The notes beneath the pieces were generated by a model. The model made no database searches and was not told the origin of the DNA. It saw only the letters and a program-made list of their open reading frames with translations. The translations under genes were made by a program, and so were the position numbers. Shown one piece after another: positions 1-64,000 of a DNA stretch of 64,000 bases (the stretch's first letter is position 1; every line of letters begins with the position of its first letter). This DNA comes from Candidatus Latescibacterota bacterium (lineage in GTDB: Bacteria > Latescibacterota > UBA2968 > UBA8231): contig OZ252098.1 in NCBI GenBank assembly GCA_965248355.1, positions 512,001 through 576,000 of the forward strand. The letters are read 5' to 3'.

Positions 1-1
1 G

Positions 2-877
2 TGGACCCGTACCGGGGGGAGCGCCGACTTTCTGGTCGACGTTGGCGCCGGCGACCTGAGTGCCGCCGTGGTCGGCTTGCCCCGGTTCGAGGCGGTGGAG
101 CTGACGAGCCTGAAGGAGCCGGAGCGGCGGATCGACATGGAGGCCGAGTTCCTCGACCTGACGGCCCTCAATACGGGCCGCTACCGGGGCATGGTGATCC
201 AGGATCCAACGGACAAGCAGAACATCACCGGCTTCGTCTACCTGGCCCTGGCCTGGGGGAGCATCCTGGAGCCGTCCCAGAAACGTTCGATCAACCAGCT
301 CGTGCGGGCCATCAACAACTACACGCGGATCGAGGCCCAGGAATACGATCAGATGTTCCTCGACTCGCAGGCGCTGTTCAAGGCGCCCTTCGTCTACATC
401 GCGGCGAACCGGTCCTTCGAGCTGACCGAGCACGAGTCCCGGAATCTGGCCCGCTATCTGCGCAGCGGCGGATTCGTCGTGGCCGACAACGGCCGGCCGG
501 ACCTGGAATTCGGCCCCGCCGAGGCCAGCCTGCGGCAGATGTTCCGCGAGGCCCTGGGCCGGGACGCCCGGTTCGTGCCTCTGCAGAACGACCACCCCAT
601 CTACCACGTGTTCTTCGACTTCGACGACGGCCCTCCGCCGGGGGGCGAGGTCTCGAACCGGAATTATCGCCGAACGGTGTATTTCCTGGAGGGGATCTTC
701 CTCGGCGACCGGCTGGTGGCCATCTACTCGGACAAGGGCTACGGCATCTTCTGGGAAAGGGAAACGCAGAACGAGCCCCACTTGAAGATGGGGGTGAACA
801 TGGTGGTCTTCGCCCTGACGCAGAAGGGCTCCATCGCGCAGCAGCAGATCGACTTCTACAACCAGCACAGCCAATGA
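2..877 (+). CDS. DUF4159 domain protein (5' truncated by window edge)
   Basis: Frame is open from base 2. Motifs PFVYI..F.LTE.E...LARYLRSGGFVVADN, DHPIY..FFD and LEGI..GDRLVAIYSD.GYG..W match DUF4159. Close paralog of 51906-53162 (shared EFLDL.AL.TG.YRGMVIQDPTD and GSIAQQQIDFY). Confidence 0.75.
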   Translation, partial: WTRTGGSADFLVDVGAGDLSAAVVGLPRFEAVELTSLKEPERRIDMEAEFLDLTALNTGRYRGMVIQDPTDKQNITGFVYLALAWGSILEPSQKRSINQLVRAINNYTRIEAQEYDQMFLDSQALFKAPFVYIAANRSFELTEHESRNLARYLRSGGFVVADNGRPDLEFGPAEASLRQMFREALGRDARFVPLQNDHPIYHVFFDFDDGPPPGGEVSNRNYRRTVYFLEGIFLGDRLVAIYSDKGYGIFWERETQNEPHLKMGVNMVVFALTQKGSIAQQQIDFYNQHSQ

Positions 878-893
878 GACCAGGCTGGATCCC

Positions 894-2192
894 ATGGGCC
901 CGGACAGACAAGGAATGAACCACATGGGGCAAGGCAGTCAGGAACGAAGCACGAGGGGCCGTCGAGGTCATTGGCGGGGGCGGGGCGCGCTTGGCCTCGC
1001 CTTGATGGTATCCCTGCTCACCGTCCACTGCAGCTTCCTGCGCGAGGCGATCTACCCCGAACGCTACGACCGGGTGGTCTCCCTGCTCCCGGGGGAGCAG
1101 GGAGAGCAGGGCATCACGGTCGGCGAGGGCGGACTGGTCTCCTACGAGATCGAAGGGCTGAGAATCGCCGTCGAGCACATGACCGATCACGAGCTCAACT
1201 CCATCTTCCCGAACGAGTCCAACAAGGGGCAGTACTCGATCAACCCCTACACGTACGGAGATTACGTGGACCCGACCCTGGGATACGTTCGGACCCGCTT
1301 TGCCGTGTTCCGGGTCACCGTCACCAACCAGGACTTCGCCAAGGTGGCCTTGCAGCCCCTGCAATTGCTGCTGACCACGAACCGCCCCGGCGAGGTCCTC
1401 AGGGCCTACGGGGTGCTCGCCGGTTCGGCCCCCCGCAACTTCGAGTCCTACTACCGCGCGCTGAAGGGACCCAGCGGCAACGAGGACTACCGGTTCAACA
1501 TGCGCATGGGCCTGGTGCGCACGAACAACTATGCCGTGGACGAGGAGATCTTCAAGGGCGAGCAGTACTCCGGGTTTCTCGTCTTCGATCCCCTGGAGGA
1601 CGCGGTGACCGATGTGCAACTGCATCTGAAGGACTTCATCCTGAAGTTCAACGCTTTCGGCAAGCCCCTGGAGACGACGGACGTCTCCTTCACCTTCCGT
1701 CGGACCGTGGAGCAGCAGATCCTCGATTTCGCGCGCGCCGAGGAATGGGAGTTCTCGGAAGCCCGACTGGCGGCGGCCAGCCAGGTCGTGGGCAACGCCA
1801 CGGGGGATATCACGCGGGACGTGACCGCCATCGACGCCTTCGCCCGCACCCGGCTGGAGGAAGTGAATGACTGCTTCGAGGGCCCCTTCATGGAAGGCAA
1901 GGCTTCGGAGGGGAAAGTGACGGCCCAGTTCGTCGTCCTGGCCAGCGGCATGGTGGAATCGGCCCAGATCCTGGAAGCCACGGTCGTCAGCGACGAGGTG
2001 AGCCGTTGCGTGGAGGAGAGAGTTCGGTCCTGGCGGCTGCAGCCTTCCACCGGCGTGGCCCCGGTGGCGGCCGAATCTCAGGAACAGGAACCGTCCGACG
2101 CGGCCATGGCCCCGGTTCCGGTCCGCGGGCCCACCTCGGCGCGGGTGACGGCAAGGGTCTACTTCGAGTTCCAGGACGTGCGGCCGGAGTAG
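894..2192 (+). CDS. Probable lipoprotein/exported protein with C-terminal TonB_C-like (AgmX/PglI C-terminal type) domain
   Basis: Hydrophobic N-terminal segment ending in Cys. N-domain is paralogous to 60659-61453. C-terminal CFE...EGKVTAQFVVLASGMVESAQI...V.RCV...VRSWRL resembles AgmX/GltJ-type TonB C-terminal domains. Start may be 915. Confidence 0.6.
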   Translation: MGPDRQGMNHMGQGSQERSTRGRRGHWRGRGALGLALMVSLLTVHCSFLREAIYPERYDRVVSLLPGEQGEQGITVGEGGLVSYEIEGLRIAVEHMTDHELNSIFPNESNKGQYSINPYTYGDYVDPTLGYVRTRFAVFRVTVTNQDFAKVALQPLQLLLTTNRPGEVLRAYGVLAGSAPRNFESYYRALKGPSGNEDYRFNMRMGLVRTNNYAVDEEIFKGEQYSGFLVFDPLEDAVTDVQLHLKDFILKFNAFGKPLETTDVSFTFRRTVEQQILDFARAEEWEFSEARLAAASQVVGNATGDITRDVTAIDAFARTRLEEVNDCFEGPFMEGKASEGKVTAQFVVLASGMVESAQILEATVVSDEVSRCVEERVRSWRLQPSTGVAPVAAESQEQEPSDAAMAPVPVRGPTSARVTARVYFEFQDVRPE

Positions 2193-2222
2193 CCCGGGCG
2201 AGCCCCGCCCCCGCCGCCGGGG

Positions 2223-5009
2223 TCAGCGGTCGAGGCCGCGCAGCATCCCCACTACTTCACGGTCCCCCGGGTCCAGTTCCAGGGCCCGTTCCAGCGCGCG
2301 CCGTGCCTCGGCGGGCCGCCGAAGGGCCAGCAAGGCCCGGCCGAGATTGGCGTGCACCAGGGCGACGTCGTCACGCAGTGCCAAGGCGCGCTGGAAGGCC
2401 TTCAGGGCGTCGCCGGGCCGACCCAGTTGCAGCCTCGTCATGCCCAGGTCATTCCAGGCGCGGGGGTCATCGGGCAGCTGCGTCGTTGCCCGGAGCAGGG
2501 CCTTCTCGGCCCTGGCCATCTCACCGTAGCGCAGGAGCACCAGAGCCAGTCCGTACCAGGCGGGTCCGTGGGAACCGTCGAGGGCGAGGGCCTCCCCAAA
2601 AGCGGCGCCAGCCGCCGGCAGGTCACCTCGCGCCAGCAGCAGGTTGCCCAGCCGAGTGCGCGAGAATACGTCCGACGGGTCTCGCAGGCTCCGCTGGCGC
2701 AAGACCTCCAACTCCCTGTCCAGTTCGCCCAGTCGAACATGCCGGGCGGCAAGCCGGCGCGCCTCGGAGGTGCGCCCAAGCCGGTCGTAGACCTGGGCCA
2801 GGATCAGGTGGGGCCGGGGCTGCCCAGGTCCCAGGCGCACCGCTTTCTCCAGGGCCTGCCCGGCGCCGGCCAGGTCGTTCTCTCGCAGGCGGGCGACGCC
2901 GACCCACGTGAAGGCCTCGAAGGAGCGCGGCGACAGCTCCGCGGCGCGGTTGAAAGCCGAGGCCGCCTCCGAGGTCCTGTCCAGGCTCAGGTGCACCTTG
3001 CCGAGCAGCAGGTGCACATCGGCGCGCCCCGGCGCCGCCTGCGCCACTGCCGACAGCAGACCAGCGGCCTCGTGGGCGCGGCCGAGTCCGGCGTAGAGCA
3101 CGACGGCCAGGTTCACTCGGGCCTGCAGGCTGTCCGGGGCCATCTCTATCGCGCGGCGCAGGTAGGCTTCGGCTTGATCATAACTGCCCTCCCGGTACAG
3201 GGCCTTGCCGCGGGCGACCAGTTCGGCGGCCGGCCGTTGCCGGTGTTGGGGACGCACGTCCACGGTCGCCGCCGGCCGCCGCCGAGGCGCTGCCGGCAGT
3301 CGAACGGCCGGGGCCGGCACGGGGGGGCCGGCCACCGCCGCGGCCCCCTCGCGAAGGGTGTGGTAGCGACGGGTTTCCAGACTTCCCAGTCTCTGCTGCC
3401 GGCCGGAGGGATAGCGCACGCGCAGACTGTCGACCCCCGCCGCCGCGCCCAGTCCGAAGAGCAGTCGAGAATCGTGGCTGGACTGGAAGCCGTGGCCGGC
3501 ACGGATCTCCGCGATCTGCCGCACGCCATCGGAGAACACCTCCACACGGGCGCCCACGGCCACGGTTCCGGCCGCGTCGAGGACGCGCAGACCGACCCAC
3601 GAGTGGCGGTTGCCGCCGTCGTTGAGCAACAGCGTGGGCCGCTCGTTCAAGTCGACGAACAACAGGTCGGCGTCGCCGTCGTCGTCGAGATCGCCCACCG
3701 CTGCCGCCCGCCCGACGGCCCGGCGATCCCATCCTGGACCGCCGTCGACGGCGGTGAAGCGGCCCTTCCGGTTCCGGTACAACAGGTTGGCCTGGGGATA
3801 GCTGAGACCGCCCTCGTGTGCCGCCAACTGGGGATAGAGGTGACCGTTGGAGACGAACAGGTCGAGCCAGCCATCGTTGTCGAAGTCCACGAAGGCGGTG
3901 GACCATCCAAGGAGGGGCCGGGAGTCCATCACCAGGCCCGAGGCCGCGGACGCGTCCGTGAAGCGGCCTCTCCCGTCGTTCCGGTAGAGCGTGTTGTAGT
4001 CGTCGGCGAAGTTGGTGACGAACAGGTCCAGGTCTCCGTCGCGGTCGAAATCGCCGGCGTCGACGCCCATGCCCGCCTGGGGCTGGCCGTCCTCCGTAAA
4101 GGCGGCCCCGGCCAGGGCCCCGACCTCCGTGAGGCGCCAGTCGCCATCGTTGCGGTACAAGGTGTTCGGATCGGAGTCGTTGGCCACGTAGAGGTCCTGG
4201 TCTCCGTCCCCGTCGAGGTCGGCGAAGAGCACGCCGAGACCCGCCCGCCGCAAGCCCGCGACGCCGGTGGCCAGGCTCACGTCCTGGAAGCGGCCGTCCC
4301 CGAGGTTCCGATAGAGCCGGTCGGCCTGCCGCTCCACGTCGAGGGGGCCGCAGAAGACATCGAGTCCGCGGTATGAGCACGGTTCGCCCTCTCCCGGGGG
4401 ATGGGCCGGATCGAACTCGAGGTATTTGGTCAGGTAGAGGTCGAGGAGGCCATCGGCGTCCAGGTCGCCGAAGGCGGCGCTCGAGCCCCAGCCGTCGTCG
4501 TCGACCGAGGCCGACTCCGCGATGCCGGTGAAGGTGCCGTCGCCACGGTTCCGGTACAGCTCGTTGCGGCCCCAGCGCGTCACGTAGAGGTCCGGGTCGG
4601 CGTCGGCGTCGATGTCGGCCACGGCTACTCCCATGCCCCAGCCGACCCCCTCGAGGCCCGCCTTCCCGGTGACATCGGAATACCGCGGGACTCCGTCAGC
4701 TCCCTTGTCCGCCTGTCGGAAGAGCCGGTCGCCGGCCGTGGGCGGGGGCCCCTGGAAGCGGGTCCCGCCCACGAGGAAGAGGTCCAGCGCTCCGTCGCCG
4801 TCGGCGTCGAGGATTCCGGCGCCGGCGGACATGGTCTCCACGATCCAGCGCTGCTCCGGAGAGCCGGAGACATTGCGATGGCGATCCAGGCCGGCAGCCT
4901 CGGTCATGTCGAGAAACCGGAACCCCTGGGCGGCACCTCGATCGGGTGGCTCGTCCGCGCCGCAGGCCCAGAGAGCGCACAGGGTCAGGCACGTGAGCCC
5001 CCGGATCAA
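2223..5009 (-). CDS. CRTAC1-family lipoprotein: FG-GAP/VCBS repeats + ASPIC/UnbV domain + C-terminal TPR repeats
   Basis: Repeated D.D.DG..DL[FY]V motifs, GARVEV...EIRAG.GFQS...LFGLG (ASPIC/UnbV), then TPR helices. TTG start at 5009 overlaps the upstream TGA. Lipobox LWAC. Confidence 0.85.
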   Translation of the reverse strand: MIRGLTCLTLCALWACGADEPPDRGAAQGFRFLDMTEAAGLDRHRNVSGSPEQRWIVETMSAGAGILDADGDGALDLFLVGGTRFQGPPPTAGDRLFRQADKGADGVPRYSDVTGKAGLEGVGWGMGVAVADIDADADPDLYVTRWGRNELYRNRGDGTFTGIAESASVDDDGWGSSAAFGDLDADGLLDLYLTKYLEFDPAHPPGEGEPCSYRGLDVFCGPLDVERQADRLYRNLGDGRFQDVSLATGVAGLRRAGLGVLFADLDGDGDQDLYVANDSDPNTLYRNDGDWRLTEVGALAGAAFTEDGQPQAGMGVDAGDFDRDGDLDLFVTNFADDYNTLYRNDGRGRFTDASAASGLVMDSRPLLGWSTAFVDFDNDGWLDLFVSNGHLYPQLAAHEGGLSYPQANLLYRNRKGRFTAVDGGPGWDRRAVGRAAAVGDLDDDGDADLLFVDLNERPTLLLNDGGNRHSWVGLRVLDAAGTVAVGARVEVFSDGVRQIAEIRAGHGFQSSHDSRLLFGLGAAAGVDSLRVRYPSGRQQRLGSLETRRYHTLREGAAAVAGPPVPAPAVRLPAAPRRRPAATVDVRPQHRQRPAAELVARGKALYREGSYDQAEAYLRRAIEMAPDSLQARVNLAVVLYAGLGRAHEAAGLLSAVAQAAPGRADVHLLLGKVHLSLDRTSEAASAFNRAAELSPRSFEAFTWVGVARLRENDLAGAGQALEKAVRLGPGQPRPHLILAQVYDRLGRTSEARRLAARHVRLGELDRELEVLRQRSLRDPSDVFSRTRLGNLLLARGDLPAAGAAFGEALALDGSHGPAWYGLALVLLRYGEMARAEKALLRATTQLPDDPRAWNDLGMTRLQLGRPGDALKAFQRALALRDDVALVHANLGRALLALRRPAEARRALERALELDPGDREVVGMLRGLDR

Positions 5010-6760
5010 GGGTGCTCCACCACCATCTCGCCGCTTTCGAGAACCCGCCGCACCTCGGCGTACCCCGCGGGGGCGGCCTCTCCCCGTCGGAGGTAGATGA
5101 AGTCGAAGGCCGTGCCGGATCTCAGCAACTCGGCCGCCTGCGTGGCCGCCGAGGCCAACACCTGGCCGTAGGTAGCCCCTTGGCCGTTCTCGTCGGTCAT
5201 CTCCATCTCGCGACTCCACCACATTCGGCCCTGCTGGAAAGTCTCGCCGTGGTAGCTGTAGCGCTTCAGCTGGTAGTGATCACACAGGTACCCCCAGGGC
5301 AGGGCGATGGCCACCCCCGCCGAAGCCACGAGATCGGCCTGGCTCCGGCGGGGGTGGGCGGCTTGGTAGCGGCGCAGGGCTCGGGCGTGGAGGAGCTGCT
5401 CCTCGAAGGGCACGTGGTGGGCGTGATCGCTCGTCCAGAACCAGAAGTACGTCGCCCCCTGCTCGTAGGCGATGGGGAAGAGGAGCTCGGCGGCCTTCGG
5501 GTCCATCTGACCGTAGATGGCGGCTCCCCAGCGGGCGCCGAAACGGCGCGCGGCTCCCCTGAAGAAGGCTTGGTGATATCGAATCGTGGCCTCGGCATCG
5601 TCTGGGAAGTCGACGCCGAGCTCATCGCGCATCAGCCGGGCGAACCAGGCCGGCTGGTAGCGTCCTTCCATGCACCAGCCCGCCGCACCTGCCTCCATCT
5701 CGTACCAGCAGGCGCTGGCCACGGTCTCCCATACCGGGTAGTCGGGCTGCAGGATCTCCATGTCGCCCAGGTCCCAGCCGTCACGGGCGAGCAGGCGCTG
5801 CAGATGACCTCGGCCGTAGCCGCCGTCGCCGTGGTAACGCCCCCGGGTGAGCTCGACGACGACTTCCGCGGCTTTCGCCGGATCGCGGAAGTGGCGGAAC
5901 ATGCCGTCGAAGGCCATGGCGCGGATGGCGGGCTCGTCCATGTACATGACCGCCCCGAAGAAGTTGGGCCGGAACAGAAGGTCGGGACGGGCCCCGAACC
6001 CGCTGCGCACCAGGAACCAGACCGGTTCCTTCAGCACCCAGTCGAGGTGTTCTCCCGGGACCCGGAAGATGTTGAACCCGGCCTCGATCATGGCCGCGTA
6101 ATCGTCCGCATCGAGCTCGACGTACTCGTAGTCGGGCCCGTCCCGGCTCCACTCCGGCGAGGGTTCGTACAGCCGGCCGGAGCCATCGTCCCGGAAGGAG
6201 CGGCTCGTGCCGATCAGGACCTGCGAGTCAAGGGCGAGGCGCAGGGCGCTGGTGAGGTCGACCTGCGAGGCCCCGGTGCCGGTGGCAACGCGGTGCAGCG
6301 GCTTCCCGAGCCAGGTCCCGTGCTCGAACAGGGGCAGGCCGGGATCGTCGACCGAGGAGGCTCGCGGAGTCAGGTGGGTGAAGAAGCCGACCTTCGGCAA
6401 CAGGGCCTCGCCGTTGGCGGCGTCGACGTACTCGAAGAGCGCCCCGTCGGCATCCGTCAGCAGGTAGCGATGCACGGGGACGGATGGAGCACCCGCGTGG
6501 AGGAAGTCGAGGCCGCCGGCGAGCAAGTCGATGGAGCAGAGGAGGCGCTCGTCGGAGAAGACGCCCAGCCGCCACCAGAAGGCCGTATCGGCCGCGGCGG
6601 TCTCACGCCCGGGCAGAGAGAGGACCAGGTGGGTGACTCCGGGGATCGGCGATCCTTCGCTGAACTCGTAGCGCGCCCAGCGGCCGTCGGGGGTGTCCGG
6701 TCCGGAGTGGCAGGAGAGCATGGGAAGGGCGAGACCGGCGATCAGGATGCGCCGAGACAT
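5006..6760 (-). CDS. Hypothetical lipoprotein, possibly with a glycoside-hydrolase-like TIM barrel
   Basis: Signal MSRRILIAGLALPMLSC. Aromatic-rich body with AGFNIF and YMDEP motifs. Coding-like codon bias. Function call is weak. Confidence 0.6.
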   Translation of the reverse strand: MSRRILIAGLALPMLSCHSGPDTPDGRWARYEFSEGSPIPGVTHLVLSLPGRETAAADTAFWWRLGVFSDERLLCSIDLLAGGLDFLHAGAPSVPVHRYLLTDADGALFEYVDAANGEALLPKVGFFTHLTPRASSVDDPGLPLFEHGTWLGKPLHRVATGTGASQVDLTSALRLALDSQVLIGTSRSFRDDGSGRLYEPSPEWSRDGPDYEYVELDADDYAAMIEAGFNIFRVPGEHLDWVLKEPVWFLVRSGFGARPDLLFRPNFFGAVMYMDEPAIRAMAFDGMFRHFRDPAKAAEVVVELTRGRYHGDGGYGRGHLQRLLARDGWDLGDMEILQPDYPVWETVASACWYEMEAGAAGWCMEGRYQPAWFARLMRDELGVDFPDDAEATIRYHQAFFRGAARRFGARWGAAIYGQMDPKAAELLFPIAYEQGATYFWFWTSDHAHHVPFEEQLLHARALRRYQAAHPRRSQADLVASAGVAIALPWGYLCDHYQLKRYSYHGETFQQGRMWWSREMEMTDENGQGATYGQVLASAATQAAELLRSGTAFDFIYLRRGEAAPAGYAEVRRVLESGEMVVEHP

Positions 6761-6766
6761 GTCCCG

Positions 6767-6775
6767 AATATAGCA
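6767..6775 (-). promoter_or_regulatory. Extended -10 promoter (TGcTATATT), probably giving a leaderless mRNA
   Basis: Minus strand reads TGCTATATT-cgggac-ATG(6760). No Shine-Dalgarno is present. Confidence 0.5.
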
Positions 6776-6873
6776 ACGGAGTCGCGGAGGGCGGGACGGG
6801 GCGGTGTCACCAATGGGCGCCCGGCGTCTTGCCATCCTCCCCTTCCCCCACCGAAGTTTCCCTGCCGAGTCGA

Positions 6874-8598
6874 ATGCGGGAAGGAAGAGGTCATCTGTCG
6901 AGGCCGGTCACGGCCCACGGGCTCGCCGCGGCGGCCGTGCTGCTGGCCGGCTGCACCCGGGAGGAGACCCCGGACCCTTCCCCCCCAGCGTCCGCATCGA
7001 CTAAGGGGGTGTGGTTCACCGATGTCGCCGCCCCTGCCGGGCTCACCGCCCGGAACGTCTCCGGCAGCCCTTCCAAGCGCTACCTGATCGAGGCCAAGGG
7101 CGGGGGGGCGGCGTTCCTCGATGCCGATGGCGACAGCGACCTCGACATCTACCTGCTCAGCGGATCCACCTGGGGCCCACCCGATCCGCAAGCGCACAAC
7201 CGGCTCTACCGCAACGATGGCCCTCGGCCCTTTGTCGACGTCACCGCGAGTTCCGGACTCGGGGACACTTCGTGGAGCATGGGCGTAGCCGTTGCCGACT
7301 TCGACAACGATGGTGACGCCGACGTCTATGTCACCAATTACGGCGCCAACCACCTCTTCGAGAACGATGGCGCCGGCCGCTTTTCCGATGTCACCGCCGT
7401 CGCCGGGGTGGGGGATACACTCTGGGGTACCGGCGCCGCGTGGGGCGACTACGACCGCGACGGGGACCTCGATCTGTACGCTGCCAACTTCGTCCGGTTC
7501 CAGCGGGATCTGAGACCGCGGGCCATGGAGTACTGCCAATGGAAGGGCGTCGAGGTGTTCTACGGTCCCGAGGCCTACTCCGGGGCACCGGACGTCCTCT
7601 ACCGGAACGATGGCGGCGGCACCTTCCGCGACGTGAGCCAGGCGGCCGGGGTGCGCGTGCCCACGCCATACAAGGGATTTCAGCCCGTCTTCGCGGACCT
7701 CGACGACGACGGCTGGCCGGATATCTACGTCGCCGACGACACGACGCCGAACCTGTTCTTTCGGAACCTGGGCGACGGCACGTTCCGCGACCTGTCCATC
7801 CCTTCCGGGACCAGTCACAGCGTCAACGGTGACGTGCAGGCGGGGATGGGCGTCGACCTGGGGGACTACGACGGCGACGGGGACCTGGACCTCTTCGTCA
7901 CGCACTTCTCCGATGACTACAACACCCTCTACCGCAACGAGGGCGGCGGCTACTTCGCCGATGTCACCTTCCGCGTGGGACTCGGTGCGCCGAGCATGCC
8001 CTGGGTCGGATGGGGCACCGCCTTCGCCGACCTCGACAACGACGCCGATCTCGATCTGTTCGTCGCCAACGGCCACGTCTATCCCGTCGTCGACGATTAC
8101 GACCTGGGCACCTCCTACGCGCAGCCGAACCTGGTCTTCGCCAACCAGGGCCACGGCGTCTTCGAGGATGCGAGCCCTCAGGCTGGGCCCGGACTGCGGG
8201 TGCGGAAGGTGAGCCGGGGCACGGCCTTCGGGGACTATGACGACGACGGGGATGTGGACATTCTGGTGTTGAATGCCGACGACACGCCCACCCTGCTGCG
8301 CAACGACGGCGCCGGCGGCCACTGGCTCGGGGTGCGTCTGCGGGGACGGCGCAGCAATCGCGACGGCATCGGCGCCAGGATCCGGGTCACCGCCGGGGGG
8401 CGCACCCAGATCCGGGAGGTTCGGGCCGGGTCCAGCTTCCTGTCGTCGAACGATCTGCGGGCCCACTTCGGACTCGGGGCGGCGACCTCGGTGGACAGGC
8501 TGGTGGTGAACTGGCCGAGCGGGTTGGAGCAGGTTCTGGAAGGCCTGCCCGTCGACCGCTACCTGCTGATCGACGAGGAGTTGGAGCTGGTGCGATAG
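6874..8598 (+). CDS. CRTAC1-family lipoprotein (FG-GAP repeats + ASPIC/UnbV)
   Basis: Lipobox LLAGC, multiple D.D.DGD.D.Y repeats, and NRDGIGARI...EVRAGSSFLS..DLRAHFGLG. Start codon uncertain. Confidence 0.85.
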   Translation: MREGRGHLSRPVTAHGLAAAAVLLAGCTREETPDPSPPASASTKGVWFTDVAAPAGLTARNVSGSPSKRYLIEAKGGGAAFLDADGDSDLDIYLLSGSTWGPPDPQAHNRLYRNDGPRPFVDVTASSGLGDTSWSMGVAVADFDNDGDADVYVTNYGANHLFENDGAGRFSDVTAVAGVGDTLWGTGAAWGDYDRDGDLDLYAANFVRFQRDLRPRAMEYCQWKGVEVFYGPEAYSGAPDVLYRNDGGGTFRDVSQAAGVRVPTPYKGFQPVFADLDDDGWPDIYVADDTTPNLFFRNLGDGTFRDLSIPSGTSHSVNGDVQAGMGVDLGDYDGDGDLDLFVTHFSDDYNTLYRNEGGGYFADVTFRVGLGAPSMPWVGWGTAFADLDNDADLDLFVANGHVYPVVDDYDLGTSYAQPNLVFANQGHGVFEDASPQAGPGLRVRKVSRGTAFGDYDDDGDVDILVLNADDTPTLLRNDGAGGHWLGVRLRGRRSNRDGIGARIRVTAGGRTQIREVRAGSSFLSSNDLRAHFGLGAATSVDRLVVNWPSGLEQVLEGLPVDRYLLIDEELELVR

Positions 8599-8632
8599 AA
8601 GACGGCCAGATCTCGGTTCGGCCGGGCATTCC

Positions 8633-10885
8633 TCAGCGTCGGTGCTGCTGCCGCTGGAAGCGGTGGAACTCGTGGATGGTGCCGCCCTCCACGTCCATGC
8701 CGATCCCGTACGAGTCGTTGCCGTAGTCGTCGGCGCCCGGCGGCGGCTGCTGCCAGGTGCGGCCGTCCGCCCACAGGGGGTGGGGGGCGTGGGCGCCGTC
8801 GTCGTCGAAAGAGCGGTATTCGTCGGTGCCCCCGGCGTCGAGGAGGAGGGCGAAGTTCGTGCCGTACTGGCTCGCCGGGGTGTACTCCACCAGAAAACTG
8901 CTCAGCAGGGTATCGGCCGGTCCGTGGTAGGAGGAGGCGGCGCTGCCGCCCCCGGCGCCTCCGGGCAGGGTGTACACATCGTCGCCGCCGCCGAGGTCGG
9001 CCAGGATCGCCGTGGAGCGGATCATGGCCCGGGCGCCGGAGATGATGCGCCCCGTGTAGCTGTCGTCGCCTCCCTTGTCGACCAGCAGGGAGACGCAGAA
9101 ATCCCAGGCGAAGGCGAGCCCGGCGCCGGCGGCGGCATTCATCCCCAGCCCCTGGGGGACCAGGTCGTCGGCGATGGGCGGGTCCCAGACGGTGTAGGTA
9201 TCGTCGCCATCGCCGTCGTCGAAGACGGCGCCCAGGCAGAAGTGGGCGCCGGAAGCCAGGGAATAGTACACCGACCGGTAGCGGTCGTCGCCGGCTCCAT
9301 CGTAAAGGATACCGGCGCCGAACCAGTAGCCAGCGCCCAGGGCCCAGTTGCCGGCCTCGTAGGCGTCGTCCCCGTCCAGGTCGAGCAGCGCCCCCAGGCC
9401 GCCGGCCCAGGCGTGGCCGTCGGACAGGTCGCCGCGGCGTCCGTTGGCCGCGCCCTGGGCGTTGGAGTAGGTGACGCGCTTGCGCGTGTGCCCGGAGCCG
9501 CGGCCGGTGATGTGGGCGTCGATCTCGGCGGTGTAGCGGTCGTCGCCGGAGCGGTCGGCCAGGACGCCGACGCCTCCGCCGATGCCACCGAAGCCCTGGC
9601 CGTCGCCCCACAGGTCGTAGATGTCGTTCCCGGCGCCGTCGACGAGCAGGCCGATGCCGAAGTAACCGGCACCCTGGCCGCTGAAGCGAAGCCGCCGGGT
9701 GTCGTCGCCCTCGTCGTCCCACAGCAGGCCCAGGCCGAAGTAGCCGAGGCCCTGGGCCATGTCCTCGGCCTCGTACAGATCGTCCCCCGCCACATCGAGG
9801 AGCAGGCCCACGCCGAGCAGACCCGCCCCCTGGGTGGGCCGGCCCGTGGGCGGCGCCAGGTAGCGGTCGTCGCCGGCGAGGTCGAGAGCGACGCTGACGG
9901 CCCGCTCGAAGGCGGCTCCCACGGAACCGGCGTAGACGTCGTCGCCCCCCAGGTCGACGAGGGCCAGGCAATCGCCGCAGTCTCCGTGCCGGTCGTTGCC
10001 GCCACCGGCCACGACGATCCGCCCGTAGGGCGTGGGCAGGTCGACGGGGGCGAAGGCCCGGTCCTCCTCCGGCAGGTGGTCCCGGGCCGCGGCCAGGTCC
10101 CGGGAAGCCCGCTCCAGGGCCGACACGGCCAGCTGGGCCGCGTGATAGAGGGACACCGCGTCCAGGTCCCGGGCGACGCGGTCGAGCTCGGGCGCGTAGT
10201 CCTTCTCGTGCAGGGGGCGTCGTTCGAGGGCCGCGGCGCGGTCGCCGGGATCGACCCCGTGAAAGGCCGTGGCGTGCCAGCGGCAGGCCTGCTCCAGCCC
10301 CGCCAGCAGCGCCGTCAGCGGTGCGTGGAGGGCCGCCGGCACCCGGGCCGCTTCCTCCCGCAAGCGGCCGGCGTCGAAGGGCGTGCCGGCCGAGCGGTGG
10401 AGCTGCTCCAGGACCGCGGACAGGTTCGGGCCGGCCTCGGCCGGCCCGCCGCCGTAGGCCTTGGAGAAGGTGGCGAAGTCGAAGGCGTAGTCGTAGCCCC
10501 GGGGTCCCACGACCTTCTTCTCCACCCCGAGGAAGTGGACCACCTTGAACATGGCGTTGGGCCGCTGAGCGCGGTACCCGGGATCGAGGTGCTCCTCCAG
10601 GGCGCCGGCCATGACCCGGACGAAGCCGTAGGTCTCCAGCGGCTCGGCCAGCAGGTCCGGCAGGAAGGGCAGGATGTGGGGGACCTGATCGATGCGCGGG
10701 AAGCGCGACCAGTAGGCCTTCGGCCGCACTCCGAGGTCGGAGCGCTCGAAGCCCACCAGGTCGAGGGCCTGGGTCAGCCGGTCGACGCCGAGAGCAGGCT
10801 CGAAGGAGGGCTCCCGGGCCTCGGCGCCGGCGGCCAGGGCGGCGGCCAGGGCGGCGGCCAGCAGGGGGCGTCGGGGGCGGATCAT
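8633..10885 (-). CDS. Secreted Gly/Asp-rich repeat protein (xQGxGxFGxGxLxDxxGxDxY repeats)
   Basis: Signal MIRPRRPLLAAALAAALAAGAEA. About 10 repeats of ~26 aa. ATG at 10885 overlaps the TGA of the upstream paralog. Confidence 0.75.
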   Translation of the reverse strand: MIRPRRPLLAAALAAALAAGAEAREPSFEPALGVDRLTQALDLVGFERSDLGVRPKAYWSRFPRIDQVPHILPFLPDLLAEPLETYGFVRVMAGALEEHLDPGYRAQRPNAMFKVVHFLGVEKKVVGPRGYDYAFDFATFSKAYGGGPAEAGPNLSAVLEQLHRSAGTPFDAGRLREEAARVPAALHAPLTALLAGLEQACRWHATAFHGVDPGDRAAALERRPLHEKDYAPELDRVARDLDAVSLYHAAQLAVSALERASRDLAAARDHLPEEDRAFAPVDLPTPYGRIVVAGGGNDRHGDCGDCLALVDLGGDDVYAGSVGAAFERAVSVALDLAGDDRYLAPPTGRPTQGAGLLGVGLLLDVAGDDLYEAEDMAQGLGYFGLGLLWDDEGDDTRRLRFSGQGAGYFGIGLLVDGAGNDIYDLWGDGQGFGGIGGGVGVLADRSGDDRYTAEIDAHITGRGSGHTRKRVTYSNAQGAANGRRGDLSDGHAWAGGLGALLDLDGDDAYEAGNWALGAGYWFGAGILYDGAGDDRYRSVYYSLASGAHFCLGAVFDDGDGDDTYTVWDPPIADDLVPQGLGMNAAAGAGLAFAWDFCVSLLVDKGGDDSYTGRIISGARAMIRSTAILADLGGGDDVYTLPGGAGGGSAASSYHGPADTLLSSFLVEYTPASQYGTNFALLLDAGGTDEYRSFDDDGAHAPHPLWADGRTWQQPPPGADDYGNDSYGIGMDVEGGTIHEFHRFQRQQHRR

Positions 10886-13056
10886 TTCCGGTCTCCCAGG
10901 GGGGCGAAGACGGTGAACTCGGGGATCGTGCCGCCCTCGACGTCCATGCCCACGCCATAGGAGTCGAGGCCGTATTCCTCGGAGTCCGGCGCAGGCTGCA
11001 GCCAAGTGGAACCGTCCTTCCAGATCGGCGACGGCGCGTGCTCTCCCGTGTCGGAGTAGTTCAGATAGCGGTCCTCGCCGCCGGTGTCGAGGAGGAAGCC
11101 GAAGTTCGTGCCGTGATGGCTGTAGGGGCCGTAGCCGATCTCGTGGGGATGGACGGCCCGCGCGTAGCTGTCGCGGAAGGCGCCGTGGCCCCCGCCGGCG
11201 CCCGCGGGCAGCACGTAGGTGTCGCTCCCGCTGCCGAGGTCGGCGAGGATGGCGGTGGAGCGGATCATGGCCTGGGCACCGGAGATGATGCGCGCCTCGT
11301 ACCAGTCGTTGCCGCCCTTGTCGACGAGTAGGCCCATGGTGTAGTCCCAGCCGAAAGCCAGGCCGGCCCCCGCCGAGGCGTTCATGGTGTCGCTTTGAGG
11401 CTCGAGGGGCGGATCGACCAGGCGGTAGCGATCGTCGCCATCGCCCTCGTCGAAGATCGCGCCGATGCAGAAGTGGGCCCCCGAGGCCATCGAGTAGTAG
11501 ACCGCCTCGTAGAGGTCATTGCCACCGCCGTCGTAGACCAGCCCTGTGCCGAACCAGTACCCGGACCCGAGGGCCCAGTTGCCCGCGCGCCGGGTGTCGT
11601 CCCCTGACAGGTCGACCAGCGCCCCCAGGCCTCCCGCCCAGGAATAGCCCTCCTCGAGATCGGCGCGCCGGCCGATGGCGGCGCCCTGTGCGTGGGAGCT
11701 GGTGACGCGGTGGGCCGTATGGTAGGACCCCCGTCCCGTGATCCGGGCGTCGACCTCCGCGGTGTAGGCGTCGTCGCCGCCGGCGTCCGCGAGCACCCCG
11801 ATGCCGCCGCCGGGACCTCCGAAGCCCTGGCCGTCCCCCCACAGGTAATAGGTGTCGTCGCCGCCGCCGTCGACCAGCAGGCCCAGTCCGAAGTAGCCGG
11901 CTCCCTGGGCCGAGAACCGGGCGCGGTAGGCGTCGGCGCCGTCCCCCTCGTCCCAGAGGATGCCGGCGCCGAAGAGGCCGCTGCCCTGGGCCATGCCCTC
12001 GGCCTCGTAGAGGTCGTTGCCGCCGCCGTCCCAGAGCAGGCCGACGCCGAAGACCCCGGCGCCTTGCACGGTCTGCCCCGATCCCCCGCCCCGGTAGGTG
12101 TCGTCCCCCGACAGGTCGAGGACCACGGCGATCCGCTGCGCCGGGCCGGCGCCGGCGCCGGCGGCGTAGGTGTCGTCACCCCCCAGATCGACCACGGCGA
12201 GGCAGTCCCGGCACCCATGCTCGTCCGGCCCGGTGCCGGCGATCATCACCCGGCCCAGGGGCGTGGTCCAGAGGATGCGCGCAGCCACGGGACCGGCGCT
12301 ATCGATGGCCGCGGACAGCTGCCGGTGCGCCGTCTCCACCGCTTGCAGGGCCTGCTGGGCCGTGTTGGTCAGCAGGACCAGGTCGGCCCCCGCCGAGGCG
12401 CGCCGCAGGGCCGGGGCGTACTCGATCTCGTGGGCGGCCTGCTCGGCGGCGATCCAGGTCTGGTCGGCGGCCGGGACCCCCTCGAAGGCCTCTTCCACCC
12501 AGCGGTGGGCCCGGGCCAGGCGCCAGAGGAAGCGGGCCAGAGGCCGGTGCAGGGGGCGGGGCAGGCCGGCCGCCTCGACCCGCACCCGGGCCAGCAGATC
12601 GTCGCCGGCCGGCGCCCCGCCGGCGCGGTGGAGCTCCTCGACGGCGGCCACCAGGGGATCGGCCAGGTCCCCGGGCAGGTCGACGGCCCCGGCTCGGTAG
12701 CCGCGGTGCCCTGGCGACAGGTGCGTGAAGCCCAGGTAGTAGGCGGTCTTGAAGGCTCCGTCCTCGTTGGCGGACCGGTAGGAAGGAGCCAGGAAGCGCT
12801 CCATGGCGCCGGCCATGACCCGGCTCATCTCGTAGGTGCGCAGTGGCTCGGCGAATAGATCGGGAAAGAAGAAGGGGACACGCCGGGTCCCGGCGAAGTG
12901 GCCGAAGCGGGACCACCATGTCTTGGGGCGGCAGCCCAGGTCGCTGCGCTCGAAGGAGACGGCGGCCAGGGCCTCGGCGAGGCGGTCGGGGGGCTCTGCG
13001 GGGACCGGCGGCACCGATGCCAGGATCACGGCCGCCACCATGCAGGTCGGTCTCAT
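10882..13056 (-). CDS. Secreted Gly/Asp-rich repeat protein, tandem paralog of 8633-10885
   Basis: Same repeats, and shared FERSDLG..PK..WSRF, AGNWALG.GYWFG and GMDVEGGTI.EF blocks. Confidence 0.75.
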   Translation of the reverse strand: MRPTCMVAAVILASVPPVPAEPPDRLAEALAAVSFERSDLGCRPKTWWSRFGHFAGTRRVPFFFPDLFAEPLRTYEMSRVMAGAMERFLAPSYRSANEDGAFKTAYYLGFTHLSPGHRGYRAGAVDLPGDLADPLVAAVEELHRAGGAPAGDDLLARVRVEAAGLPRPLHRPLARFLWRLARAHRWVEEAFEGVPAADQTWIAAEQAAHEIEYAPALRRASAGADLVLLTNTAQQALQAVETAHRQLSAAIDSAGPVAARILWTTPLGRVMIAGTGPDEHGCRDCLAVVDLGGDDTYAAGAGAGPAQRIAVVLDLSGDDTYRGGGSGQTVQGAGVFGVGLLWDGGGNDLYEAEGMAQGSGLFGAGILWDEGDGADAYRARFSAQGAGYFGLGLLVDGGGDDTYYLWGDGQGFGGPGGGIGVLADAGGDDAYTAEVDARITGRGSYHTAHRVTSSHAQGAAIGRRADLEEGYSWAGGLGALVDLSGDDTRRAGNWALGSGYWFGTGLVYDGGGNDLYEAVYYSMASGAHFCIGAIFDEGDGDDRYRLVDPPLEPQSDTMNASAGAGLAFGWDYTMGLLVDKGGNDWYEARIISGAQAMIRSTAILADLGSGSDTYVLPAGAGGGHGAFRDSYARAVHPHEIGYGPYSHHGTNFGFLLDTGGEDRYLNYSDTGEHAPSPIWKDGSTWLQPAPDSEEYGLDSYGVGMDVEGGTIPEFTVFAPLGDRK

Positions 13057-13184
13057 GGCATGCACTTCGGGAATCTTGGCCTTTCTGGAGGAAAGGTTAG
13101 ATCCAAGGGGGCCCTTCGTGCAATTCATAGCCACCGAGGCGGCCACACGGTAGATTCGGGAGGTCCTTTCTTCTTCCGGAGTCG

Positions 13185-15035
13185 TTGATCCTCCGCTTCC
13201 TGCTCCTTCTCCTCGGGCTGCAGCAGTCCGCAGCAGCCGGCCACGCCCTCGTGCTGGTGGAAAACGGGGTACCCCGGGCGACCATTGTCAGGCGCGCCGG
13301 GGCCGGCCGTTCCCTGGACGAAGCCGTGCTTCTGCTGCAGCGCGCCGTGGAGACGATCTCCGGCCCTCGCCTGCCCGTGGTCGACAGCCTGGACCAGGTC
13401 CGCACCGCGGGACGAATCCTCCTCGGCGCCGGCCCCGACCCGCCCCGCATCGGGGACCGCCTCGGCTACGACGGTTGCTACGTTCGCGTGCGCGGCGATG
13501 AGCTGGTGATCCTGGGCCCGACGGACGCCGGCGTCGCCAACGGCGTCAGTTGGTTCGTGGAGTGGAAGCTCGGTCTCCACATCCTGGGCTTTGGCCCCGG
13601 GGACCGGGTGGTGCCAAGCCAGTCGTCCATCGAGGTGGAGGACTTCGAGTACAGCCACCGCCCCTCCTTCGCCTGGCGCGAGTCCTGGACCAGTGCCGTC
13701 CGCGGGTACGAGGGCTACATCCCCGTTCTCGACGAGGCCGAGAGGGGGCGCTCGGAGGAGTACTACGCGCTCAACCGGCGCGGCGGCGTGCCCATCAGCG
13801 GCGCCCACTCCCTGTATCGCTACATACCGGACTCGCTCTTCTCCTCCCACCCCGAGTACTTTCCCCTCATCGACGGCAAGCGGGTGGTCGAGTCGCCCCG
13901 AGGCGGCTCGGTGCAGCGGGAGCTGTCCCATCCCGGAGTCCTGCAGCGCGTCGTCGAGAGCCTCCGCGACCGGTACTCGCCGGATGCCGTGGCCTTCGCC
14001 ACGGTGAGTCCGAACGACGATCCGCACTGGTCGGAGAGCGAGGCCGACCGGCACTTGGCAGAGGATCCCGGAGCGCGCATGATGCTGTTCTGCAACCTGG
14101 CCGTGGAAGCCTTGGCACCGACCCATCCGGGTCTCGGCGCCTGTTTCCTCGCCTACAGCTACTCGGGGACCATGGAGCCTCCGTTGGGCTACCTCGCTCA
14201 CGAACGCGTCGTGCCCCTCGTGGCCCCTCTCGGCGCCTGTCCCGTCCACGGCCCGGCCGACGGGAGTTGTCCGGACCACGGGGAGATGCGGCGCATCTAC
14301 GAGGGTTGGAAGCAGGTGGCCGCCAAGGTTGCCACCTACCCCTACCTGTACGCGAACATCCTGCCATTGCCGACTCCCGGGGTGGTGGCTGAAGAGATTC
14401 GGTACTACCACCATCTGGGGCTGTTCGGCGTGCAGCGGGAGCACATGGCCCGCGGGTTCGGCTGGGAGCTGAGCTACTGGCTCGAGTGGCAGTTGCTGTG
14501 GGACGCCGAGATGGATGTGTCCGCGCTGCGGAGGGTCTTCATGGAGGGTTGGTACGGTGCGGCGGCCCCGGCCATGCAGCGGATCTACGACCGGGTCGAG
14601 GGAGCCGTGGCCTCGGCGCCGCCCGGGCGCACCATGGCCAAGCGTGACCGCGTGCGCTACTGGCGCGGATGGTTCACGGGCTGGACGGACAGCTTCAATC
14701 AACTGCCCGGACCGCTGTCGGGCACGGAGGAGTCCAACGCCCGGAACCTGGCCGAGGCTCGGGCCCGGGCCGATACGCCGGTGGCGAGGGCGCACGTGGA
14801 GCGCGCCGCCGCCGATCTGACGGCCATGGCGGCCTATGGCCGTGGACGGCTCGCCTTTGACAGCTGGGACGCCGGGGAATCAGGACCGACGGAGACACTC
14901 GGGACGATCGACAGCGCTCTGGCCGAGGTGCGGCGCCTGCAGCCGACCTCCCTTCGCGGCGTGCATGCTCCGCTCGGGCAGTTGCGCCGGCTTCGGGAGA
15001 CGGTCGCCGCCGGGGAGAGGGAAGGGGATCGGTGA
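13185..15035 (+). CDS. DUF4838 domain protein (putative secreted glycoside hydrolase)
   Basis: Signal peptide. GH20/GH67-like N-domain (LQRAVETISG..LPV; DG.YVRV.GDELVILG). PSFAWR and HS...IP...F..HPEYFPLIDGKR motifs. Confidence 0.75.
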   Translation: MILRFLLLLLGLQQSAAAGHALVLVENGVPRATIVRRAGAGRSLDEAVLLLQRAVETISGPRLPVVDSLDQVRTAGRILLGAGPDPPRIGDRLGYDGCYVRVRGDELVILGPTDAGVANGVSWFVEWKLGLHILGFGPGDRVVPSQSSIEVEDFEYSHRPSFAWRESWTSAVRGYEGYIPVLDEAERGRSEEYYALNRRGGVPISGAHSLYRYIPDSLFSSHPEYFPLIDGKRVVESPRGGSVQRELSHPGVLQRVVESLRDRYSPDAVAFATVSPNDDPHWSESEADRHLAEDPGARMMLFCNLAVEALAPTHPGLGACFLAYSYSGTMEPPLGYLAHERVVPLVAPLGACPVHGPADGSCPDHGEMRRIYEGWKQVAAKVATYPYLYANILPLPTPGVVAEEIRYYHHLGLFGVQREHMARGFGWELSYWLEWQLLWDAEMDVSALRRVFMEGWYGAAAPAMQRIYDRVEGAVASAPPGRTMAKRDRVRYWRGWFTGWTDSFNQLPGPLSGTEESNARNLAEARARADTPVARAHVERAAADLTAMAAYGRGRLAFDSWDAGESGPTETLGTIDSALAEVRRLQPTSLRGVHAPLGQLRRLRETVAAGEREGDR

Positions 15036-15066
15036 GGCCGCCGGCCCCTTGAGCGGGATCTGGCGA

Positions 15067-15465
15067 CTAGCGGATGCCGAAGGTTTCGACGCCGAGTCCG
15101 CGGAGCCTGTCGAGCACCCTGATCACATCCTGGTAGGGAACCTCACCCGAACCGCTGAACATCACCTTGCGCTCGGCGAGGACCTCCTTCGGAAACATCT
15201 CATCCATCTTGACGGCGAGAGCCTCGAAGGCCACTTCTTCATCGTCGATCAGGATCCTGCCGTCGGCGGTGAGGACGACGACCGGATCGGGCTTCAGCTG
15301 TCCGGAGGAGACCGTCCCGGCCTGTGGGAGGTTGGCCTCCAGCGTCTCGATGAGGATCGGCGTGATGACGAGAAAGCCCAGCAGCAGACAGAGGGATACG
15401 TCGCCCATGGGCGTGATGTTGATGTTGGACTCCAACCGGCCGAGAGCCCTGCGGCGGCGGGGCAT
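15067..15465 (-). CDS. exbD: Biopolymer transport protein ExbD/TolR
   Basis: INITPMGDVSLCLLLGFLV transmembrane helix with the conserved Asp. C-terminal VPYQDVIRVLD..R.LG. Confidence 0.85.
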   Translation of the reverse strand: MPRRRRALGRLESNINITPMGDVSLCLLLGFLVITPILIETLEANLPQAGTVSSGQLKPDPVVVLTADGRILIDDEEVAFEALAVKMDEMFPKEVLAERKVMFSGSGEVPYQDVIRVLDRLRGLGVETFGIR

Positions 15466-15897
15466 CTAGCGCTCCTTCCTGGCCAGCAGGTCGACGGCGG
15501 GCGCGCCGATTCCCTGGCACACCTCCATCAGTTCGAGTATCTCGCCGTACGGCAGATTGCGGGCGCCCTTGATGATGATCGGGTTGCCCTCCTGGCCCTG
15601 GTATGCGAGGGCCAGTTCATCCTTCAAGCCCGTCTTGTCCACTTCGGTCAGGTTGACGAACAGACTCCCGTCTTCCTTTACCGACAGCACGACAAGCTGC
15701 TCGGCGGCCTCCTCCATCCGGTCGGCGTGATCGGCGTCGGGCGTGTCGACCTCGACCCCTTCGCGGATGATGGGCATGACGATCATGAAGATGATCAGCA
15801 ACACAAGGGCGACGTTCACCACCGGGGTGATGTCGGGCATGGGATTCGTACGTTCCCGCTGCCCCGCGGCCGTTCTCAGTTGGCGCTTCCGTGGCAC
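15466..15897 (-). CDS. exbD: Biopolymer transport protein ExbD/TolR (TM Asp replaced by Asn)
   Basis: DITPVVNVALVLLIIFMIVMP and IIIKGARNLPYGEILELM..C..IG. Start uncertain (GTG 15897 or ATG 15840). Confidence 0.8.
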   Translation of the reverse strand: MPRKRQLRTAAGQRERTNPMPDITPVVNVALVLLIIFMIVMPIIREGVEVDTPDADHADRMEEAAEQLVVLSVKEDGSLFVNLTEVDKTGLKDELALAYQGQEGNPIIIKGARNLPYGEILELMEVCQGIGAPAVDLLARKER

Positions 15898-15923
15898 CTG
15901 GTGGATCCGTCGAGCTGTGAGGG

Positions 15924-16601
15924 TTAGGCGGCGCTGGCTCGCAGGGCGTGACGGACCGCGCGGCTCACCACCCGCGTCGCGGCATTGTCCAACTCCACGG
16001 CCATCACGTCGATCCTGTTCGTGAAGAAATTGTAGGCCCACAGGGCCGGGATGGCGACGAAGAGGCCGATCACCGTGGTCACCAGGGCCTCGGAGATTCC
16101 GCCGGATACCGTCGCCAGTCCTCCCGAACCGGTCTCGGCGATGCCGCGAAAGGCGGCGATCAGGCCCGTGACCGTGCCGAGCAGACCCAGGAAGGGCGCC
16201 ACGCCCGAGATCGTAGCCATGCCGCTGAGGCGCACGCGCAGGTTGATGACGGCCACGTCGAGCTCGCGGCTGACGGCCTCGTCCACGCCTTCGACGACCA
16301 CGGCTCCGGGCTGGTTGTCGTTGCGCAGGGACTCGTACTCGGCAAGGCCGGCCGCGACGACCGAACCGAGCGAGCACCGGCCCTCCGCAACGGCCTCGCG
16401 GGCGGCACCGAGGATCTGGTCGGCCTCGCTCTCACCCTCGATCTGGTCGATGAAGGTCCCGGAGCGCTGCCGGTCGGTGCGCAGGGCCAGGAAGCGGTCC
16501 ACCATGACTGCGTAGGAATAGATGGACAGGGCGAACAGGACCAGGACAACCACCTTGCCGGTGATCGCCATCGATCCCCAGAGTTGGGTGAGCAACTCCA
16601 T
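15924..16601 (-). CDS. exbB: MotA/TolQ/ExbB proton channel protein
   Basis: APFLGLLGTV.GLI.AF and GGISEALVTT..GL.VAIPA motifs. AGGAGG RBS before ATG 16601. Confidence 0.9.
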   Translation of the reverse strand: MELLTQLWGSMAITGKVVVLVLFALSIYSYAVMVDRFLALRTDRQRSGTFIDQIEGESEADQILGAAREAVAEGRCSLGSVVAAGLAEYESLRNDNQPGAVVVEGVDEAVSRELDVAVINLRVRLSGMATISGVAPFLGLLGTVTGLIAAFRGIAETGSGGLATVSGGISEALVTTVIGLFVAIPALWAYNFFTNRIDVMAVELDNAATRVVSRAVRHALRASAA

Positions 16602-16682
16602 CGGGTCCTCCTTTCGAGCCGGTCGGCCGGGTTGCAGAGCGGGAGATGGCTTCTCCACGGACACGACTCCATCCAAGGCCAC

Positions 16683-16711
16683 ATTGTACGGATATGCTCT
16701 GGGGTTCACAA
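16683..16711 (-). promoter_or_regulatory. Sigma70-type promoter of exbB-exbD-exbD
   Basis: Minus strand reads TTGTGA-N17-TACAAT. Confidence 0.55.
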
Positions 16712-16952
16712 CCAGCATGGGCCATGACCTTCGAGGCGTGGGACGCCTGCACAGCGGACTCGATTACGTCCCCCTGAGCCGTGACTACGTGACTACATTC
16801 TCGCCCGGGAAGGCGCGGAGCGGGGTGGGGAGGGGCCCGGCAGACGTCATGCCGATCTGCGCGGGACCACGACAAGCTGCATCAGGAGTTGGGGCGGTCC
16901 TGGGCCCTCAAGGTCCCGCTCCTGGTCAAGATCGGACACTGAGGGAGAAAGC

Positions 16953-17414
16953 ATGTATGGACCCGCCCCCGGCCACCGGCCGGAACGCCTGCAATGGTTC
17001 AACGGCCTCGGCTTCGGGAGCATCGAAGGTCAAGCAGGTAGCCGGCTCGTTGCCTTGGCCCGTGGGAGTGGGCTCGGTGGTCTACGAGATCATCGACGCC
17101 GACAGGGTGTACGTCATCCGCCATTCCATGGGCGGGTACGGCGTCTGGCACCTGTGATCAGGCAACCCCGGCTGTTCGCCGTGGCCGTGCCCATCGCCGG
17201 GGGCGCCGATCCCGTCCTGGCGGAGGCCACCGCCGCCGTGCCCGTGGCCTGCTCGCGCGGCATCGTCGCGGCCCTGCGCCAGGCGGGCAGCAGCCCGCGG
17301 TACACCGAGTTCCCCGGCGAGGGGCACGGGGTCTGGCCCCTGGCCTTCGACGACCCCGGCCTCTTCGACTGGCTCTTCGCCCAAAGGCGGAGCCCAAAGG
17401 CCGGTGAGGAATGA
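16953..17414 (+). pseudogene. Chimeric remnant: 5' end of a GH29 fucosidase gene joined to a frameshifted alpha/beta-hydrolase (esterase/peptidase) 3' end
   Basis: Start MYGPAPGHRPERLQWFNGLGFG closely copies the start of 18678. In another frame IDADRVYVIRHSMGGYGVWHL* (degenerate GxSMGG). Then PRLFAVAVPIAGG...YTEFPGEGHGVW...WLFAQRR. Confidence 0.7.
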
Positions 17415-18613
17415 CCGACCGTCTGCGCGTGGCGGCCATCTGCACGGTCTACTACGCCGCCTCCCACGCCGACGCCATCGTCACCAAGTTCCTCAAGGGC
17501 ATGTCCACGGACGAAGGCTTCTTCGCGCCCGAGGTCGACATCGTCTCCCTGTACATCGACCAGGTCCTCGAGAACGACATCGGCCTCGCCCTCGCCGCCG
17601 AGCACGGCGTTCCCGTGTACCCGAGCATCCGCCGCGCCCTGACGCGGGGAGGCGGCCGTCTCGACGTGGACGCCGTGCTCCTCATCGGCGAGCACGGCGA
17701 CTACCCGTGGGACGAGCGCGAGCGGATCCTCTACCCGCGCCGCGGGTTCTTCGAGCAGATCGCCGGGGAGTTCGGCCACAGCGGCCGCTCGGTGCCGGTC
17801 TTCAACGACAAGCACTTCGCCTGCGACTTCGGCGACGCCCTGTGGATGTGGAACCGGGCCCGGGAGCTGCAGATCCCGCTCATGGCCGGATCCTGCCTGC
17901 CCCTGGCGTGGCGCAATCCCTGGCTCGAGCACGAGAGGGGGGCGCCCATCGAGGAGGCCCTGGCCGTCGGCTACGGCAAGGTCGAGGCCTACGGCTTCCA
18001 CACCCTCGAGGTCCTGCAGTGCATGATCGAGGCCCGGCCCGGCGGCGAGAGCGGCGTGCGCTCGGTGCAGTGCCTCGAGGGGGAGGAGGTGTGGAGGGCC
18101 GCCGACCGGGGCCTGTGGCCGCGGGAGCTGGCCGAGGCGGCCTGCGCCGCCATGGAGAACAAACCGCCGGGGACCATGGAGGAGCACGCCAAGGTGCCGC
18201 GTCTGTTCCTGATGGAGCACGGGGACGGGCTGCGCACGGCGGCCCTGATGCTGCAGGGGTACGTCTCCGACTGGGCCTACGCCGCGCGCGTCGACGGCCG
18301 CGTAGAGGCGAGCGAATTCTTTCTTCAGCCCGACGGTCCGGGAGCCAACTTCGGCTACCTGTGCCGCAACATCCAGCGGTTCTTCCAAGGGGGGGTGTCG
18401 CCCACGCCTCCCGAGCGCACCCTGCTGACCACGGGTGTCATCGACGCGGTGATGAACTCCCGCCACGAGGGCCACAGGGTCGTGGAGACACCGTACCTGG
18501 ACGTCGCCTACGAGCCCCGGGACGACTCCGGGACCATCCGCCCCCGCGGCCCGAGGCCGCGCGGCGCCTGCCTCGACCGGCAGGCCCCCGACCAGCTGCT
18601 GCCGTGGCTCTGA
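17411..18613 (+). CDS. Conserved hypothetical protein, Gfo/Idh/MocA-oxidoreductase-like
   Basis: RVAAI.TVY...SHA, VDAVLLIGEHGDYP, PVFNDKH and YGFH.LE motifs recall Gfo/Idh/MocA Rossmann architecture. Strong GC3 bias. Confidence 0.6.
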   Translation: MTDRLRVAAICTVYYAASHADAIVTKFLKGMSTDEGFFAPEVDIVSLYIDQVLENDIGLALAAEHGVPVYPSIRRALTRGGGRLDVDAVLLIGEHGDYPWDERERILYPRRGFFEQIAGEFGHSGRSVPVFNDKHFACDFGDALWMWNRARELQIPLMAGSCLPLAWRNPWLEHERGAPIEEALAVGYGKVEAYGFHTLEVLQCMIEARPGGESGVRSVQCLEGEEVWRAADRGLWPRELAEAACAAMENKPPGTMEEHAKVPRLFLMEHGDGLRTAALMLQGYVSDWAYAARVDGRVEASEFFLQPDGPGANFGYLCRNIQRFFQGGVSPTPPERTLLTTGVIDAVMNSRHEGHRVVETPYLDVAYEPRDDSGTIRPRGPRPRGACLDRQAPDQLLPWL

Positions 18614-18677
18614 TCCGCGCGGAAGTCGTCGTCGACTGGCAGGGCCTGAGCCCTGAAGGAGAGAGCAAGGAGAGAGC

Positions 18678-20213
18678 ATGACTGGATCCGCCCCCGGCAA
18701 CCGGCCGGAGCGCCTGCAATGGTTCAACGGTCTCGGCTTCGGGATGTTCATCCACTGGAGCATCGACAGCCAGATCGGCTCGGTCATCGGCCACTCCATG
18801 GCCCGTGCCTCCGAGGACTACCTGGCGAAGTACACCCAGATCCTGCCGGCCACCTTCAACCCCAAGAGGTTCGACCCGGACGAGTGGGCCGTGCTGGCGA
18901 GGCTGGCGGGCATGCGCTACGTGGTGTTCACCACCAAGCACCACTCCGGCTTCTGCATGTTCCACACGCGGTCGACCCGCTTCAGCGTGGCCGACACCCC
19001 CTTCGGGAGGGACGTGACCGGCGAGATCGTCGAGGCCTTCCGCCGGCAGGGGATCGCCATCGGCCTCTACCACTCCCCCGACGACTTCCACTTCCTGCAC
19101 GGCAAGGGCCTGCCCCTGCGGCGTGGGGTCCGGCCCGAGGCCTGCGAGGGTCTGCTGGAGCACAACCAGGCCCAGGTGCGGGAGCTGCTGACCAACTACG
19201 GCGACATCGACATCATGTTCTTCGACGGTCCCTCCGACGGCCTGAGGGAGCTGTGCTGGGAGCTGCGTCCCGAGATCGTCGTGACCCGGGGAGCGATCCG
19301 GACCCCGGAGCAGCGGATCCCCGGCGTCCAGTCGCCCGAGCCGTGGGAGGCGTGCGTCACCATGGGCACGGGGTGGCAGTACAAGCCGACGAACGAGAGC
19401 TACAAGTCGGGGACGCAGTTGATCGAGCTGTTGATCGAGACCCGGGCCAAGGGGGGCAACCTGGTGCTCAACGTCGGTCCCAAGCCGAACGGTGAGCTGC
19501 CCATCGAGCAGGAGGCCCTGCTGCGCGAGATCGCCCTGTGGACCTTCGTCAACGGCGAGGCCATCTACGACGTCGAGCCCTGGAGGGTGGCCTGCGAAGG
19601 CGGGATCTGGTTCGCGGCGGAGAAAGGGGGAGAGGCGGTCTATGCCTTCCTCGAAGGGGAGGGTCCCTGGCCGCTCTACGAGCGCCGCGAGTGGACCCTG
19701 ACGTCGGTGCGCGCCGGCCCGGGGACGAAGGTGCAGGTCCTCGGACAGGCCGACGACCTGGCCGACGAGCAGGGGCCGGCGATCGAGTGGAGCCAGGAGG
19801 AGGACGGGCTGCGCATCCGGGCCGCCCGCATGCAGAGACTCTACAACAACCGGCGCTGGCCGAACCCCGTCGTCCTCAGGATCACCGACGCCCGGGCGGG
19901 GCTGGTGCCGCCGGCCGTGGTCACGGGCGAGGCGCTATGGGACGCCGCCTCCTCGAGCTGGCTGCTCCAGGCCTCGCTGGCCGATCTGGGCGAGGAGGAG
20001 GCCGTGGAGGCCGGCTTTCAGTACCGGCCGAGGCGGCTGCTCACCGATGCCCTCGAGGACTGGGTGGACACGGCCTTCGAGAGCCGGCGGTCGACGGGGG
20101 AGTACGCCGCGCGAGTGGAGGGGCTGACGGAGGGGACGGCCTGGGAGTTCCGGGCCGTCGTCCGCCATCCGGCGATTACCGTCAACGGCGACAGCGTCAC
20201 CTTCCGCACCTGA
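18678..20213 (+). CDS. Alpha-L-fucosidase (GH29) with C-terminal FN3-like domain
   Basis: WF....FGMFIHW, FNP..FDPDEW, AGMRYVVFTTKHHSGFCMF, ELLTNYG.ID..FFDG (nucleophile Asp), WEAC.T and GGNL.LNVGP..NG. Confidence 0.9.
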   Translation: MTGSAPGNRPERLQWFNGLGFGMFIHWSIDSQIGSVIGHSMARASEDYLAKYTQILPATFNPKRFDPDEWAVLARLAGMRYVVFTTKHHSGFCMFHTRSTRFSVADTPFGRDVTGEIVEAFRRQGIAIGLYHSPDDFHFLHGKGLPLRRGVRPEACEGLLEHNQAQVRELLTNYGDIDIMFFDGPSDGLRELCWELRPEIVVTRGAIRTPEQRIPGVQSPEPWEACVTMGTGWQYKPTNESYKSGTQLIELLIETRAKGGNLVLNVGPKPNGELPIEQEALLREIALWTFVNGEAIYDVEPWRVACEGGIWFAAEKGGEAVYAFLEGEGPWPLYERREWTLTSVRAGPGTKVQVLGQADDLADEQGPAIEWSQEEDGLRIRAARMQRLYNNRRWPNPVVLRITDARAGLVPPAVVTGEALWDAASSSWLLQASLADLGEEEAVEAGFQYRPRRLLTDALEDWVDTAFESRRSTGEYAARVEGLTEGTAWEFRAVVRHPAITVNGDSVTFRT

Positions 20214-20480
20214 GGGCGGGATCTACTCTTCGGCGGGGGGAATCCCCGCCAGCTCCTCCGCGGTGTAGAAGCTGCCGGCCACGGGCCCGGGGTCCCACGA
20301 CCTCTCCAGCGGGCTCGGCCGGACCGGGACGTCGGGTACGACCAGGGTCTCGCGGCCCTCGGAGTCCCGCTCCACGGCGCCGCCGCCGCGTTCCACCGAA
20401 TCCCGGGCCAGGGCCTCGCAGACCTCGATCAGCCGCGGGAAGTCGTAAGGTGCGTGGCTGAACTTCGTCTCGAGGTTGGA
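20197..20480 (-). pseudogene. Start-less 3' gene remnant, tentatively the C-terminus of an ADP-ribosylglycohydrolase-family protein
   Basis: Minus-strand frame NLETKFSHAPYDFPRLIEVCEALARDSVERGGG...PSPLERSWDPGPVAGSFYTAEE has coding-type codon bias and no start codon. The family call is from recall and unverified. Confidence 0.45.
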
Positions 20481-20499
20481 GCGCGGCCGTGGGCCGGCC

Positions 20500-22884
20500 T
20501 CAGCCTTCGGGCGACCACAGGAGCCACCGGTCGCCCAGCCCGTGGCGCTGGGCCCGGTCCCAGGTGCCGCTCATGCGGAAGGTGAAGGAGTTCTTCTCTC
20601 CCGGCCGCAGCCAGCGGGAGACGTCGATGTCGGTGCCGTAGCGGTGCAGCTCGTCCGTGGGGGAGTGGACGAGCTGTCCGTTGGCCCAGACCCACAGCTT
20701 GTCGGCGTAGACCAGCGGCACGTAGAGCCGCGCCGGCGCGCCCGGCTCCGTCTCGGGGACGGCCACCGAGAACCGGTACCACCCCAGCCCCGGGTAGGCG
20801 TATCCCCGGTCATCGCGATAGCCGCTCTGCGTCCAGTCGGTGGTCACGGGGATGGGGTTCCACTCCAGCTCCGCGGCCACCTCGTCGAGGTGCCACTGCT
20901 CGAAGAGGCCCTCGTCGTGCCGATCGGTGCGGAACCCTCCGGTGCCGGGTCCCAGGGCCAGGCGGCGTCCGAGGCCGCCGCCGTCGCGCTCCGCCAGGGC
21001 CTCGATGTAGCGGCGCCAGGTGCTCAGGCCCCTGTCCGAGTCCACCACCCACTGCGGCTCGGGGGGCAGCAGGCCGGGCTGGATCGCCTCGGCCGCCTCG
21101 ATGGGGAGGCTCAGCCGCTCCAGCTGAGTCAGGGCCTCGCGGTACCGCCCCTCGTGGACGCGCGTCACCATGGCGTTGTGGGTCGTCATGTACTCGTGCA
21201 GGGCCCGGTAGGCGGCGAGGCGCCGGCGCAGCCGGGGGGTGTCGGCGAGCCCCTCCGCCCGGTCGAGAAGCGCGCCGAGGGCCAGGGTGCGCTCCGGGGG
21301 GTAGATGCGCGTCCAGTCGCCCAGCTTCGAGGTCCAGGCCACGTGCTCGGGCGAGGCGGCCAGCAGGCCCTCGATCTGGTCGAAGAAGTCCCTCATGGGC
21401 GCCTCGGCGGGGCCGAAGAAGCGCCCGTGGAAGTCGTCCACGAGGGCGTCCACGTCGGCCTCCACGTCCCACATGAGCCGGGTCCGCACGTAGTAGTTGA
21501 GGCCGGTGCGCAGGAAGGTGTTGTGCCCCTCGGTGGTGAAGCCGACCACGCCGTGCTCGTGGTAGAAGGGCAGGTTGGCGCGGATGGAGTGGACGTTCCA
21601 GAAGGGCATGCGGTTCAGAGTCGCGTGGGGGTCGTAGTCGTAGATGACCATCTTCGGGGCGATGCGGGCCCAGGCCTTGATCGTGCGTTGGTGGCGCCGC
21701 GAGTAGATGTCGCCGCCGCCGGGGATGGGGCGCAGGGCGCTGACGGCGAGGCGGGCCAGTTGCACGATGATGTTGCGGTTCCAGGGCCGGTCGAGCCCCT
21801 CGGGCGGTCGCACGCGGTTGTCGTAGGCGAGGATGACGATATAGCGGTCGGGGTACTCGGCGTTGACCTCGTGGGCGACGTTGTTGACGAAGTTGAAGTA
21901 GGCGTCGGAGATCGAGTCCTCGAGGCCGCTGTCGATGTCGAAGGCGTGGTCGGCGGCGACGCAGACGTCGCAGTGGCACCGGGGCGACCAGTCGGGGGCG
22001 GAGAACCCGTAGCTGTTGGCCTCGGGATGGTCGCGGAAGTACTCCTTGATGGTCCGTACCGCGATCTCGATGGTCAGGGGATTGGTGACGCAGAGCATGG
22101 TCAGGTGGAGCTCGCCCTTGGGGCCCCTGGACCGGCGCTGCCCGTCCGGCCCCATGGCGTAGATTTCGGGATGCACGTCCTCGTAGATCTCCGGCGGCGC
22201 CAGGCGGCCGATGGAGCCGTCTCCGGCGAAGGCGAAGGGCCGGACGAGAGTGCCCTTGTTGCGGACGAGCCAGTCGGGGTGGTCTCCCGAGTCGTCGGCC
22301 CACCCCGACATCCAGATGTTGCGCACGACGAAGGAGGGTTTCTGCTCGACGTCGAGGTCGGGCACCGTGATCGTCCTGAGTTCCGGGAGGACCTGGCCGA
22401 ACTCGCCCGGGAAGTACCAGCGGCATCCGAGCCGTTCCAGCAGCTCGTACACGGCGTACTCGGTGCCGCGGTAGAAGGCGTCCTCGTTGCCGGCCAGCAC
22501 GAGATCGCGGTCCCCGACCGTGCGCAGGACAAACCCCTCGCCGGCGGCCTCGCGGTCGTGGCCGGCGGGCGGCTCCACGCCGAGGGCGCGCACCGCCTCC
22601 GAGCGGCCCACGTGCAGACGGGCGTGGCCCTCGAGGCGGCCGGGCACCGTTGCGGCGCCGGCGTACACGGGCAGCCCGGCGCCGGAGATCCGCTCGATGT
22701 AGTGCTTCAGCTCCGCCGCGGCCCGGGCCGCGGCGGAGCTCGGCCCGGCGGCGGTGACGATCACCGCCCGCGGCTGTCCGTCCTGCACGATGACCATGGC
22801 CTCTGCCTCCTGACAGATGGTCCAGATGGCGAGGGCCAGCGGACCGAGGATGGATGAGAATCGGGAAGGGGCTGGATGCATCAT
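20500..22884 (-). CDS. DUF4838 domain protein with C-terminal GH2-type sugar-binding domain
   Basis: AAAELK.YIERISGA.LPV, GT.YAVYELLE.LGCRWY.PG..G, PSF..R, HPE.YA, C.C..C and LAY motifs. C-terminal Y.G.GWYR..V.VP and DVSRWLRPG.KN. Confidence 0.8.
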   Translation of the reverse strand: MMHPAPSRFSSILGPLALAIWTICQEAEAMVIVQDGQPRAVIVTAAGPSSAAARAAAELKHYIERISGAGLPVYAGAATVPGRLEGHARLHVGRSEAVRALGVEPPAGHDREAAGEGFVLRTVGDRDLVLAGNEDAFYRGTEYAVYELLERLGCRWYFPGEFGQVLPELRTITVPDLDVEQKPSFVVRNIWMSGWADDSGDHPDWLVRNKGTLVRPFAFAGDGSIGRLAPPEIYEDVHPEIYAMGPDGQRRSRGPKGELHLTMLCVTNPLTIEIAVRTIKEYFRDHPEANSYGFSAPDWSPRCHCDVCVAADHAFDIDSGLEDSISDAYFNFVNNVAHEVNAEYPDRYIVILAYDNRVRPPEGLDRPWNRNIIVQLARLAVSALRPIPGGGDIYSRRHQRTIKAWARIAPKMVIYDYDPHATLNRMPFWNVHSIRANLPFYHEHGVVGFTTEGHNTFLRTGLNYYVRTRLMWDVEADVDALVDDFHGRFFGPAEAPMRDFFDQIEGLLAASPEHVAWTSKLGDWTRIYPPERTLALGALLDRAEGLADTPRLRRRLAAYRALHEYMTTHNAMVTRVHEGRYREALTQLERLSLPIEAAEAIQPGLLPPEPQWVVDSDRGLSTWRRYIEALAERDGGGLGRRLALGPGTGGFRTDRHDEGLFEQWHLDEVAAELEWNPIPVTTDWTQSGYRDDRGYAYPGLGWYRFSVAVPETEPGAPARLYVPLVYADKLWVWANGQLVHSPTDELHRYGTDIDVSRWLRPGEKNSFTFRMSGTWDRAQRHGLGDRWLLWSPEG

Positions 22885-22924
22885 CGGGTTCCTGCCTTTC
22901 GGGCGGCGCGGGAGGAGCTGCCGG

Positions 22925-22952
22925 CGCCAAAGATCAGTCCCTATCTTTGGCG
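22925..22952. promoter_or_regulatory. Perfect inverted repeat in a divergent intergenic region (operator or hairpin)
   Basis: CGCCAAAGAT-N8-ATCTTTGGCG, ending 5 nt before ATG 22958. Confidence 0.5.
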
Positions 22953-22957
22953 AGACA

Positions 22958-25087
22958 ATGACATCGGTCCGGCCCTTCTCCGCCTTCGCCGCCGCCCTCG
23001 CCGCCGCGCCCGCCGCGGTCGAGGCCTATGTGGGTCCGGGCGCGGGCTTCGCCCTCGCCGGCGGCTTCTGGACCCTGCTCGTCCTCGTCCTGGCCGCGGC
23101 CGGCCTGCTCATCCTGCCCTTCCGGGTCCTGCTGACCTGGCTCCGCAGAAGGGGACGCTCCGAATCCCGGGCCCGTCGCGTCGTCGTCGTCGGTCTCGAC
23201 GGGCTCGATCCCGGACTGTGCGCCCGCTGGATGGACGAAGGCCGCCTGCCCAACCTGCGAAGACTCGCGGCGCAGGGGGTCTTCCGGCCCCTGGGGACCA
23301 CCCTGCCGGCGATCACGCCGGCGGCCTGGTCCTCCTTCGCCACCGGGACCGATGCCTCCGGGCACAACATCTACGACTTCATCACCCGCGACCCCCGGAC
23401 CTACGGTCCCGTGCTCTCCTCGGCGAGGGTGCTGCCGCCGCGCCGGAGCCTCAAGCTCGGACGTCACCGACTCCCCCTGTCGAGACCGCGCATCCGCAAT
23501 CTCAAGGGCAGCCGGCCCTTCTGGAAGCTGCTCGGCGACAAGGGCGTCTTCAGCTCCATCCTGCGCGTGCCCATCACCTTTCCGCCGGAGCCCTTCGCCG
23601 GCCACCTGCTGGCGGGCATGTGCGTCCCGGACCTGCGGGGGACGCAGGGCGAGTTCACCTGCCTGACCGAAACCCCGGAGGAGGGTGCGCACCCGGGGGA
23701 GGCCGGCGGCCAGGAGGGCGTGGGCCGCTGGATCGAGGTCCGCCTCTGTCCGGGGCAGAGCAGCCGGGTCCGCATTCCGGGGCCTCCCGCTCCCTTCGGC
23801 GGCGGCGACCCGCCCCTCCATGCCCCGATCGACCTGGAGCGCGACGGCGCAGCCGGATGCCTCCGGCTGACCGCCGCCGGCCGGCGGATCGACCTGCGCG
23901 AGGGCGTCCACTCCCCGTGGGTGGAGCTGACCTTCGACGGCGGACTCGGCGTCCGGGTGCGGGGTATCTGCCGGTTCTACCTGGCCGCCGCGGAGCCGCT
24001 GAAGCTCTACCTCACGGCGATCCAGATCGATCCGGACCGCCCCTGCCTGCCCCTGTCCCACCCGGCCTCGTACGCCACCTACCTGAGCCGGCGCCTGGGG
24101 AAGTACGGCACCCTCGGCCTGGCCGAGGACACGGAGGCCCTCGACGCCGAGGTCCTCGACGAGGAGGCCTTCCTGCAGCAGGCGCGCTCCCTGCACGAGG
24201 AGCGCGAGCGGATGCTCTTCCACGGGCTGGAACGCACCCGGGAGGGGCTCCTGGTCTGCGTCTTCGACGGGCCCGACCGCCTGCAGCACATGTTCTTCCG
24301 CACCCTGGATCCGGCGCATCCGGCCAACGAGGGCCGCCGGGTGGCCGAGTTCGAGGACGTCCTGCCGCGCATGTACGGGGAGATGGACGACCTCGTGGGC
24401 CGGGTCATGGAGCGCATCGAGGACGGCGGGGAGACGACGCTCCTGGTGATCTCCGACCACGGCTTCTGTCCCTTCCGTCGGGGGGTCAACCTCAACACCT
24501 GGCTCCGCGATCGCGGCTACCTGGCCCTGGAGGAGTCGCCGGACGGCCGGGAGCCCGGCGACTGGTTCGCCGGCGTCGACTGGTCCCGGACCCGGGCCTT
24601 CGCCCTCGGCCTGGCCGGGATCTTCCTCAACCGCGCCGGCCGCGAGGCCCGCGGCGTGGTCTCCGAGGCGGAAGCGGGGGATCTGAAGGGGGAGCTGATC
24701 GCCGGACTGGAGGGGCTGGCCGACGAGGACGGCCAGCCGGCGGTCCGCAAGGTCTGGGACGCCGAGGCCTGCTTCCACGGCCCCTACAAGGACGGGGCGC
24801 CGGACCTGCTGGTCGGATACAACGCCGGGTACCGGGCGGCGTGGAGCGGCGCCCGCGGGCGGATCACCGACCGGGTCTTCGAGGACAACACCCGCCACTG
24901 GAGCGGCGATCACTGCGTCGATCCGGCCCAGGTGCCCGGGGTCCTGTTCTGCAACCGGCCCATCGACAAGGCGGACCCGCACCTGCTGGACGTGCCGGTG
25001 TCGATCCTGGGCCTCTTCGGGGTGGACGCGCCCGCCTACATGCAGGGGGAGGATCTGTTCGATGGACCGCCGCTCCCGGCGTCCTAG
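22958..25087 (+). CDS. Alkaline-phosphatase-superfamily / type I phosphodiesterase-nucleotide pyrophosphatase, membrane anchored
   Basis: AYVGPGAG followed by a TM helix. VVVGLDG, TT.PAITPAAWSSFATG, DRLQH, SDHGF and WSGDH motifs. Confidence 0.85.
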   Translation: MTSVRPFSAFAAALAAAPAAVEAYVGPGAGFALAGGFWTLLVLVLAAAGLLILPFRVLLTWLRRRGRSESRARRVVVVGLDGLDPGLCARWMDEGRLPNLRRLAAQGVFRPLGTTLPAITPAAWSSFATGTDASGHNIYDFITRDPRTYGPVLSSARVLPPRRSLKLGRHRLPLSRPRIRNLKGSRPFWKLLGDKGVFSSILRVPITFPPEPFAGHLLAGMCVPDLRGTQGEFTCLTETPEEGAHPGEAGGQEGVGRWIEVRLCPGQSSRVRIPGPPAPFGGGDPPLHAPIDLERDGAAGCLRLTAAGRRIDLREGVHSPWVELTFDGGLGVRVRGICRFYLAAAEPLKLYLTAIQIDPDRPCLPLSHPASYATYLSRRLGKYGTLGLAEDTEALDAEVLDEEAFLQQARSLHEERERMLFHGLERTREGLLVCVFDGPDRLQHMFFRTLDPAHPANEGRRVAEFEDVLPRMYGEMDDLVGRVMERIEDGGETTLLVISDHGFCPFRRGVNLNTWLRDRGYLALEESPDGREPGDWFAGVDWSRTRAFALGLAGIFLNRAGREARGVVSEAEAGDLKGELIAGLEGLADEDGQPAVRKVWDAEACFHGPYKDGAPDLLVGYNAGYRAAWSGARGRITDRVFEDNTRHWSGDHCVDPAQVPGVLFCNRPIDKADPHLLDVPVSILGLFGVDAPAYMQGEDLFDGPPLPAS

Positions 25088-27083
25088 GTCCTGGCCGAGG
25101 ACCGCTGCCATGGCGCTGCTGGCCGCGGGCCTGCTGGCCGGAACCGGGGGGTGCGGCCCCCGGCAGGACGCCCCGCCGCTGCTGGTCCTTGGGATCGACG
25201 GCATGGATCCGCAGATCCTGTCGCGGCTGCTGGCGGCCGGCCGCATGCCCCACTTCGAGGCCTTGGCCGCCTCCGGCGGGTTCGCTCCGCTGGCCACGAC
25301 CATGCCTCCCCAAAGCCCGGTGGCCTGGTCGACCTTCATCACCGGCCTCGACCCCGGAGGGCACGGGATCTACGACTTCATCCATCGCGATCCGGGCACC
25401 CTTCAGCCCTACCTCTCCACCTCGAGGAAGGGTCCAGAGGGAGAGATGGAGCTGCTGCGCCGCGGCCGGCCCTTCTGGGATCTCCTCGTCGAGCGCGGCG
25501 TTCCGGTGACGATCTTCAAGGTGCCGGCCAACTTCCCCCCGGAGGCGCCGCATGCGGGCCTGTGGCAGCGGCTGGCCGGGTGCTCGTGCTATCGCGCCTT
25601 CGCCGGCATGGGGACGCCGGACATGCTCGGCACCTACGGCACCTTCACCTGGTACACCGACGGACCCTACACGGTGCCGGCCCACATGGAAGAGGGCGGG
25701 CAGGTGCTGCCCCGGGGAGGCGAGCTGCAGATCGCCGGCGGCCGCATCGTCAGCCTGGAGCTGCGGGACGGCCGGGCGGCGCCGGAGATCCACGGTCCGC
25801 CTTCGGAGGGCGAAGAGAGGCGGGCGCGCTTCGAACTCTTCGTCGACCGCGGACCGGAGGGCGGGGAGGGGGCGGTGGAGATCGTCCTGGCCGGCCGGCG
25901 CGCGGTGCTGCGCCCGGGGGAATGGAGCCCGTGGCTGCGCGTCGACTATGGACGGAAGGCCCTGGGCCTGGCTCACCTGACCGGGATCGTGCGCTTCTAC
26001 CTGAAGTCGGTCGAGCCGCACGTGGGGCTCTACATGACCCCGGTCAACATCGATCCAGGCGATCCGGCGATGGCGGTCTCCGTGCCGGCGGCCGAGGCGG
26101 CGCGGCTGGAGGCCGCCCTGGGGCCGTATTACACCCAGGGCATGCCCGACGACACCAAGGCCCTGGAAGCGGAGGTCCTCGACTACGGCGAGTTCCTGCA
26201 GCAGGACGAGCTGGCCCTCAACGAGCGCCGGGAGCACCTGCGCCGGGAGCTGGGCAAGCTCGATTCGGGGCTCCTGTTCTTCTACGTTCACAGCCTCGAC
26301 CAGGTCAGCCACATGCTGTGGCGGGCGGCGGACCCCGCCCACCCCGGACACCGGCCGGAGTTCGCGCCCTGGGGCCAGGCCATCGACCGCCGTTACGAGG
26401 CCATGGACGAGTTGCTGGGGGAGGCCATGGCCGCCCTGGACGGCCGCGGCGAGATCGTCGTCCTCTCCGATCACGGCTTCGCCCCGTACGAGCGCTCCTT
26501 CAACCTCAACACCTGGCTGTTGAGAGAGGGCTACCTGCAGGTGCGGGAAGGGATCGGCGAAGAGGAGGCATCCCTCCTCGAAGGGACCTCCATCGCCTGG
26601 GAGCGGACGGCGGCCTACGGGCTGGGACTGAACGCCCTCTACCTGAACCTGCGGGGCCGGGAGGACCGGGGGGCGGTGGCGCCGGAGGATGGGGATTCCA
26701 TGCTGAGAGAGCTCGCAGAGAAGCTCCTGGCCCTGAGGGATCCCCGGGACGGCCGTCAGGTCGTCGAGCGGGTCTACCGGGTCGGGGGCGCCACCGCGGA
26801 CGGCGCCGCCCCCGACCTGCTCATCGGATACGCGCGCGGGTACCGCGCCTCGGGGGCCGCCGCCCTGGGCCGCATCGAGGCGGAGGTCCTGAGCGACAAC
26901 CACTCCCCCTGGAGCGGAGACCACTGCATGGCCGCCCACACCGTGCCGGGGGTCCTGGTGAGCAGCCTCCCGCTGCGTCCCGGGGCCGCGCCCCATCTGC
27001 GGGACCTTCCCGTGAGCATCCTCGAGCACTACGGCATCGGCCGGCCCGAGGCGATGACCGGCCGCCCGGTCTGGCCGAACTGA
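25062..27083 (+). CDS. Alkaline-phosphatase-superfamily / type I phosphodiesterase, probable lipoprotein
   Basis: LVLGIDG, TT.PPQSPVAWSTFITG, DQVSH, SDHGF and WSGDH motifs. Signal ends GTGGC. Start may be 25110. Confidence 0.85.
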   Translation: MDRRSRRPRSWPRTAAMALLAAGLLAGTGGCGPRQDAPPLLVLGIDGMDPQILSRLLAAGRMPHFEALAASGGFAPLATTMPPQSPVAWSTFITGLDPGGHGIYDFIHRDPGTLQPYLSTSRKGPEGEMELLRRGRPFWDLLVERGVPVTIFKVPANFPPEAPHAGLWQRLAGCSCYRAFAGMGTPDMLGTYGTFTWYTDGPYTVPAHMEEGGQVLPRGGELQIAGGRIVSLELRDGRAAPEIHGPPSEGEERRARFELFVDRGPEGGEGAVEIVLAGRRAVLRPGEWSPWLRVDYGRKALGLAHLTGIVRFYLKSVEPHVGLYMTPVNIDPGDPAMAVSVPAAEAARLEAALGPYYTQGMPDDTKALEAEVLDYGEFLQQDELALNERREHLRRELGKLDSGLLFFYVHSLDQVSHMLWRAADPAHPGHRPEFAPWGQAIDRRYEAMDELLGEAMAALDGRGEIVVLSDHGFAPYERSFNLNTWLLREGYLQVREGIGEEEASLLEGTSIAWERTAAYGLGLNALYLNLRGREDRGAVAPEDGDSMLRELAEKLLALRDPRDGRQVVERVYRVGGATADGAAPDLLIGYARGYRASGAAALGRIEAEVLSDNHSPWSGDHCMAAHTVPGVLVSSLPLRPGAAPHLRDLPVSILEHYGIGRPEAMTGRPVWPN

Positions 27084-27099
27084 GAAGGAGCCGGGGACC

Positions 27100-27294
27100 A
27101 TGCGACTCTTCAGGCACAAGGTGGCGATCGACGACGAGATGATGGAGCGCGTCCGCAGGCACGTGGAACGGGCGGGGTACGCCAGCGTGGAGGAGTTCGT
27201 CCGTCACTGCCTCGACAAGGAGATCTCGGCCGGCGAGACCGCCGCCGACGATACGCACCTGAGGCGCCTGCGGGGCCTCGGCTACATCGAGTGA
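27100..27294 (+). CDS. Small ribbon-helix-helix-like protein with LRxLGY tail
   Basis: AAGGAG RBS. KVAIDDEMMERV......GYASVEEFVRH (CopG-like pattern). Ends RLRGLGYIE. Confidence 0.65.
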   Translation: MRLFRHKVAIDDEMMERVRRHVERAGYASVEEFVRHCLDKEISAGETAADDTHLRRLRGLGYIE

Positions 27295-27306
27295 GGCCGG
27301 CGGTCC

Positions 27307-28125
27307 GTGCAGTCCTTGATCGCCGCGCTCAACGGCCTGGCCAACAGCCTCTTCGACGCCGGCCTGTCCCTGCCCGGCGCCCTGGGATGGAGCGCCGGGA
27401 TGGGCGCCGTGGCCCTCCTCCTCGGGGTGTCCACGGCGGCGGTCTTCCTCTGCCTCGCGGACAGGTCCGCCCTGGGGGCCGCCCGGGGGGAGCTGCGCGC
27501 CAGCCTGCTCGAGACCTGGCTCTACCGCCACGATCCCGCCCTCGTCCTGCGCGCCGAGTGCCGGCTCCTGCGGGCCAACGGCCGCTACCTGCGGGGCCTG
27601 CTACCGCCCCTGGTGGTCTCCGCCGCGGTGGCGGCGCCCGTGCTCGTGCAGTCCTGGCACCGCTTCGGCCTGGAGCCCCTGCCGCCGGGAGCGGAGGTCC
27701 TGCTGACGGTGGAGGTGGAGGCCGGGGCGGGAGATCCGGCGTGGCCGGAGCTGGCGTGGGGGACGGGCCGGGGAGAGGTCACCGCCGTCGTCAGGGAGCC
27801 CTCCGTGGACCGGATCGTCTGGCGTCTGCGCCCTCTGGAGACCGGGGTCCACGCCCTGCACCTGTCCGGCCCCTTCGGGTCCGAGGCCTTCCCCCTCTTC
27901 GTGGGCTCCGCGGGAAGCAGCATCGCCGCCTCGAGGGAGTCGAGCCCGTGGCGGCTGCTGCTTCATCCGCGGGGCCCGCCCCTGCCGGCGGGGTCGGGGC
28001 TGCGGCGCATCTGGGTGGAGTACCCGCGCTCCGGGGCGGAGCGGCTGGTCTGGCCCGCGGCCCTGTCGCTGCTGGCCGCCTTCGTCACGTACCGGCTCAC
28101 GGGGCGGTTCGGCCGCCGATCGTGA
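27307..28125 (+). CDS. Hypothetical membrane protein
   Basis: Three hydrophobic segments with a helical linker. Follows the phosphodiesterase genes in an operon. Confidence 0.65.
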
Positions 28126-28249
28126 TGCAGCTTCCAGGAGACGTGATCCTCTCCGGTGGAGGCGGACCGGCGCAGGTCCTGCCGGCGCGCGAGCGCCGCC
28201 AACGCAACTCACCGGCCGAGGGGCCGGCAACCGAAAGGAGATCCCGGCC

Positions 28250-29389
28250 GTGGACACACCCGCGAGCAGGATGCAGTACGCCGAGGGCATGCTCAAGCGT
28301 CTGTGCGAGGAGATCGGGCCGCACCCGTCCGGCACGGCCGAGTTCGAGGAGGTGGTGCGCATCGTGCACGAAGACCTGCGAACCTCCTTCGCCGACGTGC
28401 AGCTCGACCGCTACCTGGACTTCTGGGCGGCCCTTCCCATCCCCGAGATCTGTCACAAGGGCAAGCGCCTCGCCTTGGGGGTCGCCGAGAACTGCGCGGG
28501 GACGACGGACGCGGGCTTCGACGGCGTGATCCGGGGCGCCGCCGGCGACCCCTGCCTCTACGCCATCGAGAAGGTCGAGAGCGGCCGGACCGAGGCCCAC
28601 ATCCAGGTGAGCCGCGACGTCGGCGTCGAGCCCGTCTACCTCTACGGCGACGACGTCCTCTGCCCCCCGAGGTTCGTCGCCGGCATCCGCGACGTCCCCT
28701 TCCTGGACATGCTGGTCCGGGAGGAGGCGGTGGTGCAGGTGCGACTGCGCGTCGTCTACGCCCCCGAGCGCCCGACCCACAACATCATCGCCCGCATCCC
28801 CGGGAAGGAGGCCGGCGAGGTCATCGTCATGGCCCACGCCGACTCCGTGATCCGCTCCGAGGGGGCCAACGACAACATGGCCTCCGCCATCGTCGCCATG
28901 ATGCTCGCCCACGCCTTCGCCGGCGCCGGCGCGCGGCCGGAGAAGACTCTCACCTTCGTGATCACGGGGAGCGAGGAGTACGGGCTGGCCGGAGCCCGGC
29001 ACTACGTGAAACGGAGGATCGAGGAGGACACCCACCGCGAGATCGGGTGCGTGATCAACTTCGACTCCCTCACCTACGGGCCGAACCTCTGGCCCTCGAC
29101 CCACGACCCGGAGCTGATGGCCCTGGTCCGCCAGGTCCACGAGGACCTGGGGTCGGAGACGGTCCCCATCTACGACGAGTCCCCCTGCTGGCAGAACGAC
29201 GCCGCCCCCTTCAAGGGCCTGAACCCGGGGATCACTGGGATCGACTTCAACAGCCGCGGGTACGACACCCTGGCGGCCAACCACTCTCCCGCGGACGACG
29301 CCGCCAACGTCCCCCTGGACTGCGTGGAGAGCGCCTTCCTGACGCTGAAGGAGGTGGTGGCGCGTGTAGCGGGGGTCGGGGGAAGCTGA
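28250..29389 (+). CDS. M28 family metallopeptidase (no signal peptide)
   Basis: [27 protein letters not shown] and HSPAD motifs. AAAGGAG RBS. Confidence 0.85.
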
Positions 29390-29419
29390 GGCGCGGGGGA
29401 GCGCCTTTGCCGGCGGTCC

Positions 29420-30159
29420 CGGGCGCAGCCCCGCAGGTCGCGCAGAAGAGGCTCCTCCTCCACGCACCGCGGCTCGACCAGCGGACAGCGGCCGCAGAAC
29501 TTGCAGCCCTCCGGCGGGTCGGCCGGGTTCGGCGTGTCCCCCTGGGAGCGCACGATCTCCACGCCGTCCATGTCCGGGCCCTCGACGACCATGAGCTCGA
29601 GGATGAGGCTCACCCGCTCGCCGTCGGGCCCCAGGCGGAAGCCGGCGTCGTCGCGGCGGTCGAGCCCGATCGAGTCGAGCAGGGCGCGGGCCCGCTCCGG
29701 ATCGTAGCGGGTGTGGTCGGGCGCCTCCGGCACCTCCGCCGTAGCAGAGGCGGTTGATCAGCTCCCGGTCGATGGCCAGCGACAGGGCGATGCGCAGGTG
29801 GTTCTGCAGCAGCTCCCGGACTACCGGGTCTCCGGGGTACTCCAGGTTGGGCATGATCCCCCGGATGCCGGGGGCGTCGTACTCGATGATGCGGTAGCCG
29901 CGCTCCTCGGTGAAGGAGCGCAGCAGGGGCAGGTCCTCGCGGTTGAAGCGTGGAAGTCGCTGGAGCCGCGCATCATCCGGTGCCAGGTGCCGCCGTAGCG
30001 CCCGATCTCGTGGGCCGGCGCCACCACCATCGGCTCCGGCGGCAGGCGCTCGGCCAGCGGCGGCAGCTCGCCCCGCCGGACCGCTTCCTCCAGCATGGGC
30101 GCCTGGCGGTAGGCCATCGCCCCGGCCTCCGGCGCCAGCGCCAGGAGAAGGAACCCCAT
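29420..30159 (-). pseudogene. Collapsed remnant of a peptide/oligosaccharide (Opp/Dpp family 5) ABC transporter operon
   Basis: SBP N-terminus APML...V..GELPPLAERLP.EP...EIGRYGGT. Other frames give RIALSLAIDRELIN and YDPERARALLD.IGL...G.RL.PDG, fused to an OppF/DppF C-terminus GD.PNP.DPP.GC.F..RCP....C...EP.L. Confidence 0.8.
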
Positions 30160-30358
30160 GACGGGCAGGCGGCTCCGGCGCCCTCTCGCCGCGGTGCTCA
30201 CCGGCAAACGAGTCTCTCCCTCGATGAAGGTGCGAAACCCGTGAACACAGGCGGAGGATCGGCGGCGTGCCCGGTGCGGTCCCGCCCATTTCGTTTGCCC
30301 CGCCCGCCGCCCGAGGCGAGCTTGACCGCACGAAAACCCCATCCCCAGGAGTCGGCCC

Positions 30359-31609
30359 ATGAGACGACGGCGGTTCATCGGCGCCTTCGGAAGCTCACTG
30401 GCCGCATCGGCGGCTCTCGGTCCCCTGCCGCTGCTGTCGGCCGCCCTCGACAGCCGCCACCTCGTGGCCACCCCGGAGGACCGGGCCCGCTACCTGGCGC
30501 GCATGCTCGACCTGCTGTGCACGCAGTTCGGCCCCCGGTTCGCCGGCAGCGAGGATTACGACCGGTCCGCGGAGCTCATCCGCCGGGAGCTGGCCCTGGC
30601 CGTGCCGCGGACCGAGTTGGACTGGTTCGAGTTCCGGGGCTGGCGCCTGGTGGAGGAGCCCGTGTTCTACTGCGGCGGCCGCAGCCTCGAGTGCTATCCC
30701 GCCTTCGGCAGCGCCGAGCCCCCGGAGACAGGGGCCCGCGGGATCGTGAAGAGGCAGGCGGAGGGGGATCGTTTCGCCATTGTCGACCCCGCATCGGGAG
30801 TGACGGCCGCCAACGTGACGATCAGCGCCTACGGGCGCGCCGTGACCGGCGTCATGTCACCCGACCACGAGGCCGCCGGCATCCCCAGGGTGTGCGTCGG
30901 CAAGCAGGACGTTCCCTTCCTCGAGCAGGCCGCCAGCGAGGGGGCCCTGGCGCGCCTGCACTTCAGATCGGAGTTCGTCCCCGGCGCCCGCACCTGCAAC
31001 ATCGTCGGCACCCTGCCCGGCGAGACGGAGGAGGAGATCCTCGTCTTCGCCCACGCCGACACCCAGTACAACACGCCTGGCGCCAACGACAACACCGCCT
31101 CCCTCATCGTCGTGCTCATGCTGGCTCACGCCGCGTCGGGGACCCGTCCGCGGCGGACCCTCACCTTCATGGGCACCGGCGCCGAGGAGTACAACCTGCT
31201 CGGGGCCCGGCACTACGCCGCCCGCCGGGAGGCCGAGGGCACCCTCGACCGCATCCGGTTCTGCGTGAACTTCGATTCCCTCACCTACGGTCCCAACCTC
31301 TACGTGCACACCGACGACGCCGAGCTGGTGCGGGTCATGGAGGCCATCCACGGCGATCTGCGCCCCTACAACCAGTTCGACCCGGCCTATCCCATCGCCT
31401 TCGAGTACCAGGACTTCATCCGCAGCGAAGCGCTGATCTTCAGCGAGGCCGGCGCCCGCACCATCGATCTCAACAGCCGGGGGTACGACGAGGAGCAGCT
31501 GCCCCTGTGGCACCGCCCCGAGGACACGGCCGGGACCGTGCCCCTCGACTGCGTGGAGAACAGCTTCCGGGTCTTCGACGAGTACCTGCGCAGAATCCAG
31601 GCGCTCTAG
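30359..31609 (+). CDS. M28 family metallopeptidase with Tat signal
   Basis: MRRRRFIG twin-arginine signal. AHADT, GANDNTAS, GAEEY, VNFDS and WHRPED motifs. Confidence 0.85.
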   Translation: MRRRRFIGAFGSSLAASAALGPLPLLSAALDSRHLVATPEDRARYLARMLDLLCTQFGPRFAGSEDYDRSAELIRRELALAVPRTELDWFEFRGWRLVEEPVFYCGGRSLECYPAFGSAEPPETGARGIVKRQAEGDRFAIVDPASGVTAANVTISAYGRAVTGVMSPDHEAAGIPRVCVGKQDVPFLEQAASEGALARLHFRSEFVPGARTCNIVGTLPGETEEEILVFAHADTQYNTPGANDNTASLIVVLMLAHAASGTRPRRTLTFMGTGAEEYNLLGARHYAARREAEGTLDRIRFCVNFDSLTYGPNLYVHTDDAELVRVMEAIHGDLRPYNQFDPAYPIAFEYQDFIRSEALIFSEAGARTIDLNSRGYDEEQLPLWHRPEDTAGTVPLDCVENSFRVFDEYLRRIQAL

Positions 31610-31629
31610 TGTCGCGTCCGACAAATGAG

Positions 31630-31658
31630 TTGTAAAAACAGAGTCAAGGCCTTATCTT
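31630..31658 (+). promoter_or_regulatory. Transposase promoter, probably leaderless
   Basis: TTGTAA-N17-TATCTT, with ATG 31665 following after 6 nt. Confidence 0.5.
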
Positions 31659-31664
31659 CAGGCC

Positions 31665-32753
31665 ATGGCCCGCCCGGTGTCCCGCCTTGAGTTGACCGCG
31701 TCCGAGCGACAGGAGTTGGAGCGTCGCGTCAGGGCCCCCTCCGCGTCCCAGCGCGACAGCCTGCGCGCGGCCATCGTCCTGCGCCGGGCCGAAGGGATCA
31801 AGCAGGTGCAGGTGGCCGCCGAGTTGGGCGCCAGTGTGGCGTGTGTGAACAAGTGGTCGCAACGCTTTGATCGCGAGGGTTTGGCGGGACTGAACGACGC
31901 CAAGGGCCGGGGCCGGCCGGCGAGCTTGCCGGCGGACAAGGTCGAGCAGGTCCTCACCGCGGTCACGCAGCCGCCGAAGCCGCGCACGCGCTGGAGCGTG
32001 CGCTCGATGGCCCAGGCGGCGGGGATGTCGCCGGACAGCGTGCACCGGATCTGGAAGGCCAACGACATCAAGCCCCATTTGACCAAGACCTTCAAGGTCT
32101 CCACGGACCCGCACTTCGAGGAAAAATTCTGGGACGTGATCGGGCTCTACCTGGATCCCCCCGAGCGCGCGCTGGTGCTGTGCTGTGACGAGAAGAGCCA
32201 GTGCCAGGCGCTGGAACGGACCCAGCCGGGCTTGCCGCTGGGGATCGGCGACATCCGCACCCGGACCCACGATTACAAGCGCCACGGTACGATCACCTTG
32301 TTCGCCGCGCTCAACTACCTCGACGGCAAGCTCATCGCGCGTCTGGAGGCGCGTCATACCCACGTCGAATGGCTCCGCTTTCTCAAGCAGATCGACCGCG
32401 AGACGCCCAAGAACCTGTCGCTGCACCTGATCGTGGACAACGCCGGCCCCCACAAGGAGGAGAGCGTGCAGCATTGGTTGTCTCGGCATCGGCGCTTCCA
32501 TGTCCATTTCACCCCCACCAGTTCCTCCTGGATGAACTTGGTCGAACGGTTCTTCGGCGAGCTGACGCAGGATGTGATTCGGGACGGCAGCTTTGCCAGC
32601 GTCGGGGAGTTGGTGCGCGACATCGAAGCCTACTTGGCGCAGCGGAACTTGGCCCCCAAACCCTACCGCTGGAAGGCCGACGGCGAGACCATCCTGCGCA
32701 AGATCCAGCGCGCTCGGGAGACGGTGGCGGCGACATCGGACAGCCCTTGTTGA
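31665..32753 (+). CDS. IS630 family transposase
   Basis: N-terminal HTH (V.KW..RF..EGL.GL.D....GRP). DDE triad in CCDEKS, IVDNAGPHK and SWMNLVERFF. Confidence 0.95.
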   Translation: MARPVSRLELTASERQELERRVRAPSASQRDSLRAAIVLRRAEGIKQVQVAAELGASVACVNKWSQRFDREGLAGLNDAKGRGRPASLPADKVEQVLTAVTQPPKPRTRWSVRSMAQAAGMSPDSVHRIWKANDIKPHLTKTFKVSTDPHFEEKFWDVIGLYLDPPERALVLCCDEKSQCQALERTQPGLPLGIGDIRTRTHDYKRHGTITLFAALNYLDGKLIARLEARHTHVEWLRFLKQIDRETPKNLSLHLIVDNAGPHKEESVQHWLSRHRRFHVHFTPTSSSWMNLVERFFGELTQDVIRDGSFASVGELVRDIEAYLAQRNLAPKPYRWKADGETILRKIQRARETVAATSDSPC

Positions 32754-32841
32754 TTCTTCTTAATTCTCGGACGGGACACTAGCCGCGGGGCCTCGCCTCC
32801 CCCGAGGGGGATCCTGGAATCGCTACGGGACACGGAGGCCG

Positions 32842-32870
32842 TTGATGAGCGGGGCCCGCCGCCGTACCAT
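32842..32870 (+). promoter_or_regulatory. Sigma70-type promoter
   Basis: TTGATG-N17-TACCAT upstream of ATG 32907. Confidence 0.45.
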
Positions 32871-32906
32871 GCCGGCCCCGCAACCGATTCCGGAGATGGG
32901 CGAGCC

Positions 32907-34250
32907 ATGAAACGACGCGACCTCCTGAAAGGGCTGATCCTCGCACCCGCAGCCGATCTCGCCCCGGTCCTGGAGGCGGAGGCCGCCGCGGACAGCCCCG
33001 CCGGGGCCGCGGCGGAACCGACGGTGGGCGGCGCCGGCCCGGCGATCCGCTCGCAGATCGCGGGCCTGAGCCTCGAGGCCCTCCGCGAGCGCTACCGCAG
33101 CGACCTCTTCGACGACTACGTGCCGTTCTGGGAGAGGAGCGGCTTCGACTTCGAGCTCGGCGGCTTCATGTGCGCCGTCGATCACGACGGCACGCAGGTG
33201 AACACCGACAAGCACATGTGGTACCAGGGGCGGGGGATGTGGACCCACGCCTTCCTCTACAACCACTTCGGCGGTGAGATCCACCTCGAGATGGCGAGGA
33301 AGACGCGGGACTTCATCCTGCGCCACGGCATGGACGAGGAGGGCAACTGGGTCCGGGCCCTGGACCGGGAGGGCCGCCACCTGGCCGGTGCCGACCGCAT
33401 GGGATACACCGCCCTCTTCGTCGCCGAGGGGCTCCAGGAGTACGCCCGCGCCGCCGGCGACAAGGAGTCCATGGAGCTCGCCGTCGAGAGCTTCTGGAAG
33501 GGAGCCAGGCTGTACGACGATCCGGAGCGGGACGTGGGGCAGGGCTACCTGCCGGTCAGCTATTCCGGGATGCGCATCCAGGGCTTCGAGATGGTCACCA
33601 TCGTGCTGCTGACCCAGCTGTTGCAGAAACATCCGGACGCCAGGCTGGAGGCGCGCCTCGCCCACGCGGTGGACGCCGTCATGGACCGGTTCTGGAACCC
33701 CGAGTACCGGCTCAACAACGAAGCCCTGAACCACGACTACGAGCGCCCGGACGACGACAACGAGGACTACATCTATCTCGGCCACGCCATCGAGACCTTC
33801 TGGATGATCCTCCACGAGGCGCTGCGCAGGGGGGACCGGGCCCTCTTCGACCTGGCCGCCGAGCGCCTCGAGCGGCACCTGGAGGTCGCCTGGGACGACG
33901 TCTACGGCGGCTTCTTCCGGGCCATGGAGGTCAACGGATCCTTCACCTTCGACAAGGTGCTGTGGCTCCAGGAGGAGGTGCTCATCGGCGCCATGGTCCT
34001 CCTCGAGCACACCCGTCTCGAGTGGCCCGAGCGGTGGTTCGGCCGCACCTTCCGCTACGTGCAGGAGAGGTTTCCGCTGAAGCCCCACGGCTATCCCATG
34101 TGGATCATGGGAGGCGACCGCAAGGTCACCTTCCGCCCCCACACGTCGCGCAAGGGCAACTACCACCACCCCCGCCACCTGATGCTCAACCTCCTCGCCA
34201 TCGACCGCATGATGGCGCGGGGCGGCCGGGTGAGCGCCGTCTGGCAGTAG
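32907..34250 (+). CDS. AGE-family (N-acylglucosamine 2-epimerase-like) epimerase/isomerase with Tat signal
   Basis: MKRRDLLKGL Tat signal. D.E.GGF, K.MWYQGR..W, GHAIE..W, WD..YGG and YHHPR motifs. Confidence 0.85.
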   Translation: MKRRDLLKGLILAPAADLAPVLEAEAAADSPAGAAAEPTVGGAGPAIRSQIAGLSLEALRERYRSDLFDDYVPFWERSGFDFELGGFMCAVDHDGTQVNTDKHMWYQGRGMWTHAFLYNHFGGEIHLEMARKTRDFILRHGMDEEGNWVRALDREGRHLAGADRMGYTALFVAEGLQEYARAAGDKESMELAVESFWKGARLYDDPERDVGQGYLPVSYSGMRIQGFEMVTIVLLTQLLQKHPDARLEARLAHAVDAVMDRFWNPEYRLNNEALNHDYERPDDDNEDYIYLGHAIETFWMILHEALRRGDRALFDLAAERLERHLEVAWDDVYGGFFRAMEVNGSFTFDKVLWLQEEVLIGAMVLLEHTRLEWPERWFGRTFRYVQERFPLKPHGYPMWIMGGDRKVTFRPHTSRKGNYHHPRHLMLNLLAIDRMMARGGRVSAVWQ

Positions 34251-34298
34251 AGGGGCGTCCGCCCCGAGAGGTGAGCCGGTCCCGCCCCGGGGCCGGGC

Positions 34299-36275
34299 TC
34301 AGATCACGAAGATCATGTTGTCGGTCATGCCCGTGAAGGCGTCGATCAGCGTCCACGCGCCGACCGAGACGAACTGACCCAGCACCAGGCCCAGGAAGAA
34401 GGGCCGCAGGGCGCGGAACATCCTGGGCCCGCCGTAGTGCAGGACGGCGATCTTCACCAGCCAGGCCAGGAAGATGCTGAACCAGGTCCAGTCCATCACC
34501 CGGCTGCCGGCGACGGTCAGCCCCAGGGGATGCAGGGGCCACCAGAGGTACTTGTACCGCAGGAAGGTGAGCAGCCCCATGGCCGAGGCCCCGAAGCCCA
34601 TGTTCATCCACATCCCCCAGGTCAGCTCGATGGGGCGGCTGACCACCGTGGAGACCAGGTTGAAGGGCAGCAGGTTCGCCCCCAGGCAGAACCAGCCGTG
34701 GATGTTCACGCCCCCCACGTCGTAGGCCAGCCGGAGCATGAGGCCGAAGGAGACCACCATCGACACCGCGAGGGAGGCGAAGACGCAGCCGAAGACGCGC
34801 CGCTTGCGGCCCCGGAAGCGCTCGTCGTCGAGCAGCTTCAGGCCGTTGGCGATCGACGCCATCAGGAAGGTCCGGATGTCCGAGGACCAGCCGTAGGTAT
34901 AGCCCAGGGCGGTCACGCCCTGCGCTCCCAGGGCGGGGGTGCCCACCGCGTAGAGCATGAAGTTCGGGGCGATGAGGGGCGCCCGGCAGGCCGCCATTCC
35001 ACCTTCGACGACGATGCGGGAAATGGCGATGAAGATGACGAAGGAGATGAACAGGAACAGGGCGCCGGCCCACAGGGGCAGGCCGGCGGCGTTCAGCCAG
35101 ACCAGCATGACCGCCGCCGAGACCAGCAGGCCGAGAAGGGCGTTCCGGTAGGAGAGGATCTCGTGGGAGTCGTCCACCTCCGGGGCCCGCGAGAAAGCCT
35201 TCCTCGCCACATCCTTCAGGTGGGCTCTGGCGACCCAGGCTCCGTAGAGGACGAGGGTCAGCATCGCTCCGATGGCGGTGGAGGAGAAGATCCCCGAGCT
35301 GCCGCCGTAGTGGTTGACCCGCAGCCGCAGGTAGACCCCCACGGTGTTGAAGACCCCGTTCAGGCACTTGGCGAGGACGTCCAGGAACCAGAGCCCGAAG
35401 GCCACGTCCTGGTTGATCAGGTAAGCGAAGCCCAGCACCGGGAAGCTGATCATGAAGCGCAGCTGGATCGACTCCCGCAGCATGGGCAGGGTGACGCCGG
35501 GATAGAGCACGTTGAGGGAGGGGATGAAGTCGTGGTAGGCGTGGAGGCCGATGGAGGAGGTGATGATCGAGGCGATGGCGAAGCCCAGCCACATGAGGGG
35601 GTTCTTGAAGAAGCCCGACAGCAGGCCGCCGCGGCGGTCCTCGCCGATCATGTCCAGGGGGGCCCGGATGATCGGGTAGATGAGCCTCTCGTTCTCGATC
35701 CACTGCCTGCGCAGGATGACCATGAGGGCCACCATGGCGAAGTAGAAGGCGGCGAAGAACACGCTCCAGAAGGCGAGGGGCCGCAACCACTGGCCCCAGG
35801 GAATGGAGGCGCCTTCCGGCAGCCCCTCGAAGAAGTACTTGCAGGCCAGCGGATCCTCGACCACCATCCAGTCCCGGACGAAGGGGGCCACCAGGTTGGC
35901 CCAGTCGTTCTCGGGGGTGGCGAAATAGGGGAGCGTCGCCATCAGCGGAATCTGGTAGTGCGTCAACCCCATCCCCGTGACCGCGCACGACGTCATCATC
36001 ATCACGTAGACGAGGATCAGCTCCGCCGGCGTGAAGGCCACGCGGGGGCCGAGAAGCTTGAGCACCACGTTGATCCCGGCCACCAGGAAGAAGAACACGA
36101 ACAGGGCGCCCCCGGTGCTGAAGTCGTCGGACATGCGGGAGCTGCGGAGGAAGATCTCCCCGTACTGCGTGCCTCCGGCCACCAGGGCCGAGCAGACCAG
36201 GCCGGTGAGGAAGGCGCGGAGGGTGACGCCGGAGGAGCCCTTTCCGCCGCTTCCGGCCGGTACCGGTTGCGTCAT
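34299..36275 (-). CDS. Polytopic membrane protein, DUF6785/DUF6784 (OPT-transporter-like) family
   Basis: GVTLRAFL.GL, FT.AEL..VY, FFEG......PW..W..PL..W, RRQW...ERL.YP, WWPLHPLG and RPFFLGL.LG motifs. Many TM helices. Confidence 0.75.
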   Translation of the reverse strand: MTQPVPAGSGGKGSSGVTLRAFLTGLVCSALVAGGTQYGEIFLRSSRMSDDFSTGGALFVFFFLVAGINVVLKLLGPRVAFTPAELILVYVMMMTSCAVTGMGLTHYQIPLMATLPYFATPENDWANLVAPFVRDWMVVEDPLACKYFFEGLPEGASIPWGQWLRPLAFWSVFFAAFYFAMVALMVILRRQWIENERLIYPIIRAPLDMIGEDRRGGLLSGFFKNPLMWLGFAIASIITSSIGLHAYHDFIPSLNVLYPGVTLPMLRESIQLRFMISFPVLGFAYLINQDVAFGLWFLDVLAKCLNGVFNTVGVYLRLRVNHYGGSSGIFSSTAIGAMLTLVLYGAWVARAHLKDVARKAFSRAPEVDDSHEILSYRNALLGLLVSAAVMLVWLNAAGLPLWAGALFLFISFVIFIAISRIVVEGGMAACRAPLIAPNFMLYAVGTPALGAQGVTALGYTYGWSSDIRTFLMASIANGLKLLDDERFRGRKRRVFGCVFASLAVSMVVSFGLMLRLAYDVGGVNIHGWFCLGANLLPFNLVSTVVSRPIELTWGMWMNMGFGASAMGLLTFLRYKYLWWPLHPLGLTVAGSRVMDWTWFSIFLAWLVKIAVLHYGGPRMFRALRPFFLGLVLGQFVSVGAWTLIDAFTGMTDNMIFVI

Positions 36276-36312
36276 GCGGCAAGGGTCTCGGGCGTGCGAA
36301 GGGAGAGGCGCT

Positions 36313-37539
36313 TCACTGCGCCCAGAAGCCGGAGACTTGGCCGCCGCGCTCGGTCATGCGCTCGAAGGCGAGGAGGTTGCGCATCAGGTGGCGGGGGTGG
36401 TGGTAGATGTCGGCGCGGGATGAACGGGGCGAGATGGTCACCTTGCGGTCGCTGCCCCTCGTGAACGTCCGGTAGCCGAGCGGCCCCAGGTAGAACCGGC
36501 TCTGCACGTACTCGTACGTCCGCCCGAACCACTCCCGGGGCCATTCCAGCGTCGTGTGTTCCATCAGGATGGAGGCGCCGATGAGCACCTCCTCCTGGAG
36601 CCACAGCACCTTGTCGAAGGTGTAGCTGCCGTGGATCTCCACGGCGCGGAAGAAACCCTCGTAGACGTCGTCCCAGGCCACCTCGAGGTGCCGCCGGAAG
36701 CGCTCGGCGGCCAGGTCGAAGAGCGCCTTGTCACGGCGCCGCATGGCCTCCGGCATCACCATCCACAGCGTCTCGATGGCGTGGCCGAGGTAGATGAAGT
36801 CCTCGTTGTCGTCGTCGGGGCGCTCGTAGTCGTGGTTCAGGGCCTCGTTGGTGAGGCGGTACTCCGGGTTCCAGAAGCGGTTGACGATGCCGTCGACGAT
36901 GCGGTCCGCCAGGGCCTCGAGCTTCGGGTCGGAGACCTGGCTCAGGATCTGCGTCAGGATGAGGATGGCCACCATGTGGCTGCCGAGGGTGCGCATCCCC
37001 GGGTACGAGAGGGGGATGTAGCCCTGCACCGTGTTGCACTGCGGATCGTCCCACCGCGCCATGGCCCGCCACAGGCTGTCGATGGCCAGGTCCATCGACT
37101 CCTGGTCGCCGCTGGCCCTGGCGTACTCCTGCAACCCCTCGGCGACGAACATGGCGGTGTAACCCCGGGCCTCGGCCGGTCCGGTCACGTTGCCCTCGCG
37201 GTCCAGCCCGCTCACCCAGTTGCCCTCGCCGTCCCTTCCGTGGCGGAGGAGGAAGTCGCGCGCCTTCCGAGCCGCTTCGAGGTGCTCCTCCCCGCCGAAG
37301 TGGTTGTAGAGATAGGAGTAGGTCCACAGGCCCCGGCCCTGGTACCACATGTACTTGGAGTCGTCCAGCAGGTTGCCGTCGAGGTCCCGGCTGCACAGGA
37401 ATCCTCCCAGCTCGTGGTCGATGCCGTGGCGGTCCCACAGGGGCAGGAACTCCTCGAAGAGCTGGCGGTGGTAGCGGTCCCGCAGGTCCGCCAGGTTCCT
37501 GCCTGCGATCAGCGTCCTGCGGTCGGCGTCGTTTCCCAT
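36313..37539 (-). CDS. AGE-family epimerase/isomerase, cytoplasmic paralog
   Basis: Same motifs as 32907-34250 (WYQGR, GHAIET, DKVLWLQEE, YHHPRH) but no signal peptide. Confidence 0.85.
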   Translation of the reverse strand: MGNDADRRTLIAGRNLADLRDRYHRQLFEEFLPLWDRHGIDHELGGFLCSRDLDGNLLDDSKYMWYQGRGLWTYSYLYNHFGGEEHLEAARKARDFLLRHGRDGEGNWVSGLDREGNVTGPAEARGYTAMFVAEGLQEYARASGDQESMDLAIDSLWRAMARWDDPQCNTVQGYIPLSYPGMRTLGSHMVAILILTQILSQVSDPKLEALADRIVDGIVNRFWNPEYRLTNEALNHDYERPDDDNEDFIYLGHAIETLWMVMPEAMRRRDKALFDLAAERFRRHLEVAWDDVYEGFFRAVEIHGSYTFDKVLWLQEEVLIGASILMEHTTLEWPREWFGRTYEYVQSRFYLGPLGYRTFTRGSDRKVTISPRSSRADIYHHPRHLMRNLLAFERMTERGGQVSGFWAQ

Positions 37540-37825
37540 GTCGATGCGCTCCTGTGCTCAGCCGGTCCCCCCCGGAAGGGGGAAATAATAGGCCGTCCCG
37601 GCCGAGGCCGCTCCACGTGGAAGATCTTCACCGCCTCGGTCGGCCTCTTCTCCGCCCGCTCTCTCGGGGGGCGGAGGGCCCGCCTGGTGTCGTGGAGAGG
37701 TTGCCGGCCGCACCCCTGGCAGCGATCCGAACCGCAAGTCAGAGAAGCAGTTATGGAGGATGGTCCGGGCCACGGGCCGACGCCTCGGGGGGCCCGGGGG
37801 GGCGCCGAATCCCCGCAAAAACCGC

Positions 37826-37854
37826 TTGGAGACCTCTCTTGACGGCCCTATATT
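37826..37854 (+). promoter_or_regulatory. Candidate sigma70 promoter of the large operon
   Basis: TTGGAG-N17-TATATT about 80 nt upstream of ATG 37934. Confidence 0.4.
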
Positions 37855-37933
37855 GCGCGGGTCCCTCCGGATCGAGCCGGTGAGGAGAATTCGTCATCAA
37901 CCATTTTACTCAACACAGCTCAGGAGCAAGCGC

Positions 37934-39829
37934 ATGAGAGTAGCACGATTCCTTTTCGTCGCAGGAGCCTTGGTGGCGCTCACCGCCGGCATGGCGGCCG
38001 CCCAGGGAGCCATCGGCGGCGAAGAGAACCAGATCACCGAGAGCCGCATGCCCACGGTGCTCACGGTCGACCTCGAGGACATGGCCGTCAGCAGCTTCCC
38101 CGTGGACATCCCTTTCACCACCAGCGGTTCGGCGGCCACGGTCTACCTGGCCGTGTACACCAATCTCTCCGACGCCGACCTGCCGGGGCTGACCACCGAG
38201 GGCGAGCTCAACTGGCATTCCTACCAGGAGGTCAACTACGCCCTGCACGTCTCCCCCGGCTCTCGGTTCGAGCCCGGTTCGCACTCGATCACCTGGGACG
38301 GCGCCGACATGGGCGGCAACGCCGTCGATCCGTCCGGCAGCTACCGGTTCTTCATCATCGCCCTCGATGATCAGGCGCCGATCAACATGGTGGGCTACAC
38401 CAACGCCCGGCATACGTCCGAGTCCTGCCTCGCCCGCGACCAGAACGGCGACCTCTTCATCCTCAGCGGCGGCAGCGCGGTGGCGCTCACCGACGGCGGC
38501 CCCCGCCACCTGATCCTCACCAGGGTCGGCACCAACTGGATCGAGACGCCGGGCGCCTGGCAGGCGATCGACGTGAATGACATGGTGGCTGCCGTGAGCC
38601 ACACGGACGACATCGTGCCCGCCGAGTGGGCCGGCGGCGGCAACGGCAAGCAGTACGGCTCGCTGCCCGGCGACTTCTACGGCGACTCCTGGGACGGCAC
38701 CATCTACGGGTCCATCAAGTTCAACGTCGACCCGGCCAACGGTCAGGTCACGCTCGACACCAACTACGGCACCGAGGGCGACGGCCGCATGAAGTTCGAG
38801 CCCTTCAGCGACGGCAACCTCGCCGTCGGCTCCACGGGCATCGACACCTGGGACGGCCTCATCTACTACCCGATCTATGATCGGGGTGGAGACCAACCCG
38901 CCCACTCCACCGTGGGCATCCAGGACCCGGCCACCGGCGAGGTCGTCGACGTGCTCGACCTGTCCGAGTGGAACGTGGTCGACGTGGGCGCCGGCAACCA
39001 GGCCTTCAGTCCCCACGACATCTGGGTCGACGGCACCGGCGTCTACGTGGTCGGCTACGCCGCTCCCCTTCACCTCAAGGTCAGCCTGGACGGCGAGTTG
39101 AAGTGGATCAACAACAACGGCGACGGCTTTGCCGACAGCATCGACCCCGACACGGGCGACTTCGACTACGGTTCCTTCGCCCTCACGCCCTGGAACACGG
39201 CGGGCTCCGGGAGCAAGGACGGCTGGGGCTTCGCCTACATCCCGCTGCTGGGCAGCACGACCAGCACGGTGGACATCCTCGGTCCGGACGGCACGGGGAT
39301 CCTGCACATGGTCGCCACCCACGCTCCCGCCCACTGGCCGCAGTGGGTCGAGTCGATCGAGGAGGACGGTCCCTACGACGGCCTCTACTGGGACATCGGC
39401 TCGCGCCGCGGCGGCGGCAGCGATCCCTGGGACGCGCCCGACTTCACCGGATACCCGGCGCGTCAGGCCATCCACTTCCCCTTCGACCTCAAGACGGCCG
39501 TCATCAACAGCGACACGGCGGTGGAGGAGGTCGCGGCAGCCGGTACGCCCGGCGCCTACGCTTTGCAGGACGCCTATCCCAACCCCTTCAACCCTGAGTC
39601 GACGATCCGCTTCAGCCTCCCCAAGGAGGAGCACGTGACCCTTCAGGTCTTCAGCCTGTCGGGCCAGCGGGTCAAGACCCTGCACGAGGGGTATGTCGCG
39701 GCCGGCGTCTATGAGAGCGTCTGGGACGGGATGAACGAGGCCGGGGAGAGCGTGGCCAGCGGCGTGTACCTGTACAGCCTGCAGGCCGGCTCCTTCCAGG
39801 AGACCAAGAAGCTGACCCTGCTCAAGTAG
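37934..39829 (+). CDS. Secreted acidic protein with FlgD Ig-like domains and T9SS type-A-like C-terminal domain
   Basis: AGGAG RBS and Sec signal ending AAA-Q. N-proximal HSITWDG.D..GN.V..G.Y. C-terminal L...YPNPFNP.STIRFSL...V.L.VF...GQRVKTL...WDG....G..VASGVY.Y.L......KKLTLLK. Confidence 0.8.
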   Translation: MRVARFLFVAGALVALTAGMAAAQGAIGGEENQITESRMPTVLTVDLEDMAVSSFPVDIPFTTSGSAATVYLAVYTNLSDADLPGLTTEGELNWHSYQEVNYALHVSPGSRFEPGSHSITWDGADMGGNAVDPSGSYRFFIIALDDQAPINMVGYTNARHTSESCLARDQNGDLFILSGGSAVALTDGGPRHLILTRVGTNWIETPGAWQAIDVNDMVAAVSHTDDIVPAEWAGGGNGKQYGSLPGDFYGDSWDGTIYGSIKFNVDPANGQVTLDTNYGTEGDGRMKFEPFSDGNLAVGSTGIDTWDGLIYYPIYDRGGDQPAHSTVGIQDPATGEVVDVLDLSEWNVVDVGAGNQAFSPHDIWVDGTGVYVVGYAAPLHLKVSLDGELKWINNNGDGFADSIDPDTGDFDYGSFALTPWNTAGSGSKDGWGFAYIPLLGSTTSTVDILGPDGTGILHMVATHAPAHWPQWVESIEEDGPYDGLYWDIGSRRGGGSDPWDAPDFTGYPARQAIHFPFDLKTAVINSDTAVEEVAAAGTPGAYALQDAYPNPFNPESTIRFSLPKEEHVTLQVFSLSGQRVKTLHEGYVAAGVYESVWDGMNEAGESVASGVYLYSLQAGSFQETKKLTLLK

Positions 39830-39854
39830 CGGCCAGCGGCAGTTTCGGCAGATG

Positions 39855-39900
39855 GACAAGGTGAGCGATCTCTTCGAGGGTCGCTCACCTTGTCTGTTTT
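39855..39900 (+). terminator. Rho-independent terminator-like hairpin
   Basis: Perfect 14-bp stem GACAAGGTGAGCGA/TCGCTCACCTTGTC followed by TGTTTT. Confidence 0.75.
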
Positions 39901-40046
39901 ATCCCCCTCTCCGGTCCCGGGGGACACGGCCTGATCCGGGGTTCGGCGCAGGCCGTCGCGGAGCCACTCGCCGGCCTCCACGATCCGTGGGCCGCGGGGC
40001 CGACAAGGGGCGGGATCCTCCGCTGGAAAAGGGAAGAAGGCTCTCA

Positions 40047-42194
40047 TTGGCAACAAGACTTCCTTCGCTCGTGTCGGGTCTGCTGCTTCTCGGCGTCCTC
40101 GCCGGGCCGGTCGGGGGCGATGTGCTCCGCATCGGCCACTGGGAGCAGACCACCTACTACCGCCACACCTTCAACGCCGATGAGGCGAGGGACGCCCTCC
40201 TGCGGATCACCGCCGTGGGGGAGTACGTCCTCTATCTCAACGGCGGCGAGGTCGCTTCGGACGGCGACTGGCTGACCGCCGAGGCGGTCCCCGTCTCCCT
40301 GCAACAGGGAGACAACCACATCGCCGTGGCGGTGACCAACGCCCCGGGAGAGGCCGGGGCCGGGCTCCTCCTCAGCCTTCAGGGCGGCCCGCTGGTCGCC
40401 CGCAGCACCTTCTCCGACGAGATCTCCCCGTGGTACTGGACGGGGGAGGGCCAGGAGGGCACGGGCTGGACGACGGCTGACGTGCAGAGCACGTGGAGCC
40501 GCGTGGGCGCCGGGTCGATCGACAGGGTGCGGGTGAGCGAGGCGATCTTCCATCCGGAGGCGGAGGTCGTCGCCGGCTATCCGAACGCGGTGAATCTCGC
40601 CAGCTCGCCGGAGGGCCGCATCGTCCTGGCCGACCAGCGCGGGCAGAACATCGCCCTCGGGGTCAACGCCAGCGAGGTGGGCGTCACCGACGGGAATATG
40701 GGCCTCCCGGTCTGGTCCCTGCCCCAGGGGCTGGGAGCGCTGAACCGCATCGTCGACATCGCCCTGCCGGACCTGACCCGGATCAACCGGGTCCGCGTGA
40801 TCACCAAGCCCCCCGAGGGCAACGAGACCTACAAGGGCAACTCCCTCCTCGGGTACTCGGTGCAGGTCAGCGAGGACCAGTCCCGCTGGATCGAGATGGG
40901 GGGCATCAACGACATCGAGGACCACGTCTTCACGGAGGTCCGCTTCAATCCCGTCCTGGCGCGCCACGTCCGCGTCCAGGTGACCCAGGCCGAGGTCGGA
41001 GCCGACCCCGCCAAGGTGGCGGAGGTCCAGATCTACGGGGTCGACTTTGTCCCCTCCGGGGCCTACGTCTCCCCGCCGCTGGACCTGGGGACCCCCGACG
41101 CGGTGAAGAACTTCGGCCGCGCCCGCTGGTGGGGGGAGGTGCTCCCCGCGACGTCCCTGAGCCTGCAGTTCAGCACCGGCGACAGCCCGGACACGACCGA
41201 CGGGAGCTGGAGCGCCTGGAGCGAGGAATCCGTGGACTCGGAGGTGCTCATCTCCTCACCCGAGCCCCGCCGCTACCTGCGCTACCGGGTGAATCTGCGC
41301 ACCGAGGATTTCGAGTTCACGCCCGCCCTCGACAGTCTCGAGATCGACTATGACCCTGAGGCGATCGCGGCGCGGAGCGCCACCGCTTCGGTGGTTCCCA
41401 ACGAGGCCCCCATGGGAGAGGACGTGGACTACCTCTTCAGCGTCGGCATGGCCCTGGAAGAGGGAGATGCCCTGGAACGGATCCGCATCCGCCTTCCCAG
41501 CCTCCCCACCGCCGTGAACTCGATCCAGTTCCTGGGGCAGGAGATCGCCGTGCCGGAGTTCCCCACGGGCGAGGGGGGCCTGGACGCGGGCGGGCGGATC
41601 CTGCGGCTGGCGCCCGCCGACGTGCGGGACGTGGACGTCGCCTTCGATCCCCCCCTGACCTCCGCGGACGGCGGCGAGATCTCCTTTGCCATCTCCGTGC
41701 AGTGCGCCCTCTACACCGACACCCACGATTTCCGCGCCTTCCTCTTCAGCCCGGGGTCCGACAATCCCCTGAACGTGCTGGAAGAGACCGCTGACGGCGC
41801 CTCCTGGACCGTCGTGGTGAGCGACGTCGTGGCCGGAGACCTGCTGGAGGTCAGAGCGCAGCCCCCGGCCTTCTCCCCCAATGGAGACGGGGTCAACGAC
41901 TTCACGATCATCGAGTTCGCCCTCACCAAGGTGACCGAGCCCCGCCGGGTGGACGTGGAGCTGTACGACCTGAGAGGGCGCCGGGTCCGCAGGCTGGAGA
42001 CGCCGCGGCTCATCGGCGGCCGGTACCTCCATCCCGGCCTGAGCGCGGCGGCGTCGACCTTCTCTCCCGGCTTCTGGGACGGAACGGACGATGCGGGCGA
42101 TCTCGTGCCGCCGGGGATCTACCTGTTCTCGGTGCGGGCGAACCTGGACGACGGCGACGAGGCCGTCTCCGGGGTGGTCCATGTGGTCTACTGA
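40047..42194 (+). CDS. Secreted protein with galactose-binding/discoidin (F5/8C)-like domains and FSPNGDG/FlgD-type C-terminal domain
   Basis: TTG start with signal peptide. YSVQVSED...W, V.ARHVRV.V...VAEVQIYG and RYLRYRV.L motifs. C-terminal FSPNGDGVND...YDLRGRRVR.L...WDG.D..G.LVPPGIY. Confidence 0.75.
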   Translation: MATRLPSLVSGLLLLGVLAGPVGGDVLRIGHWEQTTYYRHTFNADEARDALLRITAVGEYVLYLNGGEVASDGDWLTAEAVPVSLQQGDNHIAVAVTNAPGEAGAGLLLSLQGGPLVARSTFSDEISPWYWTGEGQEGTGWTTADVQSTWSRVGAGSIDRVRVSEAIFHPEAEVVAGYPNAVNLASSPEGRIVLADQRGQNIALGVNASEVGVTDGNMGLPVWSLPQGLGALNRIVDIALPDLTRINRVRVITKPPEGNETYKGNSLLGYSVQVSEDQSRWIEMGGINDIEDHVFTEVRFNPVLARHVRVQVTQAEVGADPAKVAEVQIYGVDFVPSGAYVSPPLDLGTPDAVKNFGRARWWGEVLPATSLSLQFSTGDSPDTTDGSWSAWSEESVDSEVLISSPEPRRYLRYRVNLRTEDFEFTPALDSLEIDYDPEAIAARSATASVVPNEAPMGEDVDYLFSVGMALEEGDALERIRIRLPSLPTAVNSIQFLGQEIAVPEFPTGEGGLDAGGRILRLAPADVRDVDVAFDPPLTSADGGEISFAISVQCALYTDTHDFRAFLFSPGSDNPLNVLEETADGASWTVVVSDVVAGDLLEVRAQPPAFSPNGDGVNDFTIIEFALTKVTEPRRVDVELYDLRGRRVRRLETPRLIGGRYLHPGLSAAASTFSPGFWDGTDDAGDLVPPGIYLFSVRANLDDGDEAVSGVVHVVY

Positions 42195-42224
42195 GAGATC
42201 CTCCTTCGGAGGCGCCGAGGGGTC

Positions 42225-44930
42225 GTGAAGGCCGGAATCCTCACAGGATCCGCTGTCGCGGTGCTGGCGGCGCCCCTGCTGCTGTGCGGGTTCGCCGGGG
42301 CCCAGATGCTCTCCCGCGACGACTACCCCCTGTGGGAGAAGGAGGACTACGAGAACATCGGCCGCTTCGGGTACCGCGACTTCGACGAGCGCGACGTGGA
42401 GAGGCGGGTCTACGACCCCTTCGGCGTCTACCTGATCGACGGCGTCCCCGTCTTCGCCCTCGAGGAGACCCGCACCCAGGGACCCGAGCGGGGCAGCGGC
42501 ATCTTCAAGAGCCCCCTCTATCCGAGCATTTTCCGCAACCTGATGATCGGCATGGATTCCTACCGGGGCTGGGCGGCCTCGATCATGGTGGGCGACGCCG
42601 TGCCGACGCGGTTCTCCTCCCTCACCCTGAACCTGAGCCGGCTCAACGGCATCCGCTTCGACGCCTCCTCCCGCAAGTCGAGCTTCAGCCTGGTGGGATC
42701 GCGCATCTCCGACCCGGTGCTGCTGGCCACGGGTCTGAGCCAGAGCGGCGTGCAGGTCAACCCCGAAGGCGTCTTCGGAAGGCCGACCTTCGGCAGCTAC
42801 CTCGTGGGCGGCCACTGGGAGACGACCCTGGGCAACGTCCTCACCCTGGGATCCACCTACGTCAACGTCCACAACTTCGACAGCGTCGCGGGCCGCAACG
42901 AGGGGTCCCTCAAGGGGGTCGTCCCGTTCTCCGGCCTGGAAGAGGCGAAGTCGGTCTTCGTCATCGTGAGCGACGATTCCCACTGGGACGGCAACGGCCC
43001 CAAGGTCTTCCGCATCGAGATGTATGTCGACGGCGAGCTCCGGACCGATATCGAGCCCATGGTCCGGCTGCTGCCGTCGGTGCCCGCCCTCGTGGGCGCG
43101 GCCAACCGGGAGATCGGCCTGGGGACGAGCGAGATCAACCTGCAGCGGGCGGACAGGCCGTCGTGGCTCATCCAGAGCTACCAGATGGAGGAGATCGTCC
43201 GCGAGGGATATGCGCGCAGCGGCGCCCTCAGCCCCTTCACCAGCGGCGGCCTGTTCTTCAATGAGGGCCTGCCCGTAGGCCACGAGGGCGTTCCCTTCCT
43301 GCAGGCGGGGGGGACCGACGTCCTCGTGTACCGGTTCGAGGTGCCCCCGGGGACGAGGGAGGTCCGCTTCCGGGCTCTCGCCGCCGGGGACTACGTGATC
43401 GACGTGGCCAGCGGCCTCGGCTGGATCGGGACGGACGTGCAGTGGCGGGACTGGCACACGGTCAAGCGCGCCCCGAACAATGTCCGGGATGACGGCAACA
43501 TGGGGTGGGTCACCTTCCGGTACGGCTTTCCCACCGGCATGATCCTCTTCGGCGTGGACTTCGAGGCCAACCTTCTCGGGATCCAGGCCTGGGGGGAGTT
43601 CGCCCGGAACCGGTCCTACTTCAAGTTTCCCTCAGGCGAGGGGGAGCGCCTGGCCACCACCGAGGACGCCTGGTTCATCAACCTCTTCCGGGACATGGGG
43701 GCTTGGGACCTGGGCTTCGAGTACATGAACATGCCCTCGGCCTTCGGCACGAGCTTCCCGGCCCTCATGCAGAATCCCCGGCAGAACGTGATAGCCCCCT
43801 TCGAGCTGGTGGATGACAACGACGACCGGGACGAGTGGCCCGACCGCTGGGAGCAGGAGCGTGACTTCGCCTCCCTCAACCTCACGCCCGCCCCGGGATC
43901 GGGCCTGGGCTTCGGCGTCTTCCCCGGACTCGACGTGGACAACGACGGCCAGCGGGACAACGTCTGGTACCGCGGCGGCGACCGGGTCCTGACCTACTAC
44001 GATCAGCCCTTCGTCTTCGGCGACGACTTCAACAACAACGGGCTGGTGGACGGGTGGGAGAACGACAACCGGCCGGACTACCCCTACGACCAGGACCGCA
44101 GAGGAGGGCACGGCTTCCTCACCTGGAGGCCCTTCTCCGACCGGAAGAGCACCTGGGTGCGCCTCGGCCGCTACGACGTGCGTCAGCCCGACGGCGGCGG
44201 CCGGGACCGGGCCACCTACCTGAAGGCCAACTACCTGCGGCGCTGGGAGGGGCTGGGGCGGGTGCAGCTCAGCTACTACGGCAAGAGGGTCCGGGACGAC
44301 GTGCCCGACGATCTCTACCAGCTCAGCACCAGCTACCGCATCCTGCCCGACCGGCTGCTGCTGCGCAACAGCCTGGTGAACACCGTCCTGGCAGGAGCCC
44401 ACCTGAACACCAGCGCCCTGCCGAATCTCAACGTCTACAACGACATCCGGCTCTCCTTCAACGACCAGCGGGAGCTGATGGAGGAGAACTTCCAGCAGCC
44501 CGAGGCCCGGGTCACGACCGTGGGCTACGTGGCCCGGGCGGACTACAGCTGGCACCTCGGGCCAAACCTGAGCTTCGGTCCCATGTTCAAGGCCACCGTC
44601 AACCGCACCCTGGCGCGCCTGCCCAGCCTGAGGAGCCATACCTACACCCTGACACCGCTCTTCCGGGGTGACTACCGCCTCGCGCCGAGCACCGTGCTGC
44701 GAGGGGGGCTCCTGGGGCTGCCCTTCCGGGCGCAATACCGGAACCTGCTGTGGCCGTTCCTCGACAACGACTCCTGGTACTACATCCTGATCCTGGAGAA
44801 CCTCGCCAACTACCGCGGCATCGACGTGAGCACGAGCATCGGCTTCCAGAAGAACTTCGTCCGCTACATCTCCTCGCACCGGGTTCCCGCCGGATCCGAG
44901 CGCTACTTCATCCGGCTGCGGATCGGCTAG
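42225..44930 (+). CDS. Large exported protein, predicted outer-membrane beta-barrel with Ca-binding-type acidic loops (paralog 1)
   Basis: Signal peptide and many amphipathic aromatic-edged strands. VDDNDDRD..PD, GVFPGLD.DNDG and DFNNNG..D..E.D..PDYPY motifs. Terminal strand YFIRLRIG. Confidence 0.6.
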   Translation: MKAGILTGSAVAVLAAPLLLCGFAGAQMLSRDDYPLWEKEDYENIGRFGYRDFDERDVERRVYDPFGVYLIDGVPVFALEETRTQGPERGSGIFKSPLYPSIFRNLMIGMDSYRGWAASIMVGDAVPTRFSSLTLNLSRLNGIRFDASSRKSSFSLVGSRISDPVLLATGLSQSGVQVNPEGVFGRPTFGSYLVGGHWETTLGNVLTLGSTYVNVHNFDSVAGRNEGSLKGVVPFSGLEEAKSVFVIVSDDSHWDGNGPKVFRIEMYVDGELRTDIEPMVRLLPSVPALVGAANREIGLGTSEINLQRADRPSWLIQSYQMEEIVREGYARSGALSPFTSGGLFFNEGLPVGHEGVPFLQAGGTDVLVYRFEVPPGTREVRFRALAAGDYVIDVASGLGWIGTDVQWRDWHTVKRAPNNVRDDGNMGWVTFRYGFPTGMILFGVDFEANLLGIQAWGEFARNRSYFKFPSGEGERLATTEDAWFINLFRDMGAWDLGFEYMNMPSAFGTSFPALMQNPRQNVIAPFELVDDNDDRDEWPDRWEQERDFASLNLTPAPGSGLGFGVFPGLDVDNDGQRDNVWYRGGDRVLTYYDQPFVFGDDFNNNGLVDGWENDNRPDYPYDQDRRGGHGFLTWRPFSDRKSTWVRLGRYDVRQPDGGGRDRATYLKANYLRRWEGLGRVQLSYYGKRVRDDVPDDLYQLSTSYRILPDRLLLRNSLVNTVLAGAHLNTSALPNLNVYNDIRLSFNDQRELMEENFQQPEARVTTVGYVARADYSWHLGPNLSFGPMFKATVNRTLARLPSLRSHTYTLTPLFRGDYRLAPSTVLRGGLLGLPFRAQYRNLLWPFLDNDSWYYILILENLANYRGIDVSTSIGFQKNFVRYISSHRVPAGSERYFIRLRIG

Positions 44931-44935
44931 GCGCC

Positions 44936-47767
44936 ATGGGCAAGTCCGGCATCCTGCCTCGCCTCGTCGCCGCCGCCCTGGTCCTGCAGGGGGGGATGGG
45001 AGCGGACGCCCACGTGCGGGGTCCCGGCCTCTTCCTCTACCGGCCGGGCGAGGGCTACACGACCCATGCCAGGGAGGCCTACAAGCACTGGCCGCGCTCC
45101 TACCTCGTGCGGCCCGAGGATCTCGTCTTCGACGAGCTGGGGAACTTCGTCGTCGAGGGGATCGAGGTCTTCCGGCTGCGGGAGTCGCGGACCGTCGATC
45201 CCGAGCCGGGCAGCGTCATCGACAAGAGCCGCTACTTCAAGGACTACCTCAGCCGGCTGTCCGTCGCTTCCGATTCCTACGGGGACTTCCATACCACCCT
45301 CGCCGTGGGCGACCAGATCCGCACGAAGTTCACCTCGCTGACGCTGGACCTGGCGGCCATGAACGGCATCCGCTGGGACATGAGCACGGCCCGGGCGGAC
45401 TTCACCCTCATCAACTCGCGCCTGGACTATCCGATCTTCGACGTCGCCGCCAACGACGACAACAAGCAGCACAACTACAGCGTCTTCGGCACCAAGCCGC
45501 CGTTCTTCGCCACCTACCTGCTGGGCTCCCACCTGCGGACCAACATCGGGGCCCTGAACCTCGGGGCGGTGTGGGTCAACCAGTACCGCATCAACAGCCT
45601 GCTCGGGCGCGGAGAGTGGGACCTGCGCGGGGCGATTCCCGGGAACACGGCCTCCATCGACTACCTGGTGGTCCGGTTCGCCGACGGATCGATCGAGGAC
45701 GGCGGCGGACCCCGCGTGTACGATCTGGAGGTGCACATCAACGGCGAGCTGCGCCCGGACCTCAGGGTCCACCCGGACGCCGCCTCGGCGGCGGGCATCG
45801 ACGACACGGGGCGCATCGTCGTGACCCGCCACCACGTGGAGGACATCGATCCGGCCTTCCCCAACGGCGACAAGCAGTACCCGCGGGAGCTGGGCCGCGG
45901 GATCCCGCCGTACGTGGAGTTCATCAGCGGCCTCCTGCCCGAGGAGTTCCCGGGTGAGAGGGGGTACCTGGAGGCCCACGGCAAGGAGTACCTCCTCTAC
46001 TGGGTGCCCCTGGGCGAGGAGGACGTGAACGACGTGACCTTCAGGGCCAAGGTCGCCAACGACTACCGCATCAGCATGTCCGAGGTCTATGCCAACGTCC
46101 CCTCCCGGGCCCGCAGGGACCGGACCCCGCGCGATCGAAACCGGGCCCTCTACTTCCAGGATGTCTCCCACGCCCGGGGCAGGGTGCAGGACCTGTCCAA
46201 CCTGAAGGTCGTCGAGTTCCGCTACGGCCGGCAGACGGGAAGGATGCTCGCCGGCGTGCACGCCGACCTGGAGGTGGAGGACTTCTCCTTCCGGGCCGAG
46301 TACGACGTGAGCACCGACTTCCGGCGCTACCCCGTGGCCGGCGGCCGGCGCAGCCGCACCCGGGGAGACGCGTTCTTCGCCAACGCCGCCCTGCGGCGGG
46401 GCAAGTGGGAGTTCGGCGGGGAGGTGTTCTCCATGGACCCGGACTACGGCACCTCCCTGCACGTGCAGGACCCGTCGTACCAGAGCTTCGTCACCCTGCC
46501 CTTCCACCCCCTGGACAGCGAGATCGACGGCGGCCTCAAGGGCATCGACGGGTTCAACCAGAGCGCGCTCAATGGTACCCTGGTCTTCGACACGGTGGAG
46601 GACAACGACGACAAGGACCGCTTCGCCGACGCCCACTACATCGAATCGCGGCGCGATCTCGACGGCGTCTTCCCGGGCCTCGATCTCGACCAGGACGGCA
46701 GGCCCGAGACCAACCGGAACAACAACGGCATTCCGGACTACCTCGAGCCCTTCCTGCTCTTCGACGTCAACCCCGAGGAGTACGACTACGGGGACGACCT
46801 GAACAACAACGGGATCATCGACATCCGCGAGGACGACCCCACGGTCGACTATCCGTACGACCCCGACCTCGAGGGCTTCCACCTCTTCGCCGGCCTCAGT
46901 CCATTGCGAGGCGCCTCGCTCACCGTCGGCCGCTACCAGACCCGGCAGATCGCCGCCGGGGGGAGGAATCACGTCCTCTACGGCAAGGCGGTGTACGAAC
47001 GCCGCCTCCCCTTCTGGGGGAAGTTCACCCTCATCGACTTCGCCAAGAGGGTGGAGGACGACATCCGCAACGATGTCTTCCTCTTTCCCCGCAACGCCAC
47101 CTTCGAGCTGCAGGAGGACGTGAGCGGACGCATTACCGGAACGGGTCTCGGCGTGAACCTGATCGAGGATCCCCTGCGCATGCAGGACAGCTTCGTCAAC
47201 ACGGCGTTCGCCGCCCTGGACTTCACCGGGCTCGAGCCGATCGAGATCCACCTCGACTTCAAGCACGACTTGAACCACCAGCTCGGCCGGGACGAAGGGC
47301 GGTCCAACCGCATCATCCGGTCGACCTCCGTGGTCAAGGGGGAGTACGCCCGGCACCTCTCCGGCCGGTTCCGGGGCATCACCATCACCCCCAGGATCAA
47401 GGCGATGTCCCAGAAGCTGACCGACGAGCGCTTCCCGGTCCCGGTGCTCCACGAGTTCTTCCTCTATCCCATCCTGCGGCTCGACTGGAAGCTGACCCCC
47501 CTCACCAGCGTGCGCATGGGCGCCCAGGGATTCCCCTTCCTCCGCAGCCGCTCCCTCGACCTGGTCAATCCGGCGCGGGACTTCGACGGTGAGGACTACG
47601 TGGCCATCCTGGCCAACACCTTCACCTACCAGGGCTACGAGGTGAACTTCAACGTGGGATACCAGGTGCAGAAGAGGAGCTTCGACTCCCCGCTCCGGGC
47701 CCAGTCCAACGTGAACACCTCCATCTTCTTCTTCCGGGCCCTGGTGGGGCTTCGTCCGGTGATCTAG
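44936..47767 (+). CDS. Large exported protein, predicted outer-membrane beta-barrel (paralog 2)
   Basis: Signal MGKSGILPRLVAAALVL. Shares FTSLTL...NGIRWD, VANDY, VEDNDD.D, GVFPGLDLDQDG and DYPY motifs. Confidence 0.6.
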   Translation: MGKSGILPRLVAAALVLQGGMGADAHVRGPGLFLYRPGEGYTTHAREAYKHWPRSYLVRPEDLVFDELGNFVVEGIEVFRLRESRTVDPEPGSVIDKSRYFKDYLSRLSVASDSYGDFHTTLAVGDQIRTKFTSLTLDLAAMNGIRWDMSTARADFTLINSRLDYPIFDVAANDDNKQHNYSVFGTKPPFFATYLLGSHLRTNIGALNLGAVWVNQYRINSLLGRGEWDLRGAIPGNTASIDYLVVRFADGSIEDGGGPRVYDLEVHINGELRPDLRVHPDAASAAGIDDTGRIVVTRHHVEDIDPAFPNGDKQYPRELGRGIPPYVEFISGLLPEEFPGERGYLEAHGKEYLLYWVPLGEEDVNDVTFRAKVANDYRISMSEVYANVPSRARRDRTPRDRNRALYFQDVSHARGRVQDLSNLKVVEFRYGRQTGRMLAGVHADLEVEDFSFRAEYDVSTDFRRYPVAGGRRSRTRGDAFFANAALRRGKWEFGGEVFSMDPDYGTSLHVQDPSYQSFVTLPFHPLDSEIDGGLKGIDGFNQSALNGTLVFDTVEDNDDKDRFADAHYIESRRDLDGVFPGLDLDQDGRPETNRNNNGIPDYLEPFLLFDVNPEEYDYGDDLNNNGIIDIREDDPTVDYPYDPDLEGFHLFAGLSPLRGASLTVGRYQTRQIAAGGRNHVLYGKAVYERRLPFWGKFTLIDFAKRVEDDIRNDVFLFPRNATFELQEDVSGRITGTGLGVNLIEDPLRMQDSFVNTAFAALDFTGLEPIEIHLDFKHDLNHQLGRDEGRSNRIIRSTSVVKGEYARHLSGRFRGITITPRIKAMSQKLTDERFPVPVLHEFFLYPILRLDWKLTPLTSVRMGAQGFPFLRSRSLDLVNPARDFDGEDYVAILANTFTYQGYEVNFNVGYQVQKRSFDSPLRAQSNVNTSIFFFRALVGLRPVI

Positions 47768-50700
47768 TGGCGCTCGTCACCATCAGCTGCCTGGCGGCCC
47801 TGGCCGCCCTCGGCTCCCTCGGCCCCGCGCCCGCCGGCGCCCAGGAGACGGAGAGCTGGGGTCCGCGCACGGGCATCGAGATCCCCGAGGTGCCGCGCAT
47901 CCAGGCCGACCGGATGTTCCTCAGGCGGCCGTCGGAGCCCTACAGGAACTACGCCCACCGGGAGAGGATGTACACCAACTACCCCACGATCCTCTCGCCG
48001 TACCGGGATCCCAAGCGGTTCTTCTACGGCCCCCTGGGCAACCGTCTGGCCTACGGGATCCCCGGCTACGACTGGGTGGAGACCAGGGGCCTGGGCCCTC
48101 AGAGCCGGGGCGGCTCCTCCCTGGCGATCACCGGGAACCTCTACCACTATCCCGGCCGCGAGCAGACCACCTACCGGCGCTACTTCGAGGACGTGCTGAC
48201 CGTCTCGGAGCAGACCGACTCCTGGTCGGGGAGCCTGACCATCGCCCAGGAGATGAGGGGTCGCTTCACGCCCCTGACCCTGAAGGTCAACGCCTTCCCG
48301 GGGTTCCGCCTCGACTGGGGCACCGAGCACAGCGACCTGTCGGCCCTGTTCATGACCTGGAGCACGGTGCGCATGGGCGCCCTGCACATGCAGCGCCGGG
48401 TGGGCCTGCTGGACTTCGGGCTGACCTACGTCAACGCCCACGAGAGCTACAGCGACAGCTACGGGCACGCCTTCTCCCGCAAGGGCGTGCTGCGCCACAA
48501 CCAGCCCTACCCGGAGATCATCGCCGTCAAGTTCTCCGACGATTCGCCGGAGGACGACCGGGGCGGACCCCACATCGTGGAGCTGAACATCTACGTGAAC
48601 GGGGTCCTCCGGAAGGACATCGTCCCCGACGTGATCGAGCAGATCGACGGCGTCAGGCGGTCCTCGGTGGGCAAGCTCAGCACCCAGGGGCTGGTGCGCA
48701 ACGCCTACGCCGAGCTGTCGGCGGCCTTCACCTCCTCCGTGCCCACCGGGACCACCTACATGCGCTATCGCCACGACGAGGCGCCCCTGTACATGGACTA
48801 CCTGTTCTTCCGGGACCTCAGGCTGCACGATCCCGTCGACCCCGAGCGCGAGTTCACGACCTATGTCTGGCGCGGGGTGGAGTTCCCCGTGGAGGAGCCC
48901 TGGCAGCTGGCCGTCAACCTGCAGCCGGATGCGTCCACGGACCGCAGCTACTACAAGGACAACGCCGACGAGATCCTGGCCGAGCGGTTCACCGAGGAAG
49001 AGGTCCTCGGCATCCTCATCCGCAACAATTCCCTGAACAACATCTTCAGGCCTCTGGACCAGTCGTTCCGGTGGCGCAGTGACGAGACGGGCCCGATCGA
49101 GGTCTCCGGAGACGACTTCGTCGTCTACTACTTCAACCTGGCGGGGCAGGGCTTCGTCCAGTCCGTCTCCTTCGACGCCCTCGTGGCCAACGACTACAAG
49201 GTCGAGGTGGGCACCGTGGCCCGGAAGAGAAAGTTCGATCTCGACGATCCGAGGGCGCCCATCGACGTCCCCTACACGGGGCGCTACGGCCAGCCCACGC
49301 TCTATCGCACCGTCAGGCGCGCCCCGGGCAACGTCCAGGACATGTCCAACCTCAAGCGCATCACCTTTCACATCGGCTCGGAGACGGGGATGGAGATCTT
49401 CGGCGCCGACTTCAGCACCAACATCCTCGGCCTGAAGATCGACGGGGAGTACGCCCGGAGCCTGCACCACTTCCAGTACCCCGACGGCGTCGTCGGCCCC
49501 GATCCAACCACCCCCGTGCGCGCCGGCAAGCGCTTCGGCACGAAGGGCGAGGCGTACTACCTCGTGGTGCGCAGGGAACACGAGCGCTTCGACTGGGGCG
49601 CCGAGTACTTCCACATGGGGCCGAACTACAACACGGAGCTGCTCATGCTGGGCACGCCGGCCGTGCCCCACTTCAACAGCACCCTGCGGCTGATGATGGT
49701 GGACGACAACGACGACGACGACCGCTTCCCCGACTCCTGGTTCCAGCAGTACATCTCCGGCTTCGTCAACGAGGGGGTGGACGCCGACGGCGTCTTCCCC
49801 GGCAAGGATCTCGACGGCGACGGCCGGCCGGACACCAACAGGAACGGCAACCGCCTGCCCGACTATCTCGAGCCTTTCCTGATGTACGACGTGGAATCGG
49901 ACGACTACGTCTACGATCTCGACATGAACAACAACGACCGTCCCGACAGCCGCGAGGACGACCCCGAGCCCGACTACCCCTACGCCGAGGACCTGGAGGG
50001 CTACCACGCCATCGGCACCTACCGGCTGACGAAGAACCTGGCCCTTTCCCTGGGGCGCCTCGACGCCCGGCAGGTGCACGGCGGCGGCGAGAATCTGATG
50101 AACTACGGGCGCCTGAGCTGGACCGCGAGGCAGCCGCGGCTCGGACAGCTCCACGTGGAGAACACCCTCAAGCGCGTCTGGGACTCGGTTCCCGACCGCG
50201 TGCTCGTCTCCTCCGACTTCTCCAGGGGGCCCTTCGGCAAGGTGCACCTCGCCGGCTTCGGGTACCAGCAGCAGTGGGACCTGAACCTGATCGAGGACGA
50301 TCTGAGGTACCGCAACAGTTGGGCGAACCGGTTCTTCGTCCGTGCGGACCTGAGCCCGCTCCGGGGCCTGAGGATGCACCACAACCTCCGCTACGAGCTC
50401 AACCGCCAGCAGCGGGGGTTCCTGGACGACGGCACCCATCAGAGGAGCAACGAGATCCGCGCCCTGAGCTCGGTCCACCGCGTGGACTACACCTGGCGCC
50501 GGTTCAGGAACAGGCTGGAGATCGGGCCGGCCATGAAGCTGCTCTTCCTCAAGCGCACCCAGGAGACGGTCGACGTGCCCCTGGCGGACGAGACCACGGT
50601 CATCCCCATCTTCAAGGCCAGCTACCACGCGACGCCCAGGACCACCTTCCGGGCCGGCGTCCAGGGACTGCCCTTCTGGCAGTACCGCCTGAAGGACAAC

Positions 50701-50901
50701 GGCAACGACTGGAACAGCTTCGAGCAGAACGTCTACGTTCTGATGATGACCAACCGCTCCGACTACTTCGGCTACGAGATCGTGACCAACGCCGGCATGA
50801 CCTTCGACCGGCGGACCTACGACGACCCCTTCCGCGGGGCGGACAACACCGACATCATGGCCACCTTCGTGCAGATCGTGGCAGGAGCACCCCAGCTTTG
50901 A
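47767..50901 (+). CDS. Large exported protein, predicted outer-membrane beta-barrel (paralog 3)
   Basis: GTG start overlaps the upstream TAG. Signal peptide. FTPLTL, FSDDS.....GP, VANDY, VDDNDDDD.FPD, GVFPGKDLDGDG and PDYPY motifs. Confidence 0.6.
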   Translation: MALVTISCLAALAALGSLGPAPAGAQETESWGPRTGIEIPEVPRIQADRMFLRRPSEPYRNYAHRERMYTNYPTILSPYRDPKRFFYGPLGNRLAYGIPGYDWVETRGLGPQSRGGSSLAITGNLYHYPGREQTTYRRYFEDVLTVSEQTDSWSGSLTIAQEMRGRFTPLTLKVNAFPGFRLDWGTEHSDLSALFMTWSTVRMGALHMQRRVGLLDFGLTYVNAHESYSDSYGHAFSRKGVLRHNQPYPEIIAVKFSDDSPEDDRGGPHIVELNIYVNGVLRKDIVPDVIEQIDGVRRSSVGKLSTQGLVRNAYAELSAAFTSSVPTGTTYMRYRHDEAPLYMDYLFFRDLRLHDPVDPEREFTTYVWRGVEFPVEEPWQLAVNLQPDASTDRSYYKDNADEILAERFTEEEVLGILIRNNSLNNIFRPLDQSFRWRSDETGPIEVSGDDFVVYYFNLAGQGFVQSVSFDALVANDYKVEVGTVARKRKFDLDDPRAPIDVPYTGRYGQPTLYRTVRRAPGNVQDMSNLKRITFHIGSETGMEIFGADFSTNILGLKIDGEYARSLHHFQYPDGVVGPDPTTPVRAGKRFGTKGEAYYLVVRREHERFDWGAEYFHMGPNYNTELLMLGTPAVPHFNSTLRLMMVDDNDDDDRFPDSWFQQYISGFVNEGVDADGVFPGKDLDGDGRPDTNRNGNRLPDYLEPFLMYDVESDDYVYDLDMNNNDRPDSREDDPEPDYPYAEDLEGYHAIGTYRLTKNLALSLGRLDARQVHGGGENLMNYGRLSWTARQPRLGQLHVENTLKRVWDSVPDRVLVSSDFSRGPFGKVHLAGFGYQQQWDLNLIEDDLRYRNSWANRFFVRADLSPLRGLRMHHNLRYELNRQQRGFLDDGTHQRSNEIRALSSVHRVDYTWRRFRNRLEIGPAMKLLFLKRTQETVDVPLADETTVIPIFKASYHATPRTTFRAGVQGLPFWQYRLKDNGNDWNSFEQNVYVLMMTNRSDYFGYEIVTNAGMTFDRRTYDDPFRGADNTDIMATFVQIVAGAPQL

Positions 50902-50947
50902 GCTTGCCTCACCCCCGCAACCCGATTCACCACGAGGTCGGACCGCA

Positions 50948-51490
50948 ATGAGGAACCTCATCCTGACGCTCGCCCTCTCCGGGATCCTCCTGCCGTGCCG
51001 CGCCCACGGCGAGGAGGACATCTTCGCCGCCCGGAAGACCGCCACCCGGAAGGAAGCCCTGATCCTGTCGGCCCTCTTCCCGGGGCTGGGGCAGCTCTCC
51101 ACCGGGCGCAAGGTGACGGGAACGATCCTGCTGGTCGCCGAGATCGGCTCCCTGGCCACGGCCCTGACGGCCAACGAGAACTACAACACCCGTCTCGACA
51201 ACTTCGAGCGGTTGAAGTCGGAGTACGAGCAGATGGCGGCGGGCAACAGCCGGCACGACCTGGCCGAGCAGCGCTGGCAGGAGCTGAGCGCCGAGGCCGA
51301 CGACCTGGACGGCCTGCACAACATCCGCCGCGCCTACACGGCCGCCGCCGTGGGCATCTATGTCTACAACCTGGTCGACATCCTTCTCCTCAACCCGCCC
51401 GAGGCCGGATCGGCCCAGGCCTGGAGCCTGCGCGCCGTGCCGGGTCTGGGGGAGGGTCCCGCCCGGTTGATGGTGACGGGAAGCTTCTGA
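50948..51490 (+). CDS. DUF5683-like exported/membrane protein
   Basis: A..LSALFPGLGQ motif, coiled-coil, and Y.YNLVD. Confidence 0.6.
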   Translation: MRNLILTLALSGILLPCRAHGEEDIFAARKTATRKEALILSALFPGLGQLSTGRKVTGTILLVAEIGSLATALTANENYNTRLDNFERLKSEYEQMAAGNSRHDLAEQRWQELSAEADDLDGLHNIRRAYTAAAVGIYVYNLVDILLLNPPEAGSAQAWSLRAVPGLGEGPARLMVTGSF

Positions 51491-51509
51491 AACCTCTCGG
51501 AGGTAGAGC

Positions 51510-51887
51510 ATGAGCAAGGCTCTCTGGCCGTTGCCGGCCATCCTGATCCTCTACATCTCGGCGTGCAGCGAGGAGCACAGCCTGCCCTCCAAGTTCCACG
51601 AGGGCCGGGTGGAGACGCCCTCGGAGCTGGAGGCGAGGTTCGAAGGGGACCAGGTCGTCCTGGAGTGGAGCGTCGCGGCGCCCGAGGAGGTCCTCTACTA
51701 CATCGTCACCCTCTCGGAGGGCACCACCGGGGCCGAGCGGCAGTACACCGCTCCCGGAGACAGCACGACCTGGGCGCTGGTGGAGTTCGCCTGGACCGAC
51801 TCCTTCTACATCTTCCAGGTGCAGGCGGTGGATCATACCGATTTCGTGGGCGAGGGCTCCAACGTGGACACGCTCTTCGTCCCATGA
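51510..51887 (+). CDS. Fibronectin type III-like lipoprotein
   Basis: Lipobox ISAC. P..L.A......V.LEW...YYIV...Y.FQVQAVD....G..S pattern. Confidence 0.7.
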   Translation: MSKALWPLPAILILYISACSEEHSLPSKFHEGRVETPSELEARFEGDQVVLEWSVAAPEEVLYYIVTLSEGTTGAERQYTAPGDSTTWALVEFAWTDSFYIFQVQAVDHTDFVGEGSNVDTLFVP

Positions 51888-51905
51888 TGCCGAGGCTGGA
51901 GGGTA

Positions 51906-53162
51906 TTGCAGATGCCTGATCCGACTCGCGGCCGCTTCGGAGCCCCCTCCGACGCCCTGAACATCCGGCGGCTCCACCGGGAGAACCGCAAGGTCGCCTG
52001 GGTGGCCTACGCCGTGGCCGCCACCATGGCCGCCTCGGTCTTCGGCTATTTCGCCGCCGCCAAGCGGGAGAAGCCGGCGCCCAAGCCGCTGGCCATGGAG
52101 TTCATCATCCGCAAGCCGCTGGCCAGGAAGTCCTTCCGCATGAGGAAGGCCCAGATCGAGAAGCGCGTCATGACCAGGCGGCTGGTCACCTCCAAGCCGA
52201 AGCTCGCCCACACCCCTCCGAGGGAGATCCGCCGCGCCGACGCCCTGGGCAACGTGGCCGTCTTCGCGCACCAGATCGACGCGGGGACGAGCGTGGGCAC
52301 CGGCACCGTCACCCCCGAGATCGCCTCGGTCGAGATCCGCAGCTCGAAGGATCCCGAGAAGCGCATCAGCATGCAGGAGGAGTTCCTGGATCTCAACGCC
52401 CTCGACACGGGCAAGTACCGGGGCATGGTGATCCAGGACCCCACGGACCGCAGGAACATCCGCGGCTTCGTCTACCTCGCCCTGGCCTGGGGCAACGACC
52501 TGCAACCCGACGCGCCGCGCTCGGTCTCCCGGCTCGCCGACGGCATCAACGCCTACACGGGCATCCAGGCCAAGGTGGCCGACCACATGTTCCTCGACTC
52601 CCCCGAGCTGTTCAAGACCCCCTTCGTCTACATCACCGACAAGGACGGCTTCGAGCTGACCGGCAAGGAGGTGGAGAGCCTCGGGCGGTACATGCGCAGC
52701 GGCGGCTTCGTCTTCGCCGACAACGACCGCCCCGATCTCAACTTCGGCCCGGCGGAAGCCTCGCTGCGGGCCATGTTCGGCCAGGCTCTCGGCCGGCACG
52801 GCAAGCTCGAGAGGATCCCCAACAGCCATCCCATCTACAACAGCTTCTTCGACCTCGACGGCCCGCCGGTGGGGGGCGAGTACCTCAGCGTCAGGGGCAA
52901 TCCCGACATCTTCTACCTCAACTCGGCCGAGGCGACCGACGTCTACTACCAGCCGGACGAGGTGCAGTTCCTCGAGGGGGTCTTCATCGAGGGGCGCCTC
53001 GTGGCGGTCTACTCCGACATGGGGTACGGGAGCATCTGGCAGGACGAGTTCGAGAACGAGCCCCAGCTGAGGATGGGCGTGAACCTCGTGGTCTTCGCCC
53101 TCACCCAGGAAGGCTCCATCGCGCAGCAGCAGATCGACTTCTACACGCAGCTCACGGATTAG
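51906..53162 (+). CDS. DUF4159 domain protein with N-terminal TM anchor and Pro/Lys-rich linker
   Basis: TM segment VAWVAYAVAATMAASVFGYF, linker KREKPAPKP...KPKLAHTPP, then DUF4159 motifs. Start may be 51912. Confidence 0.75.
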   Translation: MQMPDPTRGRFGAPSDALNIRRLHRENRKVAWVAYAVAATMAASVFGYFAAAKREKPAPKPLAMEFIIRKPLARKSFRMRKAQIEKRVMTRRLVTSKPKLAHTPPREIRRADALGNVAVFAHQIDAGTSVGTGTVTPEIASVEIRSSKDPEKRISMQEEFLDLNALDTGKYRGMVIQDPTDRRNIRGFVYLALAWGNDLQPDAPRSVSRLADGINAYTGIQAKVADHMFLDSPELFKTPFVYITDKDGFELTGKEVESLGRYMRSGGFVFADNDRPDLNFGPAEASLRAMFGQALGRHGKLERIPNSHPIYNSFFDLDGPPVGGEYLSVRGNPDIFYLNSAEATDVYYQPDEVQFLEGVFIEGRLVAVYSDMGYGSIWQDEFENEPQLRMGVNLVVFALTQEGSIAQQQIDFYTQLTD

Positions 53163-53189
53163 GCGGGAGCAAGGCAAGGAGCAGTCGAG

Positions 53190-53918
53190 ATGTGGGAGAT
53201 CGTAAAGAGCGGCGGCCCCTTGATGGTGCCCCTGACCATCTGCGCCATCCTGGCCGTCGCCTACACCATCGAGAGGCTCTGGATCCTCAACCACATCCCG
53301 GTTCCCGACCGCGCCAAGGAGGAGCTGGACCGGCTCGAGGCCTCCCTCCTCAACGGCGGCCGGGAGGCGGTGGTGGAGGAGTGCAACCAGGGCAAGGGCG
53401 TGCTCAACTTCATCTTCTCCTCCCTGCTGAAGCGCCACGACACCCTGCTCATCGAGCAGCGGGAGTTCCAGGAGACGAACCAGGAGATCGTGCGTCTGGC
53501 CGACTCGGCGGGGGGAGGAGAGGTGGGCCGCTTCATGGTCATGCAGAGAGAGCAGACCGACATGAAGGGGGAACTCGTGATCGAGACGGAGGGGGCGGCG
53601 CGCACCTACCTGGCCAGGAACCTCCCCACCCTGTACACCATCGGCAACATCAGCCCCCTCCTGGGCCTGCTCGGCACGATCATGGGCATGATCATCGCCT
53701 TCGAGTCGATCGCCGTGGCCGGCGCCGGAGACCCCAGGGTGGTGGCCGGCGGCATCTCCCAGGCCCTGGTGACGACGGCCACGGGGCTGATCATCGCCAT
53801 CCCGACGATCGTCGCCTACCGCTACCTGTCGCGCCGCGCCGACCGGGCCCTGGAGCGGGTCGAGGTCTACGGCCACGCCTTCGCCAACACCCTCCTCCTC
53901 TCCCGGCTGCCGGCCTAG
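53190..53918 (+). CDS. exbB: MotA/TolQ/ExbB proton channel protein
   Basis: GG.LM.PL...IER, SPLLGLLGTIMGMI.AF and GGISQALVTTATGLIIAIP motifs. AAGGAG RBS. Confidence 0.92.
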   Translation: MWEIVKSGGPLMVPLTICAILAVAYTIERLWILNHIPVPDRAKEELDRLEASLLNGGREAVVEECNQGKGVLNFIFSSLLKRHDTLLIEQREFQETNQEIVRLADSAGGGEVGRFMVMQREQTDMKGELVIETEGAARTYLARNLPTLYTIGNISPLLGLLGTIMGMIIAFESIAVAGAGDPRVVAGGISQALVTTATGLIIAIPTIVAYRYLSRRADRALERVEVYGHAFANTLLLSRLPA

Positions 53919-53935
53919 GCCTCCAGGAGCACGGC

Positions 53936-54352
53936 ATGGCCAGACACCGAGTTGAGCACATCCGCAGCGTCGCCGAGGAGGGGGAGCCCGATCTGACGCC
54001 GATGATCGACTGCGTCTTCCTGCTGTTGATCTTCTTCATGGTCACCACCGTCTTCCTGCACACCAAGGGGCTGGACGTGGACCTGCCGGCGCCGAGCGAG
54101 GCGGAGGAGGAGCAGAAGAAGGATATCAACGTGGTGCTGAGCGAAGAGGGGGAGATCGAGATCGGGGGGGAGCCCGTGGCGGCCTCCGACCTCGGCACCG
54201 GCCTGACCACCGCCATGGAAGAGGCCAACAACGAGAACATCATCGTCCAGGCCCACGAGGAGTGCGCCCAGAAGCACGTGGTCTACGTGGTGGACACGGC
54301 CAAGGGGGTAGGGGTGAAGGGGATCGCCCTCGTGCGGGTCCAGGAGGAGTAG
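53936..54352 (+). CDS. exbD: Biopolymer transport protein ExbD/TolR
   Basis: LTPMIDCVFLLLIFFMV, VDLP and VV.VVD.AK..G motifs. AGGAG RBS. Confidence 0.9.
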   Translation: MARHRVEHIRSVAEEGEPDLTPMIDCVFLLLIFFMVTTVFLHTKGLDVDLPAPSEAEEEQKKDINVVLSEEGEIEIGGEPVAASDLGTGLTTAMEEANNENIIVQAHEECAQKHVVYVVDTAKGVGVKGIALVRVQEE

Positions 54353-54354
54353 GT

Positions 54355-54765
54355 ATGGCCAGGCAGCAGAGTACCGAGCGGGAGCCGGACTTCAACCTGA
54401 CGCCGATGATCGACTGCGTCTTCCTGCTGTTGATCTTCTTCATGGTCACCACCGTCTTCAAGCAGCCTTACAGCCTGCAGCTGGAGCTGCCCGAGGCCCA
54501 GCAGGCGCACCGGGTGCAGGAGAAGAAGCTGGTGAGCTCGATCACCGCCGACGGGCGCATGGAGATCAACCGCGAGCTGGTCAGCGCCGCCGACCTGGAG
54601 CAGGTGCTTCTCCGGCACAAGCAGGGGACGAGGAGCCTGACCCTGATCGTGCGCACCGACAAGGAGACCAAGCACAAGTTCCTCCTCGATCTGATCGAGG
54701 TGGCCAAGCGCCTGCGGATCGAGAAGGTGGTGCTGGCCACCGAAGACGAGAAGGTCGAGCTCTGA
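54355..54765 (+). CDS. exbD: Biopolymer transport protein ExbD/TolR
   Basis: NLTPMIDCVFLLLIFFMV, LELPEA and IVRTDK motifs. Confidence 0.9.
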   Translation: MARQQSTEREPDFNLTPMIDCVFLLLIFFMVTTVFKQPYSLQLELPEAQQAHRVQEKKLVSSITADGRMEINRELVSAADLEQVLLRHKQGTRSLTLIVRTDKETKHKFLLDLIEVAKRLRIEKVVLATEDEKVEL

Positions 54766-54769
54766 TTCC

Positions 54770-56113
54770 ATGAACCTGAAGACCGCTCTCCTCGTCAGCC
54801 TGGTCTTCGTCCTCGTCCTCGGCGCCCTGCTCTACTCCAACCGGAGGGAGCAGGAGAAGGAGGAGGCCGACGTCCTCTCCCGGGAGCTGTTGATCTTCGA
54901 CAAGAGCGAGGCGGACGAGCTCACCGTCGACGGCCCGCAGGGGAGGGTGGTCTGCCGCAAGGCCGGGGACCAGTGGAGGATCGTCGAGCCCGTGGAGGTG
55001 GACGCCAGCCGCGGCGCCGTGGAGACGGTGCTGGTCAACCTGGAGCGCGCCCGTCTGCAGAAATACCTGCTCCTGGAGGAGGCCGGCGACCGCGATGTCC
55101 TCGAGGAGTACGGCCTGGATCCGCCCCACATCATGGTGACCCTTCGCGTCCGGGGGAGCGTCCTCGACACCGTCCTCTACGGGGACAGCCCCATGGGCGT
55201 GTACGCCTATGTCAAGAAGACCTCCGAGAATCGCGTCGGCATGGTCGAGTTCTACCGGCGCACCGGTGTCAACCGCGGGCTGGCCCAGCTGCGGGAGAAG
55301 CGGGCCCTGAAGTTCGAACGGGGCAAGGCGAGGGACCTGCGCGTCGAGAGCCCGGGGGACACCATCGAGGTGGCCAGGCTGGAGGACGGCTGGCGGATGA
55401 GGCTTCCCCTGGAGGCGAGAGGCGACGAGGAGGAGATCCAGGAGATCCTCAAGGGCCTGACCGCGCCGGTGAAGGAGTTCGTCGACGACACGCCGGCCAG
55501 CCTCCGCGAGTACGGCCTCGATCCGCCGCGCCTCCGCATCGAGGTGACGGCGGCCGACGGCGGCTCCCATGCCCTGTGGGTCGGCGCCGGCGCCGCGAGC
55601 GGCTATTACGCGAAGAATCTCTACCAGCCCTCGGTCTTCACCGTCGATTCGGCCCTGGTGGACCGCCTCGACGAAGCCGCCCTCGGCCTGAGGTTCAAGC
55701 GTCTCCTCGCCTTCGAGAGGCAGAAGGTGGACCGCATCGAGTTCGCCTACCCGGGCCGGACCGTCCTCTGCGTGCGGGAGGGCCAGGCGTGGCTGGCCCT
55801 CCCCCGGAAACAACCTGTGAACGGCCTGGAACTCGATGCCATCATGCACAACATGAAAGAGCTCAAGGCCGAGGGCTTCGTCTTCGGGGAACAGGACAGC
55901 GGCTCGTACGGGCTCGATCCTCCCCGGGCGAGGATCCGGCTCTGGGCGGAAGAGCGGCTCGTGGGCGATCTGGCCCTTGGCGAGGCCCAGGGAGACAGGG
56001 TCTACGCCAAGGGAAGCGAGAACGAGCTCGTCTGCCTGGTCGACAGGGGGGTGGCCGAGCGGCTGGGCGTGGACAGGATCTTCAAGGAAGGGGACCCGAG
56101 CGGTGGCGGATGA
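54770..56113 (+). CDS. DUF4340 domain protein
   Basis: N-terminal TM helix and three internal repeats, each containing YGLDPP. W....P...A..-like segments. Confidence 0.8.
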   Translation: MNLKTALLVSLVFVLVLGALLYSNRREQEKEEADVLSRELLIFDKSEADELTVDGPQGRVVCRKAGDQWRIVEPVEVDASRGAVETVLVNLERARLQKYLLLEEAGDRDVLEEYGLDPPHIMVTLRVRGSVLDTVLYGDSPMGVYAYVKKTSENRVGMVEFYRRTGVNRGLAQLREKRALKFERGKARDLRVESPGDTIEVARLEDGWRMRLPLEARGDEEEIQEILKGLTAPVKEFVDDTPASLREYGLDPPRLRIEVTAADGGSHALWVGAGAASGYYAKNLYQPSVFTVDSALVDRLDEAALGLRFKRLLAFERQKVDRIEFAYPGRTVLCVREGQAWLALPRKQPVNGLELDAIMHNMKELKAEGFVFGEQDSGSYGLDPPRARIRLWAEERLVGDLALGEAQGDRVYAKGSENELVCLVDRGVAERLGVDRIFKEGDPSGGG

Positions 56114-57357
56114 AGCGCGTCCTCTGGCTCACGTGGGGCGGCGCCGCGATCGTGGCGGCCGGCCTCGGAGGGGGCCTGTACTACCACCTCGGCGTCCTCG
56201 AGCCGAGGCGGAACCGCGCCGGGGCCGAGGCCCTCTTCGCGCAGGGCAACGCCAGGCTGAACTCGGGGGAGACGGCCGCCGCCATCGAGGACTACCAGCG
56301 GGCCGTCGACCGCGATCCCGGCTTCGTGCCCGCCTACAACGGGCTGGGCATGGCCTACCGGTCCTCGGGAGACCGGCCGCGGGCCGAAGCGCTCCTGCAG
56401 GAGGCCCTCACCATCGACCCCACCGTTCCGGAGACCTACAACAACCTGGCCATCCTCTACTCCGAGAGCGGCCGCGTCGATCAGGCGGAGGCGGTCTACA
56501 GGAAGGCCCTCACCATCGACCCGAACGCCGCCGTGACCTACTACAACCTGGGCGCCTTCTACTCCCAGGTCGGCCGTTACGCCCAGGCGGTGGAGGAGTA
56601 CGGCAAGGCGGTGCAGCTCCGGCGCGGCCTCTACCAGGCCCACAACAACATGGCCCTGGCCTACATCGCCCTCGGCAAGCCTTCCCAGGCGGTGGGGGAG
56701 CTGAAGAGATCGATCCAGCTCAACCCCCGCCAGGGCCGGGCCTGGTACAATCTCGGTCTGGCCCACGAGGAGGATGGCCGCTACGAGGAGGCGGCCGACT
56801 GCTTCCGGACGGCCCTGGAGAACGCCCCCGGCGTGGCCGACGTCCACTATCACCTCGGCGTCGTCCACGAGGGGCTGCAACGCGAGACGGAGGCCATGGA
56901 GGGGTACCAGAGGGCCCTCGCCCTCGACCCGTCGCACAGGGAGGCCCACTACCGCACCGGCCGGCTGCTGGCGGCGCAGGGCCGGCACGAGGAGGCGGAA
57001 ACCCGGTACCTGAGCGCCATCGAGATCGATCCGGAGTACGCCGACGCCCGCTACAACCTGGGCCGCCTCTACATGAAGCAGGGCCGGACCGCCGAGGCGC
57101 AGCGGGAGATGGAGCGGTTCCGCCAGATGAGCGAATACGACAAGGAGAGGGAGAACGTCAGCCGGATCCTGCTCTACATGCCCCGCGACGCCACCTCCCG
57201 CTGGAAGCTGGGCCAGGTGCACGAGAAATACGGTAAGTACGACAGGGCCATCGAGGAGTACCGGAAGGCCCTGGCCATCCGTCCCGGCTTCCAGGAACCC
57301 CGGCAGGCGCTCGAATCGGTGCTCGAGGCGCGTTCCCGGGAGGAGGACCGCAGATGA
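56110..57357 (+). CDS. Membrane-anchored TPR protein
   Basis: ATGA overlap, N-terminal TM helix, and about 9-10 canonical TPRs (A.YNLG..Y...G....A...Y..AL..DP). Confidence 0.88.
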   Translation: MKRVLWLTWGGAAIVAAGLGGGLYYHLGVLEPRRNRAGAEALFAQGNARLNSGETAAAIEDYQRAVDRDPGFVPAYNGLGMAYRSSGDRPRAEALLQEALTIDPTVPETYNNLAILYSESGRVDQAEAVYRKALTIDPNAAVTYYNLGAFYSQVGRYAQAVEEYGKAVQLRRGLYQAHNNMALAYIALGKPSQAVGELKRSIQLNPRQGRAWYNLGLAHEEDGRYEEAADCFRTALENAPGVADVHYHLGVVHEGLQRETEAMEGYQRALALDPSHREAHYRTGRLLAAQGRHEEAETRYLSAIEIDPEYADARYNLGRLYMKQGRTAEAQREMERFRQMSEYDKERENVSRILLYMPRDATSRWKLGQVHEKYGKYDRAIEEYRKALAIRPGFQEPRQALESVLEARSREEDRR

Positions 57358-60300
57358 GCTTGATCGGAATCTCGATCGTCGGTTTCACCCTGGGCATCGC
57401 CCTCCTCGCCCGGGACGTGCCCACCGAGGACTACATGCTCTCCACCTTCCAGGCGGGCCAGAGCTTCTACTCCGAGGGCGCCTACGACCAGGCCATCGAG
57501 AAGTACAGCGACGTGGGAGGGGTCCGCAGCCTGCTGCTCGACGACGCCGCGATCGTCGTCGTCGTCGGCGAGGTGGAGACCACGGTCAAGGACGCGGCGA
57601 TCTATCAGGTGGGCAACTCCTACTTCAAGATGTTCGAGGAGGAGTTCCAGGCGGCCTCGGGCCCGGGCAACGAACGGCAGCGGGAGCAGCGGCTGGAGAG
57701 GGCCCACAAGTACCTGGAGGAGGCGGTGAGCCACTTCTCCAGGGTCGAGGAGCGGGCCGACTCGGAGGAGCTGCGTATCCTCGCCCTGAGCCGGATCATG
57801 ACCAGCTGGTACAGCGCCAGGCGCTACCAGGAGGTGATCCGCGTGGGCCGGGAGTTCGTCGACAAGCATCCCGGCAGCGCCTACCTCGTGGAGGCCCTGT
57901 ACAACATCGGCTGGTCCTACTACGAGCTCGGGGAATACGCCCGCAGCATCGAGGCCTTCACCGAGTTGACGGGGCGCTTCGAGTCCGGCTTCCACGTGAG
58001 CCGGGCCCTGTTCCAGATCGGGGAGTGCTACTACGACCAGGGGCGCTACGCCGAGGCGGTCCCCTGGTACCAGCGGCTGGTGGACCGGGCCAACATCCTC
58101 GAGCTGACCGAGCAGGAGATCCAGCGGATGCAGTTCGAGAAGGTGGCCGGCCTGGTGGACGAGACCGAGTACGAGCTGACCGCCAAGGCCCAGATCCGCA
58201 TCGGAGACAGCTACAGCCGGCTGGGGGACTTCGAGCGGGCGGAGGAGTCCTACCGCGTGGTGGTCTCGGTCTTCGCCCAGGAACGGCGCCTCGTGGAGAG
58301 GGCCTACCAGAGCCTGGCGGACATGCACTTCGAGAACCGGCGGCTGGCGCAGTGCGTCGCCGCCTACCGCGAGGCCATCGACAACATACCGAACCGCATC
58401 TTCAAGGCCCGCATGCAGTTCCAGCTGGCCAAGCGCTACGCCGAGGCGAGCCGGGAGTGGGGAGAGGACCTCTTCGAGGACGCCGTCCGCGAGTACAACG
58501 TCTACCTGAAGGGCTACGCCGAGGTGGCGCCGCAGGCCGGGTACACCGCGGCCAATGTCTGGTTCGAGATCGGCCAGGTCCACTACGCCGCGGCCGAGGA
58601 GCAGGCGCAGGGAGGGGAGGACGGCCGCGAGGCCTACGGCCGGGCCCTGCAGGCGTACACCGAGATTCTCGAGCAGCATGCCGACCCGAGCTTCCTCACC
58701 GCGGCCCGATTCAACGCCGCCCTCTGCAAGCAGAGGATGGGCGGCGAAGGGGCCCTGGGCGAGGCGATCGAGGCCTATGGCCGGATCATCGAGGAGGATC
58801 CCGACGGCACCTACGCCCGGAGTTCCAGGTTCCAGTTGGCCCGCATGTACTTCGGCCGGGAGGAGTTCGACCGGTCCGCGGATACCTACGCCGAGATCAT
58901 CGCCGGGGCCCATGACTCCACCCACCTCGACATCGCCCGTTTCGAGCTGGGCCTCGTCCTGCAGAAGAAGGGCGACCTGGAGGGGGCCGTGGAGGAGTTC
59001 CTCTCCGTGCGCCCGGCGGCGCCCCAGTTCTCCCTCTCCCGCCTCGAGGCCGGCCGCGCCTGCGTGAGCCTGGAGAGCTTCGACCGGGCCCTCGAGGTCC
59101 TGTCCAGCGGCGTGAAGGCCTCCGCCGCGGACGGCGAGCGCGCCCAGTACCACTACCTGATGGGCAAGGCCTGGGCCGGCAAGCAGGAGTACGAGCGCTC
59201 CGTCGAGTCCTTCACGCAGACCATCGCCCTCACCGCGGACCCGGCCCTCGTGGAGATCGCGCGCTACGACAGGGGGACGGGCTATTCCCGGCTCGAGCGC
59301 TACGCCGAGGCGGAGAAGGACCTGCGGGTGCTGGTGGAGTCCGGCAACGAGCGCATCCGCGGACCGGCGCAGAAGATGCTCGGGCTGGCCTACCTCCGGC
59401 TCGACCGGCAGCAGGAGGCCCTGGCCAGCTACGGGCGGCTGGCCGAGACCTCCGCCGATCCCACGGAGCGGGCGGAGTACATGGTGCTCATGCTCGAGCT
59501 GTTCTTCGAGCTGGAGCAGTACGACATGGCCGTCGCCACGGGGCGCCGGATCCTGGCCATGGAGTTCGAGGACAGCCTCGAGCACAAGGACTACTGGATC
59601 GAGGAGCTGGTCTACTACCTCATCGGCGAAAGCCAGCAGCGAAGCGGCCGGAGCGAGGCGGCCCTCGCCACCTACGGCGAGGGCCTGAGGCGCTACCCCG
59701 CCTCCTACTACTCGCCGGACATGGCCTATGCCCTGGGCACCCTCCACTTCGAGAGCAACCGCCTCGACGACGCCGCCCGAAGCCTGGCCGACTTCGTGGG
59801 CCGCTTCCCCCGCTCCCCCAACGCCCTGTACGGCCGCTACTACCTCGGGTACGCCCACTTCAACCTGAGGGAGTTCGACCAGTCCCTGGAGGTCTTCCAG
59901 GCTCTCGTGGGGAGGTTCCCGGGATCGGAGGTGGCCGCCGAGGCCCTGATGCGCGCCGCCGAGAGCGCCTTCAACCTGGGCCGCTTCGACGAGGTCGCCG
60001 CCCTCTACGGCCGGCTTCTGGAGAGCTATCCCGACTCGCCCTTCAGCGACGACGCCATGTACAACCTGGCCTGGGCCTTCTACGAGTCCAAGGACGAGGA
60101 GGCCTTCATCTCCGGCCTGCAGCGGCTGCTGACCACCTTCCCGCGGAGCGAATTCGCCCCTGACGCCCGGTTCACCCTCGGCGACTACTACTTCAACAGG
60201 GAGGAGTACGAGAGGGCCCAGGCCGAGTACGAGATCGTGCTCTCCGAGTACGGCGGCTCCACCATCGCCCGGGAGGTCCCCCAGGTCCTGCGCAAGGTCC

Positions 60301-60635
60301 GTGAGATCATCGCCTACGGCGAGTACGAGCGGGCCATGGCGATCTTCACCGAGGGCCTGAGCCTGGACAAGCAGGCCAAGGGGGATGAGGCGGTGCGGAA
60401 GTTCGAGGAGGCCGTCCCCCTCTTCGTGGCCCTCATGGAGAAGTACCCCGGCACCGAGGTCGAGGTCGGCGCCCTGAGCAACCTCGGCATCTGCTACGAG
60501 TTCCTGCGCAGGTGGAAGGATGCGGTGCAGACCTACGACAGGGTGATCGCCCTGTACGAGGAGGAGAAGGCGAGTCAGGAGGCCTTCCAGTTCGCCAAGG
60601 GCCACCGCGACTGGATCGTGACCTCCCGGCTCTGA
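57354..60635 (+). CDS. Large periplasmic TPR protein (BamD/CpoB-type TPR repeats)
   Basis: Hydrophobic N-terminus. Repeated [YF]P.S....A.[YF].[LI]G units over about 1000 aa. Confidence 0.85.
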   Translation: MSLIGISIVGFTLGIALLARDVPTEDYMLSTFQAGQSFYSEGAYDQAIEKYSDVGGVRSLLLDDAAIVVVVGEVETTVKDAAIYQVGNSYFKMFEEEFQAASGPGNERQREQRLERAHKYLEEAVSHFSRVEERADSEELRILALSRIMTSWYSARRYQEVIRVGREFVDKHPGSAYLVEALYNIGWSYYELGEYARSIEAFTELTGRFESGFHVSRALFQIGECYYDQGRYAEAVPWYQRLVDRANILELTEQEIQRMQFEKVAGLVDETEYELTAKAQIRIGDSYSRLGDFERAEESYRVVVSVFAQERRLVERAYQSLADMHFENRRLAQCVAAYREAIDNIPNRIFKARMQFQLAKRYAEASREWGEDLFEDAVREYNVYLKGYAEVAPQAGYTAANVWFEIGQVHYAAAEEQAQGGEDGREAYGRALQAYTEILEQHADPSFLTAARFNAALCKQRMGGEGALGEAIEAYGRIIEEDPDGTYARSSRFQLARMYFGREEFDRSADTYAEIIAGAHDSTHLDIARFELGLVLQKKGDLEGAVEEFLSVRPAAPQFSLSRLEAGRACVSLESFDRALEVLSSGVKASAADGERAQYHYLMGKAWAGKQEYERSVESFTQTIALTADPALVEIARYDRGTGYSRLERYAEAEKDLRVLVESGNERIRGPAQKMLGLAYLRLDRQQEALASYGRLAETSADPTERAEYMVLMLELFFELEQYDMAVATGRRILAMEFEDSLEHKDYWIEELVYYLIGESQQRSGRSEAALATYGEGLRRYPASYYSPDMAYALGTLHFESNRLDDAARSLADFVGRFPRSPNALYGRYYLGYAHFNLREFDQSLEVFQALVGRFPGSEVAAEALMRAAESAFNLGRFDEVAALYGRLLESYPDSPFSDDAMYNLAWAFYESKDEEAFISGLQRLLTTFPRSEFAPDARFTLGDYYFNREEYERAQAEYEIVLSEYGGSTIAREVPQVLRKVREIIAYGEYERAMAIFTEGLSLDKQAKGDEAVRKFEEAVPLFVALMEKYPGTEVEVGALSNLGICYEFLRRWKDAVQTYDRVIALYEEEKASQEAFQFAKGHRDWIVTSRL

Positions 60636-60658
60636 TGACGGAGAGAAAGGGTGAGGCA

Positions 60659-61453
60659 ATGAGCTCCTGGCGAAAGGCGATCGGCTGGACACTGGTCTGC
60701 TGCGCGGCCCTGGCCGCGCAGGGGTGCATCATCTTCCCGCCGAGAATCCACTACAACTCCTACATGGTGCCCGCCGAGGGCGCCCAGGCGGGCGAGTTCC
60801 ACCGCACCGAGGAGGACGGCTCCATCTCCTACGTCATGGAGGGGCTCCGGCTCAACGTCCGGTTTCTCACCGACGCCGAGCTGAACGCCCTGCTGCCGGA
60901 GGACTCCTTCAAGGGGAAGTACTCGACGAATCCCTACACCTACGGCGACCACGTGGACGGCGACATGGGCTACACCCCCGACCGCTTCACCACCTTCCGG
61001 GTCAGCGTCTTCAACCAGACCTTCGCCAAGGTCCAGCTCAATCCCATCGAGGCCGTCCTGCTCACCGATCAGGGCGACGAGCTGACCTCCTACGGGATCC
61101 CCTCCACCTCGCCCTACAACAGCTTCGAGCGCTACTACCGGGGCCTGAGAGGGCAGAGCGGCAACGAGTTCTACCGCTTCGAGGTGCGCATGGGCCACGT
61201 GCGCAGCCTCAACTACGCCGAGAGCCAGCCCATCTTCAAGGGCGAGAACTACAGCGGCCTCATCGCCTTCGACGCCCTCGACCCGGAGGTACGGCGCGTG
61301 CGGCTCGTGCTCGGGGAGTTCACCCTCAAGTTCGACGAGTTCGGCGTGCCCCTGGAGACGATCGACTGCCGGTTCGACTTCCGCCGGGAGATCGAGATGT
61401 GGGAGGAGGGGGGAGAGGAGACGCTGGTGAGCGACCGCGGCCGGCAGCCCTAG
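60659..61453 (+). CDS. Conserved hypothetical lipoprotein, paralog of the N-domain of 894-2192
   Basis: Lipobox AQGC. Shared KG.YS.NPYTYGD.VD, FE.YYR.L.G.SGNE.YRF..RMG.VR and IFKGE.YSG...FD motifs. Confidence 0.75.
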   Translation: MSSWRKAIGWTLVCCAALAAQGCIIFPPRIHYNSYMVPAEGAQAGEFHRTEEDGSISYVMEGLRLNVRFLTDAELNALLPEDSFKGKYSTNPYTYGDHVDGDMGYTPDRFTTFRVSVFNQTFAKVQLNPIEAVLLTDQGDELTSYGIPSTSPYNSFERYYRGLRGQSGNEFYRFEVRMGHVRSLNYAESQPIFKGENYSGLIAFDALDPEVRRVRLVLGEFTLKFDEFGVPLETIDCRFDFRREIEMWEEGGEETLVSDRGRQP

Positions 61454-61461
61454 CCCCGCCC

Positions 61462-62367
61462 GTGCCGAAGGGTCCGCGCCGGCCGCCCCCGGGGTGGCCG
61501 GCGAAGCTGTTTCTTCTGGTTCTGCTCCTGCCCCCGATCCCCTCCCCGGCCGCCCGGCCGGGGGAGAGGATCCTGGTGGTCCCCTTCGAGGACCACAGCG
61601 ACTTCCGGGGGACCTGGGATCTCCGGCAGGAGATCCCGCAACTGCTGGGCGAGCTGCTGCGCCAGGGCCGGGCCTTCGAGATCCTGCCCTTCGACACCCT
61701 GGCCTCCCCTCCCGCCGAGGCCGGGGAGGGGGGCATCTCGAGGCCGGACCGGGAGCTCCTGGCCGGCCGCGAGGCCGGGGCCGACCTGGTCCTCGGCGGC
61801 GACATCCGGCGCTTCGCCATCAAGCGCTTCAACGTGGGCAGCCCCCTCGTGGGGGGGTACACCTCCTATAGCGTCGTCGTCGAGGTGGAGGCCCGCCTGA
61901 CGCGGGTCCTGACCGGACGCCGGGACGGGGAGGCGATCCGGGGCCGCGCGGAGGTGACCGACCAGGACCTGGGCCTGACTCTGCTGGGCAAGCCCACGGA
62001 GACGGAGGCCGCCCTCTCCCGCCTCAACGAGGTCTCCTTCGGGGCGCAGGAGTTCCGCGACACGATCGTGGGCGCCGCCACCCTCGACGCCCTCGGGAAG
62101 ATCGCCGGCGAGTTGTCCGTCCGGGACTCGGTCTCCGCCGTGCCGGATGGGAAGGTCCTCAGTCTCGAGGGTGACGGGGGATTCGCGAGCCTCGGCCGGG
62201 CCGACCACGTCGAGGCCGGCCACCGGCTCGCGGTGCATTCCCGGCGGGACACGCAGAGGGTGGGGAGCGTGCAGATCGTGGAGGTCCTGACAGCGCACCT
62301 GTCGCGATTCCGCGCCCTGGAGGGCGGGGAGGCCATCCGGGAGGGGGATCTGCTTCGCTCGCGGTAG
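61462..62367 (+). CDS. Exported protein with CsgG/TolB_N-like domain and FlgT-C-like small beta domain
   Basis: RILVVPFED, GADLVL.G.I..F and V.VEARL..V.TG motifs. C-terminal SLG....V..G..L.V......VG.V.IVEV...IREGD. Start uncertain. Confidence 0.6.
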   Translation: MPKGPRRPPPGWPAKLFLLVLLLPPIPSPAARPGERILVVPFEDHSDFRGTWDLRQEIPQLLGELLRQGRAFEILPFDTLASPPAEAGEGGISRPDRELLAGREAGADLVLGGDIRRFAIKRFNVGSPLVGGYTSYSVVVEVEARLTRVLTGRRDGEAIRGRAEVTDQDLGLTLLGKPTETEAALSRLNEVSFGAQEFRDTIVGAATLDALGKIAGELSVRDSVSAVPDGKVLSLEGDGGFASLGRADHVEAGHRLAVHSRRDTQRVGSVQIVEVLTAHLSRFRALEGGEAIREGDLLRSR

Positions 62368-62451
62368 CCCCTTCCACCTGTCTGACGACGATGGGCGCAT
62401 CCTTTTCTGCTGGAGCGAATTACACTGGCAGGCAAGCACCCCCCCGGCGTC

Positions 62452-62480
62452 TGGACCGGGGTCACCTGGGAGAGTATATT
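62452..62480 (+). promoter_or_regulatory. Candidate sigma70 promoter for the J-domain/ybjN/pspA unit
   Basis: TGGACC-N17-TATATT. Confidence 0.35.
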
Positions 62481-62521
62481 GGAGATTCGCTGCCCCGCCC
62501 CCGCAACCACGGTCGATTCCC

Positions 62522-62872
62522 GTGTCCGGAGATCTCCTCCGCCGACTCTTCCACCTCACCCGCGCCCACGTCGGACCCCGGTCGCCCTCGCCCTCGCCGT
62601 CCACCGGCGATGATCCGAGCCCCAGCCGATCGGGTGATGCCTCGCAGGCACCTGGGGAGCTGGCCCGGTACTACGCCAATCTCGAGATTCCCTGCGGTTC
62701 GGATCTGGAGACCGTGCGGGCGGCCTGGAAGGGCATGATGCGGAAGTACCACCCCGACCTCCACGGCGCGGACCCGGAGAAGCGGCGGCTGGCCGGCGAA
62801 CTCACCGCCAACTTGACGCGCGCTTACCAGGAGCTGGCCGCGGCGTTGGAGCAGGGGAGCCGAAGAGGGTAG
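62522..62872 (+). CDS. Small J-domain (DnaJ-type) protein
   Basis: YY..LEI.....LETVRAAW..MMRKYHPD.....LTRAY..L. Confidence 0.85.
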   Translation: MSGDLLRRLFHLTRAHVGPRSPSPSPSTGDDPSPSRSGDASQAPGELARYYANLEIPCGSDLETVRAAWKGMMRKYHPDLHGADPEKRRLAGELTANLTRAYQELAAALEQGSRRG

Positions 62873-62939
62873 CGCCGCGCCAACCACGTCAGAGCCGGCG
62901 GTCTGTGGCCGCCGCAACCGAGCAGGTTCACGAGGGCCC

Positions 62940-63335
62940 ATGGCAGATCATTTCGAGCGCGTCAAGGAGTACATACTCGAGTTGGGTTTCTCCATCGACG
63001 AGGAGATTCCCGAGGAAGAGATCGTCGTCATCAACGACGAGGAGCGCGGTATCCACGAGCTCGTCATCGACTGCGAAGACGACCTGCTCGTGCTGGAGCA
63101 GCTCATCCTCAAGTTCGAAGGCGAGGTGCCCGCGGCCGTCTTCCGCCGCATCCTGCAGATGAACCGCAGCCTCGTCTTCGGCGCCTTCATCCTCAACGAG
63201 GAAGGCAACCTCCTCCTCTACCGCAACACCCTCGCCCTCGGCAATCTCGACCTGAACGAACTGGAGACGACCATCAACGCCCTCAGCCTGGGCCTGGCGG
63301 AAAACGGCGACGAGCTCCTCGGCTTCGTCGCCTGA
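62940..63335 (+). CDS. YbjN/CesT-fold (T3SS-chaperone-like) protein
   Basis: Acidic 131-aa protein with LQMNR.LV.GAF.L...G..L.YR.TL...NLD.NEL. Adjacent to pspA. Confidence 0.7.
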   Translation: MADHFERVKEYILELGFSIDEEIPEEEIVVINDEERGIHELVIDCEDDLLVLEQLILKFEGEVPAAVFRRILQMNRSLVFGAFILNEEGNLLLYRNTLALGNLDLNELETTINALSLGLAENGDELLGFVA

Positions 63336-63379
63336 GCCCGGCCCGCTGCGGGTGTCACACGACAACAAGGAAGGCGGAT

Positions 63380-64000
63380 ATGGCTGGCATCTTCAATCGC
63401 CTCTTCAAAGCCGGCGAGGCCGAGGCCCACTCCCTCGTCGACAAGCTCGAGGATCCCATCAAGATGAGCGAGCAGGCGGTTCGCGACCTGCGCAAGGATC
63501 TGCAGGAGAGCCTGAGGAGCCTCGGTGAGGTCAAGTCCCTCGCCATTCGCATGGCCAAGGAGGCAGAGGACGCCAAGCGCCTGGCCGGGGACTACGAGCG
63601 CAAGGCCATGCTGTTGCTGCAGCGGGGGCAGGCCGGCGAGGTGGAGGCCAGCGAGGCGGAGCGGCTCGCCCTGGAGGCCCTGAGCCGCAAGGAGGAGGCG
63701 GCCGCCCGGGCGCTGCAGGCCACCCAGCAGGCCCAGTCGCAGCAGAAGATGGTGGAAACCCTCCAGAACAACGTCAATCAGCTCAAGTCGAAGGTCGCTT
63801 CCTACGACAACGACCTGGTCATGCTCAAGGCGCGGGCGCGGACGGCCAATGCCACCCGCAAGATCAACCAGCGCCTGTCCAACGTGGACACCAACGGCAC
63901 CGTGGCCCTCCTCGAACGCATGAAGGAAAAGGTCTCCGAAGAGGAGGCCCTGTCCGAGGCCTACGGCGAGATGGCCGACGCGAGCAGCTCCGTCGACCAG
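63380..64000 (+). CDS. PspA/IM30 family protein (runs off window end)
   Basis: MAGIFNRLFK......H..VDKLEDPIKM.EQA.RDL. Long coiled coil with LKARA..A.A...IN and LLERMKEKV..EEAL..AY. Not in the supplied ORF track because it has no stop inside the window. Confidence 0.9.
   Translation, partial: MAGIFNRLFKAGEAEAHSLVDKLEDPIKMSEQAVRDLRKDLQESLRSLGEVKSLAIRMAKEAEDAKRLAGDYERKAMLLLQRGQAGEVEASEAERLALEALSRKEEAAARALQATQQAQSQQKMVETLQNNVNQLKSKVASYDNDLVMLKARARTANATRKINQRLSNVDTNGTVALLERMKEKVSEEEALSEAYGEMADASSSVDQ

Follow-up and report, generated by a model that had tools for sequence, protein, structure and literature searches.

A modular gene cluster of a Latescibacterota bacterium that may be one copy of a TonB-independent nutrient import cassette

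The question raised by this locus is what task could be served by 16 genes that bring together exported proteins, very large beta-rich proteins, TPR proteins, lipoproteins and an ExbB/TolQ-type motor. The genes lie at positions 37934-62367 of the window, which is the whole stretch of 64,000 nucleotides that was analysed. By ORF listing, third-position GC framing and start-codon inspection they are all on the + strand and tightly packed, as the preliminary description had reported, with spacers downstream of g02 of 30, 5, -1, 46, 19, 18, 27, 17, 2, 4, -4, -4, 23, and 8 nt. The start of g02 is most likely at 40047, where it is signal-peptide-like, and this leaves a gap of 217 nt to g01; an alternative upstream ATG at 39852 gives a gap of 22 nt. 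The reading that we favour, with a probability of roughly 0.4, is that of a modular, PUL-like cassette for TonB-independent capture and import of nutrients, of which this locus would be one copy.

g01, 37934..39829, + strand: 631 aa exported protein with a T9SS type A C-terminal sorting domain
g02, 40047..42194, + strand: 715 aa exported protein (780 aa from 39852), discoidin/F5-8 type C-like with a FlgD-Ig/CHU_C-like C-terminal domain
g03, 42225..44930, + strand: 901 aa predicted giant barrel, position-1 type
g04, 44936..47767, + strand: 943 aa predicted giant barrel, position-2 type
g05, 47767..50901, + strand: 1044 aa predicted giant barrel, position-3 type
g06, 50948..51490, + strand: 180 aa DUF5683 protein (PF18935, 27.7 bits, cut-off 26.7)
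g07, 51510..51887, + strand: 125 aa small lipoprotein-like protein with a lipobox-like N-terminus
g08, 51906..53162, + strand: 418 aa DUF4159 protein (PF13709, 100.1 bits)
g09, 53190..53918, + strand: ExbB/TolQ-type stator subunit (MotA_ExbB, PF01618, 100.6 bits)
g10, 53936..54352, + strand: ExbD/TolR-type subunit 1 (PF02472, 89.4 bits)
g11, 54355..54765, + strand: ExbD/TolR-type subunit 2 (PF02472, 102.8 bits)
g12, 54770..56113, + strand: membrane-anchored DUF4340 protein (PF14238, 157 bits)
g13, 56110..57357, + strand: 415 aa TPR protein with a hydrophobic N-terminus
g14, 57354..60635, + strand: 1093 aa giant TPR protein with an N-terminal hydrophobic anchor or signal
g15, 60659..61453, + strand: 264 aa lipoprotein, beta-sandwich with a helical insert
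g16, 61462..62367, + strand: 301 aa CsgG/LpoB/FlgT_C-like protein
Divergent upstream neighbours, 32907..37539: GlcNAc 2-epimerase-family genes at 32907-34250 (+ strand) and 36313-37539 (- strand), and a polytopic DUF6785/DUF6784 gene at 34299-36275 (- strand)

The ExbB, two ExbD, DUF4159, DUF4340, DUF5683, two TPR, CTD and CsgG-like assignments made earlier were all borne out, and so were the two lipoproteins, g07 and g15. When the 16 proteins were searched against Pfam and NCBIfam, no match to TonB_C, Plug, TonB_dep_Rec, TolB, OmpA/Pal, SprA or Gld was found in any of them, in line with the earlier remark that no TonB, TonB-dependent receptor, TolB/Pal or SprA gene was recognised in the cluster. 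A chance arrangement is not a concern because the same gene order recurs in other genomes.

The three large beta-rich proteins g03, g04, and g05 are indeed full-length paralogues (29.7%, E 6e-95; 32.6%, E 3e-82; 30.8%, E 2e-56), and they are predicted to be large plug-less barrels of a new family. There was no Pfam or NCBIfam match to g03, g05 matched SlpA_C weakly (15.3 bits in Pfam, cut-off 35), and in the alignment of g04 an Asp-rich, Ca-binding-like stretch (about residues 550-645) is conserved. The AlphaFold2 model of g04 (pLDDT 68.7, pTM 0.68) has about 26 strands of at least 8 residues, and its Foldseek matches include SlpA (8ae1_A, E 1.7e-9), MtrB and LptD (6r2q_B, E 1.9e-8; 5iv9_A, E 1.3e-6). 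SlpA is the best structural match, followed by MtrB, LptD and porins, and VIA-align against Deinococcus SlpA 7zgx_A gave Z 17.1 with 413 aligned and an rmsd of 8.0. Large plug-less barrels are the closest in fold, but at 6-10% sequence identity and low TM-scores (0.17-0.30) homology is not established, and unlike SlpA, MtrB and LptD, the cassette was not found to have an SLH domain, an LptD N-terminal domain or a cytochrome partner. That the barrels are TonB-dependent receptors was rejected because neither Plug nor TonB_dep_Rec matched, and searches also rejected them as SprA or PorV orthologues. In the tree they form three types according to cassette position, with clade supports of 100, 100, and 99 (SH-aLRT 100 for position 1 and 99 for position 3); each type is kept once in 5/5 full cassettes of the genome and the topology (A,B),C,(D,E) is alike in every clade, which argues that they are non-redundant subunits. 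LptD and MtrB each have a partner that sits inside the barrel or on it, and this likeness suggests that g15 or g02 may have such a role here. The predicted plug-less fold, the lack of Plug and TonB_dep_Rec matches and the retention of three barrel types fit a gated pore and count for import, whereas the moderate confidence of the model and the difficulty of explaining how so large a plug-less pore would stay closed count against it.

The first two genes encode the putative surface proteins. g01 matched FlgD_ig (60.3 bits) and Por_Secre_tail (25 bits) in Pfam and the T9SS type A tail TIGR04183 in NCBIfam (37.1 bits, cut-off 23), and when its C-terminus was compared with those of three paralogues the tail was found to have a KxTLLK end. 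g02 matched F5_F8_type_C slightly below the cut-off in Pfam (26-27.3 bits), and the motif FTPNGDGxND ... VAY is present in its C-terminal domain. The g02 family has 23 members in this genome. Among the 26 g01/g02-type proteins scanned, F5/8 type C was found in 8, and no enzyme domains were found in g02-family proteins; from their sequences they look like binders and not enzymes, which counts for import. A canonical T9SS outer-membrane set, for which the preliminary description had proposed a check, is present elsewhere in the genome, namely SprA, two PorU and a PorV-like gene. The parts for display of g01 and g02 thus exist, which counts for import, and g01/g02-type CTD proteins need no new secretion machine.

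The main rival explanation, which we consider somewhat unlikely, is that the locus is a T9SS-linked display or secretion device in which the barrels would anchor or translocate the neighbouring CTD proteins, and the TPR proteins, lipoproteins, PPIases and ExbBD motor would act as counterparts of SprE/PorW, PorV, PPI and GldLM. Type B CTD proteins pair with PorP/SprF-like outer-membrane proteins, and here too CTD genes stand beside a cognate giant barrel; indeed no feature is better conserved among 79 loci than the g02-like/barrel pair (g02 in 73, g04 in 78). CHU_C was found in 21/26 and FlgD_ig in 23/26 of the proteins scanned, and the Foldseek matches of the barrel include SprA 8gl6_A (E 5e-5). 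As in T9SS, there are TPR and PPIase neighbours; six PPIase genes adjoin six reduced cassettes, which are flanked by TPR genes as well, and this also fits a role in secretion or assembly and counts against import. Despite the T9SS outer-membrane set, GldL, GldM and GldN were not matched in the genome and the score of GldK was only 85 bits against a cut-off of 350, but these searches were uncalibrated and control genomes matched none either. Against this explanation, with a canonical SprA in the genome a second translocon is unneeded, the barrels are orthologues of neither SprA nor PorV, the motor is of the ExbBD and not the GldLM type, and only 4/13 cassettes have their own motor. Moreover, CHU_C in g02 itself scored 24.5 bits (cut-off 27), no type B model of NCBIfam matched at E 0.01, and the symporter and permease genes in or beside cassettes are unexpected for a secretion device.

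For the import cassette that we favour, the energy source would be the motor g09-g11. g09 scores under the TolQ and ExbB equivalog cut-offs of NCBIfam, and g10 and g11 are 38% identical. g08 (E 1.5e-9 to PDB 4i66) has a cytoplasmic N-terminus, one membrane helix, a basic box (PKPL..FIIRKP) that is conserved after the helix in an alignment of DUF4159 homologues, and, beyond a linker of some 100 residues, a DUF4159 head in the periplasm; its topology would thus be TonB/TolA-like without TonB_C. The motor-contact motif SxxxH is found in the membrane helix of 13/64 DUF4159 homologues, including 6/6 from other phyla, but it is absent from g08 of the window and its nine closest orthologues, which counts against import, as g08 may then not be the protein that couples to the motor here. 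ExbB-ExbD-ExbD is kept in only 3/10 of the closest orthologous loci, and as it is missing from 7/10 the motor is not obligatory in cis, which also counts against import. Of the remaining parts, g14 matched TPR families in Pfam, including YfiO/BamD-like (59.9 bits), and has six paralogues in the genome; g15 has eight. In g15, Cys23 is nearly invariant in 32 sequences and the model (pLDDT 86.5) had uninformative best matches (YcdA 4r4g, Z 8.5; YjhA, E 3e-3). g16 had no Pfam match at E 0.01, and in the ESM Atlas it groups at 0.94 with clusters of the CsgG/LpoB/FlgT_C kind.

The genome has five full and about eight reduced paralogous cassettes, with 29 barrel, 23 g02-like, 8 g15-like, 7 giant TPR and 7 DUF4159 genes, and up to 45-71 first-look candidates were counted in the relatives G011 and G017. 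Gene order is conserved in relatives: the core order of CTD protein, barrel, giant TPR, ExbB, ExbD, DUF4159 and lipoprotein recurs among the 79 loci in many genomes, including those of Zixibacteria, KSB1, Ignavibacteriaceae and Zhuqueibacterota, and the order from g02-like to g15 spans several phyla and GC contents of 38-68%. g14 occurs in 56 of these loci, g15 in 54, g06 in 36, g07 in 22, g13 in 16, g16 in 15, and g12 in 9; g14 and g15 are core components, and g12 is specific to this cassette subtype. The cluster is a mosaic of modules that has at least five paralogous copies in this genome, itself included, and is conserved in several phyla related to Bacteroidota. The earlier claim of one complex from one operon is only partly supported: the core order is conserved, but the mosaic of modules, the number of copies and the loss of the motor from most of the closest loci speak against it. 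It would be going further to propose that g01-g08, ExbB-ExbD-ExbD and g12-g16 are separate units adjacent by happenstance, the motor serving another process such as Tol-like envelope maintenance, and this we consider improbable. It would account for the paralogous cassettes, where the giant TPR gene comes straight after the third barrel (4/6 of the g14 paralogues), g15 follows g08 and ExbB-ExbD-ExbD is at the cassette end or missing, and for the rarity of g12 and g13. It would also account for 4/10 of the closest orthologous loci (L011-L014), where a sodium:solute symporter, co-directional after g08 (E 1e-44 to 1e-47 in the three scanned), replaces the motor genes, and two of which (L012 and L014) have a long opposite-strand ORF between symporter and DUF4340. 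However, ExbB and ExbD lie between the giant TPR and DUF4159 genes in 4/5 loci from other phyla (L080, L083, L086, and L087; L082 ends after ExbD), cassettes D, E, and F of the same genome also have ExbB beside cassette genes, and there is no TolB or Pal-type gene in the cluster. This linkage of the core to the motor across phyla counts for import, and so do the TonB-like topology of DUF4159 proteins and the SxxxH motif in the membrane helix of some of them.

It is very improbable that the locus is a surface motility machine of the Agl-Glt kind, whose parts list of one TolQ-like and two TolR-like proteins, large TPR proteins and several barrels it resembles, or an SlpA-like tether of outer membrane and envelope, as its best barrel match might suggest. 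A genome would not plausibly have 13 cassettes and 29 barrels for a motility or structural core, and this copy number weakens the gliding analogy drawn earlier. In addition, Pfam and NCBIfam gave no SLH, OmpA or peptidoglycan-binding domain for any of the 16 proteins, and lectin domains and transporter neighbours are left without account.

For the import cassette, the flanks appear to speak on its side in part. The divergent upstream neighbours are likely to be functionally linked to it, and the flanks of other cassettes have DUF4838 (three times), a sulfatase, CBM9, a GFO/IDH/MocA oxidoreductase and M28 peptidases; such catabolic and transport genes would count for import, and so would the SSF symporter that comes after g08 in four of the ten closest orthologous loci. 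The DUF6785/DUF6784 protein, assigned by Pfam, has about 12 hydropathy segments, and 7/26 genomic copies of DUF6785-like genes are within 11 kb of a barrel, compared to about 2.6 expected on a rough estimate. This enrichment is modest, and the 19/26 copies elsewhere count against import, as does a scan of 123 flank proteins, whose top families had few classical CAZymes and no SusD-like or regulator genes.

Searches of the literature turned up no account of such a cassette, in agreement with the earlier view that the parts list is unlike known systems. A related arrangement is that of the loci of vWA-headed, motor-driven force transducers, which have TPR, tolQ-like, two tolR-like and transducer genes (Williams-Jones et al. 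2025, PMC12204202); the head in the cassette is DUF4159 instead of vWA, and in a term search the main text of that paper had no DUF4159, Latescibacter or Gemmatimonad, nor did the parts of it consulted describe giant barrels, CTD proteins or multi-copy cassettes. With the Ton/TonB-dependent transporters and SusC/SusD loci of Bacteroidota the cassette has in common the ExbB/ExbD motor, a single-pass transducer of TonB-like topology, a surface binding protein encoded beside the barrel, and catabolic and inner-membrane transport genes alongside. It differs in that TonB_C, Plug, the 22-strand receptor family and SusD were not found and that its barrels, at about 900-1050 residues, belong to a family of their own. 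Its binding protein is of the T9SS CTD type and not a lipoprotein, and its transducer has DUF4159 as the head. Both have many paralogous outer-membrane units in a genome and few motors, as the 29 barrels here stand against only four cassette-linked ExbB genes; in copy number the cassettes behave like nutrient-uptake loci, which by analogy would count for import.

The analysis shows the gene content, the paralogy, the predicted fold of the barrels, the conserved order, the copy number and what lies in the flanks; in the following scheme all physical contacts, the transport direction and the substrate are what we infer. g01 and g02 would be exported by the separate T9SS of the genome and displayed on the cell surface, where g02, with its lectin-type (discoidin) domain, probably docks onto the barrels via its conserved C-terminal region. 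The three barrels, perhaps as a heterotrimer, would form a gated outer-membrane passage, whose periplasmic side would consist of the giant TPR protein g14 together with the lipoproteins g15, g07, and g16, and the ExbB-ExbD-ExbD proton motor would power gating via the TonB-like g08 and/or the anchored g12-g14. The substrate may then cross the inner membrane via neighbouring permeases, DUF6785/6784 here and the sodium:solute symporter in orthologous cassettes, and would be processed by the adjacent sugar-converting enzymes.

The genome is a single contig of 5.50 Mb with about 68% GC, and from an ORF listing, third-position GC framing and inspection of starts, 16 plus-strand genes (g01 to g16, in order) were found at 37934-62367. 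The start of g02 is probably at 40047 and not at 39852 because a signal-peptide-like segment begins there, and after g02 the spacers are only -4 to 46 nt. When the 16 proteins were compared to Pfam and NCBIfam, the domain list of the preliminary description was borne out: g01 carries a type A tail of the type IX secretion system (T9SS; TIGR04183, 37.1 bits, cut-off 23), g02 has a discoidin-like domain, g06, g08 and g12 are DUF5683, DUF4159 and DUF4340 proteins, g09 is ExbB (PF01618, 100.6 bits), g10 and g11 are ExbD (PF02472, 89.4 and 102.8 bits), g13 and g14 are TPR proteins, g07 and g15 are lipoprotein-like, and g16 groups with CsgG/LpoB/FlgT_C clusters. The scores of g09, g10 and g11 are all below the NCBIfam equivalog cut-offs for ExbB, TolQ, ExbD and TolR. 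It had also been claimed that genes of the Ton, Tol-Pal and SprA kinds are missing from the cluster, and this held, as the TonB_C, Plug, TolB, Pal, SprA and Gld models of these databases matched none of the 16 proteins. PDB sequence searches with g01 and g02 gave weak Ig/FlgD and CBM32-like matches only, and a fold search with a model of g15 gave only generic beta-sandwich matches (Z at most 8.5, E 3e-3 or worse), which provide no lead on g15 function. When 44000-63400 was scanned, there was one promoter-like site compared to 1.1 in shuffles and six terminator-like sites compared to 6.4, and since these numbers do not exceed the shuffle level the scan leaves the operon ends undefined.

The giant proteins g03, g04 and g05 are paralogues over their full length and none of them matched a family in Pfam or NCBIfam. 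An AlphaFold2 model of g04 built from a 28-sequence alignment (pLDDT 68.7, pTM 0.68) consists almost wholly of beta structure and has about 26 strands at least 8 residues long, and its fold matches were as follows.

Structural matches of the g04 model
Foldseek, Deinococcus SlpA (8ae1_A): E 1.7e-9
Foldseek, MtrB: E 1.9e-8
Foldseek, LptD: E 1.3e-6
VIA-align, SlpA complex (7zgx_A): Z 17.1, 413 aligned, rmsd 8.0
VIA-align, porins and ushers: Z 12-14
VIA-align, TonB-dependent transporters: Z 10-12, a lower rank than porins or SlpA

The identities in these matches are 6-10% and the TM-scores are low, so that they speak for fold class only; g04 is predicted to be a very large plug-less outer-membrane barrel, with no homology to SlpA, MtrB, LptD and the others implied. 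The model is poor in two conserved stretches, the first 100 residues or so and an Asp-rich, Ca-binding-like stretch at about 550-645. The modelled fold is similar to that of SlpA, but no SLH domain was found and SlpA_C matched g05 only, at 15.3 bits compared to a cut-off of 35. The possibility that the barrels are ordinary TonB-dependent receptors or SprA or PorV orthologues had been raised, and no receptor, SprA or PorV model matched them. Plug (PF07715) was not found in g03, g04 or g05 at E 0.01 and none of its 21 matches in the genome lies inside the window (genome 512001-576000), no Pfam or NCBIfam model of the 22-strand TonB_dep_Rec receptor family matched the barrels, and the SprA model TIGR04189 matched only at 427-432 kb of the genome, the PorV-model matches also being elsewhere. 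A TBDT, SprA, PorV, LptD or BamA-type identity was rejected, as there was no family match, no POTRA and no Plug. Among 1.84 billion proteins, the profile of the barrel family found 876 representatives (50% identity) at E 1e-3 or better, 622 at 1e-10 and 292 at 1e-30. All 38 word-index matches had no name or were called "hypothetical", and in the ESM Atlas the neighbours are clusters without names, which come from Latescibacterota and Gemmatimonadota.

When the genome was searched with g04, 49 matches were found. Cassettes, that is, sets of such genes, were defined by tblastn with all 16 proteins together with our own gene calls, and they fall into two classes, of which the full one has five members.

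Full cassettes in the genome
about 151-169 kb
496-514 kb (cassette B)
550-574 kb (the cassette of the window)
1575-1593 kb
1954-1977 kb

The usual order in full cassettes is g01, g02, three barrels, g14, optional g06 and g07, g08 and g15, followed optionally by g16 and ExbB-ExbD-ExbD. About eight reduced cassettes have one to three g02-like genes, one or two barrels, a g15-like gene, and TPR or PPIase genes. Clustering of the cassette regions gave 26 barrel, 23 g02-like, 8 g15-like, 7 g14-like and 7 g08-like genes, and the barrel genes number 29 genome-wide. In a tree of these 29 (quick IQ-TREE search), three clades correspond to positions 1, 2 and 3 (SH-aLRT 100, 100 and 99), each clade has one member from every full cassette, with one extra near-identical copy from cassette A, and the topology (A,B),C,(D,E) of the five full cassettes is repeated in all three. 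This indicates that the barrel was triplicated first and whole cassettes were duplicated later with all three types kept, which argues that the three types are non-redundant subunits. The two position-3 barrels of cassette A, at 147.5-150.3 kb (minus strand) and in opposite orientation at 160.9-163.7 kb, differ very little, with branch lengths of 0.05 and 0.07 in the tree, and look like a recent inverted duplication. The first 2192 nt of the window are the tail of cassette B, in which the DUF4159 gene ends at about 877 and a g15-like gene was called at 1002-2192.

Upstream of the window cassette and divergent from it are two genes of the GlcNAc 2-epimerase family, with a DUF6785/DUF6784 gene between them whose product has about 12 hydrophobic segments and gave no match in a PDB sequence search. 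This expanded family may be a nutrient permease; the genome has 26 DUF6785-like genes, and 7 are within 11 kb of a barrel compared to roughly 2.6 expected by a rough estimate. The leading families were, in the 56 scanned proteins flanking full cassettes, DUF6785/6784 (4), DUF4838 (3), FG-GAP/UnbV_ASPIC (3), TPR (3), Peptidase_M28 (2) and GlcNAc_2-epim (2), and, in the 67 flanking reduced cassettes, TPR (7), FG-GAP/ASPIC (6), Rotamase (6) and DUF6784 (3); a sulfatase, a CBM9 protein and a GFO/IDH/MocA oxidoreductase are among the neighbours named once. Other genes beside the cassette in the window are these.

30476-31609, M28 peptidase gene
31629-32753, DDE_3/helix-turn-helix transposase gene upstream of the cassette, flanked by the M28 peptidase gene and the first epimerase gene
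32907-34250, first epimerase gene
62940-64000, CesT_Tir_1/YbjN-like gene and PspA/IM30 gene, downstream; these appear to have no relation to the cassette

At least half of the sampled words of 42225-51490 were present in 17 sequencing runs from several studies. Three RNA libraries labelled sponge metagenome, from two studies, gave locus contigs of 118-518 nt at a depth of 2-9; those compared were 95-100% alike and were scattered over g03, g04, g05, g06, g08/g09, g11/g12 and g14/g15. This fits transcription of the locus, and carry-over of DNA is also possible; the many locus bins that have no RNA contig carry no information on expression there.

The best-supported explanation, to which we give a probability of about 0.4, is that the cassette is a capture-and-import device that resembles a polysaccharide utilisation locus (PUL) and is independent of TonB. 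This reading is drawn from the pattern of copy numbers, the small number of motors that the cassettes share, the surface proteins of lectin type, the neighbouring transporter and catabolic genes and the TonB-like transducer, and the protein contacts, the direction of transport and the substrate are all what we infer. So read, the cassette would resemble the Ton and SusCD systems in how it works, but the defining features of TBDT, TonB, SusD, SprA/PorV and Tol-Pal were not found in it. ExbB and ExbD are shared with the Ton system, whereas the C-terminal domain of TonB was not found in the 16 proteins and the membrane helix of g08 lacks SxxxH; unlike in a SusC/SusD PUL, no SusD or TBDT family was seen in the 16 proteins or in the 25 leading families of the 123 proteins from the flanks; and no PD40, TolB_N or OmpA match, as Tol-Pal would give, was obtained in the 16 proteins.

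The main rival, which we consider rather unlikely, is a T9SS-linked device that anchors or secretes the g02 family. As in T9SS, type A cargo is present here (g01), and g01-type tails end in KxTLLK, while g02-type tails have in common FTPNGDGxND ... WDGRD ... VAY. Among 26 proteins of the g01 and g02 types, FlgD_ig matched 23, CHU_C 21 (E 1e-3 or better) and F5/8 type C 8, and no enzyme family was matched; g02 itself scored 24.5 bits with CHU_C, whose cut-off is 27, and had no NCBIfam type B match at E 0.01. When a T9SS was sought elsewhere in the genome, as had been proposed, its outer-membrane parts were found, namely SprA (605.8 bits summed), two PorU genes over the cut-off, with 48 weaker matches nearly all to the C-terminal (CTD) end of the model, and a PorV-like gene that adjoins PorU and scored 157.8 bits, below the cut-off of 250. 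The GldL, GldM and GldN models gave no match in this genome or in 41 genomes of its phylum, and none in five genomes from other phyla that bear cassettes or in 31 genomes from the phylum to which one related genome (G031) belongs, and GldK reached 85 bits compared to a cut-off of 350, but the control genomes were not matched either and therefore these empty searches are no evidence that Gld is absent. A T9SS without recognisable GldKLMN is only a lead. Two genes just beyond cassettes A and K (genome 169855-170328 and 4414747-4415208) match the GldK model in its C-terminal half, at 61-68 bits. Literature searches on Gemmatimonadota type IX secretion and on Latescibacter T9SS gave nothing relevant.

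The barrel family is present in all 18 genomes of the GTDB family and in none of 12 genomes from two other families of the class. A scan with one genome per species gave 79 related loci, mostly from MAGs labelled Candidatus Latescibacterota and some from Gemmatimonadota or Gemmatimonadetes, with single loci labelled Handelsmanbacteria, Myxococcales, Zixibacteria, Cytophagia, Zhuqueibacterota, Ignavibacteriaceae and KSB1.

Number of the 79 related loci that have each gene
g04 78, g02 73, g03 70, g08 61
g14 56, g05 54, g15 54, g01 50
g06 36, g09 28, g11 22, g07 22
g10 17, g13 16, g16 15, g12 9

The loci from the other phyla, where GC is 38-54%, have the order g02-like, a single barrel, g14, ExbB, ExbD, one or two DUF4159, g15 and sometimes g16. 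Thus the doubt that gene order might not be conserved in any related genome fell away, and since the same order recurs across other phyla, the core with the motor inside is judged ancient in this group of phyla. This is what the view of the cassette as a mosaic of modules, which we hold to be quite improbable, leaves unexplained. That view is partly true of the window locus, where the gene order is rearranged relative to the paralogous cassettes, a block of ExbB-ExbD-ExbD, DUF4340, g13 and g14 lying between g08 and g15. Among the ten closest orthologous loci (L009-L018), ExbB-ExbD-ExbD is kept in three (L009, L010 and L016), and L017 diverges after g06. In four of the ten (L011-L014), a co-directional sodium:solute symporter gene lies 39-80 nt after g08, at the place of ExbB-ExbD-ExbD.

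L011:18547-20043, L012:18408-19964 and L014:18394-19890, symporter genes (Pfam SSF, E 1e-44 to 1e-47)
L013, symporter gene placed by tblastn (94% identity)
4674812-4676302 of the genome studied here, a homologue 64% identical, sited elsewhere

The candidate transducer, g08, has a short cytoplasmic N-terminus and a single membrane helix, after which a conserved basic box and a linker lead to the DUF4159 head; the uncharacterised PDB entry 4i66 is a relative of this head (E 1.5e-9). The main text of Williams-Jones et al. 2025 (PMC12204202) describes SxxxH as the motif by which TonB and TolA act at the motor. SxxxH is present in the membrane helix of 13 of 64 DUF4159 homologues of related loci, including all six from other phyla, and is missing in the window g08 and its nine nearest orthologues, where that helix has no histidine. 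For the ancestral form of the cassette, these findings support a TonB-like transducer with a DUF4159 head. The vWA-headed force-transducer loci in that text are the closest published description found, with the order TPR, tolQ-like, tolR-like(s) and transducer; the head there has a vWA fold, whereas that of g08 matches DUF4159 only. Their order is also seen in L080, L083, L086 and L087, while L082 stops after ExbD, and compared to it the window is rearranged (DUF4159, ExbB, ExbD, ExbD, DUF4340, TPR, TPR). The main text names neither DUF4159 nor these phyla. Literature searches gave only the Pfam database paper, and nothing relevant, for DUF4159, and nothing relevant among the matches listed for the Latescibacterota outer membrane and ExbB. 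TonB_C (PF03544) matched none of the 16 proteins, its only genomic match being at 2229876 beside another ExbB-ExbD-ExbD set. A complex prediction with the DUF4159 head of g08 (180-418) and the conserved N-terminal extension of g04 (21-110) scored 0.09 compared to a mark of 0.32 and counts neither way. On the minus strand at 15067-16601 of the window, 14 kb downstream of cassette B, there are further genes for an ExbB-like protein (225 aa), an ExbD-like protein (143 aa) and a third protein of 132 aa, and cassette A has a similar trio 8 kb downstream of it (genome 176.6-178.1 kb). One TolQ-like and two TolR-like stator subunits, as in Agl-Glt, are present here (g09, g10 and g11), but the cassette copy number speaks against Agl-Glt, and with 13 cassettes a motility or structural role is very improbable.

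We place the cluster with PMF-motor-coupled envelope systems, and there is a real chance that it is a distinct class of transporter. It is unlikely in our estimate that the cassettes represent a third type of energised outer-membrane transporter, one that arose independently and stands beside TonB-dependent receptors and secretion systems. Were it so, plug-less giant barrels in heteromeric trios would be fed by T9SS-displayed lectin proteins, and the ExbB/ExbD motor would gate them through the DUF4159-headed transducer and the giant TPR scaffold. In Latescibacterota and neighbouring candidate phyla, this system would correspond in function to SusCD, and it may also give T9SS its missing energy link where GldLM is undetectable.

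What is known of energised traffic through the outer membrane comes mostly from TonB-dependent receptors, Tol-Pal and dedicated secretion systems. In the cassettes, the known ExbB/ExbD motor is combined with an uncharacterised barrel family, an equally uncharacterised DUF4159 transducer head and T9SS-type surface proteins, and the set is multiplied as polysaccharide utilisation loci are in Bacteroidota. In either reading, import or display and secretion, the form with a single barrel, as in Ignavibacteriaceae, Zixibacteria and KSB1, is a simpler system for testing. If display or secretion is true, the finding is relevant to the energy supply and the anchoring of T9SS cargo outside Bacteroidota. 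If import is true, the cassettes would be part of the explanation for how a little-known phylum lives on polymers, and SusCD-like logic would have evolved twice, from different components.
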